Assembly: GCA_038056715.1 (NCBI GenBank)
Contig: JBBUEZ010000012.1
Span: 1-33,816 of the forward strand
Length of the DNA: 33,816 bases
Source: Patescibacteria group bacterium
Lineage (GTDB): Bacteria > Patescibacteriota > Minisyncoccia > Phycocordibacterales > JBBUEZ01
Direction: 5' to 3'
Of this stretch, positions 1 through 33,816 are shown piece after piece. The translations under genes were made by a program, and so were the position numbers. Numbering within the stretch: position 1 is the stretch's first letter; each line of letters starts with the position of its first letter. The notes beneath the pieces are model-generated. The model worked only from the letters and a program-made list of their open reading frames with translations, searched no databases and was not told where the DNA came from.

Positions 1-2
1 AA

Positions 3-326
3 GAAGTGTCAAAATTTTTGGGGCACCAGACGAATAATTTTGCGGAATATGAGGCGGTGGTTATCGCGCTTGAAGAAGCGAAAAAAATAATTCCGAAAAC
101 GAAAAGAAAAACGGCGAAAATTGACATACGGATGGATAGTGAATTGGTGCAAAGACAACTTTCGGGAAAGTACCAAATAAAAGAGCCGACTCTTTTTCCG
201 AAATTCATAAAGATCTGGAATATGCGCGTTTCGGAATTTCCGCATGTGACATTTACCCACGTGCGGCGCGAACAAAATAAAGATGCCGACCGTCTTGCCA
301 ATGAAGCGATGGATAGAGCAGAGTAG
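3..326 (+). CDS. rnhA: Ribonuclease HI (5'-truncated by window edge)
   Basis: TNNFAEYEAV, DSELV, HVRREQNKDADRLANEAMD motifs of the RNase HI-like family; frame is open to the window start. Confidence 0.9.
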   Translation, partial: EVSKFLGHQTNNFAEYEAVVIALEEAKKIIPKTKRKTAKIDIRMDSELVQRQLSGKYQIKEPTLFPKFIKIWNMRVSEFPHVTFTHVRREQNKDADRLANEAMDRAE

Positions 327-1822
327 TATCCCGCATATTCTGTTTTTCATAGGCGTCGCCGGTTTCACGGGCGGGATATTTGTCCGCTCGTTTTTTGATG
401 TCGGGTACGCCGGAGCGGGACTTTGCGTTTTGACGGGAATTGCGCTCGGCGTGATTTTTTGGCGCGCGGGCGTTCTCACAGAACGCGCGCGCGCAGATTC
501 TTTTTGCTTTTTTTCTTATCGCTTTTGCGCTTGGGAGCGTGCGATTTGAGATGACGGAACAAAATCTCGCGTCCGCGCGCGCGACACTCTCGCAATATGA
601 GAACACGCAGATTAACATAGTCGGCGAAGTGGCCCGCGAACCGGATGTGCGCGCGTCGCGCACGCTTCTCACCATTGAGACGCGAGAAGGCGCGCGCGTT
701 CTTGTCTACGCGCCCGCGCGCACAAACGTTTCATACGGCGATGTCATACGCGCCGAAGGAATGCTCGCTCGGCCGAAATCGTTTTCGTCTGGCTCTGACC
801 GCGTGTTTGATTACGAAGGATATTTGTCTAAAGACAAAGTGGTGTACACGCTTACTGCCGCCGATGTGGAAATCATTGAAAGCGGCGAGGGGAATATGAT
901 TATCGCGGCGCTCCTTTCCGTAAAGCATGCATTCCTTTTCGGCGCGGAGCGCGCATTTGCCGAACCGGACGCGGGACTTCTCGCTGGAATCATTTGGGGA
1001 GAAAAGCACGGCGTGTCGGAAAGTTTGTCCGCCGATTTCAGAAATTCCGGACTCATCCATGTGATTGTGCTTTCTGGTTACAACATGACGATCGTTGCCG
1101 CGTTTATCATGTGGATCTTTGCGAGGTTCGCGCCGCGCATAAGATTTTCTTTGGGTATTGGAGCGATTTTTATGTTTGCAATCGCGGCAGGCGGAGGCGC
1201 GACTGTCTTTCGCGCGGCGATCATGGCGGCGATTGCATTTCTTGCCAAAGCATCGGGGAGGCCGAACGCGGTCGCCGTATCTCTCTCGCTTGCCGCCTTC
1301 CTCATGACCCTCATAAATCCGCGCGTGCTCGTCTATGACCCATCGTTTCAACTGTCGTTTCTTGCGACGCTCGGTCTCATCTACATCTCTCCGCTTATTG
1401 AACGGCGCATACGCTTTGTCCCGCGCGCGTGGGGTATCCGCGAAGTGGCGGCCGCGACGATCGGCACGCAGATTGCCGTCGTTCCGATCCTTCTGTATAT
1501 GATGGGGACACTCTCGCTCGTGTCCGTGCCCGCGAATATTCTTGCACTGCCATTTATTCCATTTATTATGTTCATCGGCATGGCGGGTGCGATTCTGGGA
1601 CTCATCGGGTATGCGGTCGCGCTCCCGCTCGTGTTTGTCGCGCACACTCTTATCGCAATCGTTATCGGCATCGCGCACTTCTTCGGGAACCTGCCGCTTG
1701 CGGCGATTCCGGTGCCGGTATTTTCTCCATTCATACTTTTTGCAGTATATGGTGCGCTCCTTATCGCGGTTGTTCACTATACGATGCGACCATTTGAAGT
1801 AAAAGAATATGCCCCCATATGA
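301..1822 (+). pseudogene. comEC: ComEC/Rec2 competence channel, interrupted by a frameshift near 455-515 (real or sequencing error)
   Basis: 539..1822 has Competence-domain motifs GLIHVIVLSGYN, FRAAIMA, SFQLSFLAT. The hydrophobic N-terminus (MKRW..ILFFIGVAGF..GIALGVIFW) is in frame +1; its continuation (AQILFAFFLIAFALGSVRFE) is in frame +2. Confidence 0.75.
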
Positions 1823-2676
1823 CGAAAAAATTCCATCTTATTGTATTGGGAATATTATGCGCTGCGACGGTCGCTGTGTGGACAGTACTTCTTCGCGCGG
1901 AGCGCGGAGCGCTGACAGTCGCATTTCTTGATGTCGGACAAGGCGACTCCATATTTATTGAAACATCTCGCGGAGCGCAAGCACTCATTGACGGCGGCGC
2001 GGACGCGCATGTGCTCTCGGCGTTGGGGAGCGTGATGCCGTGGTATGATCGCTCTCTTGACCTTGTACTCGCGACGCATCCCGACAAAGACCATGTTGGC
2101 GGACTTGCCGCGGTGATAGACAGATACGATGTTTCGTCTGTGGTATGGAATGGCGCGGGACATGACACGAAAACATACCAGAATTTTTTGGATGCGGCGA
2201 AAGAAGAAGAGGCCAGCGGCGCGCGATTTTTGGTCGCACGCCGCGGCCAACGTTTCGCGCTGGATACCGATGTATTTTTGGACATTTTATTCCCCGACCG
2301 CGATCCGAACGGCTGGGAAACAAATGACGGCTCTATTGTCGCGATGCTCACGTTCGGCGACGAAAAATTTCTCCTGACCGGAGATGCGCCGAAGGGCGTA
2401 GAAACATATCTGGTGGGATTAGATGGCGAGAAACTTCGCGCAAATGTTTTGAAACTGGGACATCACGGCTCAAAAACATCAAGCGCGCTCGAATTTCTTT
2501 CCGCGGTCGCGCCTGAATACGCCGTTGTCTCCGCGGGGGAAAATAATCAATACGGCCACCCGCATGAGGAGGCGCTTTCCGCCGCGCGAAATGCCGGCGC
2601 CGCGATACTCTCCACAATTGACTCTAAAACAGTTATATTTATGTCAGACAGTATTTCAACCAAACTCATGCAATAA
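1819..2676 (+). CDS. ComEC-associated metallo-beta-lactamase-fold nuclease/hydrolase
   Basis: FLDVGQGDS, THPDKDHVGG, LLTGDA, HHGS, NQYGHPH motifs; N-terminal hydrophobic anchor; ATGA overlap with comEC stop. Confidence 0.9.
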   Translation: MTKKFHLIVLGILCAATVAVWTVLLRAERGALTVAFLDVGQGDSIFIETSRGAQALIDGGADAHVLSALGSVMPWYDRSLDLVLATHPDKDHVGGLAAVIDRYDVSSVVWNGAGHDTKTYQNFLDAAKEEEASGARFLVARRGQRFALDTDVFLDILFPDRDPNGWETNDGSIVAMLTFGDEKFLLTGDAPKGVETYLVGLDGEKLRANVLKLGHHGSKTSSALEFLSAVAPEYAVVSAGENNQYGHPHEEALSAARNAGAAILSTIDSKTVIFMSDSISTKLMQ

Positions 2677-2688
2677 GGGAGGTGTGTT

Positions 2689-2886
2689 GTGAGAAAAGAC
2701 AATAAAGGCAGACGGCAGTCGCGCAAGTTTCCAAACATGCGACACAAATGGCATGCGGCGAAACGACACAAGGAGATAATTCGCGCGGCGAATGTTGTGG
2801 AAAACAGGGACAATCGGCATCGGACCAACGGTGCGTTGGCGCACTTGCGGTTTGTGTCCCCACGCACGCTATGTTGCGAAGAATAG
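2689..2886 (+). CDS. Possible small basic protein
   Basis: Strong SD (AAGGGAGGT) before GTG and a terminator directly after; no recognisable family. Confidence 0.3.
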   Translation: MRKDNKGRRQSRKFPNMRHKWHAAKRHKEIIRAANVVENRDNRHRTNGALAHLRFVSPRTLCCEE

Positions 2887-2887
2887 A

Positions 2888-2916
2888 AAACCGCCCCAAC
2901 GGATGGGGCGGTTCTT
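2888..2916. terminator. Hairpin between convergent genes (likely bidirectional terminator)
   Basis: AACCGCCCC-aacggat-GGGGCGGTT with A/T-rich flanks. Confidence 0.7.
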
Positions 2917-2919
2917 ATG

Positions 2920-3132
2920 TTACTTCGTTACTTTCGTTTTCAAATGAAGCCCCGCTTTCATACAGCGCGTGCAGATTTTTATGCGCCCGCCGCCCGAAGG
3001 CAAGCGCGCCCATTGGAGATTTGGCTGTCTGCGCACTTTTCCGACAGGATTAAACTGCGTGGCGCGCACGCGGTTTGAGTACCGGCCCCCCACTTGCGAA
3101 CCTTTATTGCAGATCGGGCACGTTTTTGCCAT
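2920..3132 (-). CDS. rpmB: 50S ribosomal protein L28
   Basis: MAKTCPICNKG..RRQPNLQ..IKICTRCMK, Zn-ribbon type bL28. Confidence 0.9.
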   Translation of the reverse strand: MAKTCPICNKGSQVGGRYSNRVRATQFNPVGKVRRQPNLQWARLPSGGGRIKICTRCMKAGLHLKTKVTK

Positions 3133-3184
3133 AGTGCTTCGCATGGTATCATAGGGCGTGTGTGCGCGCAAACATCGCACAATA

Positions 3185-3221
3185 ATCAAGGTTCAATTTT
3201 CAATGATCAATAAATTTTCAA
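3185..3221. repeat. CAAT-family left arm flanking the four-helix-bundle gene
   Basis: TCAATTTTCAATGATCAATAAATTTTCAA; overlaps the ATG at 3203. Confidence 0.75.
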
Positions 3222-3598
3222 AAAACAATGATTCAAACAAAATCTATGATCTTGAAGAACGAACCGCGCAGTTTGGCGAAGCAATCATAGATTTATGTGC
3301 ACATATAAAAATGGGCACCATTACCACACCTCTGGTAAACCAGTTGGTAAGATCAGGAACAAGTATCGGCGCAAACTATTGCGAGGCGAATAACGCAAGT
3401 TCAAAAAAAGATTTTCGCAACAAAATTTTCATCTGTAAAAAAGAGTGCCAAGAAACAAAGCATTGGCTCCGAATGCTTATACGCGCGCTTCCAGAAGAGA
3501 AAGAGCCTATCAACCGTTTGTGGAAAGAATGCCAAGAACTGACCATGATTTTTCAAAAGATCACTACCTCAATTGATGAAAATAACCACAAGCATTGA
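3203..3598 (+). CDS. Four helix bundle protein (TIGR02436 / 23S rRNA-IVP-like)
   Basis: YDLEERT..F, QLVRSGTSIGANYCEA..ASSKKDFRNKIFICKKECQETKHWL, ECQEL..IF signature. Confidence 0.92.
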   Translation: MINKFSKNNDSNKIYDLEERTAQFGEAIIDLCAHIKMGTITTPLVNQLVRSGTSIGANYCEANNASSKKDFRNKIFICKKECQETKHWLRMLIRALPEEKEPINRLWKECQELTMIFQKITTSIDENNHKH

Positions 3599-3642
3599 TC
3601 ATTGTTTATTTATTGAAAATTGATTATTGGTCATTGATCATT
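3593..3642. repeat. CAAT-family right arm flanking the four-helix-bundle gene
   Basis: CATTGATCATTGTTTATTTATTGAAAATTGATTATTGGTCATTGATCATT; complementary to the left arm; contains the TGA stop. Confidence 0.8.
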
Positions 3643-3655
3643 ATATAGTTTTTAT

Positions 3656-4270
3656 ATGCAAGAATTTGATTTTATTTTCGCCATCGCCATATTGATCATG
3701 TCTGTCGTTGTGCATGAGGTGTCGCATGGATACGTTGCGGAACTTTTCGGGGATCCGACCGCGCGTCTTTCCGGACGGCTCACATTAAATCCGGCACGGC
3801 ATCTTGATCCTGTAGGTTCCTTTCTTGTGCCAATAGCGACCTATATGCTGGGCGGCTTTATTATCGGTTGGGCGAAGCCTGTGCCGTATAATCCGTATAA
3901 TTTTAGGCGTGTTCGTCTGGGGACTGCGCTCACTGCCGCCGCGGGTGCGCTCGCAAATCTTTTTATCGCCGTTATTTTCGGACTTCTTATTCGTTTTGCA
4001 CCGGCACTCGGCATCGTATCGGAGCCGTTTTTGGCGCTTGCGAGCACTATTGTGTTTATCAACATTATTCTCGCCGTATTTAATCTCATCCCCGTTCCGC
4101 CGCTTGATGGGTCAAAAGTACTTTTCTCGTTCCTACCGAATCGGTTTTATCACATTGAAGAGGCGCTGGAGCGCTACGCGCTTATTCTTATTGTTCTTGT
4201 CGTTTTCTTCGCGGCGGGGTTCATCGCTCCACTCGCATCATTCCTCTTTTCTCTTTTAACAGGAGTTTGA
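3656..4270 (+). CDS. Site-2 protease family (M50) membrane metalloprotease
   Basis: HEVSH (HExxH), GWAKPVP, FNLIPVPPLDG; several TM segments. Confidence 0.92.
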   Translation: MQEFDFIFAIAILIMSVVVHEVSHGYVAELFGDPTARLSGRLTLNPARHLDPVGSFLVPIATYMLGGFIIGWAKPVPYNPYNFRRVRLGTALTAAAGALANLFIAVIFGLLIRFAPALGIVSEPFLALASTIVFINIILAVFNLIPVPPLDGSKVLFSFLPNRFYHIEEALERYALILIVLVVFFAAGFIAPLASFLFSLLTGV

Positions 4271-4283
4271 TTTTAATTTTTAT

Positions 4284-4559
4284 ATGGCCGCAAAAGATTA
4301 TGTACTCATAAATGGAGTTTCATACATAAGCGCACGAAAAGCGGCGCGGATGTTTAGGTATACTCCTGACTATGTCGGGCAGTTGGCGCGGAGCGGTAAA
4401 ATAAATGGGCACACATTCTCCCGCACGCTCTACGTTTCAGAAAAAACCATCGCCGCGTACGCCGAAAGAGCAAAAGAAGAAAAACAGGTGCGTGCCAAAG
4501 AACGAAAGACGGAATTTAAGGTTGGGAGAAAAGTGCCGATTCGAGTTGTTAAAAAGTAA
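4284..4559 (+). CDS. Small helix-turn-helix DNA-binding protein
   Basis: YISARKAARMFRYTPDYVGQLARSGKI resembles an excisionase/MerR-like HTH. Confidence 0.65.
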   Translation: MAAKDYVLINGVSYISARKAARMFRYTPDYVGQLARSGKINGHTFSRTLYVSEKTIAAYAERAKEEKQVRAKERKTEFKVGRKVPIRVVKK

Positions 4560-4576
4560 CAAAAGCGGCAATCGTC

Positions 4577-4605
4577 TTGCATTATCCTTCCTCATATAGT
4601 ACATT
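4577..4605 (+). promoter_or_regulatory. Putative sigma70 promoter of the str operon
   Basis: TTGCAT-17-TACATT upstream of rpsL. Confidence 0.45.
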
Positions 4606-4638
4606 TGTGTCACTAGGGCACCGCCCTTTTTTGTTTGT

Positions 4639-5055
4639 ATGGCTACCATCAATCAACTTTCACGGCGCGGGAGAAAGACTCCGAAGAAACGTTCAAAGAC
4701 GGTTGCTTTGACGCGCGGTTTTAATACGATAAAAAATCGTCCCGTTTTTTACCCATCTCCGTTTAAGCGCGGAGTGTGCGTAAAAGTGTCTACAACCACA
4801 CCAAAAAAGCCGAACTCCGCGGTGCGTAAAATTGCGCGCGTGCGTCTCACCAACGGCATGGAGGTCACCGCTTATATTCCTGGCATCGGGCACAATTTGC
4901 AGGAACACTCCGTTGTGGTGCTTCGCGGCGGTCGCGTGAAAGACCTCACCGGCGTGCGGTATCATATCGTGCGTGGCGTCTTGGACGCTTCCGGGGTTGA
5001 AAAGCGCATGAAAGGCAGAAGTCAGTATGGGGCGAAGCGTCCGAAGGGAAAATAA
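4639..5055 (+). CDS. rpsL: 30S ribosomal protein S12
   Basis: [26 protein letters not shown]. Confidence 0.99.
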
Positions 5056-5153
5056 CACGACACCAATCCACGAATAAAGGCGAATGACACAAATAAAAAA
5101 GACAAAAGGAGAGCCATTCGTGTCATTCGACCTCATTCGTAACCATTCGTATC
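5055..5153. repeat. CGAAT-family hairpin element (rpsL/rpsG)
   Basis: ACACGACACCAATCCACGAATAAAGGCGAATGACACAAAT ... ATTCGTGTCATTCGACCTCATTCGTAACCATTCGT. Confidence 0.85.
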
Positions 5154-5621
5154 ATGAGATATAAAATAAAAAACAGGAATATTCCAGGACCCGACCGCGT
5201 GCATAATTCCGATAAATTAAACAAATTTATCAATTACATCATGTGGGACGGCAAAAAGAACGCGGCACGAAGTGTCGTGTATGGCGCGCTTGATGTCATC
5301 AAAACAAAAGGCGAAGAAAAACCTTTTGAGATTTTTGAAGCGGCGATTAAAAATGTCGGCCCAACAATGGAGGTGCGCTCTCGTCGCATCGGAGGCGCGA
5401 ACTATCAGGTGCCGCGCGAAGTGCGTCCGGAACGCCGCGGCGCGCTTGCGATGCGCTGGATTGTTGCCGCCGCGCGCGGAAAAAAGGGGCGCCCCATGGC
5501 GGAGCGGCTCGCTGATGAAATCCTTTCCGCAAGCAAGGGCGAGGGCGAGGCGATCAAGAAGCGCGACAATGTGCATAAGATGGCGGAAGCAAATAAAGCG
5601 TTTGCCCATTTTACTTGGTGA
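5154..5621 (+). CDS. rpsG: 30S ribosomal protein S7
   Basis: EVRSRRIGGANYQVP, MAEANKAFAHF. Confidence 0.99.
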   Translation: MRYKIKNRNIPGPDRVHNSDKLNKFINYIMWDGKKNAARSVVYGALDVIKTKGEEKPFEIFEAAIKNVGPTMEVRSRRIGGANYQVPREVRPERRGALAMRWIVAAARGKKGRPMAERLADEILSASKGEGEAIKKRDNVHKMAEANKAFAHFTW

Positions 5622-5669
5622 TTTCAAGCCCGAAGGGCGCAGAAATCCCAATTGTAAAATGGAGCATCC

Positions 5670-5813
5670 CGCACTTATTTTGCAGAATGTTTGCATGAAT
5701 GCCGATAGTGATAAGACGGAATCGGCTTTATTATGCGAAACGCGCGTGCCGAATAGGCACATTCCTCGTTGGGCGAAGCGCTTCGCCACGAAATGTTTTT
5801 CAAAATAAGTGCG
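5670..5813. repeat. Structured element with 13-bp perfect terminal inverted repeats
   Basis: CGCACTTATTTTG (5670-5682) / CAAAATAAGTGCG (5801-5813) enclosing three internal hairpins. Confidence 0.75.
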
Positions 5814-5837
5814 CGAATAAGCATTTCATTCGGAAAG

Positions 5838-5898
5838 TTTTTAAGAATTTTTAATTTTTACTTGTAATTTTGCATTTTGATTTTTAACTTTTGCATTT
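5838..5898. repeat. Solo right arm, TTTTGCA/TTTTTAA-family tandem
   Basis: TTTTTAATTTTTACTTGTAATTTTGCATTTTGATTTTTAACTTTTGCATTT just before fusA. Confidence 0.55.
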
Positions 5899-5902
5899 GT
5901 TT

Positions 5903-8044
5903 ATGACCCGCGACTATCCATTAAATAAGGTAAGAAACTTCGGAATCATCGCCCATATTGACGCTGGGAAAACGACGACGTCTGAGCGTATTTTGTTCTA
6001 CACGGGCGTGTCGCACAAAATCGGCGAAGTGCACGAAGGGGCGGCAATCATGGACTGGATGGAACAAGAACAGGAGCGTGGTATTACGATTACCTCGGCT
6101 GCAACGACCTGTTTCTGGACACCGACATACGCATCGGGTGATGCGGGCGCGAAATGCCGTTTTAATATTATTGATACACCGGGGCACGTGGATTTCACCG
6201 TGGAGGTGGAGCGATCTTTGAAAGTGCTTGACGGCGGCGTTGTCGTTTTTGACGGCGTTGCAGGCGTGGAACCACAATCTGAAACCGTGTGGCGCCAAGC
6301 GGACAAATATTCCGTTCCGCGCATTTGTTTCATAAATAAACTTGACCGTACCGGCGCATCATTTGATCGTTCATTTAAATCAATTTTGGAACGGCTTACA
6401 AAGAGCGCGGTTCGTTTTCAGATTCCGATCGGAGAGGAAGACGCGCACGAAGGCGTTGTGGATCTTTTGAGAATGAAAGCGTATCTCTTTGAAGGGGACA
6501 TGGGCAATAAGGTTGTGGAAAAAGATATTCCCGAGAATTTGAAGGCTGATGCGGAAAAATATCATGCGGAATTGGTGGAGAAGATTGTTGAGAACGATGA
6601 GAAATTGATGGAGCGCTATTTGGGTGGCGAAACTATTTCCATAGATGAATTGAAGAAAGCGACACGCGAAGCGGTGCTCGCATACAAACTCGTTCCGGTC
6701 TTTACCGGCTCCGCGCTTAAGAATAAAGGCGTACAACTTATTCTTGACGCGGTGGTTGATTATCTCCCATCTCCGGTTGATGTTCCGCCAATCAAAGGCG
6801 TGAATCCGCATACAGACGCCGAAGAGACACGCGAGACGACAGATACTGCGCCGTTTGCGGCAATTGCGTTTAAGATCCAGACGGACCCGTTTGTGGGACA
6901 ACTCACATATTTCCGCGTGTATTCGGGAACGCTTTCCGCGGGCTCGTATGTATACAATTCTCGCACGGGTGATCGCGAGCGTGTGGGGCGCATCGTGCGC
7001 ATGCATGCCAATGATCGTGAAGAAGTGAAGCAGGTATTTGCGGGAGAAATTGCCGCGGCTGTGGGTATGAAAAACACGATTACCTCCGACACACTCTGCG
7101 ACGAGAACAACCCTATTCTCCTTGAAACAATCCATTTCCCCGAACCGGTCGTGTCCATGAAAATTGAACCGAAGACGAAAGCCGATCAGGAAAAGATGGG
7201 GATGGCGCTCTCGCGTCTTTCGCAAGAAGATCCGACATTCCGCGTGAAGACGGATCCGGAAACGCTTGAGACGATTATTTCAGGCATGGGAGAATTGCAT
7301 TTGGAAATTATTGTGGATCGCATGAAGCGCGAGTTTACAGTTGAGGCGAATGTCGGCAAGCCCCAGGTTGCGTATCGCGAGACGATTACGGGCACTGCGG
7401 AGACAGAAGGCAAATACATCAAGCAGACTGGAGGGCGCGGTCAATATGGACACGTGCGCATCAGAATGAAACCGATGGATAAAAATGTGGACATAGATGA
7501 CCTTCCGAAGAACGTGAAGCGCGATGAACATTTTGAATTTATAAACGCCATCAAGGGAGGCGTGATACCGCAAGAATATATTCCTGCTGTTGAGAAAGGG
7601 TTGAAAGAGGCGATGGGCAAAGGAATTCTTGCAGGATTTCCGATCGTGGACATTTCCGTGGAACTCTACGATGGTTCGTATCACGATGTGGACTCTTCAG
7701 AAATCGCATTTAAGATTGCGGCATCCATGGCATTCCAAGACGCGTCAAAGAGAGCGAAGCCTGTTATTTTGGAACCGATGATGAAAGTGGAAGTGGTGAT
7801 GCCGGAGAAATTCATGGGCGATATCACCGGCAGTCTCTCGTCCAAACGCGGGCAAATTGAAGGCATGGAAGATCGGGGTATGTTGAAAGCGATCAAAGCG
7901 CTTGTTCCGCTTTCCGAAATGTTCGGCTACACGACCGCGCTCCGCTCCATGACCGAAGGCCGCGGCACCTCCACCATGGAATTCTCCCACTACGCGATCG
8001 TGCCGAATAACGTGGCGGAAACTATCATCGCCGGGCGCAAGTAG
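5903..8044 (+). CDS. fusA: Elongation factor G
   Basis: [36 protein letters not shown]. Confidence 0.99.
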
Positions 8045-8048
8045 GAAA

Positions 8049-8079
8049 AGTATATGGGGTTAGTATAAGGATAAAGATA
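8049..8079. repeat. Solo left arm, AGTAT-family
   Basis: AGTATATGGGGTTAGTATAAGGATAAAGATA; shares AGTATAAGG with 27770. Confidence 0.45.
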
Positions 8080-8081
8080 AT

Positions 8082-8115
8082 AAAAACCGCCAAGGGGTAT
8101 CCTTGGCGGGGTTTT
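8082..8115 (+). terminator. Intrinsic terminator after fusA
   Basis: CCGCCAAGG-ggtat-CCTTGGCGG followed by GGTTTT. Confidence 0.8.
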
Positions 8116-8118
8116 AAT

Positions 8119-8147
8119 TTGACTATGTCTTCTCTGTGGTGTAGTCT
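8119..8147 (+). promoter_or_regulatory. Putative sigma70 promoter of the inserted gene
   Basis: TTGACT-17-TAGTCT. Confidence 0.55.
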
Positions 8148-8203
8148 CCGAGTAGATTACAAGGCGTATTCTGCGCCGTGGCTCATTGAGGAGGAAGAAG
8201 AGT

Positions 8204-8821
8204 ATGTCAAAATCTAAAAGGCAGTTGCCGCCCATTGATTGCGCTCACTTAAACCTAGTTGAGGAGATGATTCGGACCACACTTGGAAGCGATGTGTCGG
8301 AACGAACCATGGATTCGTTATCTGCACATTACGGTAGGGGAAAAGGCATTTCAAATGGAATAAATCATTTTCAGACCGCTATCCGGGGAACAGCAAAAGG
8401 AATTCAGGATTTGTTTATTGAGAGCGTGAAGAAAGGGGACACCATCCTCGCTTTGGCATTACTGCGCGCAAAACCAGAATCTGTCGGTGCCGATCTTTTT
8501 GCCGAACACCTTGAGGCTATTCTTGTCCACATCATGGAAAGCGGGTGTACTTCGAGTCTGGACACGGTGTGGACTTTGCTGCCGATGGATATCAAGGAAG
8601 TACTCGGGGAAAAACTCCCCTACATTTGGTGGACGAAAGGCCATCATGTAAGCGCGGTTGTCATTGCACAAAGCGACAAGGTTCCGGCGAGCGATGCTAT
8701 GTTGTTTGCGCTGGGTATCATCTCTGAATACTCGGATTGGGCAGAGCTCATCGTCCAGAAACAGTGCGCGAGAGTGGAAGTGCGTGGAAATGTTGAGATG
8801 CACCAACAGTCCACATCGTGA
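8204..8821 (+). CDS. Hypothetical protein inserted between fusA and tuf
   Basis: About 205 aa ORF with GAGGAGG SD, own promoter and terminator; no family recognised. Confidence 0.7.
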   Translation: MSKSKRQLPPIDCAHLNLVEEMIRTTLGSDVSERTMDSLSAHYGRGKGISNGINHFQTAIRGTAKGIQDLFIESVKKGDTILALALLRAKPESVGADLFAEHLEAILVHIMESGCTSSLDTVWTLLPMDIKEVLGEKLPYIWWTKGHHVSAVVIAQSDKVPASDAMLFALGIISEYSDWAELIVQKQCARVEVRGNVEMHQQSTS

Positions 8822-8859
8822 CTCCCCGGGGATTAGGCCCCCCGAAATTTCTTCTCCAG

Positions 8860-8889
8860 GCGCCTCGGCTTCGGTCGGGCGCTTTTTTA
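8860..8889 (+). terminator. Intrinsic terminator
   Basis: GCGCCTCGGC-TTCG-GTCGGGCGC-TTTTTT. Confidence 0.75.
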
Positions 8890-9040
8890 TTGCGCGCGGG
8901 TACCTGAACAATAATCAAAATCGAATTGGGGACAATCTGGACTACACATTTAGTAACGGCCGTTACTAAATGTGTAGAACGGTCTTTGCTGGAGGGAATG
9001 ATGTGCTCAAAAAAGTCTTTGGTATCGTAACCACAGGGTG

Positions 9041-9067
9041 TTGACTTGCAAACGACATTGCTATAAT
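9041..9067 (+). promoter_or_regulatory. Putative tuf promoter (extended -10)
   Basis: TTGACT at 9041 and TGcTATAAT at 9059-9067. Confidence 0.6.
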
Positions 9068-9212
9068 ATAGTGAAACCGCTTTGTGCGCATTTTTTGTTT
9101 GCTTACCTAAAAAAGTGCACCGGTTTATTAACATTATTCATTTTAGTTGCGCTCGTTGCGTTGGTTTGGGCACTACTCGCGCCTCAAACTATAGCAATGA
9201 GCGAAAAACACT

Positions 9213-10406
9213 ATGGCAGAAGCATTTAAGCGTGAAAAGCCCCATGTGAACGTCGGCACCATCGGTCACGTTGACCACGGGAAGACGACGCTCACCGCGG
9301 CTATTTTGAATTCTCTCCATTTGTCCGGCCAGAAGGTCCGCATGGAGAAAATTGACCAGATTGACAACGCGCCGGAAGAGAAGGCGCGCGGTATTACGAT
9401 TTCTCTCCACCACTCGGAGTATGAGACGGCGGCTCGCCACTATGCGCATATTGACGCGCCCGGCCATGCCGACTACATCAAGAACATGATTACCGGCGCC
9501 GCGCAGATGGACGGCGCGATTTTGGTTGTTGCTGCGACTGACGGCGTGATGCCACAGACGCGCGAGCATATCCTGCTTGCAAAGCAAGTCGGAGTACCGA
9601 AAATTATCGTCTTCTTGAACAAGGTGGACATGGTGGACGATCCTGATCTTATTGATCTCGTTGAGGAAGAAGTACGCGAGGTTCTCACGAAATATGGATT
9701 TGACGGAAAAGAAACGCCGATCATTCGCGGTTCCGGCTTGAAAGCGCTGGAAGCCAAAGATGCAAATGATGAGTGGGTAAAAAAGGTTCTTGAACTCATG
9801 AATGCTTTGGATACCTACATTCCCGTTCCGGAGCGCGAGATAGACAAGCCGTTCTTGATGCCCGTGGAAGACATTTTCTCCATTGAAGGGCGCGGTACCG
9901 TGGTGACGGGCCGTATTGAGCGCGGAAAGGTGAAGGTTGGCGAGGAAATTGAGATAGTTGGACTCAAAGATACCGCGAAAACAACGGTAACCGGCATTGA
10001 GATGTTCAACAAATCGCTTGATGAAGGCATGGCGGGCGACAACGCCGGCATTCTTTTGCGCGGCACAAAGAAAGAAGATATCACTCGCGGGCAGGTGCTC
10101 GCAAAGCCGGGGACGGTTACTCCGCACACGGAGTTTGAATCGGAAGTGTACATCTTGAAGAAAGAGGAAGGCGGCCGCCACACTCCGTTCTTCACCGGTT
10201 ATAAGCCGCAGTTCTACATGCGCACCACCGACGTGACCGGAGAGGTAACATTGAAAGAGGGCGTGGAAATGGTCATGCCGGGCGACACGGTCACATTCAA
10301 GGTGAAGTTGGTCGCGCCCGTTGCTCTTGAAGAGAAACAGCGCTTCGCAATTCGCGAGGGCGGCAAGACCGTCGGCGCGGGAGTTGTGACAAAGGTTGTT
10401 GCGTAA
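9213..10406 (+). CDS. tuf: Elongation factor Tu
   Basis: [34 protein letters not shown]. Confidence 0.99.
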
Positions 10407-10418
10407 ATGTAGATACCA

Positions 10419-10521
10419 ACACGACACCAATCCACGAATGAAAACGAATGACGCAAATAAAAGAGACAAATGAGAAAGCCATTCGTGTCATTCGCGCGCT
10501 CATTCGTAATTTGTGTCGTGT
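10419..10521. repeat. CGAAT-family hairpin element (tuf/rpsJ)
   Basis: ACACGACACCAATCCACGAATGAAAACGAATGACGCAAAT ... ATTCGTGTCATTCGCGCGCTCATTCGTAATTTGTGTCGTGT. Confidence 0.9.
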
Positions 10522-10530
10522 ACATATAGT

Positions 10531-10908
10531 ATGACAAAAATAAAAAAAACTCCGGTGCGCGCAAAAAAAGCCGTATCTGCAAAAGCGCCCAAAATGGAAG
10601 ATATCGGCAAACTCCGCATTCGCGTACGCGCGTATGAAAACAAGGTATTGGATGCGTCTGTCAAACAGATCATTGATACCGCGATGCGCTATGACGCGCG
10701 CGTGGTGGGGCCGGTACCGCTCCCCACGGAAATTAAAAAGTACACGGTAAATCGTTCAACGTTCGTGCACAAAAATGCGCGCGAGCAGTTTGAAATGCGC
10801 GTGCATAAGCGAGTTCTTGATATCGTCAATCCCACTCCTAAAATCGTTGAAGCGCTCACGAACATGAACCTTCCTTCCGGAGTAAATGTGGATGTAAAAA
10901 TGAGTTAA
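10531..10908 (+). CDS. rpsJ: 30S ribosomal protein S10
   Basis: GPVPLPT, REQFEMRVHKR. Confidence 0.98.
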   Translation: MTKIKKTPVRAKKAVSAKAPKMEDIGKLRIRVRAYENKVLDASVKQIIDTAMRYDARVVGPVPLPTEIKKYTVNRSTFVHKNAREQFEMRVHKRVLDIVNPTPKIVEALTNMNLPSGVNVDVKMS

Positions 10909-11005
10909 CGCGGCACCAATTACGAATGAGCGCGAATGACACGAATACCACGCAGAGAAATTTTTATTCGTGTCATTTGTTTTCATTCGCGGATTTGTGT
11001 TGTGT
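10908..11005. repeat. CGAAT-family hairpin element (rpsJ/rplC), arms in inverted order
   Basis: ACGCGGCACCAATTACGAATGAGCGCGAATGACACGAAT ... ATTCGTGTCATTTGTTTTCATTCGCGGATTTGTGTTGTGT. Confidence 0.9.
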
Positions 11006-11014
11006 TTTAAAAAA

Positions 11015-11629
11015 ATGGCATTTATATTAGGCACAAAAGAAGAGATGACGCAGGTGTTTACCGAGAAGGGCGGGGCTATTCCTGTTACGGCGATAAAAAC
11101 AGGACCTCTCACGGTTACCCAAGTGAAAACAAAGGAAAAAGACGGGTATACTGCGGTACAGGTCGGATTTGGTTCCAAGAAAGAGAATCGTATTTCTAAG
11201 CCGATGAAAGGGCACTTGAAGGGCATGGGTCCTTTTCGTTTTTTGCGCGAATTTCGCGTCACGGATGGTGAATGGAAAACAGGGGATTCCATTCTCCCTA
11301 CTTTATTTGAAGAAGGAGATCGTGTTACTGTTTCTGGTATTACAAAAGGAAAAGGATTTCAGGGTGTGGTGAAGCGGCACGGATTTAAGGGAGGACCGCG
11401 CACGCACGGGCAGAAGCACTCGGAGCGCGAGGCGGGATCCATTGGAGGCGGCGGGCGCGCCGGCGGACGTGTCGCAAAAGGCATGCGGATGCCGGGGAGA
11501 ATGGGCGCGGATCGCGTTACAGTAAAGAACCTGAAGATCGTGTCCATTGATGCGGAAGGAGGAGTACTGTATATAAATGGCGCCGTTCCGGGACGTCGCG
11601 GCACACTACTAGAGATAAGAAGTCTGTAA
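11015..11629 (+). CDS. rplC: 50S ribosomal protein L3
   Basis: DGYTAVQVG, TKGKGFQGVVKRHGF, NGAVPG. Confidence 0.98.
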   Translation: MAFILGTKEEMTQVFTEKGGAIPVTAIKTGPLTVTQVKTKEKDGYTAVQVGFGSKKENRISKPMKGHLKGMGPFRFLREFRVTDGEWKTGDSILPTLFEEGDRVTVSGITKGKGFQGVVKRHGFKGGPRTHGQKHSEREAGSIGGGGRAGGRVAKGMRMPGRMGADRVTVKNLKIVSIDAEGGVLYINGAVPGRRGTLLEIRSL

Positions 11630-11710
11630 AGTCACAAAGTCTATAAAGTTCATAAAGTAAAAAGCAGACGGAGACTTTACGGGCTTTCGACTTTATAGAC
11701 TTTATGGACT
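11620..11710. repeat. AAAGT-family hairpin element (rplC/rplD)
   Basis: AAGTCTGTAAAGTCACAAAGTCTATAAAGTTCATAAAGT ... ACTTTACGGGCTTTCGACTTTATAGACTTTATGGACT. Confidence 0.9.
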
Positions 11711-11718
11711 AAATAATC

Positions 11719-12384
11719 ATGGACGCCAAAATCTACAACACAGAGGGAAAGGAAACAGGGAAGATGACGCTTCCCGCAAGTGTTTTTGGCGTGCAGTGGA
11801 ATGCTGACCTCGTGCATGAAGTGGTAACCGCGATGAAGGCAAATGCGCGCACGCCGGTTGCGCACACGAAAGGACGCGGAGAGGTCCGCGGAGGAGGGAA
11901 AAAGCCGTGGAAACAGAAAGGAACTGGTCGCGCGCGACATGGATCTTCTCGTTCTCCGATTTGGATCGGCGGTGGTATTACCCACGGACCGCGTAAAGAA
12001 AAATCATACGCGCAAAAGATTAATAAAAAGTCCGCAGCGCGCGCGCTTGTTATGATGCTTTCTCGGAAATGGAAAGACGGGGAAATTCTTTTTGTTGATG
12101 ATTTTAATATGTCGGAGCGAAAAACCTCTCAAGCGAAAAAAGTTTTGAGCACCCTCTCTGCCGTTCCGGGATTCTCAATCGTACAAAAGAAAAGAAACGC
12201 GGCGCTCATTACAATTCCGACAAACGATGAAAACGTAAAGAAAAGTTTCCGTAATATCGGCAACGTGGCGGTTGAAGAGGCGCGCAATATAAATCCGGCA
12301 GATCTTCTTTCGTACAAATATATTGTCGTGGCTGGACCGAAGGAAAGCATTGCGATGTGGGAGAAAAGGGTAAGCAAGAAATAA
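11719..12384 (+). CDS. rplD: 50S ribosomal protein L4
   Basis: KPWKQKGTGRARHGS. Confidence 0.98.
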   Translation: MDAKIYNTEGKETGKMTLPASVFGVQWNADLVHEVVTAMKANARTPVAHTKGRGEVRGGGKKPWKQKGTGRARHGSSRSPIWIGGGITHGPRKEKSYAQKINKKSAARALVMMLSRKWKDGEILFVDDFNMSERKTSQAKKVLSTLSAVPGFSIVQKKRNAALITIPTNDENVKKSFRNIGNVAVEEARNINPADLLSYKYIVVAGPKESIAMWEKRVSKK

Positions 12385-12388
12385 TCAG

Positions 12389-12488
12389 CAATTATCAACG
12401 ACCAATTTTCAATAAATTTTCAATGACACAATGCCTTAATTGAAAATTGATTCATTAATTGAACATTGTGAATTGGTAATTGAGCATT
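12389..12488. repeat. CAAT-family hairpin element, empty (rplD/rplW)
   Basis: CAATTATCAACGACCAATTTTCAATAAATTTTCAATGACACAAT ... ATTGAAAATTGATTCATTAATTGAACATTGTGAATTGGTAATTGAGCATT. Confidence 0.88.
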
Positions 12489-12495
12489 AAACAGT

Positions 12496-12864
12496 ATGGC
12501 TATATTCAAGAAAACAAAAAAAGGAAAGACAGTAAAGGAATCAATAAAGGCGGAGACACGCGCTTCTGTAACATCTACGCCAACACCTCATTCGTATGCG
12601 CATGTACTTCTTTCTCCGCGCGTAACGGAAAAAGCGAGCGACCTTTCGGCTCATAACGCATATGTGTTTAATATAGATCCGCGTTCCGGAAAGAAGGATG
12701 TTGCCGCGGCAGTGAAAGCGGTTTATAATGTTTCCCCGATCTCTATTGCAACCATGCGAGTTCCCGGGAAGAAGACGAATCTTCGCGGGCGGAAAGGGAA
12801 GACCGCATCGGGCAAAAAAGCAATCGTGTATCTAAAGAAAGGAGAGAAGATAGAAGTTGTATAA
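12496..12864 (+). CDS. rplW: 50S ribosomal protein L23
   Basis: PRVTEKA, KKAIVYLKKG; operon position. Confidence 0.96.
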   Translation: MAIFKKTKKGKTVKESIKAETRASVTSTPTPHSYAHVLLSPRVTEKASDLSAHNAYVFNIDPRSGKKDVAAAVKAVYNVSPISIATMRVPGKKTNLRGRKGKTASGKKAIVYLKKGEKIEVV

Positions 12865-12910
12865 CACGACACTAATCCACGAATGTGCACGAATGACACG
12901 AATGAAAACA
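12864..12910. repeat. CGAAT-family solo left arm (rplW/rplB)
   Basis: ACACGACACTAATCCACGAATGTGCACGAATGACACGAATGAAAACA with no right arm. Confidence 0.85.
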
Positions 12911-12920
12911 ATCAATAATC

Positions 12921-13766
12921 ATGAAATCATACCGTCCCACAACAAAATCTCGACGCCACATGACGACCGTCACCTACGACGGAGTTATTACCCCCGGACG
13001 TCCGCACAAAAAATTGGTTAAAGGAGGAAAGCGATTTGTCGGACGCAACAGCGCAGGACGCATCACCGTGCGCCACAAGGGGGGCGGACACAAACGTTCA
13101 TTCCGTGACGTTGATTTCACCTATAACAAACGCGACATCCCCGCCCGCGTTGAGGCGATTCACTACGACCCAAACCGAACTGGGTTTCTTGCGCTTGTCT
13201 GTTACCGAGACGGAGAACGCCGCTACGTTCTTGCTCATGGAACAATGAAAATCGGGGACACGTTCATTGTGTCAAAGACCGCCGATATCAAAACAGGGAA
13301 CCGCACCGTACTTTCTCACATTCCTGTCGGCACATTTGTGTACAACGTTGAATTAAAACCAAACGGGGGTGCGCGAATCGCGCGTTCTGCCGGCGTGTAT
13401 GCGGAGGTCATCGCAAACGATGAAGGATATGCGCAAATCAAGATGCCATCAGGCGAAGTGCGCAAGGTGTTAAATACTTGCTTTGCTTCTATCGGCGCCG
13501 TTTCAAACGAAGAATATCAGAACATGGTCATCGGAAAAGCGGGACGCTCGCGCTGGATGGGTATTCGCCCGACCGTTCGCGGTTCTGCCATGAACCCGGT
13601 AGACCATCCATACGGAGGAGGTGAAGGGCGCCAAGGCCGCGGACGCAAGCGCGCGGTGTCTCTCTGGGGCAAGCCGACCGGAAAGGGTCAAAAAACCCGC
13701 CGTCCAAAGAAGTATTCAAACGTCTTTATTGTTTCCCGCCGTCCAGTGGGGAAGAAGAAGGGGTAG
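12921..13766 (+). CDS. rplB: 50S ribosomal protein L2
   Basis: YDPNRT, RPTVRGSAMNPVDHPYGGGEG. Confidence 0.99.
   Translation: MKSYRPTTKSRRHMTTVTYDGVITPGRPHKKLVKGGKRFVGRNSAGRITVRHKGGGHKRSFRDVDFTYNKRDIPARVEAIHYDPNRTGFLALVCYRDGERRYVLAHGTMKIGDTFIVSKTADIKTGNRTVLSHIPVGTFVYNVELKPNGGARIARSAGVYAEVIANDEGYAQIKMPSGEVRKVLNTCFASIGAVSNEEYQNMVIGKAGRSRWMGIRPTVRGSAMNPVDHPYGGGEGRQGRGRKRAVSLWGKPTGKGQKTRRPKKYSNVFIVSRRPVGKKKG
13729..13766 (+). repeat. Direct repeat copy 1 (rplB 3' end)
   Basis: TTGTTTCCCGCCGTCCAGTGGGGAAGAAGAAGGGGTAG. Confidence 0.9.
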
Positions 13767-13806
13767 CCTAAAAATCTCCGCGTAATCTGTGGGGTTATTC
13801 AGAGAG

Positions 13807-13836
13807 TTGACTTTTTTATTACGAGGAGTGTATACT
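13807..13836 (+). promoter_or_regulatory. Putative sigma70 promoter pointing at a hairpin
   Basis: TTGACT-18-TATACT. Confidence 0.55.
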
Positions 13837-13850
13837 ACAGGCATCAATAC

Positions 13851-13898
13851 GAAAAGGGATCCGAAAGGTGCTTGTGCCTTAGGAGCCCTTTTCTTTTT
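13851..13898. terminator. Long hairpin / bidirectional terminator
   Basis: GAAAAGGG-ATCC..AAGGTGC..GCCTT-AGGA-GCCCTTTTC-TTTTT. Confidence 0.7.
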
Positions 13899-13904
13899 AT
13901 GTAT

Positions 13905-14399
13905 CTACTGGATGTACTTTTTTATGTTCCCCAGATAGTCAAAAAACTCTGATCCTAGCTTCTTATACAATGAGGATGCGAATTTTTTGTTAGGAAATAA
14001 TATCTTTTTAAATTTATCCTTCCCAATCAAATAATCAACAAGTTTTTTGTAATCCCCATCACCAGACACGAGAATAATCTTGTTAAATTCATGATTATCA
14101 ACAAGATTTTTCATGATCTCGAATACAATATCAGTATCCACATTCCCTTTTTTCTTTGCGAGGAGTTTTGAGGTATGCTCTTTGAATACAACGATGAAGC
14201 CTGCTTTCTGTATCTCATTATACAAATCTTCATTATCGTTGTTCACATATCCAAGAAAATAATATGCTTCGGAGACTGCATATTTATCTTTCAAATATAT
14301 CCTGAACTTGGCGAGATTGACGATCCAGTTTTCCTCTTTCGTACCAAGATATAGATTCTGTCCATCTACAAAAGCGAGGTTGGTTTTGTTTCTCTTCAT
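13905..14399 (-). CDS. NYN domain (LabA/DUF88, PIN-like) putative ribonuclease
   Basis: AFVDGQNL, KKGNVDTDI, LVSGDGDY; visibly AT-rich. Confidence 0.9.
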   Translation of the reverse strand: MKRNKTNLAFVDGQNLYLGTKEENWIVNLAKFRIYLKDKYAVSEAYYFLGYVNNDNEDLYNEIQKAGFIVVFKEHTSKLLAKKKGNVDTDIVFEIMKNLVDNHEFNKIILVSGDGDYKKLVDYLIGKDKFKKILFPNKKFASSLYKKLGSEFFDYLGNIKKYIQ

Positions 14400-14439
14400 T
14401 TTTGTATTATACCATTATTATCATAACCATTTATTTTCT

Positions 14440-14652
14440 ATGAAAATCACATATGACAAAGTGGCGGACGCCATGTACATATATTTGAATAAGGCAAAAG
14501 TTGCCAAGACGATTAAACTAAAAGGTCGCCTTTTAGCAGACGTTGATAAAAAGGGGAGAGTCATCGGCATAGAAGTTCTCAATGTTTCATCACAAATTCC
14601 TCTCAAACAAATTGCAAGTAGTGTGAAGACCGGCGTGCCTGTGTTTGCCTGA
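14440..14652 (+). CDS. DUF2283 family protein
   Basis: MKITYDKVADAMYIYL...ADVDKKGRVIGIEVLN. Confidence 0.88.
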   Translation: MKITYDKVADAMYIYLNKAKVAKTIKLKGRLLADVDKKGRVIGIEVLNVSSQIPLKQIASSVKTGVPVFA

Positions 14653-14656
14653 TTTT

Positions 14657-14697
14657 TTGTTTCCCGCCGTCCGGTGGGAAAGAAGAAGAAGGGGTAG
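14657..14697 (+). repeat. Direct repeat copy 2 (orphan rplB 3' end)
   Basis: TTGTTTCCCGCCGTCCGGTGGGAAAGAAGAAGAAGGGGTAG = VSRRPVGKKKKG*. Confidence 0.9.
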
Positions 14698-14865
14698 GAA
14701 GAAATTTATAGGTGTTGCGAAGGCCATGACACATTACCACGGAGGGTTGACTTTTTTGTGTATTTGATGTAAAAATGAACGCCGAGAAGGTTCTTTTATA
14801 TATTTTTCTACATAGGTGAAGCGGCCGCGGCTACCAGTGGCGACGTGTATTTTGGAGAAAATATC

Positions 14866-15711
14866 ATGCCTACAAAGACTGATCATGCGCGCTCTATGAG
14901 TGCCACACATACGTACTTCGATACTATTCCGGAGGAGCTGCGGTGGCTGTATCCTGCCACTCTCGGTATCTGGGAAATGGCGCCTGGTGATATCACCAGG
15001 GAGATGGTGATGCTGTTGAAATCTGGAGGCAAAGCGATCGTTACCCCGACCAAGGTCGGCTACATCGTGATGACGGTCGATAGCGAAGGGCTTGTGAAGA
15101 AATTCGCTATGAAGGGGCGCCCGAGGTCGAAACCCGGCGTCGTGCTCCTATCCAGCCTCGACCAACTCGAGGAGCTGGCGGTCGTCAATGACAACATCCG
15201 AGGGCTGTATCAGTCGTGCTGGCAGAAGGACATCCTACTCGGATGCATCCTTCCCTGGCATCTCGAGGCGGCTGATCGTTACATCCCACAAGACGGGGCA
15301 CGCGACATGGTGCAGGATGCACGCGGCACCTCGTGTTTCGTCATCAAGTATGGCGATCCGTCGGAGCGCATCGCGGCGCATCTCTGGGAGAACGATCGTA
15401 TGTTGTCATTTGCCTCTTCGGCGAACCCGTCCGGCAAGGGCAACCGCGGACAACTCCAGTATGTCGGCGACGATATCATCGCCAAGGCCGACCACCTGGT
15501 GTTCGCTGACAGCTTTGTCGCAGGCCAGCAGCCGGAGAAGACCATCGAGACGCGCTGGGAACAGGGCGTCATGGTGTCCATGGTCGATGGCGAGGGACAA
15601 CTCATCGACCTGCCCGTCGTGATCCGCCGGGGACTGGTTCTCGAGCAGGTCATGCTCGAGATGTCGAAGATTTATGACTCTTTTGACTATCGGCACGGGG
15701 CGTATCACTGA
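14866..15711 (+). CDS. YrdC/Sua5 (TsaC-like) domain protein
   Basis: PTKVGY, KGRPRSKP, SSANPSG match the YrdC PT..VY / KxR..KP / TSANxSG motifs; GGAG SD; GC-rich codon usage. Confidence 0.8.
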   Translation: MPTKTDHARSMSATHTYFDTIPEELRWLYPATLGIWEMAPGDITREMVMLLKSGGKAIVTPTKVGYIVMTVDSEGLVKKFAMKGRPRSKPGVVLLSSLDQLEELAVVNDNIRGLYQSCWQKDILLGCILPWHLEAADRYIPQDGARDMVQDARGTSCFVIKYGDPSERIAAHLWENDRMLSFASSANPSGKGNRGQLQYVGDDIIAKADHLVFADSFVAGQQPEKTIETRWEQGVMVSMVDGEGQLIDLPVVIRRGLVLEQVMLEMSKIYDSFDYRHGAYH

Positions 15712-15735
15712 TTCCTTGGGTTTGATATTCCCACT

Positions 15736-15766
15736 ACCCTCAGAACAGGTGTTCTGGGGGTTTTTT
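15736..15766 (+). terminator. Intrinsic terminator
   Basis: ACCCTCAGAAC-aggt-GTTCTGGGGGT-TTTTT. Confidence 0.75.
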
Positions 15767-15776
15767 ATATATTTAT

Positions 15777-15806
15777 TTGACATAACGCCTCAGTTTCTGT
15801 TAGGAT
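15777..15806 (+). promoter_or_regulatory. Putative promoter restarting the S10 operon at rpsS
   Basis: TTGACA-18-TAGGAT with TGn extended -10. Confidence 0.6.
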
Positions 15807-15845
15807 GTGCTTCAAGCTCGCTTAGAAGGGCTTTTATTTTTTGAT

Positions 15846-16208
15846 ATGACACGATCGCTTAAAAAAGGCCCGTACGTTGACGAACGGGTGATGAAGAAAA
15901 TTGCAGGGAAAAAACCGGGAGAAACCGGTGTTATTAAGACATGGGCGCGCGCATGTCAGATTCCGCCGGAAATGGTGGGATTTACATTTGGCGTACATAA
16001 CGGGAAGGAACATATTGAAGTTTTGATTGCGGAAGAGATGGTGGGGCATCGGTTGGGAGAGTTTTCCCCGACGCGCAAATTCCATCGCCACGGAGGAAAA
16101 ATGCAGAAAGAATTGGAGCAGAAAGCGAAGGAGTCCGAGATCGCGGCGGCACAGGCGGCGAAAGCGGGGGCAACCGATACAAAATCGGCACCGGCAAAAA
16201 GCAAATAA
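15846..16208 (+). CDS. rpsS: 30S ribosomal protein S19
   Basis: [24 protein letters not shown]-terminal extension. Confidence 0.98.
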
Positions 16209-16338
16209 CACGGCACCAATCCACAAATGAGCACGAATGACACGAATAATGATGCCGCCCCATTCGCGTCATTCGCATGTATTTGTGGATTGGTGTCGCA
16301 TTTATTCGTATATTCGTACCAGATTCGTAATTCGTAAT
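16208..16338. repeat. CGAAT-family hairpin plus an extra ATTCGTA right arm (rpsS/rplV)
   Basis: ACACGGCACCAATCCACAAATGAGCACGAATGACACGAAT ... ATTCGCGTCATTCGCATGTATTTGTGGATTGGTGTCGC, then ATTCGTATATTCGTACCAGATTCGTAATTCGTAAT. Confidence 0.9.
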
Positions 16339-16339
16339 C

Positions 16340-16696
16340 ATGAAAGCAATTCTTAAAAATTACCGCCAAGCGCCGCGCAAGGTACGACTCCTTGCGGATC
16401 TCGTGCGCGGAAAGGACGCACGGAAGGCGCTCATCACCCTTTCGTTTACCGATAAGCGCGCGGCCGCTCCGATTGCGAAGTTGATCAAGTCTGCAATCGC
16501 AAATGCAGGAATAAAAGGCGTTTCTGCCGAACATTTGTTCATTTCCGATATTCGTGTTGACAAAGGGGTAACGATGAAACGATCAATGCCGAAAGCGTTT
16601 GGACGCGCGGCACCGATCAATAAGCGTACGAGTAATTTGGTTGTTGCGCTTACTGAACGAACGGTAGAAGAGGCAAAGCCGAAAAAGTCAAAATGA
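16340..16696 (+). CDS. rplV: 50S ribosomal protein L22
   Basis: PRKVRLLADLVRGK, SAIANA, KRTSN. Confidence 0.97.
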   Translation: MKAILKNYRQAPRKVRLLADLVRGKDARKALITLSFTDKRAAAPIAKLIKSAIANAGIKGVSAEHLFISDIRVDKGVTMKRSMPKAFGRAAPINKRTSNLVVALTERTVEEAKPKKSK

Positions 16697-16703
16697 AAGA
16701 TAG

Positions 16704-16820
16704 CAATAATTTGCAATGATCAATTTACAATGTTCAATCAATACTCAATGAATCAATATTCCAATTGAAAATTGTGGCATTGAAAATTTAATGGAAATTG
16801 AGAATTGAAAATTGATAATT
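16704..16820. repeat. CAAT-family hairpin element, empty (rplV/rpsC)
   Basis: CAATGATCAATTTACAATGTTCAATCAATACTCAATGAATCAAT ... ATTGAAAATTGTGGCATTGAAAATTTAATGGAAATTGAGAATTGAAAATTGATAATT. Confidence 0.88.
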
Positions 16821-16838
16821 TATGTTACATTTACTACC

Positions 16839-17504
16839 ATGAGCAAAGTCATTCATCCATATTCGCATCGTTTAGGAATCATTCGCGGCTGGAAATCGCG
16901 CTGGTTTGGGGCGCGCGGCGAATACCAGAAATTCCTTCGCGGAGACGTATTGCTCCGAGAGTACTTGGAAAAGCGCCTTCGGAACAACTACATCGCTGAT
17001 ATTGAAATTGAACGCGGGGGTAAATCTATGAAAGTTCTCATAAAAACATCTCGTCCGGGCATGTTGATTGGACGCGCGGGAGAACATATGCAGAAATTGA
17101 AAAGTGATCTTGTGAAGGAAATGAGACGGCAGAAAGTATCGCTTCCAGCGGAGTTTTCCATTGATGTGGAAGAAGTCCGTTCCCCTGAATCAAATGCCGC
17201 AATCGTATCTCACATGATAGAAGAAGGCTTGGAGAAGCGTTTGCCGTTTCGCCGCGTGATCAAGCAGACGATAGAGAAGGTTATGGCAAACCGCGAAGTG
17301 AAGGGTGCGCGCATCGGGTTGTCGGGACGCTTGGGAGGCGCGGAAATGAGCAGAACGGAAGATTTGAAGAGAGGCGGGATTCCGCTCCAAACATTTCGCG
17401 CAGACATTGATTTTGCGCGCGGACGCGCGCATCTTCCGTACGGAGACATAGGTATCAAGGTGTGGATTTATAAAGGACAAGTTTTTGACAAGCAAAAACA
17501 GTAA
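16839..17504 (+). CDS. rpsC: 30S ribosomal protein S3
   Basis: RPGMLIGRAG, SGRLGGAEMSR, PLQTFRADIDF, GIKVWIYKG. Confidence 0.98.
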   Translation: MSKVIHPYSHRLGIIRGWKSRWFGARGEYQKFLRGDVLLREYLEKRLRNNYIADIEIERGGKSMKVLIKTSRPGMLIGRAGEHMQKLKSDLVKEMRRQKVSLPAEFSIDVEEVRSPESNAAIVSHMIEEGLEKRLPFRRVIKQTIEKVMANREVKGARIGLSGRLGGAEMSRTEDLKRGGIPLQTFRADIDFARGRAHLPYGDIGIKVWIYKGQVFDKQKQ

Positions 17505-17593
17505 AAAGTCCGTAAAGTCTGTAAAGTCCGTAAAGTAAAATGGAAATACGCCCCGATGACTTTATAGACTTTTGACTTTCAACTTTAAAGACT
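17505..17593. repeat. AAAGT-family hairpin element (rpsC/rplP)
   Basis: AAAGTCCGTAAAGTCTGTAAAGTCCGTAAAGT ... ACTTTATAGACTTTTGACTTTCAACTTTAAAGACT. Confidence 0.9.
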
Positions 17594-17598
17594 AAATT

Positions 17599-18021
17599 AT
17601 GTTATTTCCTAAAAAAGTAAAACACAGAAAATGGCAGAGAGACCGCGCGTATGGCGCGCGTCTTTTGCGACCGGATACACGGGGAACCGTTGTTTCCTTT
17701 GGATCATTCGGCGTGAAAGCGACATCACAGGCGCGCGTGCGCTCAAATCAGATAGAAGCGGCGCGTAAAACACTTTCGCGCGCACTAGGAAAGAATGGAC
17801 GAATTTGGATTCGCATTTTCCCCGATAGACCGTTTACACAAAAGGCGGCCGAGGTCGGCATGGGTAAGGGAAAAGGCGATTTAGCGGGGTATGAGTTTGA
17901 AGTGCGCCCGGGACGCGTGATTTTTGAAGTAGATGGGGTAACGGAGGCGGTTGCGCGCGAGAGTTTGCGCAAGGCGGGGACCAAACTCCCGCTCAAAACG
18001 CGCGTTGTTGCGCGAAGGTAA
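17599..18021 (+). CDS. rplP: 50S ribosomal protein L16
   Basis: QIEAAR, WIRIFPD, MGKGKG. Confidence 0.98.
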   Translation: MLFPKKVKHRKWQRDRAYGARLLRPDTRGTVVSFGSFGVKATSQARVRSNQIEAARKTLSRALGKNGRIWIRIFPDRPFTQKAAEVGMGKGKGDLAGYEFEVRPGRVIFEVDGVTEAVARESLRKAGTKLPLKTRVVARR

Positions 18022-18092
18022 AGTGTATGATACTTTGTTCCGACACCGCTCCTCGCTTGCCCGAACAGAAAGGCGCGTAGTATCACACAAAC

Positions 18093-18287
18093 ATGGCAAA
18101 AACACTAACAGAGAGAACAGATAAAGACCTCAAGCAGGAATTGAAGGATAAGCGAGAAAATTTGCGCGCTTTTCGTTTCGGTGTTTCGGGCAGTAAAGCA
18201 AAGAACCCGTACGAGGGACGAATACTCCGAAAAGAAATTGCGCGTATCATGACCGAACTTTTCTCGCGCGATAAAAAAACAACATAA
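18093..18287 (+). CDS. rpmC: 50S ribosomal protein L29
   Basis: LRKEIARIMT; operon position. Confidence 0.93.
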   Translation: MAKTLTERTDKDLKQELKDKRENLRAFRFGVSGSKAKNPYEGRILRKEIARIMTELFSRDKKTT

Positions 18288-18291
18288 CCCA

Positions 18292-18558
18292 ATGAACAAT
18301 ACAGTAACAAACAAAAAAAGGCGCCAGATCGTCGGCACGGTCGTGTCCGACAAGATGGACAAGACGGCGACTGTTTCTGTAACGCGATATGTGAAGCACC
18401 CGAAATACGGAAAATACATGCGCATCACGAAAAAATACAAGTCGCACGATCCGGAGAATACGTACAAGGAAGGCGACAGGGTGGTGATTGAGGAATGCGC
18501 GCCCATTTCAAAAGAGAAGAGATTTAGAGTAGTGGCCAAAGTAGTGAGTAGTGAGTAG
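18292..18558 (+). CDS. rpsQ: 30S ribosomal protein S17
   Basis: VVSDKMDKT, HPKYGK, PISKEKRF. Confidence 0.97.
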   Translation: MNNTVTNKKRRQIVGTVVSDKMDKTATVSVTRYVKHPKYGKYMRITKKYKSHDPENTYKEGDRVVIEECAPISKEKRFRVVAKVVSSE

Positions 18559-18603
18559 TGAGTAGTTGCAAATTCTTTACTACAAACTATCAACTACAAA
18601 CTA
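18540..18603. repeat. AGTAGTG-family hairpin element (rpsQ/rplN)
   Basis: (AGTAGTG)x3-AGTAGT ... ACTACAAACTATCAACTACAAACTA. Confidence 0.8.
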
Positions 18604-18616
18604 TTTATTGAAAATC

Positions 18617-18988
18617 ATGATTCAACCCCAAACAAAAGTAAGAGTAACCGATAATTCCGGCGCAAAAATAGCGCAGGTGTTTAAGATATTGGGAGGTACG
18701 CGAAGGCGCTATGCGGAGATTGGGGATGTTGTTGTCATTGCGGTAAAAGTCGCCGAACCGCGCAAGATGGTGAAGAAAAAAGACGTGCTGCATGCAGTCG
18801 TTGTACGCCAAACGAAACCGTATCGCCGCAAAGATGGTTCGTATATTCGTTTTGATGAGAATGCGGTAGTGATTATAGAAAAAGATAAACTTGAGCCGAA
18901 GGCAGGACGTATTTTTGGTCCGATACCGCGCGAGCTTGCCCTTCGCGGATACCAAAAGATCGTATCACTCGCGCCGGAAGTGGTGTAA
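18617..18988 (+). CDS. rplN: 50S ribosomal protein L14
   Basis: MIQPQT..DNSGAK, IRFDENA, SLAPEVV. Confidence 0.99.
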   Translation: MIQPQTKVRVTDNSGAKIAQVFKILGGTRRRYAEIGDVVVIAVKVAEPRKMVKKKDVLHAVVVRQTKPYRRKDGSYIRFDENAVVIIEKDKLEPKAGRIFGPIPRELALRGYQKIVSLAPEVV

Positions 18989-18991
18989 AAA

Positions 18992-19072
18992 TAGGGTGTA
19001 GCGTATAGGGTGGAGGGTTTAGAAAAAAACGTTCCTCTCTATACCCTAAACCCTATACCCTAAACCCTATAC
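18992..19072. repeat. TAGGGT-family hairpin element (rplN/rplX)
   Basis: TAGGGTGTAGCGTATAGGGTGGAGGGTTTAG ... CTATACCCTAAACCCTATACCCTAAACCCTATAC. Confidence 0.85.
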
Positions 19073-19074
19073 AT

Positions 19075-19380
19075 ATGAAAATCAAAAAAGGAGACAATGT
19101 AATAATTATCGCGGGAAAGGATAAAGGGTCCGAGGGGAAAGTCCTGCGCGTGTTTCCGAGCGCATCGCTCGCGCTTGTTGAGGGTGTGAATATGAAGAAG
19201 AAGCATCAAAAGGCGCGTAAGGGCGGTACGAAAGGGCAGATCGTGTCCTTTGCGGCGCCTATGCATATTTCCAACATTGCGCTCAAAGATCCGAAATCGG
19301 GTAAACCTTCGCGCGTCGGATATAAGATAGAAGGGGGAAAGAAAGTGCGGATTTCAAAAAAGAGCGGGGCAATAATATAA
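19075..19380 (+). CDS. rplX: 50S ribosomal protein L24
   Basis: KIKKGDNV..IAGKDKG (KOW), PMHISN. Confidence 0.98.
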   Translation: MKIKKGDNVIIIAGKDKGSEGKVLRVFPSASLALVEGVNMKKKHQKARKGGTKGQIVSFAAPMHISNIALKDPKSGKPSRVGYKIEGGKKVRISKKSGAII

Positions 19381-19381
19381 A

Positions 19382-19499
19382 ACACGACGCAAATATCACG
19401 AATAAGCACGAATGACACGAATAAACTCGCATCGGCATAGATAATAATGTTGCAGCCCATTCGCGTCATTCGCATGTATTTGTGGATTGGTGTCGCATT
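19382..19499. repeat. CGAAT-family hairpin element (rplX/rplE)
   Basis: ACACGACGCAAATATCACGAATAAGCACGAATGACACGAAT ...; right arm 19456-19499 identical to 16259-16302. Confidence 0.9.
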
Positions 19500-19518
19500 A
19501 TTACCGACAAACTAAACT

Positions 19519-20052
19519 ATGAAGACCACAAAAGAAAAACAGAATAAAGCATTTGAGATTCTCAAGGAGCGTTTTGGATATGTGAATCGGATGGAAGCGC
19601 CGCGCCTCGTGAAAATCGTGGTAAGCGTCGGCACGGGTTCTACGAAAGATAAAGAGAAACTCAAAATTATTCCCGACCGTCTTGCAAAGATTACGGGACA
19701 AAAGCCGGCACCGCGCGCATCAAAAAAATCTATTGCCACATGGAAATTGCGAGAAGGAGAGGTAGTGGGGCAAGTTGTCACTCTTCGAGGGGCGCGCATG
19801 CTTTCTTTTTTTGACAAACTGATCAACGTTACGCTTCCGCGCACGCGCGATTTCAAGGGCATTGCGCGCACCGCGGTTGATGAAATGGGAAATCTCACAA
19901 TAGGCGTTAAAGAACACACAGTGTTCCCCGAAGCGTCCGATGAAGAATTGAAAAATGTGTTCGGCATGGCGATCACGGTTGTTACAACAGCAGAAAACAA
20001 AGAAGAAGCGACCGCCCTTTTTGAACATTTGGGCGTGCCATTTAAGAAATAG
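19519..20052 (+). CDS. rplE: 50S ribosomal protein L5
   Basis: ITGQKP, KLREG..VTLRG, LPRTRDFKG. Confidence 0.98.
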   Translation: MKTTKEKQNKAFEILKERFGYVNRMEAPRLVKIVVSVGTGSTKDKEKLKIIPDRLAKITGQKPAPRASKKSIATWKLREGEVVGQVVTLRGARMLSFFDKLINVTLPRTRDFKGIARTAVDEMGNLTIGVKEHTVFPEASDEELKNVFGMAITVVTTAENKEEATALFEHLGVPFKK

Positions 20053-20061
20053 TTGAACAAA

Positions 20062-20098
20062 GAAAAATCCGCCCGCCAAATGGCGGGTTTTTCTTTTT
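20062..20098 (+). terminator. Intrinsic terminator after rplE
   Basis: CCCGCC-aaat-GGCGGG-TTTTTCTTTTT. Confidence 0.8.
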
Positions 20099-20151
20099 GG
20101 GCAAAATGGCGTATAGTAGATGGAGATTTTTACAGAGAGAGGAAGGGAACA

Positions 20152-20721
20152 ATGAGCAGAGAGTTTATACGTTTTATCTTAGGCGGGCGGTTGCGGCTTA
20201 CTGCGATTGCGTGCGGCGACGTTCCGACAGATCGCGAGAGATTCTCCCGCTTTGAACGGCGGGTTGTGTTTGCGCATGCGCCAGGGAAGCACGACCCTGA
20301 CGGAATGAGCAAAACCGTTGTTGTTGCGCGGTTTGAGAAGTTGGTATCTGGAGAATTTGGTCTCAAGCGCAAGGATAGAGCGTACTTTGATCTTTCTTTG
20401 CGCAAGTGGTTTGCCATCACGGAAGACGGTGAGGAAATTGTTTTCCGTGCGGAGCTTGTCGGTCAGTTTTATTTGACCGAGCGGGAACGGATGGAGAAAT
20501 TTGGATTTGTGATCGCGGGGAAGGATATTTGGAGGATTCTCTTCCGCGTGTTATACAAAAACAGAAAAGATTTGTTTTGCCAACCGCCAGCCATTCTGCA
20601 CGTGTTGGATAAAAGAGGTGCCGCACTGGATGCGTATGCAAGGGAGATGTTGTCGGAGCAGCATGATTGGTTTGCGCCCGAAGAGCGCGCACTCATTGAA
20701 GAATACTTAGGGACCCGATAG
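20152..20721 (+). CDS. Hypothetical protein
   Basis: About 189 aa ORF, purine-rich SD (GAGAGGAAGGG), followed by a GGGACCC/GGGTCC-T9 terminator. Confidence 0.7.
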   Translation: MSREFIRFILGGRLRLTAIACGDVPTDRERFSRFERRVVFAHAPGKHDPDGMSKTVVVARFEKLVSGEFGLKRKDRAYFDLSLRKWFAITEDGEEIVFRAELVGQFYLTERERMEKFGFVIAGKDIWRILFRVLYKNRKDLFCQPPAILHVLDKRGAALDAYAREMLSEQHDWFAPEERALIEEYLGTR

Positions 20722-20818
20722 GGTCCTTTTTTTTTGCGCTAAAATCGCAGTTGCATTACTACGGCTACCTTTGATAGAATCTTTTCTGGAAAGAGCGTAT
20801 AAACAGGAGAAGGCGCAC

Positions 20819-21904
20819 ATGAAAAAACACGAAACGCAGTCCTGGAAGGCGCGCGTTGCCTGCAACCAGGCGGAGAGAGTTGCACATACTGCGCGATGGG
20901 TTCTTACGATAGACGGTAAAGGGGCAGTCCTCTCGGTTGTGCAAAATAAACCGCATCAATTGGATGTAATGGCGGTGATAGGACCGGCGGAGGCGGGTGG
21001 GATTCGGTACGAACAAACCGTCCTCGTGGAGATTGGCATAAGGAGGGGGAAACCGTATTCACAGGGAAAGCCGATAGATTCACTCACGGGCAAAAGGAAA
21101 AGGATTTTTACACGGCAGAAATTTGCGACGATTGATCTTCCTCGTCTTTGCCGGATGTGGAAGAGATTGGAGTCTGTGATGGTGGAAGAGGCATCAGGCA
21201 TGTCGCGCGTCGGTATTCTATTCCAACGCGGGAAACAGGAACTTCTGGATGGAATCGTATTTACGATTTCAGAAAAAGACCCGCTGATGCTCGCTGCCAT
21301 ACTCCAATCGGAGAGGCGAATGAGAACAAATCCGCTTGATGAGGATATGGAGAAAGCAGCGATTTTTTTGAGGAGAACGCTGGAACCGCACAATGATCTA
21401 TCTTTCGCGCCAAAAAAAGACATCGTCCGTGCTGTAGGACGGAAAAGGTCTGGACTTGAGAAGGCGTTATGGTTTCTGAATCATCGTTGCTTCTTGCCCC
21501 ACCAGCGGTATCTCGTTGAGAAACTGCTTTGGGAAACCCCCGCGTGGGACATATACGCACGGCTCATGCGTGATTTTCTAAGCGATACGCACGGAACATA
21601 CACTGAACCGGACCCGCGCGTTTCCGTATGGGGAGCACTTCTTGAATTACGGAACGTTCCGACATTCAATGGGGTGTATGTCTGGACAAGGAAAGAGTCA
21701 TTCCATCGGCGGCAAAAACGAATCAGAGGAAACGAAGGTCGCCGTGCGTATTTTTTCAGTGATGTTCTTACGCTTTACTTCACTCCGGAGGAGATTGTGG
21801 AGGAAGTGAGGATGGAGAGGAAAGGAGATTTGATCCTTCCCGACGGTGCGCGGAGAACTATCCGTCGGTATCAGGAGAACAAGAGCGACGATATTCCATT
21901 TTAA
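20819..21904 (+). CDS. Hypothetical protein
   Basis: About 361 aa ORF, AGGAG SD, upstream TTGCAT-18-TAGAAT promoter; ends DDIPF (SSB-like acidic tip). Confidence 0.75.
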   Translation: MKKHETQSWKARVACNQAERVAHTARWVLTIDGKGAVLSVVQNKPHQLDVMAVIGPAEAGGIRYEQTVLVEIGIRRGKPYSQGKPIDSLTGKRKRIFTRQKFATIDLPRLCRMWKRLESVMVEEASGMSRVGILFQRGKQELLDGIVFTISEKDPLMLAAILQSERRMRTNPLDEDMEKAAIFLRRTLEPHNDLSFAPKKDIVRAVGRKRSGLEKALWFLNHRCFLPHQRYLVEKLLWETPAWDIYARLMRDFLSDTHGTYTEPDPRVSVWGALLELRNVPTFNGVYVWTRKESFHRRQKRIRGNEGRRAYFFSDVLTLYFTPEEIVEEVRMERKGDLILPDGARRTIRRYQENKSDDIPF

Positions 21905-21937
21905 AGGCCGTCTTTCGCATCCTGCGAAAGACGGCCT
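21905..21937. terminator. Bidirectional terminator hairpin
   Basis: AGGCCGTCTTTCGCA-tcc-TGCGAAAGACGGCCT, 15-bp perfect stem between convergent genes. Confidence 0.85.
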
Positions 21938-21938
21938 C

Positions 21939-22994
21939 TTATTTTTCTCGAAGGACAAACAATCCTTCCTGATAATAGTCCCACGAGGGGACTCCGTGTC
22001 GGCATGTGTCACATGCAGGGCATCGCCCGCATGTCGTTGCCTCGCGGCGCAAAGCATTCCCCGTTTTCATCCATCCGGAATGATTGAACTCCGCTTCCTC
22101 CGGAAAAGGGAGTTTCAGGAACACGTCTTTTTTGCGTACGGCGGGGTCAACACCATTTTTTCTCATATGCCTACGACGGGACTCCATCTTTTCCCCCGTT
22201 ATATCAAACCCCTGATTCCACGGGCTCTTATTGCAGAGCGCGGAGGATAAGAGCCACAGTGCGTCGCACACCTTTGACATCGGATACTCGGGATGCCGTT
22301 CGTGAAAATATGCGAGCGCGTCAAGCGCCGCCACTTGAACATCGTCACAGTATCGAAACGGCACCGTGTCCGACACGATAACTCCGTTTGCCGTCAGTAC
22401 GCGAATGATGTGGAAATCAATCGCCATACTGAACTTTGCATCCGGAATCAGTCTTTGGTCCAAGAGAAAGTAAGTGAGCATCCCCGACATTTTTCTTTGG
22501 AATCCGTGAAATCCCGCGAAGCCGTTCGCGCGTTCTTTCTTCCCGACGCGTTTATTCGCGACGATTTCGTGTATTGCACGGTAGTCTTCCATTCCGGCAT
22601 AGATGGCGCGCGGATCGTTCGCATAATGCTCGGCAAGGAGCTGCGAGTTATCAATCCAAAACTGCGCAATTTGTCCGGAGTGGTAATTGATCTTGCCGCG
22701 CAGGTATTTCTCAAGGTCTTCCTTGTTCTCATTCTGCGCCGTGTTTGGCACGAATAGATTCGGCCGCTCATTGCGCATTTCCGCGAGCCTGCGAATTGCC
22801 ATCGTACTGTTGATGGCGCCACGCATGTAATGGCAGGCGTAGAACCAGAATTGGCTCTGCTCAAGACGATTCCCGTCTATTCGTACCGAATCTTGAGGCC
22901 GGAGCGCATTCTCAAACGGAAACTCGTTTGACATGAGCGCTTCGGCGATAGCGAGTATCACCTCTATCGCTCTTTCATAGTTTACAATGAACAT
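21939..22994 (-). CDS. Divergent HhH-GPD superfamily (endonuclease III-like) protein with a Cys cluster
   Basis: FHGFQRKMSGML (HhH with Lys), AIDFHIIRV (VDTHxxR-like), DALWLLSSALC ... CGRCPACDTC. Confidence 0.65.
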   Translation of the reverse strand: MFIVNYERAIEVILAIAEALMSNEFPFENALRPQDSVRIDGNRLEQSQFWFYACHYMRGAINSTMAIRRLAEMRNERPNLFVPNTAQNENKEDLEKYLRGKINYHSGQIAQFWIDNSQLLAEHYANDPRAIYAGMEDYRAIHEIVANKRVGKKERANGFAGFHGFQRKMSGMLTYFLLDQRLIPDAKFSMAIDFHIIRVLTANGVIVSDTVPFRYCDDVQVAALDALAYFHERHPEYPMSKVCDALWLLSSALCNKSPWNQGFDITGEKMESRRRHMRKNGVDPAVRKKDVFLKLPFPEEAEFNHSGWMKTGNALRREATTCGRCPACDTCRHGVPSWDYYQEGLFVLREK

Positions 22995-23255
22995 GGGGTT
23001 ACCCTTTTTAATTGTCTGCCCGCAGGTTATCAGAAGAGGGGGGCACGTGTCCACATCTAGTCTTGTCCAACATCCGGTATTTGACAGAGGGGAACCTCGC
23101 CCCGTCCCCTGTATATTTGTTGCGGGTTTTTGAAAAGCATGATAGCATACATCTCGTGCTGCTTTAATCCGTCTTTCTCCTTGTGGGCTGCCCTACAAGA
23201 AAAAAGATGTGATATTGAGTAGGCACAGGCGCAAAATGCGCTCCGCTTATTGCTT

Positions 23256-23441
23256 ATGGCAAAAACATCCACGTACGTCCGATCTCTGAAGACACCGAAA
23301 TTTTCATCGCGCATTGTTCTGCGCTGTTTTCGGTGCGGGAGAAAGCGCGGATATATGCGCGATTTCGGACTATGCCGCATCTGCTTCCGCGAACTTGCAA
23401 GCGAAGGAAAGATTCCCGGAATAAGAAAATCTTCTTGGTAA
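23256..23441 (+). CDS. rpsZ: 30S ribosomal protein S14, zinc-binding type Z
   Basis: [26 protein letters not shown]. Confidence 0.97.
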
Positions 23442-23446
23442 TGATG

Positions 23447-23534
23447 AGTCAAAAGTAAAAAGTCCGTAAAGTCCGTAAAGTTGGCACAAAAGTTTTGACT
23501 TTATAGACTTTGGACTTTACAGACTTTATAGACT
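23447..23534. repeat. AAAGT-family hairpin element (rpsZ/rpsH)
   Basis: AAAGTCCGTAAAGTCCGTAAAGT ... ACTTTATAGACTTTGGACTTTACAGACTTTATAGACT. Confidence 0.9.
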
Positions 23535-23540
23535 AAATCT

Positions 23541-23927
23541 ATGGATCCCATTTCAAACATGTTGAATAGCATCAAGAACGCCGGAGCGGTAAAGCTCCCG
23601 AGTGTTGTCGTGCCGCATTCAAATCTTTGTTTTGCTGTCGCGGAACTTTTAGCGCGAGAAGGATACGTTGCGTCTGTGGCGAAAAAAGGGAAGAAGACGC
23701 GCAAATATATTGAGGTCGGTGTTTCGTATGTCGGCGCTCGGCCGCGCGTGACGGGCGTACAGCGCCTTTCCAAGCCGTCTCGGCGTATGTATATGGGCGT
23801 TCGCGATATGCGTCCCGTTCGGCAGGGGTATGGACTTCTGGTCCTTTCAACCCCGAAAGGTCTTATGACGGGAAGTGAGGCACGGAAAGAACACGTTGGA
23901 GGAGAGGTGTTATTTAAGATTTGGTAA
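23541..23927 (+). CDS. rpsH: 30S ribosomal protein S8
   Basis: MDPISNML, SKPSRRMY, LSTPKG, VGGEVL. Confidence 0.98.
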   Translation: MDPISNMLNSIKNAGAVKLPSVVVPHSNLCFAVAELLAREGYVASVAKKGKKTRKYIEVGVSYVGARPRVTGVQRLSKPSRRMYMGVRDMRPVRQGYGLLVLSTPKGLMTGSEARKEHVGGEVLFKIW

Positions 23928-23936
23928 TGGCTTTGC

Positions 23937-24119
23937 CCACCGTTTCAGTGCTGAACGAAGTTAAGCGCTGAAACGGTGGATGCAAAACATTATCCAGCAC
24001 CTATTTTCCGGCACATAGCGCATCGTCTGTGGTCATACAACTACGGATGAGACATGAAAATAAAAATGTGTCTGCAAAACACATTTTTGAAACGATTTGT
24101 GAGGGAAAATAGGTGCTGG
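23937..24119. repeat. Long hairpin plus structured element with 16-bp perfect terminal inverted repeats
   Basis: CCACCGTTTCAG..CTGAAACGGTGG (23937-23979); CCAGCACCTATTTTCC (23994-24009) / GGAAAATAGGTGCTGG (24104-24119). Confidence 0.75.
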
Positions 24120-24203
24120 GTGCTCAATGTTGTAGTTATTTTTAACTCGCATTGGGCATTGCCTATCGGCAGGCAGGCCGTAAAAAATAAACAACATTGG
24201 CAC

Positions 24204-24737
24204 ATGAGTAGAATCGGCAAACAACCTATAGTGATCCCCGAAAAAACCTCCGTAACGCGAGAGGGGGATATGATCGTGGTGAAAGGACCGCTTGGAGAAT
24301 TGAAGCGGGAGTTTCTTCCGGATGTGGCAATCACGATCGGTGATGGAGTTATCACGCTTGCTCCCGCGGATGAAAAGCCGTTTTCAAAAATCCTGTGGGG
24401 CACATATGCCTCTCATCTTCGGAATATGATTACAGGTGTGAATGTACCGTTCAAGAAAGCGCTTTTTATTGAGGGTGTTGGATTCCGCGCCGAGGTTTCA
24501 GGAAAGAAGCTCGTGCTTTCCATCGGATTCTCGCATAAGGTGGAAATGCCGATTCCCGAAGGTATTGCCATGACGAGCGAGAAAGGGGCGATGACGATCA
24601 CGGGGATTGATAAAGAACTCGTCGGACAATTTGCGGCAAAAGTGCGCGCGAAGAAAAAACCGGAGCCGTATAAAGGAAAGGGCATCAGATATGAAGGCGA
24701 AGTGATACGACGCAAGCAGGGGAAGAAGACAGCGTAA
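24204..24737 (+). CDS. rplF: 50S ribosomal protein L6
   Basis: MSRIGKQP, PEPYKGKGIRY. Confidence 0.99.
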   Translation: MSRIGKQPIVIPEKTSVTREGDMIVVKGPLGELKREFLPDVAITIGDGVITLAPADEKPFSKILWGTYASHLRNMITGVNVPFKKALFIEGVGFRAEVSGKKLVLSIGFSHKVEMPIPEGIAMTSEKGAMTITGIDKELVGQFAAKVRAKKKPEPYKGKGIRYEGEVIRRKQGKKTA

Positions 24738-24742
24738 AATGT

Positions 24743-24787
24743 AACTAAGAACTAAGAACTGAGAACTGAGAACAGGGGACAGAAAAC
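24743..24787. repeat. AGAACT-family solo left arm (rplF/rplR)
   Basis: AACTAAGAACTAAGAACTGAGAACTGAGAACAGGGGACAGAAAAC, 7-nt period. Confidence 0.75.
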
Positions 24788-24794
24788 AAGAAAT

Positions 24795-25145
24795 ATGAGC
24801 AAAAAAAATAAAAAAACAAAATTACGAGAACGGCGTCATGCGCGCATCCGTGCTAAAATCAAAGGTACGGCATCTCGTCCGCGGCTCGCACTCTTTAAGT
24901 CAAATACGCGCATCATCGCGCAACTCATTGATGACGTGAGAGGCGTAACGATCGCGGCGGTATCGGATGGCGATGTAAAGGGGAAAACAAAAACGGAGTG
25001 CGCACAGAAAGCGGGAATTGCGCTTGCGGAGGCGGCCGCAAAAAAGGGAGTGACGAAGGTAGTGTTTGATCGCGGAGGGTTCCTCTACACCGGCCGCGTG
25101 AAGGCATTTGCCGATGGCGCACGGAGAGGCGGACTGGAATTCTAA
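24795..25145 (+). CDS. rplR: 50S ribosomal protein L18
   Basis: [22 protein letters not shown]. Confidence 0.98.
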
Positions 25146-25241
25146 AGTAAGTAGTAAATAGTTGGTAGTGAGTAGCAAAAACACACAAAACGAAATATTA
25201 CACACTACACACTACTCACTACACACTACTCACTACAAACT
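25146..25241. repeat. AGTAGTG-family hairpin element (rplR/rpsE)
   Basis: AGTAAGTAGTAAATAGTTGGTAGTGAGTAG ... CACTACACACTACTCACTACACACTACTCACTACAAACT. Confidence 0.88.
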
Positions 25242-25249
25242 AAATCATC

Positions 25250-25915
25250 ATGACAACAACGACACCACAAGCGCATACGGGAGGAAACAATAGGGGCCAT
25301 AGGGGAGCATCTTTTTCCGGTCGTTCGCCGCGCGGAGGAAGAGAGGGCGGCAACCGCGGAGGAAGAGGCGGGAAATTAGGCGGCGGTCCGCATCGCGGAG
25401 GGCGCCCGAAGTTTTTTGAAAAGCCGGAATTTGACCAAAAGATTATTGATACGAAACGCGTGACGCGCGTGGTTTCAGGTGGGCGCCGATTCAATTTCAA
25501 AATCATCATGGTTGTGGGGGACAGAAACGGACGCGTGGGTGTTGGAACCGGAAAAGGAGGAGACACCGCGCTTGCGATAGAAAAAGCGCTTAGGAGCGCG
25601 AAACGAAACATTCTAACGATTTCTCGCACGAAAGACGGCTCCATTCCGCACGAGGTTTCGGCGAAATATTCTTCCGCACGCGTACGTATCATGCCGGCAT
25701 CCGGCCGCGGGTTAATCGCCGGAAGCTCGCTTCGTGTCGTGCTTGACCTTGCGGGCGTGCGAGACGTTGTTGCGAAAGTTATCTCTCCGTCAAAAAATTC
25801 ACTTAACATTGCGCAAGCGGCAGTAGAGGCGCTCAAAACAATATCATCAAAAACTAAAAGGCACGACACCAATACACGAATGAAAACGAATGACACCAAT
25901 GAAAACACCGCTTAG
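25250..25915 (+). CDS. rpsE: 30S ribosomal protein S5 (RGG-rich N-terminal and repeat-derived C-terminal extensions)
   Basis: RVTRVVSGGRRF, VGVGTGK, GLIAG. Confidence 0.97.
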   Translation: MTTTTPQAHTGGNNRGHRGASFSGRSPRGGREGGNRGGRGGKLGGGPHRGGRPKFFEKPEFDQKIIDTKRVTRVVSGGRRFNFKIIMVVGDRNGRVGVGTGKGGDTALAIEKALRSAKRNILTISRTKDGSIPHEVSAKYSSARVRIMPASGRGLIAGSSLRVVLDLAGVRDVVAKVISPSKNSLNIAQAAVEALKTISSKTKRHDTNTRMKTNDTNENTA

Positions 25916-25957
25916 TATTCGCGGTATTCGCGCGCATTCGTAATTAGTGCCATGTGT
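25862..25957. repeat. CGAAT-family hairpin element overlapping the rpsE 3' end
   Basis: CACGACACCAATACACGAATGAAAACGAATGACACCAAT ... ATTCGCGGTATTCGCGCGCATTCGTAATTAGTGCCATGTG. Confidence 0.88.
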
Positions 25958-25967
25958 ACATATTATT

Positions 25968-26420
25968 ATGCAATTACATCAACTGAAAAGAAAGAATCCG
26001 AATAAGAAAAGTCCGCGCGTCGGGCGCGGAGGCAAGCGCGGAAAAACATCCGGACGCGGAGGAAAAGGGCAGACCGCGCGCGCAGGGCATAAGGTGCGCC
26101 CGGAAATGCGCGATACCATCAAGAAACTCCCGAAGCGTAGAGGGTATGGCAAGAATCGCGCGCGAACGGTGTACACTGATCGCCCGCGTCCGGTAATCGT
26201 GAACGTGGATGTGTTGGAGCGCTTGTACAAGGACGGAGAAACGGTTGTGGCGGCGACTCTCTTTGAAAAAGGAGCGATTCGCCGCAAAGGCGGGCGTATT
26301 CCTTCCGTAAAGATTTTGGGGAATGGCGCGCTTACCAAAAAGTTATCAATTTTCGGATGCGCGGTATCAGCGGAGGCGCAGAAGAAGATTGAAGCGGTAG
26401 GAGGAACAATCAAACAGTGA
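25968..26420 (+). CDS. rplO: 50S ribosomal protein L15
   Basis: RVGRG..GKTSGRGGKGQTARAG, VKILGNG. Confidence 0.97.
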   Translation: MQLHQLKRKNPNKKSPRVGRGGKRGKTSGRGGKGQTARAGHKVRPEMRDTIKKLPKRRGYGKNRARTVYTDRPRPVIVNVDVLERLYKDGETVVAATLFEKGAIRRKGGRIPSVKILGNGALTKKLSIFGCAVSAEAQKKIEAVGGTIKQ

Positions 26421-26479
26421 GTAGTAGTTAGTAAGTGGTGGGTAGTAAAGAAAAATACTCGTTACCCACTGCTCACTCA
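26416..26479. repeat. AGTAGTG-family degenerate hairpin (rplO/secY)
   Basis: AGTGAGTAGTAGTTAGTAAGTGGTGGGTAG ... TACTCGTTACCCACTGCTCACT. Confidence 0.7.
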
Positions 26480-26485
26480 TCACGT

Positions 26486-27757
26486 ATGCAATCTTTTCTT
26501 CAAAAACTAAAAACGCTCATGCTCGACTCGGTGCTTAGAAAGCGCATCTTGTTTATTTTCTTTGCGCTTGTCGTATTCCGCGCGCTCGCATCCATTCCCA
26601 TTCCCGGTGTTGATGTGAGCCGTTTTGGAGAACTTCTTTCTCAAAATCAATTTTTGGGACTTTTGAACATTTTTTCCGGAGGCGGTCTTAACAATTTGTC
26701 GCTTGTCATGTTGGGTGTTGCCCCATATATCACCGCGTCTATTATTATGCAGTTGGGGACGATTCTCTCAAAGCGCTTGAAAGCGCTCTATCATGAAGAG
26801 GGTGAGGCGGGGCGCAAGCGCTTCTCCCAATATTCACGACTGCTCTCTGTCCCGCTTGCGATCACGCAAGGGTTCGGTCTTATTTTACTGCTTACGCGCC
26901 AGGGCATCATTGCGCCATTCTCTCCATTTGACTGGGTTGTCAATCTTGCGGTGGTGGTTGCAGGGTCACTTCTTATTATGTGGATAGGCGAACTCATCAG
27001 CGAATTTGGCATCGGAAACGGCGTTTCAATCATTATTTTTGCCGGCATTGTTGCGTCGTTGCCGGGGACTTTGGCGCAACTCGCGTTCTCCTTTGATATA
27101 GCGCAGATTCCGCTGTATATCGGATTTGTCGCCGCCGCGGTCGCCGTTGTCGCCGGAGTCGTATTTATCACTGAATCAGAACGCCCGATCCCCGTTACCT
27201 ATGCGAAACGCGTGCGCGGCAACAAAATGTATGGCGGCGTGTCAACCTATATTCCGCTTCGGGTGAATCAGGCGGGCGTGATCCCTATCATTTTTGCTCT
27301 TTCCATCTTGCTTATCCCGCAGATGATTGCCGGGTTTGTGGCGCAATCGGGAAATGAAATGATTCGCGGTATCGCCGAGGCAGTCGTTTCCTTTCTTAAT
27401 AATGGCTGGTTTTATTCCAGTTTTTACTTCATTCTTGTATTTTTGTTCACCTATTTTTATACCGCCGTTACCTTTGACCCGAACGCGATTGCGACGAATC
27501 TTCAGAAGGGCGGCGCGTTTATTCCGGGGGTGCGTCCGGGCGCCCAGACATCAGAACACATTGCGCATATTCTGACTCGCATTACGTTTGTCGGCGCGCT
27601 TTTCTTGGGACTTATCGCAGTATTGCCGCTCGTCATGCAGGCAATCACCGGCATTACCGCGCTTGCAATCGGCGGCACCGCGCTCCTCATCGTTGTATCG
27701 GTTGTCATTGACCTCATCAAAAAGATAGACGCCCAGCTTTCGCTTCGTGAATATTAA
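26486..27757 (+). CDS. secY: Preprotein translocase subunit SecY
   Basis: PYITASII, GIGNGVS, AGVIPIIFA, IPGVRPG, GGTALLIVV. Confidence 0.99.
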   Translation: MQSFLQKLKTLMLDSVLRKRILFIFFALVVFRALASIPIPGVDVSRFGELLSQNQFLGLLNIFSGGGLNNLSLVMLGVAPYITASIIMQLGTILSKRLKALYHEEGEAGRKRFSQYSRLLSVPLAITQGFGLILLLTRQGIIAPFSPFDWVVNLAVVVAGSLLIMWIGELISEFGIGNGVSIIIFAGIVASLPGTLAQLAFSFDIAQIPLYIGFVAAAVAVVAGVVFITESERPIPVTYAKRVRGNKMYGGVSTYIPLRVNQAGVIPIIFALSILLIPQMIAGFVAQSGNEMIRGIAEAVVSFLNNGWFYSSFYFILVFLFTYFYTAVTFDPNAIATNLQKGGAFIPGVRPGAQTSEHIAHILTRITFVGALFLGLIAVLPLVMQAITGITALAIGGTALLIVVSVVIDLIKKIDAQLSLREY

Positions 27758-27769
27758 AAGAAAGTGTAC

Positions 27770-27843
27770 AGTATAAGGGATTGGCATGAGGGCGCGCCGA
27801 CACGGACACGCGGCTCCCTTATACTAATACCTTATACTTATTC
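27770..27843. repeat. AGTAT-family hairpin element (secY/adk)
   Basis: AGTATAAGGGA ... TCCCTTATACTAATACCTTATACTTATTC. Confidence 0.7.
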
Positions 27844-27849
27844 CTCCTC

Positions 27850-28455
27850 ATGCAACCACACACATTCATCTTTTTTGGCCGTTCCGGATCGGGGAAAGGC
27901 ACTCAAGCGAAACGGCTTACTTCTTTTTTAAACGAGAAGACGCCGCGAAAAGCATTATATATTGAAACAGGGCAAAGATTCCGCGAATTTATTGAGCAGA
28001 ACAACAATTTTTCAAGCATGCTGACGCGCGATGTTATGGAAAATGGCGGGCTCATGCCGGAATTTCTTCCGATTTGGATTTGGACTGATTTTTTGGTCAA
28101 GAATTTTACGGGAGAGGAACACTTGGTCTTGGACGGATTATCGCGGCGCATTGACGAGGCGCCGATTTTGGAAAACGCGCTCCGTTTTTATCGTCGCGAA
28201 CATACGTTCGCCGTTTATCTTAATGTGTCGCGCGAAAAAGCATTTGCCATGCTGAAGGGGCGCGGGCGAGAAGATGACACTGATGAATACATCAACAACC
28301 GATTGGATTGGTTTGAAAATACTGTTATGCCCGTTGTTAATCATTTCAAGTCACGAGACGGATTCCAGCTCTTAGACGTAAACGGCGAACAGTCAATTGA
28401 AAAAGTGCATGAAGACATTTTGCGCGCTTCCGGTCTCGCGCAACACATAATCTGA
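27850..28455 (+). CDS. adk: Adenylate kinase family protein (short LID)
   Basis: GRSGSGKGTQA P-loop, LDG..R, REDD; located between secY and map. Confidence 0.88.
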   Translation: MQPHTFIFFGRSGSGKGTQAKRLTSFLNEKTPRKALYIETGQRFREFIEQNNNFSSMLTRDVMENGGLMPEFLPIWIWTDFLVKNFTGEEHLVLDGLSRRIDEAPILENALRFYRREHTFAVYLNVSREKAFAMLKGRGREDDTDEYINNRLDWFENTVMPVVNHFKSRDGFQLLDVNGEQSIEKVHEDILRASGLAQHII

Positions 28456-28494
28456 TTCCATTCGGACATCCGATGTCCAAGCAGAAGATCATAC

Positions 28495-29259
28495 ATGGCG
28501 AAGACAATATACACGCAGAAAGAAATAGTAATCTTGCGCGAATGCGGCAAGCGTCTTTCGTGCGTGTTAAAAGAAGTGGCAAGAAACACTGTGCCGGGGG
28601 CGACGGGAAGTGAGATTGATTTTCTCGCGCGAGACCTTATCAGAAAAGGCGGGGATGAGCCGGCGTTTTTGAATTACACGCCCGATGGCGCAAAGCGCCC
28701 GTATCCCGCGGCGCTGTGCGTTTCAATAAATGACAATGTTGTGCATGGGATTCCTGATGACGTACCGCTCAAGGAGGGCGATATTGTGAGTCTTGACCTT
28801 GGTATTACGCACAAAGGGCTTATTACAGACATGGCGGTGACGGTTCCGGTCGGGAAAGTTGATAAAACGGCGGCAAATCTCATTTCCTCCGTTCGCGAGG
28901 CGTTGGAGAACGGGATCAATGTTGCGCGTGCCGGCAAAAGAGTCGGAGATATTTCCGATGCAATCGCATCTGTCGCGGAGAAATATGGATTTTCCGTCGT
29001 CGTTGAATTGGGCGGGCATGGAGTGGGGCACCATGTGCACGAAGAGCCGTTCGTTCCTAATATCGGACTGGCAGGAACAGGGCCACTTTTGGAAGCGGGG
29101 ATGGTGCTTGCGCTAGAGCCGATTTTTAATGAAGGTGGTGCTTCGGTGAAGATTGCGGGAGATGGATACACATACAAAACGCGCGACGGAAAACGAAGCG
29201 CGCATTACGAAAAGACGATTCTTATTACTGCCGGCGCGGCGGAGATTCTTACTCCATAA
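28495..29259 (+). CDS. map: Type I methionine aminopeptidase
   Basis: VVHGIP, GDIVSLD..D, GHGVG..HEEP, ALEP, SAHYE. Confidence 0.97.
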   Translation: MAKTIYTQKEIVILRECGKRLSCVLKEVARNTVPGATGSEIDFLARDLIRKGGDEPAFLNYTPDGAKRPYPAALCVSINDNVVHGIPDDVPLKEGDIVSLDLGITHKGLITDMAVTVPVGKVDKTAANLISSVREALENGINVARAGKRVGDISDAIASVAEKYGFSVVVELGGHGVGHHVHEEPFVPNIGLAGTGPLLEAGMVLALEPIFNEGGASVKIAGDGYTYKTRDGKRSAHYEKTILITAGAAEILTP

Positions 29260-29271
29260 CCTCTGAACGAC

Positions 29272-29883
29272 ATGAAAAAGAAAACGCAAATACTTTTCAT
29301 ACATGGCGGGATGACTTTCAAAAGCAGGAAGGATTATATTCAATATCTTAAGACGCGCGACATTTCTCTCGTGAAGAAAAAACGGTGGCACGGTGATTAT
29401 ATGGATCAGAAACTGGGAAAACGTTGTGAAATTATAAGACCCATGATGCCGATTGCGGAGAATGCAAAATATGAAGATTGGAAGATTTATTTTGAACGGT
29501 ATATCCCGCATCTGCGACATGGGGTTATTCTGATCGGTGGCTCTCTTGGAGGAATTTTTCTTGCAAAATATCTTTCGGAACATACGTTCCCCAAAAGGAT
29601 CCGTTCTATTTATCTCGTCTGTCCGCCGTTTGATAACTCTCTTCCAGGTGAAGACCTTGTGGGCGGATTTATACTTCAAAAAAATCTTTCACGCTTGGAA
29701 AAAAGCGCGCGCAGACTGACTCTCCTTTTTTCAAAAAATGACGACGTAGTTCCTCCCGCACATGCCGAGAAATATGCGCGCAAATTGAAACATGCGAATA
29801 TCATTATATACAAACATATAAAGGGACACTTCCAGATAGAGAAGTTTCCAGAGATCGTGCGTATGATAAACGATGACCTCTGA
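29272..29883 (+). CDS. Alpha/beta hydrolase (RBBP9/YdeN-like)
   Basis: FIHGG, GGSLGG nucleophile elbow, SKNDDVVP, GHF. Confidence 0.85.
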   Translation: MKKKTQILFIHGGMTFKSRKDYIQYLKTRDISLVKKKRWHGDYMDQKLGKRCEIIRPMMPIAENAKYEDWKIYFERYIPHLRHGVILIGGSLGGIFLAKYLSEHTFPKRIRSIYLVCPPFDNSLPGEDLVGGFILQKNLSRLEKSARRLTLLFSKNDDVVPPAHAEKYARKLKHANIIIYKHIKGHFQIEKFPEIVRMINDDL

Positions 29884-29900
29884 AAGACCAAGAAGTAGAA

Positions 29901-29942
29901 ATCTCATTACTATCTTACTATATAGTAAGATAGTAATGAGAT
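29901..29942. repeat. Perfect 42-bp palindrome
   Basis: ATCTCATTACTATCTTACTAT|ATAGTAAGATAGTAATGAGAT. Confidence 0.95.
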
Positions 29943-30022
29943 AATTATGCGCTCTGTATCGCATGCCCGCATCCGGAGAAAACCTCTTTCTGCTCGCGGC
30001 GCGAATGAGGTATAATGCTTCA

Positions 30023-32782
30023 ATGGAATTTCATGCGGAGAAAGAGCAATTTAAGAATCCGGAAGAAGAAATCGCATATTTGAAGGAAGAACTCGCGAGG
30101 CGCGAAGGGGCGCTTGGCCGCGCTCCGCGCGCGTCTGAACGCGAGCATCTCGCAAAGGAAACGATCGCCGCATATCAAAAAGCGGCACCGGAAAAGGTGC
30201 TGGCGGATTCGTTTCGCATGCCTGAACATGAAACGGAGGGGATTGCTCTCCGTCTTTCACCGGAGCGGCACGATACGGTCATGGAGGAGCTGCTTGGACA
30301 CTTGCAAACAGAAGGAATAAAGAATGCGTTTGGTATTGCGGAGAAACTGGGAAACCCGCATGTCATGGATGACTTTCACCGCTTTTTGGTGCAGTATCTT
30401 GCCGCGGCGGGAAGCATCCGCGGACTTTCCGAACGTGAACCGCTCTATCGCTCTTTGGATATGCGACTCTATCAGATTGCACTTCCGAAATTTACGGAAA
30501 AGAACGACCAAGACCGCGCCAAAGCACTTAAAGACATACTCTCTGCGATGGAGCAATTCTATGCGGGCATGATGTCGGTGTCCGACGGCGGGATAGCGGG
30601 CGCAGGGAAAAATTATTTTACGATTGAAATCGCGCTTCCCCATATCGGCTCCGAAGTATCCTTTTACGTCGGCGTTCCGTCGCGAAAGTCCGACCTCTTG
30701 GCAAAACAGGTGCAGGCGGTGTTTCCCGACGCGAAAATAGACGAGATGCCAGACGATTACAACATTTTCAACGACACGGGGGCGTCTGTGGGCGCCTCCG
30801 CGGAATCCTTGCGGAGCCCCGTGTTTCCGCTCAAAATGTATGACGAGTTTGATACTGACCCTCTCAACGTCATATTAAATGCGTTCTCAAAAATCGCGCA
30901 CGAGGGAGAGGGCGCGGCGATTCAGATTGTTGTCGCGCCGGCGGGGAGTTATTTCGTGAAAAAATACGGGCACGCGCTGGAAGAAGTGCGCAAAGGCGTG
31001 CCGACGAAACATGCCATCAACGTTCCTGAAGGTATCGGAGGGGAAATTATAAAAACGGTCAAGAAAGAAATTTTTGGCATCGGTGCGGTGAAGAAAAAGA
31101 AAAACCAGGACGCGTCGGAGAAACTAATCGACGACAGCGCGGTGGAGCAGATTAAGAAAAAAATCGGAAGCACGATTGTCAATACGAATATTCGCGTCAT
31201 TGCCTCCGCGAAAGACGAGACGCGCGCCCAGGCAATTTTAAGCGATATAGAGGCGGCATTCAACCAGTTTACGAACGCTCAAGGGAACGGCATCGTATGG
31301 AAATATGAAAAAGGAAGGGCGGCGCTCGCGCTCTTTAAGGAATTTTCCTACCGCGCGTGGAATGAAGGAGACGGTTTCCCGCTCAACCTCATGGAACTTT
31401 CCACCATTCTTCATTTTCCCGTGAAAGAAACGGAATCGCCGATTTTGAAAGTTGCAAAAGCCGGTACTGCCTCCGCGCCTCTTGATTTGCCGCGTGATGG
31501 CGTGCTCTTGGGCGTGAATCGCTATCGCGGCAAAGAAACACCGATTTATTTTTCCGATTCCGACCGCCTCCGCCATTTCTATGTGATTGGACAGACGGGC
31601 ACCGGAAAAACGGTGACATTTAAGAACATGATTATTCAGGATATTCAGGCCGGACGCGGCGTGTGCATGATAGACCCGCACGGAAGCGATATCCAGGATA
31701 TTCTCGCGAACATTCCCAAAGAGCGATTGGACGACGTGATTTATTTTGACCCCGGATACACGGCGCGACCGATGGGGCTCAACATGCTTGAATTTGACCC
31801 GCGATATCCTGAGCAAAAGACGCTTATTGTGGACGAACTCTTTGGCATATTCAAGAAACTCTACGGCGCGATTCCGGAATCAATGGGACCGGCATTTGAA
31901 CAGTATTTTCGCGGCGGCGCTCTGCTTGTCATGGAACATCCCGAGTCGGGGAGCACCCTCATGGAGATTTTGCGCGTTTTGTCCGATAAAAAATTTCGCG
32001 ACTTGAAACTTTCACACACGAAGAATCCGCAACTTATCATGTTTTGGCAGAATGCGGAAAAGACGAGCGGAGAACAGGGGCTCGCTAACTATGTGCCGTA
32101 TGTAACCAGTAAGTTTGACATCTTCACGCAAAACGAAATTATGCGCCCGATTATTGCGCAGGAGAAGTCCGCGTTCAACATGCGCGATGTTATGGATAAT
32201 CGGAAAATTCTTTTGGTGAATCTCTCCAAAGGGCGTTTAGGCGATATTAACTCGAATTTGATCGGTCTCATCATCGTGGGGAAGATTTTGATGGCGGCGC
32301 TCTCGCGCGTGGATTCCATAGGAAAAAATCTGCCGCCGTTTTATTTATATCTGGACGAGTTTCAAAATATCACGACGCCCTCCATTGCGACCATTCTCTC
32401 CGAGGCGCGTAAGTACGGCGTCTCGCTCAATATCGCGCACCAATTCATTGATCAGTTGGATGAAGAAATCCGCGATGCGGTATTCGGCAACGTCGGCTCC
32501 ATGGCGGTCTTTCGCGTGGGGGCAAAAGATGCCGAGTTTCTCGTGAAGCAATTTGAGCCGGTATTCTCCGAGCGTGATCTCATTAGCGTGGATAACTTCA
32601 ACGCCTATGTGCGCATGCTCGCGAACAATAAACCGACACTTCCGTTTTCCATGGAAACGTATCCATCGCCGAAAGGAAACCCTGCCGTCGTGGAAAAAAT
32701 AAAAGAACTTTCGTATCTCAAATATGGCCGCCCACGCGCGGAGGTGGAAGAGGAGATTCTCGCCCGATTTCGGAGTATATAG
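30023..32782 (+). CDS. VirD4/TraD/HerA-like P-loop ATPase (T4SS coupling-protein-like)
   Basis: RHFYVIGQTGTGKT (Walker A), IDPHG, LYLDEFQN (Walker B), LSEARKYG, AHQFIDQL. Confidence 0.88.
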   Translation: MEFHAEKEQFKNPEEEIAYLKEELARREGALGRAPRASEREHLAKETIAAYQKAAPEKVLADSFRMPEHETEGIALRLSPERHDTVMEELLGHLQTEGIKNAFGIAEKLGNPHVMDDFHRFLVQYLAAAGSIRGLSEREPLYRSLDMRLYQIALPKFTEKNDQDRAKALKDILSAMEQFYAGMMSVSDGGIAGAGKNYFTIEIALPHIGSEVSFYVGVPSRKSDLLAKQVQAVFPDAKIDEMPDDYNIFNDTGASVGASAESLRSPVFPLKMYDEFDTDPLNVILNAFSKIAHEGEGAAIQIVVAPAGSYFVKKYGHALEEVRKGVPTKHAINVPEGIGGEIIKTVKKEIFGIGAVKKKKNQDASEKLIDDSAVEQIKKKIGSTIVNTNIRVIASAKDETRAQAILSDIEAAFNQFTNAQGNGIVWKYEKGRAALALFKEFSYRAWNEGDGFPLNLMELSTILHFPVKETESPILKVAKAGTASAPLDLPRDGVLLGVNRYRGKETPIYFSDSDRLRHFYVIGQTGTGKTVTFKNMIIQDIQAGRGVCMIDPHGSDIQDILANIPKERLDDVIYFDPGYTARPMGLNMLEFDPRYPEQKTLIVDELFGIFKKLYGAIPESMGPAFEQYFRGGALLVMEHPESGSTLMEILRVLSDKKFRDLKLSHTKNPQLIMFWQNAEKTSGEQGLANYVPYVTSKFDIFTQNEIMRPIIAQEKSAFNMRDVMDNRKILLVNLSKGRLGDINSNLIGLIIVGKILMAALSRVDSIGKNLPPFYLYLDEFQNITTPSIATILSEARKYGVSLNIAHQFIDQLDEEIRDAVFGNVGSMAVFRVGAKDAEFLVKQFEPVFSERDLISVDNFNAYVRMLANNKPTLPFSMETYPSPKGNPAVVEKIKELSYLKYGRPRAEVEEEILARFRSI

Positions 32783-32792
32783 ATACGACGAT

Positions 32793-32821
32793 TTGATTTT
32801 ACGTGTCTTTATTGTTAGGAT
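32793..32821 (+). promoter_or_regulatory. Putative ndk promoter
   Basis: TTGATT-17-TAGGAT with TGn. Confidence 0.45.
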
Positions 32822-32867
32822 ATGCCCATTATTTTCAAGTTAATATCCACGTAAGAAATTTATTTAT

Positions 32868-33473
32868 ATGGCACACCCCAAAGAAGAACGAACACTTGTC
32901 ATCGTAAAACCAGACGGGATCCAACGGTCCTTGGTTGGCGAAATGGTCAAGCGATATGAACGCATCGGTCTTAAATTAGTCGGGATCAAAATGCTCGTCC
33001 CAACTGTGGAGCATGTGGAAAAACACTATACGCTTGATCCGGAATGGCGAAGGATCACCGGAGAGAAGACAATTGCCGGATATGAGAAGAAAGGGATAGA
33101 GCCACCCTCACGAGACCCGCTTGCGATCACGGCGGTTATTTTAGAAAGTCTCAAAAAGTATTTGACGGCTGGACCGGTGATCGCAATGGTATGGCAGGGC
33201 GCACACGTTGTCTCTATCGTGAGAAAAATTACGGGAGGCACCGAGCCGCTCACGTCCGATGTGGGAACCATTCGCGGGGATTATATGCTTGATTCGTATC
33301 AGATGTCCGATCAGGATAGCCGCGCGATCCGTAATCTCATACACGCATCTGGGACAGTAGGGGAGGCGGAAAAAGAGATAGCGTATTGGTTCAAGCAAGA
33401 AGAGATATTTGATTACAGGATTGTTCAAGAGCAGGTACTCTACGATGTGAATTTGGACGGAAAGAGTGAGTAG
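32868..33473 (+). CDS. ndk: Nucleoside-diphosphate kinase
   Basis: ERTLVIVKPDG, GTIRGDY, RNLIHAS. Confidence 0.96.
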   Translation: MAHPKEERTLVIVKPDGIQRSLVGEMVKRYERIGLKLVGIKMLVPTVEHVEKHYTLDPEWRRITGEKTIAGYEKKGIEPPSRDPLAITAVILESLKKYLTAGPVIAMVWQGAHVVSIVRKITGGTEPLTSDVGTIRGDYMLDSYQMSDQDSRAIRNLIHASGTVGEAEKEIAYWFKQEEIFDYRIVQEQVLYDVNLDGKSE

Positions 33474-33509
33474 TAAGAGTTAGGAATCATATGTGCGTGG
33501 CAGTCAATG

Positions 33510-33539
33510 TTGCTTTTCTTTTTCCTTTGGCGTTACAAT
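33510..33539 (+). promoter_or_regulatory. Putative sigma70 promoter of the ncRNA
   Basis: TTGCTT-18-TACAAT; predicted start near 33546 matches the 5' end of the closing stem. Confidence 0.6.
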
Positions 33540-33545
33540 AAGCAC

Positions 33546-33669
33546 AGGGTCGCTTGGGATATTATCTAGGTTATAAATATCAAGGGATTCCAACATAGCA
33601 CCGACGCCTTGGCGTTTGTGCATAGGACACCCACCTGGCTTATCGCTAGGTTAATAACCAACGGCCCTA
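33546..33669 (+). ncRNA. ssrS: Probable compact 6S RNA
   Basis: AGGGTCG(c)TTGG pairs with CCAACGGCCCT; terminal stem GCACCGACGCC/GGCGTTTGTGC; GGACACCCACCTG motif with ACCTGG/CTAGGT hairpin, as I recall from Firmicutes-type 6S; own promoter and terminator. Confidence 0.65.
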
Positions 33670-33816
33670 CCAAAGAATCTGCCGAAAAGGGCGGATTTTT
33701 TGTTGCATGCAGACATTCACCACGCGCTACGCTAGGTGCGACTGTTTTTTGACCAACGGCTCTACCAAAGAATCTGCCGAAAAGGGCGGATTTTTTGTTG
33801 CATGCAGACATTCACC
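33657..33816 (+). repeat. 65-bp direct repeat x2 (33657-33721, 33752-33816)
   Basis: One mismatch, 30-bp spacer; copy 2 reaches the window end. Confidence 0.92.
33672..33701 (+). terminator. Intrinsic terminator of the ncRNA
   Basis: AATCTGCC-gaaaag-GGCGGATT-TTTT. Confidence 0.75.

Follow-up and report, generated by a model that had tools for sequence, protein, structure and literature searches.

A gene for a four-helix-bundle protein of the PF05635/TIGR02436 family lies between two long complementary arms in the window (the whole 33,816-nt stretch of DNA analyzed here), and the same arm-gene-arm arrangement surrounds most of the family genes that we examined in related genomes and across bacterial phyla. 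With moderate confidence, we favor the explanation that this arrangement is a selfish cassette of the type known from rRNA intervening sequences (IVSs), which sits in operon spacers, is probably read through and cut by RNase III, and has related gene-less hairpins.

The window gene and its arms

The window contig (C12) is part of a 650-kb genome in 46 contigs (~48% G+C, 84% completeness; here, G000), and the sequencing runs that contain the organism are from groundwater. The product of the window gene, P0001, matched the PF05635 profile at 7e-15 (55.5 bits; cut-off, 33.8) and the TIGR02436 profile at 3e-22 (78.9 bits; cut-off, 24). Its AF2 model (pLDDT, 92.5) contains four helices (residues 17-34, 41-63, 68-95, and 97-129), and Foldseek matched this model best to 2rld (32% identity; TM, 0.71/0.85); 2gsc (TM, 0.72/0.83) was also matched, and the DGR protein Avd (4dwl; probability, 0.99) ranked after these two. 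Both the AF2 model and the Foldseek matches thus give P0001 a four-helix-bundle fold like that of 2gsc and 2rld. R50, S54, N58, and E61 occupy conserved columns of our family alignment (A1), with N58 invariant and the other three at 90% or higher, such that P0001 carries the R..S...N..E motif of a family whose consensus is given as GxxRxxxSxxxNxxE in PMC3936711. The 16 N-terminal residues, which precede the first helix (H17) and are mostly encoded by the left arm, were modeled with low pLDDT (block means of 51 and 81). These profile and structure matches, including that to Avd, uphold the family assignment made in the preliminary description.

An inverted-repeat search recovered the two arms (Table 1) as 53-nt segments that are 72% complementary and spaced 356 nt apart, with a perfect 11-nt core at 3201-3211 and 3594-3604. 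The ATG (3203-3205) lies inside CAATGATCAAT and the TGA (3596-3598) inside CATTGATCATTG. Since the left flank contains CAAT-type words only and the right flank ATTG-type words only, each flank constitutes a half-arm rather than a hairpin of its own. Consistent with this arrangement, the minimum free energy and centroid folds of 3150-3680 both paired the arms across the open reading frame, so the gene does lie, as had been described, between a CAAT arm over its ATG and an ATTG arm with its TGA. Terminal inverted repeats that form a stem around the open reading frame, a defining feature of IVSs, are accordingly present in the window unit, and they are present in the family as well (see below).

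Table 1. Positions in the window of the arm-flanked gene, its arms, and the gene-less hairpins, by arm family
Feature	Position	Strand	Remarks
Left (5') arm, CAAT-type words	3181-3233	+	Covers the ATG and the first ~10 codons
Four-helix-bundle gene, 131 aa	3203-3598	+	Open reading frame without internal stop; PF05635/TIGR02436; P0001-like subfamily
Right (3') arm, ATTG-type words	3590-3642	+	Holds the TGA; ends 14 nt short of the M50 peptidase ATG (3656)
Gene-less CAAT-family hairpin before rplW (L23)	12383-12481	+	Fills the spacer; 14-nt loop; -21.2 kcal/mol, z -2.2
Gene-less CAAT-family hairpin, rplV (L22)/rpsC (S3) junction	16696-16832	+	-29.3 kcal/mol, z -2.2; 1-mismatch copies of both 14-mers
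Gene-less hairpin, ..TAAAGT.. family	11638-11710	+	Arm family of the C15/C44 unit; z -7.5
Further ..TAAAGT.. family hairpins	17500-17584, 23461-23534
Gene-less hairpin, GTATAAGGG family	27759-27848	+	Arm family of the C35 unit
Hairpin related to GTATAAGGG family	18991-19070
Gene-less hairpin, GTAGTGA heptads	25151-25236	+	Arms match units in G004 and G035 (L012, L014)
Gene-less hairpin, CACGAATGA family, 9-nt unit	10419-10521	+	z -5.7
Further CACGAATGA family hairpins	5056-5156, 10907-11006, 16202-16308, 19378-19503
Solo arm, CACGAATGA family	about 12862-12905

The upstream neighbor of the gene is the L28 gene on the minus strand, and the downstream neighbor encodes an M50 peptidase (Peptidase_M50). 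Because it follows a divergent gene, the window unit heads a transcription unit rather than lying inside one. A promoter and terminator scan around the unit placed no promoter-like site upstream of the gene and no terminator-like site at the arms; the scan returned three promoter-like and three terminator-like sites in all, which does not clearly exceed the shuffle means of 2.1 and 1.1. No Rfam family matched the window at its gathering score.

The arm-gene-arm unit across the family

The genome of the window contains eight PF05635 matches, three of them at contig ends, which correspond to seven units because C15 and C44 hold the halves of one gene that was split by contig ends. Complementary arms were found on all seven units (7/7), and their sequence differed from unit to unit; cognate arm pairs averaged -39.1 kcal/mol, compared to -19.7 kcal/mol for non-cognate pairs. 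When 80-nt flanks were analyzed with RNAduplex, the C14 and C2 units did not rise above their shuffles (z of -1.0 and -1.2; 2/7 units). Since RNAduplex permits large bulges on flanks of this length and missed these arms, we used an alignment test instead, which both units passed (38 versus 26 for C14 and 44 versus 25 for C2).

We then extended the alignment test to two larger samples. The order set comprised 41 genomes, one per genus except for the additional genome G001 from the window's own genus, and PF05635 matches were found in 22 of them. In 45 of the 52 units from these 22 genomes, the flanks were more complementary than in any of 100 shuffles, and five of the seven failing units were matches under the Pfam cut-off. 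The wide set of 80 loci was obtained by scanning a single bacterial genome for each species and included Patescibacteria, Bacteroidota, Planctomycetota, Verrucomicrobiota, Acidobacteriota, Pseudomonadota, and other phyla; 64 of its 79 evaluable loci passed the shuffles (15/18 labeled as CPR and 49/61 others). The arms in this set tracked host G+C content, with GC-rich arms in GC-rich hosts. In the pooled analysis, 105/128 units passed in the true geometry, compared to 2/125 and 4/104 at mock positions displaced by 750 nt, and 18/128 passed when direct rather than inverted similarity was scored. Arms were absent in about 15 to 20% of the loci in the order and wide sets. The preliminary description had regarded arm-gene-arm as the full unit and had called for the flanks of family genes in this and related genomes to be searched for arm families; this search found arms, and the unit stands in the window's own genome, in its order, and across phyla, with clean controls.

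The architecture was also regular in its dimensions. The arms of order units are 315 to 476 nt apart, and the right arm mostly begins within about 25 nt of the stop codon. Tandem Repeats Finder (TRF) detected an array in 225/262 flanks, compared to 35/212 control flanks, with a period of 7 in 123 flanks and of 14 in 44 and a median length of 4.4 heptads. Read inwards 5' to 3', the arms are C-poor in 91/108 units, and the C content of the heptads is 7%. This C-poverty would keep each arm from folding on itself, and, being dyad-symmetric, it is uninformative on the strand. An apparent polarity relative to the gene, in the form of a G-rich 5' arm, was dropped from consideration, given that an inverted repeat looks identical on both strands.

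Gene-less hairpins and their relation to the unit

An empty element at the rplD/rplW junction had been reported to share words with the window unit, and all three words proved exact. The 14-mer CAATAAATTTTCAA is found at 3208 as well as at 12410, and a copy that differs at one position lies at 16780 on the minus strand; the 14-mer ATTGAAAATTGATT is found at both 3612 and 12439, and copies with one mismatch lie at 12411 (minus strand) and 16804; and, by direct reading, CAATTTTCAAT is identical at 3194-3204 and 12403-12413. The chance expectation was 0.04 for CAATAAATTTTCAA and 0.11 for ATTGAAAATTGATT, and no shuffle out of 100 gave at least three matches to the former or at least four to the latter, in shuffles that kept the dinucleotide content of the whole window rather than the local AT-richness of spacers. 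For AT-rich spacers, a back-of-envelope estimate gives about 0.02 shared 14-mers by chance. The hairpin at the rplV/rpsC junction, with its 1-mismatch copies of both 14-mers, is of the same family, as had been proposed. We identified the genes at these junctions as L23 (rplW, 12496-12861), L22 (rplV, 16340-16693), and S3 (rpsC, 16812-17501), while 11719-12384 was called L4 from its operon position only.

The window contains gene-less hairpins of several further arm families (Table 1). The arms of the C15/C44 unit share a 14-mer with seven hairpins. Arms of the GTAGTGA type occur on none of the units of the window's own genome, and no unit with arms of the CACGAATGA family was found in this assembly. 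A scan of the whole genome with a seed-and-align hairpin finder yielded 260 hairpins, 81% of them intergenic, compared to 4 in the locally shuffled genome; RNALfold over the contig was too noisy for this purpose, since every 220-nt window folds. The hairpins were grouped by Louvain clustering on arm 8-mers into families that are still rough, after single-linkage clustering by 9-mers had lumped 245 of the 260 into one group and was replaced. Among them are stems that resemble terminators, perfect palindromes without a loop, and hairpins with arms made of tandem short units, and only the last kind has arm families in common with the gene-bearing units.

The controls in this and the preceding section refute the reading that AT-rich spacers share words and pair by accident, to which we assign a negligible probability. 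The CAAT arms are indeed AT-rich and the stems of the CAAT hairpins are weak, at -21 and -29 kcal/mol (with a z of about -2.2 for each), and two of the seven units in the genome did not exceed their shuffles in the RNAduplex test. However, the low expectations for both 14-mers (0/100 shuffles for each), which speak against the earlier concern about chance sharing in AT-rich spacers, the clean separation of true from mock geometry, and the excess of hairpins over the shuffled genome all contradict an accidental origin, as do the GC-rich arms of GC-rich hosts and the success of C14 and C2 in the alignment test.

Whether the gene-less hairpins are empty derivatives of the full unit, as the preliminary description inferred, received a divided answer. 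In favor of kinship between the two classes, they have arm families in common: a 14-mer from the arms of the genome's own units (1,190 nt) occurs in 15 hairpins, compared to 4 hairpins for the arms of 38 foreign units (3,244 nt). At the level of short words, this difference nearly disappeared, as operon hairpins matched own-genome arms (20/76) little better than foreign arms (381/2,168), which makes such words nearly uninformative. Against descent from filled units, a search of the gene-less loops revealed no gene remnant above shuffles, and no filled copy turned up at ribosomal-operon junctions in the operon regions of 36 relatives, so the relatives with a gene inside the loop at these junctions that had been predicted did not appear among them. 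Nor did filled and empty alleles of the window unit come to light: among the joints listed for contigs of four metagenome DNA runs, none spanned 3181-3642, and the unit was present wherever these runs covered it, with the contig of one run spanning it intact; that the X12 run lists no piece over it is uninformative. Joints that skip 17472-17597 had short sides and high depth and are probably from other organisms. The only structural difference seen was at the solo arm at 12862-12905, where three other runs have one extra 9-nt CACGAATGA unit behind 12887; this one-unit length difference points to slippage.

The comparison with G001 (same genus, RplD 65% identical, 96% complete, 110 contigs) bears on a different reading, namely, that the hairpins were host elements first, serving, for example, operon processing or mRNA stability at gene junctions, and that the gene is a later passenger inserted into their loops, in the way that IVSs occupy the tips of rRNA helices. 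Within 7.8 kb of its operon, G001 has nine hairpins, and five or six of these are of one tandem-unit family that flanks genes in G004 and G010; neither Pfam nor a custom profile, however, detected a family gene in this genome. Given that G001 is in 110 contigs and that three of the eight matches in the window's own genome lie at contig ends, the gene could be present in G001 but unassembled. The rplC/rplD junction holds a hairpin in both genomes, with different arm families. Many hairpins without a gene in G001, a junction that keeps its hairpin but not its arm family, loops free of gene remnants, whole spacers of a highly expressed operon filled with hairpins in a 650-kb genome, and a majority of the 260 hairpins that are of other kinds and have no link to the gene would all fit hairpins that came first. 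We nonetheless judge this order of events to be quite improbable, because protein clade predicts arm family across contexts and genomes (see below), arms also occur in phyla without known hairpin-rich genomes, and own-unit arms match resident hairpins ~10-fold better per base than foreign arms do at the level of 14-mers. For protein clade to predict arm family in this way, the two must have moved jointly or targeting must be clade-specific, and recognition is implied in each case. Hairpins in the S10/spc operon were denser in genomes with more family genes (Spearman, 0.55; 37 genomes), and their mean density per 10 kb was 4.7 where the gene is present and 2.0 where it is absent, although these genomes are kin rather than independent and the P values are therefore overstated.

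Transcript context, relation to rRNA IVSs, and implications

Protein similarity correlated with the sharing of arm words across 42 units (Mantel r, 0.33; 0/2,000 permutations as high), a correlation to which G+C content could contribute. Within the P0001 clade, all five members (52 to 58% identity) have CAAT/TTCAA-type arms, in four contexts (L28/M50 peptidase; GAPDH/RpiB; sulfotransferase/unknown; and unknown/TraG-like ATPase, the last in two genomes). Since neutral DNA would be randomized at this level of protein identity, the arm word of the clade appears to be under constraint, and its conservation within a protein clade suggests that the family protein may recognize its own arms.

The units and hairpins are also oriented with respect to transcription. 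Both neighbors were co-oriented with the family gene at 71/96 loci and both were opposed at 5/96, based on crude calls from open reading frames. All 19 intergenic period-7 hairpins of the window's own genome for which both neighbors were called lie between codirectional genes (19/19), compared to a ratio of 107 to 48 for codirectional versus other positions among the remaining hairpins. These hairpins do not resemble intrinsic terminators, which combine a GC-rich stem with a T-run, as a T-run followed only 4/26 period-7 hairpins. Long-term selection on pairing in the sense RNA should favor G·U over A·C mismatches, but the two were equally frequent in sense-strand arms, at 95 versus 91 in the order and 115 versus 127 across phyla (210 versus 218 combined), and in gene-less hairpins (178 versus 194), so there is no sign of such selection. 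The complementarity of the arms thus resembles what would be expected of DNA inverted repeats or young copies rather than of sense-RNA stems under long selection.

The symmetric mismatches are as expected for a DNA-level mobile element, in which the arms would be terminal inverted repeats made of arrays of binding words, like those at many transposon ends, and the protein, aided by host enzymes, would recognize them on double-stranded DNA or on hairpins of single-stranded DNA; the gene-less hairpins would be MITE-like, non-autonomous copies, and any hairpin in RNA would be incidental. As in MITEs and small transposons, this genome has terminal inverted repeats and several copies that are dispersed, families of gene-less copies number about 3 to a dozen per genome, similar families recur in distant genomes (in G004, the CACGAAT hairpin; in G001, G004, and G010, the AAATGTAAAAT family), and clade-specific arms are found in different contexts. 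The one-unit length difference between strains and the dyad-symmetric C-poverty of the arms, which fits either strand, agree with this reading as well. It remains, in our estimation, an unlikely account of the whole: the 120- to 130-aa bundle has no recognizable catalytic domain, the joints listed from the four runs include neither a presence/absence allele nor a unit-spanning joint, and a pure DNA model does not predict co-orientation with host transcription (71 versus 5) or copies in rRNA genes. The two accounts are compatible, since an element that moves as DNA could also be processed as RNA.

Among known systems, the rRNA IVSs come closest to the cassette that we favor. In the Coxiella IVS, as described in PMC4990558, terminal repeats form a 28-bp stem, the S23p ORF occupies the loop, and RNase III cuts in midstem; PMC11270868 reports PF05635 ORFs in insertions in CPR 16S and 23S genes. 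The window unit and its relatives resemble such IVSs in protein family, in carrying the ORF in the loop of a stem, in their length of a few hundred nucleotides, and in their sense orientation within a highly transcribed unit, and an RNase III gene is present in the window's genome (C29:7424-7816). A Leptospira rRNA IVS likewise carries a PF05635 protein. The resemblance extends to location in two cases: the L021 unit of a relative, whose heptad arms are of the CTGGAAA type, is enclosed by a full 16S rRNA match, as IVSs lie within rRNA genes at helix tips, and the C10 unit of the window's genome ends just before position 1 of the 16S model. These two units give substance to the likeness to IVSs that had been proposed from the window alone. 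In contrast, the window unit and most others lie between protein genes rather than in rRNA, and no rRNA was found within 1.5 kb of 19/20 order loci and 20/20 wide loci scanned. In the rRNA IVS literature that we searched, there was no heptad-array arm, arm-clade link, or gene-less derivative in mRNA spacers, and a search of full-text literature, with the free-text entry of TIGR02436 outside its scope, turned up no account of arms flanking family genes that stand free of rRNA.

Other known systems share parts of this design. Avd, whose four-helix-bundle fold is homologous to that of P0001, is described as a pentamer that grips bases of an RNA stem-loop between its protomers (bioRxiv 10.1101/2023.10.23.563531), and the 2rld and 2gsc crystal entries contain five chains each. 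The window unit differs from Avd systems in that its gene stands alone between its own arms, with no TR/VR and with 0 matches to the RVT_1 reverse transcriptase in an assembly that is 84% complete; given this absence and its L28 and M50 peptidase neighbors, the window unit is not a DGR. The Correia/nemis elements of Neisseria are hairpin-forming miniature repeats that are cut by RNase III, and in REP systems a RAYT gene is flanked by cognate REPs. Like Correia/nemis and REP elements, the units and hairpins described here are short multicopy inverted repeats in transcribed intergenic spacers, and, as in REP/RAYT systems, a gene lies between repeats that also occur scattered and gene-less in the genome. 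They differ from both in encoding a small helical bundle instead of a transposase and in having tandem heptad arms whose sequence depends on the protein clade; no mobility event was observed for them. Two papers count the family among genes linked to cas loci or CRISPR arrays (PMC3936711, for example as a copy between cmr3 and cmr2, and PMC10910872). Such links may have arisen because these genes insert into operons and, possibly, because repeat arms were taken for arrays.

In the IVS-type cassette that we favor, a PF05635/TIGR02436 gene exactly fills the loop of a long hairpin, in a class of element that spans the family and phyla, with arms that are inverted tandem arrays, mostly of heptads, at about 4 to 5 per arm. 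The cassette would occupy host transcription units in sense orientation, whether in operon spacers, rRNA leaders, or rRNA helices, and would move or be inherited jointly with its arms. It would probably be transcribed by read-through, upon which the arms would pair in the transcript across about 350 to 450 nt and RNase III would cut the stem, by analogy with 23S rRNA IVSs. The loop with the ORF would thereby be released while the cistrons or rRNA on either side stayed intact, and this would account for the persistence of the cassette only where a cut in the RNA is harmless. Gene-less hairpins of the same arm families at operon junctions would be non-coding relatives of the cassette, and the protein may recognize the arms much as the Avd pentamer holds its RNA stem-loop. 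Several findings weigh against this explanation, namely, the balance of G·U and A·C mismatches, the position of the window unit at the head of a transcription unit with no promoter-like site found upstream, the weak CAAT stems, the hairpins of G001 with no family gene detected there, the lack of gene remnants in loops and of filled alleles among the 36 relatives, the poor discrimination by short words, and the loci that lack arms. A more ambitious version, which is possible but which we advance only tentatively, centers on a self-recognizing hairpin element of which the family proteins would be one half: a pentamer would read the 4 to 5 heptads of an arm, one per protomer cleft, each clade would mark, protect, or spread its own arms, and rRNA IVSs, cassettes in operon spacers, gene-less heptad hairpins, and the recognition of RNA by Avd in DGRs would have branched from a single ancient partnership between protein and hairpin, present across bacterial phyla.

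The PF05635/TIGR02436 family is widespread in many phyla, and, to our knowledge, a function has been assigned to it only in DGRs. The link to rRNA IVSs, in turn, has been an unexplained curiosity since the 1990s. If most free-standing copies have the architecture of an IVS, the unit of study would be the gene together with its arms. The hairpins in the ribosomal-protein operons of small CPR genomes would, if the cassette explanation is true, gain a candidate origin, and, if recognition is real, the clades and their arms would provide a natural set of orthogonal protein/repeat pairs.

Complementary arms around the S10 gene

Two complete hairpins of the CACGAAT family flank the S10 gene, and together they give rise to an inverted repeat (45 nt, 87%) that spans this gene. 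This arrangement shows that a layout of arms around a gene can be produced by two neighboring hairpins. Since such pairs can mimic gene-flanking arms, it matters to check that each flank of a four-helix-bundle gene holds one arm only rather than a complete hairpin of its own. Directly downstream of the L23 gene, a 5′ arm of the CACGAAT family stands alone, its partner arm being absent; in three other metagenome runs, this solo arm carries one extra 9-nt unit.

L23 itself has an N-terminal extension of ~33 residues, with its profile match starting at residue 34. The S10 operon contains a 288-amino-acid open reading frame (ORF) between rplB and rpsS, whose weak TsaC/Sua5-like match (E = 4e-8) fell under the cutoff. 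The spacer preceding this ORF is not of the CAAT-hairpin type.

Locations of the features discussed
Feature	Location
Zero-loop perfect palindrome, 18+18 nt	window 8942-8977
Zero-loop perfect palindrome, 21+21 nt	window 29901-29942
CACGAAT-family hairpins	window 10419-10521, 10907-11006
S10 gene	window 10513-10905
L23 gene	window 12496-12861
Solo CACGAAT-family 5′ arm	window 12862-12905
Spacer preceding ORF	window 14653-14844
288-amino-acid ORF	window 14845-15711
Split four-helix-bundle gene	source genome, C15:55-231 and C44:27-218 (outside window)
Hairpin repeat resembling its break point	source genome, C4:43937-43981
L005, shortened gene copy	source genome, C4:33870-34250
L075, ribosomal operon	G018 (same order), C3:1-10447

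Split and shortened four-helix-bundle genes

One four-helix-bundle gene of the source genome is divided between two contig ends. The sequence at the break point is similar to that of a different hairpin repeat in the same genome, so the gene may contain an inserted second element. In the L005 copy, the reading frame ends early, leaving an open frame of 90 amino acids and a profile match that covers positions 2 to 68 only. Its GTAACTG-type arms are nevertheless intact. L005 is probably a decaying gene within a retained hairpin.

Other palindromic repeats

The shorter zero-loop palindrome of the window is similar to palindrome families spread throughout the source genome, where one family of ~22 copies ends in ..GTATACGGTAC and another of ~9 copies in ..CAGTAACGG. 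The zero-loop palindromes have no relation to the heptad hairpins; they may serve as binding sites for proteins or represent a further class of repeat.

At L075, 10 kb of ribosomal operon contains six copies of a non-tandem hairpin (arms ..GACGTCCGACCTCTG..GGTAA; loop, 29 nt) that differs from the tandem-arm hairpins. It is a further repeat family occupying operon junctions in this order.

Follow-up and report, generated by a model that had tools for sequence, protein, structure and literature searches.

The window, a stretch of 33,816 nucleotides, comprises positions 1–33,816 of contig JBBUEZ010000012.1 (assembly GCA_038056715.1) from a Patescibacteria group bacterium of the Phycocordibacterales. 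The host is a groundwater bacterium with a genome of 650 kb that is 84% complete and is designated G000 in the comparisons.

Tandem-unit elements in the ribosomal gene junctions

Arrays of 7–10 nt tandem units are present in 20 of the 25 junctions from S12 to Adk, as tallied by eye after ten over-long start calls had been corrected. Such start calls are caused by the repeats. Sixteen of the array-bearing junctions hold two-armed foldbacks, and four hold single arms. An automatic criterion, which demands one 5-mer at least three times at 6–13 nt spacing, detects arrays in 15 of the 24 intergenic regions of the ribosomal stretch. The elements are listed below by their positions on the forward strand of the window, with RNAfold z scores computed against 100 dinucleotide shuffles per junction.

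5056–5153, S12–S7: CGAAT-family (F1) foldback directly 3′ of the S12 TAA stop; z −5.2
5838–5902, S7–EF-G: lone T-rich arm of the TTTTGCA/AAAATG family, F9-like, ending just 5′ of the EF-G start at 5903
8049–8078, downstream of EF-G: lone A-arm of the AGTATAAGG family (F7), then an intrinsic-terminator-like hairpin at 8087–8109
10420–10520, EF-Tu–S10: F1 foldback with arm types alpha..beta; z −5.6
10909–11004, S10–L3: inverted F1 foldback (beta..alpha) directly after the S10 TAA, L3 start at 11015; z −6.5
11620–11710, L3–L4: AAAGTC-family (F2) foldback, initial units overlapping the final L3 codons and TAA; z −6.9
12389–12482, L4–L23: CAAT-family (F3) foldback; z −2.1
12865–12903, L23–L2: solo F1 A-arm directly after the TAA, no fold; a strain variant has one more 9-nt unit behind 12887
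16209–16336, S19–L22: F1 foldback gamma..delta (16209–16300) and four unpaired extra T-arm units (16303–16336); z −6.1
16701–16830, L22–S3: F3 (CAAT) foldback, S3 start at 16839; z −2.9
17505–17590, S3–L16: F2 foldback directly after the TAA, with arm periods of 9 nt and 7–9 nt; z −4.5
18527–18605, S17–L14: GTAGTGA-family (F5) element, the A-arm encoding the final S17 residues and TAG; T-arm at 18576–18605, L14 start at 18617
18991–19070, L14–L24: TAGGGT-family (F4) foldback with heptamer units; z −6.7
19383–19497, L24–L5: F1 foldback sharing a near-identical T-arm, but not the A-arm, with the 16209 element; z −3.9
23442–23534, S14–S8: F2 foldback with AAAGT units from 23447; z −5.3
24743–24775, L6–L18: solo A-arm of the GAACT(A/G)A heptamer (F6), no fold
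25146–25242, L18–S5: F5 foldback directly after the TAA; z −5.6
25862–25946, S5–L15: F1 element, A-arm (25862–25900) within the S5 ORF and encoding the tail TNTRMKTNDTNENTA; T-arm at 25916–25946, L15 start at 25968
26416–26483, L15–SecY: F5-like foldback with the L15 TGA in the first unit, SecY start at 26486; z −2.9
27770–27838, SecY–Adk: AGTATAAGG-family (F7) foldback; z −4.8
3599–3655, before the range described earlier: lone CAAT-type T-arm upstream of the gene at 3656

A preliminary description, made from the letters of the sequence, had reported about 20 occupied junctions out of 25, and many unit families with one architecture at nearly every junction; the present tally bears this out. 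Its seven CGAAT, three AAAGT, two CAAT and three GTAGTGA elements were all recovered, as were the single TAGGGT (18991) and GAACT (24743) elements, the two of AGTATAAGG (8049 and 27770) and the lone T-arm at 5838.

Thirteen of the 25 folded junctions reach z ≤ −3.9, and 11 of these 13 are tandem-unit elements, with z from −3.9 to −6.9. Three two-armed elements fold more weakly (L4–L23, z −2.1; L22–S3 and L15–SecY, both z −2.9). No fold is predicted at single-arm junctions or where one arm is positioned within the upstream ORF (z +1.3 to −1.1). In most two-armed elements of the window, the base of the hairpin lies 0–12 nt from the stop and 1–23 nt from the start. A search of the whole window against Rfam gave no matches at the gathering score. 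Genome-wide, 119 arrays with an exact 6-mer repeated three times were found, compared to two in a shuffled genome, and a looser 5-mer rule gave 208 compared to 46; therefore, chance is excluded as the origin of the arrays.

All 25 tandem-unit palindromes called genome-wide are positioned between co-directional genes, at most 45 nt (median 8) from the upstream stop and up to 389 nt from the next called start. Arrays are present in 15/24 gaps of the ribosomal stretch; the corresponding figures are 41/221 for co-directional gaps elsewhere, 1/33 for gaps between divergent genes and 3/33 for those between convergent genes (Fisher p of 1e-5 and 0.012 in the occupancy comparisons). Of 38 F1 arms, 12 are directly preceded by a TAA, whereas the background frequency is 1.6%. 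The description of the elements as inserts between genes holds for most of them, which are intergenic, but arms also extend into the 3′ ends of S5, S17, L3 and L15. There the units encode the C-terminal tails of S5 and S17 and the stops of L3, L15 and S17; the genome G004, from another family of the order, is devoid of the unit-encoded S5 and S17 tails. Stop triplets occur at 7.0 per 100 nt in 5′ arms and at 3.6 in 3′ arms, and only six of the 25 5′ arms have a stop in all three frames.

The A-rich arm had been said to lie always 5′ on the mRNA strand. A bias of this kind exists, with 19 A-first and 4 T-first tandem-unit palindromes (2 ties), and it is also present in other intergenic palindromes (34 versus 12, 6 ties). 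As a sign of transcription the order is uninformative, because a palindrome of A-arm, loop and T-arm reads alike on both strands.

Families, copies and arm pairing

The F1 family has a non-periodic terminus, CACGACACCAAT, and a 39-nt arm consensus with about 22 arm sites in G000. The copies at S12–S7 and EF-Tu–S10 have arms and loop in common, the copy at S10–L3 is the inverse of that at EF-Tu–S10, and arm types pair alpha with beta or gamma with delta in every complete copy. The CGAAT family thus consists of dispersed whole-element copies, with a shared terminus, arm asymmetry, loops and both orientations. This argues against the earlier proposal that the elements arise otherwise than by ordinary REP/MITE copying, and so does the presence of the families at other junctions of distant genomes. 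Complete solo arms are common, and elements have exchanged whole T-arms (16209 and 19383).

F1, F2 and F5 are patchily distributed over 151 genomes of the order and are multi-copy in a minority of them. A 12-mer of F1 is multi-copy in G000, G004, G094, G038 and G104, each genome with its own sub-variant, whereas F2 is multi-copy in 11 and F5 in four. The non-periodic full-length consensus of F1 and F9 is kept between genomes. F2 has 32 matches in G134 and none in its congener G019. Comparable junctions mostly hold different families in G000, in the congener G001 and in G004: F2, F9 and F9 at L3–L4; F4, F9 and F1 at L14–L24; F2, F9 and none at S3–L16. Fixation and vertical conservation site by site, which the preliminary description had also named as an argument against its own reading, are therefore not observed, and no described family matches the elements. 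Junctions around L3 are plain in 9 of 11 relatives, and a density of at least 0.6 arrays per kb is reached at only 5 of the 80 related ribosomal loci. At least eight unit families are present in G000 and at least seven in G004, which also contains a run of about 12 heptamer units, in which the 13-nt pattern GTAGTGAGTAGTG is matched 11 times in succession with overlaps. On contig C2 (6341–6405), a single junction combines the A-arm of one family with the T-arm of another. The core motifs CGAAT, AAAGTC and AACTA are also found in other Parcubacteria, with other spacings, and in several of these T-rich arrays such as (A/C)ACTA repeats lie directly 5′ of ATG.

The two arms of an element are no better matched to each other than to foreign arms. 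Identity is 0.76 with the own partner and 0.81 with non-partners, indicating no partner-specific compensation. Mismatches show no excess of G·U over A·C on the sense strand, either overall (96 versus 112) or in the tandem-unit elements of the window (20 versus 36, a hand tally of per-element rows). The number of units in one arm does not correlate with that in the other (Spearman −0.28), and the two counts differ by at least two in 14 of 25 elements. A lack of compensatory pairing, which the preliminary description had named as an argument against its own reading, is thus observed in part.

Length changes by units were seen directly: a variant with 9 additional nucleotides, exactly one unit, occurs at L23–L2 in contigs of four sequencing runs, so units do undergo slippage. 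At S14–S8, one Logan contig (run X3; at least 85% likeness) joins position 23441 to 23535 via a single A, and the element is absent. The flanks of the elements read TAA...TTA and continue the palindrome; in these flanks and the one empty-site contig available, no direct repeat was seen and no target-site duplication could be defined. Assemblies are broken by the repeats, with contig ends at 12864, 16288 and 18543–18569.

Origin and persistence of the elements

The elements behave like miniature dispersed repeats and not like a new molecular machine. In the reading that we favor, with a probability of about one half, they represent several families of non-autonomous MITE/REP-like foldback repeats, which are copied, grow by slippage and are tolerated in operon junctions. 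Each element measures approximately 60–140 bp and is built of two arms in which one short core motif is arrayed in opposite orientations. Whole elements, or whole arms of them, are copied to new sites and between genomes, and the copies come to lie directly behind the stop of a gene whose downstream neighbor is co-directional. Replication slippage would then add or remove units in each arm independently, as is seen for the one unit at L23–L2. The elements are probably co-transcribed within operons, and their persistence may reflect the near-neutrality of foldback inserts at such junctions. It is plausible that folding keeps the stop and the next start together. The A-rich 5′ arm, with about twice the stop triplets of the T-rich arm, may limit the tail when an insertion removes the stop of a gene.

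The translation context could contribute to this tolerance. The 3′ tail of 16S rRNA is GGAWTATTTCAA instead of CCTCC in 21/21 genomes of relatives, and that of G000, GTGAAATATTTCAA, is likewise free of CCTCC. No SD sequence precedes the 28 starts examined, and Rho_RNA_bind is above the cut-off in 0/31 genomes. In an order with neither an anti-SD/SD system nor Rho, there may be nothing for a long untranslated spacer to upset.

As for the copying agent, the transposase-like genes found were limited to four of the RAYT-like Y1 HUH type (Y1_Tnp/NF047646-like), all outside the window. The window itself contains no transposase or reverse transcriptase, as had been stated before. The 84%-complete genome yielded no match to DDE_Tnp_1, TnpB or RVT_1 and no autonomous parent element, and the only tyrosine recombinase found in it is Xer-like in size. 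None of the RAYT-like genes is flanked by tandem-unit arms; their flanks are four other short, ordinary REP hairpins. The same genome has a classical REPIN family, TATGGAAGTCAGACTTCCATA, a short imperfect palindrome unlike the tandem-unit arms. Y1_Tnp is present in 20 of 31 relatives, irrespective of whether elements are seen. These results on transposase genes weigh against the dispersed-repeat reading, as do the lack of a definable target-site duplication, the frequency of complete solo arms, the dependence of the empty site on a single contig and the small share of 5′ arms (six of 25) with a stop in all three frames. The core motifs at other spacings in Parcubacteria fit a function of the motifs themselves equally well, and the abutment on stop codons could reflect deletion of spacer DNA instead of targeting.

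Alternatively, the hairpins could be RNA elements selected by the host, although this appears unlikely. They would function in polycistronic mRNA, in coupling by unmasking the next start, in 3′ protection or in RNase III processing; the cores would be contact sites for a conserved RNA-binding factor or rRNA, and spread would occur by gene conversion, not transposition. The limitation to co-directional junctions, the rarity in divergent and convergent gaps, the strong overrepresentation in the operon with the highest expression (15/24 versus 41/221) and the closeness of most hairpin bases to stop and start are consistent with such a role. The order lacks anti-SD and Rho, and internal cistrons would therefore need another initiation route; the (A/C)ACTA-type arrays directly before ATG and the T-arm exchange between 16209 and 19383 also agree with it, and the same roles have been proposed for cyanobacterial STRR hairpins (PMC2670836). 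However, the mismatches show no G·U excess, complementarity is not partner-specific and unit numbers are uncorrelated between arms. The palindromes are strand-symmetric, so they are not adapted to any one transcript. At L23–L2 and L6–L18 a single arm is tolerated, the 9 of 11 relatives manage without elements around L3, dense arrays are confined to the 5 of 80 loci, and presence varies within one genus.

It is quite unlikely that one machinery moves all of the families and places foldback DNA exactly 3′ of the stops (TAA^) of transcribed co-directional genes. Such a machinery, RAYT-like HUH proteins or an unannotated protein, would recognize a periodic stem-and-bubble hairpin and a core motif on single-stranded DNA. 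The elements would then form a stop-codon-targeting mobile class, which by saturating the junctions would have become part of translation coupling in a lineage lacking anti-SD and Rho.

Very unlikely is the origin suggested in the preliminary description, structure-guided or reiterative synthesis, in which arrays would form in situ through copying of a short template and subsequent snap-back, with a common design but no common descent. Many unit families of one design in one genome, their accumulation in the same few genomes (at least eight in G000, at least seven in G004), the long perfect array of GTAGTGAGTAGTG, the mixed-family junction on C2 and the length polymorphism in unit steps could be products of such synthesis. 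Ordinary slippage accounts for the unit steps, though, and F1 and F9 keep a non-periodic full-length consensus between genomes, with arm asymmetry that is inherited, not regenerated. Snap-back predicts partner-matched arms with equal unit numbers, neither of which is found, and the 84%-complete genome has no RVT_1 match.

Least probable are DNA-level protein-binding arrays (uptake-signal-like, nucleoid or recombination sites) with inversion as a by-product, as with DNA uptake sequences in inverted pairs behind genes: conserved cores with variable spacers and copy number, the 7–10 bp spacing, the recurrence of cores across the order, the ComEC gene in the window and the missing wobble signature of RNA selection would fit, but at least eight unrelated cores in a 650-kb genome would require an equal number of binding proteins, most relatives and even congeners are devoid of any given core, and the arrays are tied to stops of co-directional genes instead of being evenly spread.

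Comparison with known repeats and implications

The closest analogue appears to be the cyanobacterial STRR hairpin. A 1995 paper by Jackman and Mulligan reportedly names "highly variable but structured intergenic regions" in its title. STRR belong to filamentous cyanobacteria, whereas the host here is of a different phylum, its nearest named relatives being Parcubacteria-type MAGs; its units are 7–10 nt long and presumably differ in sequence from STRR heptamers. Further differences are the defined non-periodic consensus of F1 and F9, the 20/25 occupied ribosomal junctions and the arms entering ORF ends. A secondary account describes STRR hairpins, for example at hupS–hupL, as usually 7 bp tandem units of several families per genome between cistrons, with transcript stability or translational coupling as proposed functions (PMC2670836). 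As far as that account shows, tandem heptamer-scale units (periods 7–10 nt), several families, location between cistrons and hairpin formation are shared.

REPs are outlined in one source as 20–40 nt palindromes, two of which in inversion form a REPIN, mostly behind stops and in operons (PMC3116915). The present elements are similarly extragenic, multi-copy, imperfect palindromes of several families, mostly 3′ of stops, in a genome with RAYT-like genes. In contrast to REPs, each arm is a non-palindromic A-rich array with no internal palindrome, and 0/4 RAYT-like genes are flanked by tandem-unit arms.

Bacterial MITEs such as Correia and Nezha are small, have terminal inverted repeats, occur in both orientations and are patchy among relatives. 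The tandem-unit elements match them in size (50–500 bp range), terminal inverted repeats, whole-element copies of both orientations, patchiness, a possible empty site (S14–S8 contig), presence/absence polymorphism and non-orthologous positions in G000, G001 and G004. Unlike MITEs, they have no recognized target-site duplication, and neither a parent IS nor a DDE transposase was detected in the 84%-complete genome; each arm is itself a tandem array that gains or loses units, and arms often occur singly in complete form. The palindromic elements of Rickettsia are tolerated inside coding sequences of a reduced genome, where they add residues. Reduced genome and added residues are common to both, but here only ORF 3′ ends are affected (those of S5, S17, L3 and L15), the majority of copies being intergenic.

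Integron attC sites are likewise imperfect hairpins directly behind each ORF of an array with a common architecture rather than sequence; however, no conserved R′/R″ core sites were noticed by eye, the genome yielded a single tyrosine recombinase, and the genes are fixed ribosomal ones, not cassettes. TIGR arrays of CPR bacteria and phages consist of 36 nt units with two 8–9 nt spacers, in a single array adjacent to a Tas gene (PMC12045711). The imperfect tandem arrays with conserved and variable segments and the Parcubacteria-type genomes are alike, whereas the 7–10 nt units described here are dispersed at gene junctions as inverted pairs.

CPR/Parcubacteria genomes are viewed as streamlined. 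In this 650-kb genome, 80% of the junctions in the most conserved operon are occupied by repeats of at least eight families, which even supply stops and C-terminal tails of ribosomal proteins. The long-unexplained STRR hairpins may have here a second example that is phylogenetically remote from the first. Its lineage has no working SD/anti-SD pair, so that a role of such hairpins in serving or permitting translational coupling becomes testable by comparison. Since the families are conserved across genomes, change sites quickly and differ between congeners, they may be used to type strains and to trace horizontal exchange in groundwater CPR. For the same reasons they are a good place to seek an unrecognized mobilizing activity.

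Intrinsic terminators were considered and rejected, as none of the tandem-unit hairpins at 4600–24500 is among 48 terminator-like sites (G+C-rich stem and T run). The terminator-like sites in intergenic gaps are positioned at 8087, 15736, 20071, 20709 and 21905.

Tandem-unit elements at the ribosomal gene junctions

The genome G000, in which the window corresponds to C12:1-33816, comprises 649,881 bp in 46 contigs and is 84% complete. Among named relatives, its S3 protein is closest, at 59-71% identity, to those of Parcubacteria-type MAGs assigned to Candidatus Yonathbacteria, Nomurabacteria, Paceibacterota, and Minisyncoccia. Matching DNA comes from groundwater metagenomes of several studies, and in 13 runs from 4 studies at least half of the words sampled from the stretch are present. 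The plus strand carries str-S10-spc-type ribosomal clusters, identified using Pfam and NCBIfam, that extend from S12 (4639) to SecY, Adk, and Map. The clusters are split by two gene islands; these come with a promoter-like site (15777) and two hairpins resembling terminators (20071 and 21905). Ten longest-ORF starts in the window were too far upstream and were shifted using the usual N-termini as a guide; the correction matters because several right arms that seemed to be missing were inside over-called ORFs.

Gene islands within the ribosomal clusters (window coordinates)
13767-15845, island between L2 and S19
13905-14399, minus strand, ORF without family
14308-14652, DUF2283 protein
14845-15711, weak Sua5/YrdC-like ORF
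20053-23255, island between L5 and S14
20053-20721, ORF without family match
20771-21904, ORF without family match
21939-23054, minus strand, ORF without family match

The preliminary description had reported tandem-unit hairpins in most junctions of the operon, and reading every junction from S12 to Adk confirmed arrays of 7-10 nt units in 20 of the 25. Sixteen junctions are two-armed: an A-rich array is followed, after a loop, by a T-rich array with the core in reverse complement. Four contain a single arm (S7/EF-G, downstream of EF-G, L23/L2, and L6/L18). The array-free junctions are L16/L29, L29/S17, S8/L6, which has other palindromes, and the two islands. When each of the 25 junctions was folded and compared with 100 dinucleotide shuffles, 13 reached z <= -3.9, and tandem-unit elements account for 11 of these (-3.9 to -6.9). 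Folding is weaker at L4/L23, L22/S3, and L15/SecY (z -2.1 to -2.9) and absent where a junction has one arm or where one of its arms lies within an ORF. The S19/L22 element has four additional T-units without a pairing partner. No Rfam family matches anywhere in the window. From 4600 to 24500, no element resembles an intrinsic terminator, and terminator-like sites occur elsewhere.

Other features of the window lie outside this design. The 276-nt S8/L6 junction (23937-24199) contains three non-tandem palindromes (z -9.9), one of which has 27-nt inverted ends (CCAGCACCTATTTTCC...). Identical ends are present at S19/L22 of the congener G001 (L017), indicating that non-tandem foldback elements also hop between ribosomal junctions. 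A perfect 21+21 nt palindrome (ATCTCATTACTATCTTACTAT and its complement; z -7.9), not of the tandem-unit kind, is positioned at 29901-29942 between a hydrolase gene and a 939-aa ORF. ComEC/Rec2 is encoded as two ORFs with a 4-nt overlap, one (539-1822) for the competence domain and the other (1819-2676) for the metallo-beta-lactamase domain. A four-helix-bundle protein (TIGR02436; 3158-3598), of the kind known from 23S rRNA intervening sequences, is encoded just 5′ of a solo CAAT-type T-arm (3599-3655).

Genome-wide placement and arm order

Arrays of an exact 6-mer repeated at least three times number 119 in G000, compared to 2 in a shuffled genome, and a looser 5-mer rule yields 208 arrays versus 46 after block shuffling. 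Gene calls throughout the genome were made with a crude codon-usage caller, so that counts by location are approximate: 100 of the 208 arrays are intergenic, whereas called intergenic DNA makes up 17% of the genome, and arrays occupy 15/24 ribosomal gaps, 41/221 other co-directional gaps, 1/33 divergent gaps, and 3/33 convergent gaps (Fisher p 1.2e-5 and 0.012). All 25 significant tandem-unit palindromes of the genome lie between co-directional genes. Relative to the upstream stop, their starts range from -30 to +45 nt, with a median of 8, and up to 389 nt separate them from the next called start.

The A-rich arm had been described as always 5′ on the mRNA. A bias towards A-first order does exist (19 versus 4 T-first, 2 ties); nevertheless, a palindrome of A-arm, loop, and T-arm has the same form on both strands, and arm order therefore cannot show orientation to transcription. 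Other intergenic palindromes are also mostly A-first (34 versus 12, 6 ties), so the bias is not special to the tandem-unit families. Stop triplets are more frequent in the 5′ arms (7.0 per 100 nt) than in the 3′ arms (3.6), and stops in all three frames, true of 6/25 5′ arms, are weak as a design rule. A G-poor 3′ arm, as in a leader composition, was rejected, since G and C make up 18% each in both arms. At C2:6341-6405, an A-arm of the GTAGTGA family directly adjoins a T-arm of the CGAAT family, and this chimeric junction retains the A-then-T order despite the arms being unable to pair.

Copying, turnover, and origin of the elements

For the CGAAT family (F1), the arm consensus is 39 nt long, CACGACACCAAT-N2-3-ACGAAT-N5-6-CGAATGACACGAAT, and approximately 22 arm sites occur in G000. 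The likeness between the copies at S12/S7 and EF-Tu/S10 extends over arms and loop, and the S10/L3 copy is of the EF-Tu/S10 type, inverted. Arm types pair in a fixed manner (alpha/beta or gamma/delta), which identifies the bulges as inherited family features. The copies at 16209 and 19383 have T-arms identical over the 42 nt compared and differing A-arms, indicating that arm-sized tracts are also exchanged. F1 elements are dispersed copies, not local inventions.

Two polymorphisms were taken from Logan contigs at a likeness of at least 85%, a threshold that also drew in many contigs of other organisms; joints between copies of the same family were disregarded as repeat cross-joins. In the L23/L2 arm (at 12887), contigs of four runs share the same insertion of one unit, exactly 9 nt. 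At S14/S8, a single contig, from run X3, has only one A between the S14 stop (23441) and position 23535, which is 6 nt before the S8 start; the 93-nt AAAGTC-family (F2) element is thus absent from this contig, on which the empty site rests. An exact-pattern scan of metagenome contigs gave no match for the empty site.

The junctions around L3 are short and plain in 9 of 11 relatives; elements are present in G001 and in G004, a genome from another family of the same order. The operon of G004, and that of G001 up to the end of its contig, are as crowded as in G000, but the family at a given site is mostly a different one.

Unit families at corresponding junctions (F1, CGAAT; F2, AAAGTC; F4, TAGGGT; F5, GTAGTGA; F9, TTTTGCA/AAAATG)
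L3/L4: G000 F2, G001 F9, G004 F9
S3/L16: G000 F2, G001 F9, G004 none
L14/L24: G000 F4, G001 F9, G004 F1 single arm
L15/SecY: G000 F5-like, G004 F1
S17/L14: G000 F5, G001 F2, G004 F5

The families are patchily distributed across a sample of 151 genomes from the order. Multiple copies of the F1 12-mer occur in G000 (8), G004 (7), G094 (5), G038 (3), and G104 (3), compared to 0-2 per genome for the reversed control. The F2 pattern AAAGTC-N3-AAAGTC has at least four matches in 11 of the 151 genomes, among them G044 (34), G134 (32), G000 (32), G100 (19), G070 (17), and G001 (16), and none in G004, G094, G038, and G019, a congener of G134. The F5 pattern GTAGTGAGTAGTG is multi-copy in G004 (37), G035 (12), G000 (8), and G146 (4). 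Two families occur together in 2 of the 151 genomes besides G000, versus about 0.7 expected by our estimate if they were independent, a comparison of few cases. The F1 sub-variant differs from carrier to carrier; in G038 and G104, complete solo F1 arms often have a TAA on one side and a terminator-like hairpin on the other. The median array density of 80 named ribosomal loci is 0.19 per kb (0.07 in shuffles), and only five loci reach at least 0.6 per kb; the window has 1.07. The arrays of these loci have many cores, including CGAAT, AAAGTC, and AACTA at other spacings. In G094, a small palindrome is nested in two separate F1 arms (CCGCCAGCTGGCGG in L028 and CCAGCTGGCGG in L031), similar to the nesting of small dispersed repeats that has been reported for repeats of cyanobacteria.

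The best-supported account, to which we assign a probability of about 0.5, is that of MITE/REP-like foldback repeat families. Whole repeats would be copied from site to site and genome to genome, their arrays would then vary in length through slippage, and elements would build up just 3′ of the stop codons of co-directional genes. A selected role of the RNA in coupling, stability, or processing appears unlikely. It would agree with the placement at co-directional junctions and the enrichment in the ribosomal operon, but a wobble test in 61 co-directional palindromes revealed no bias (96 G.U-type versus 112 A.C-type mismatches), and six complete F1 copies contain no partner-specific covariation. 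F1 arms are 0.76 identical to their own partner and 0.81 to arms of other copies. Unit numbers are not balanced between arms (Spearman -0.28, n=25; they differ by at least two in 14 of the 25 palindromes), and many relatives have no elements. The preliminary description had proposed structure-guided or reiterative synthesis in place of REP/MITE copying; such de novo formation of arrays is very unlikely and is contradicted by the F1 consensus and arm asymmetry, both of which are inherited. That the elements are DNA-binding arrays is hardly credible.

The nearest described system is the cyanobacterial STRR hairpin, formed by 7-bp tandem units between cistrons, for which the function is unknown and coupling or stability has been proposed (PMC2670836), followed by REP/REPIN-RAYT (PMC3116915) and MITEs. 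The tandem-unit elements lack the features that define REPINs (PMC3116915) and TIGR (PMC12045711) and, between 4600 and 24500, those of intrinsic terminators. By eye, no conserved R″/R′ core sites of integron attC were noticed. The elements have the features of MITEs apart from a parent element, with no candidate among RVT_1, DDE_Tnp_1, and TnpB, and a recognized duplication: their flanks read TAA...TTA, in continuation of the palindrome, and no direct repeat was seen. Literature searches gave no account of such repeats in CPR and nothing relevant on anti-Shine-Dalgarno loss in CPR. The notable aspects are the density of elements in a streamlined genome, the retention of families across genomes while sites change rapidly, and the intrusion of elements into the ends of ribosomal-protein ORFs.

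Gene ends, translation background, and candidate mobilizers

TAA immediately precedes 12 of 38 F1 arms, compared to a background of 1.6%, and in the window F1 begins at +1 behind the stops of S12, S10, L23, and S19. The stop codons of L3, L15, and S17 come from units. The C-terminal residues of S17 and approximately 17 residues of S5 are likewise unit-encoded; in G004, both proteins end without such tails. Liang, Rudd & Deutscher reportedly attributed ribosome stalling to REPs located no more than 15 nt from a stop codon.

An SD-like purine run is absent before all 28 starts examined in the window. The 16S 3′ end of G000 (C25:1853-1930) reads ...GGTCGTG-AAATATTTCAA, with GUGAAAUAUUUCAA after helix 45, and that of the relatives (L038-L059; 21/21 genomes with a true 16S match) reads GGAWTATTTCAA, with GGAWUAUUUCAA after helix 45. 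The anti-Shine-Dalgarno CCUCC is absent from the 16S 3′ ends of G000 and the 21 relatives, which do not read GGATCACCTCCTT. Rho_RNA_bind (PF07497) had no match above the cut-off in G000 and 30 relatives (0/31 genomes), and judging from these sequences the order may lack Rho. A self-folding insert behind a stop would do little harm where SD-led initiation and Rho polarity are absent. As a specific cause of the elements, loss of the anti-Shine-Dalgarno or of Rho was rejected, because the losses are order-wide in the sample while the elements are patchy; traits common to the whole order provide a permissive background at most. In a complementarity check by eye, only CAAT (F3) and CATGAAA-type arms resemble the 16S 3′ tail. 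The model match to the G000 16S gene (C25:557-1866) begins only at position 803. The stretch from model position 1387 (C25:1220) to the conserved 3′ motif (1853) spans approximately 630 nt and suggests that about 500 nt are inserted in the 3′ domain.

RVT_1, DDE_Tnp_1, and TnpB have no match in the 84% complete G000, which has only one tyrosine recombinase. Four Y1_Tnp genes match the model of REP-associated tyrosine transposases with scores under the cut-off (E 1e-5 to 1e-12), and these RAYT-like genes are the only candidate transposase-like genes found. Short hairpins, a different one for each gene, flank these genes; tandem-unit arms flank none of the four. The presence of Y1_Tnp, the one gene compared with the elements across 31 genomes, is not discriminating as a correlate (20 of 31 relatives).

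RAYT-like genes in G000
C4:25176-25883
C6:6796-7500
C23:2681-3358
C38:855-1559

The C38 gene is flanked by a classical REP family with the 15-nt core GGAAGTCAGACTTCC, which has 28 matches at up to three mismatches, about 20 of them, in our reading, of the full TATGGAAGTCAGACTTCCATA type. REP/REPIN copies of this type are often paired approximately 60 nt apart and occur on C38:700-1650, C23:1-1950, C30:200-720, and others. Another repeat family of G000 has inverted ends CCCGTTAGAGA...TCTCTAACGGG around approximately 100 nt.

Copies of the CCCGTTAGAGA...TCTCTAACGGG family in G000
C2:12699-12864
C36:15776-15896
C42:6473-6589
C46:10050-10165

The palindrome ACCCTGCACGTATACGGTAC is present on contigs C9, C16, C26, and C43 of the same genome.
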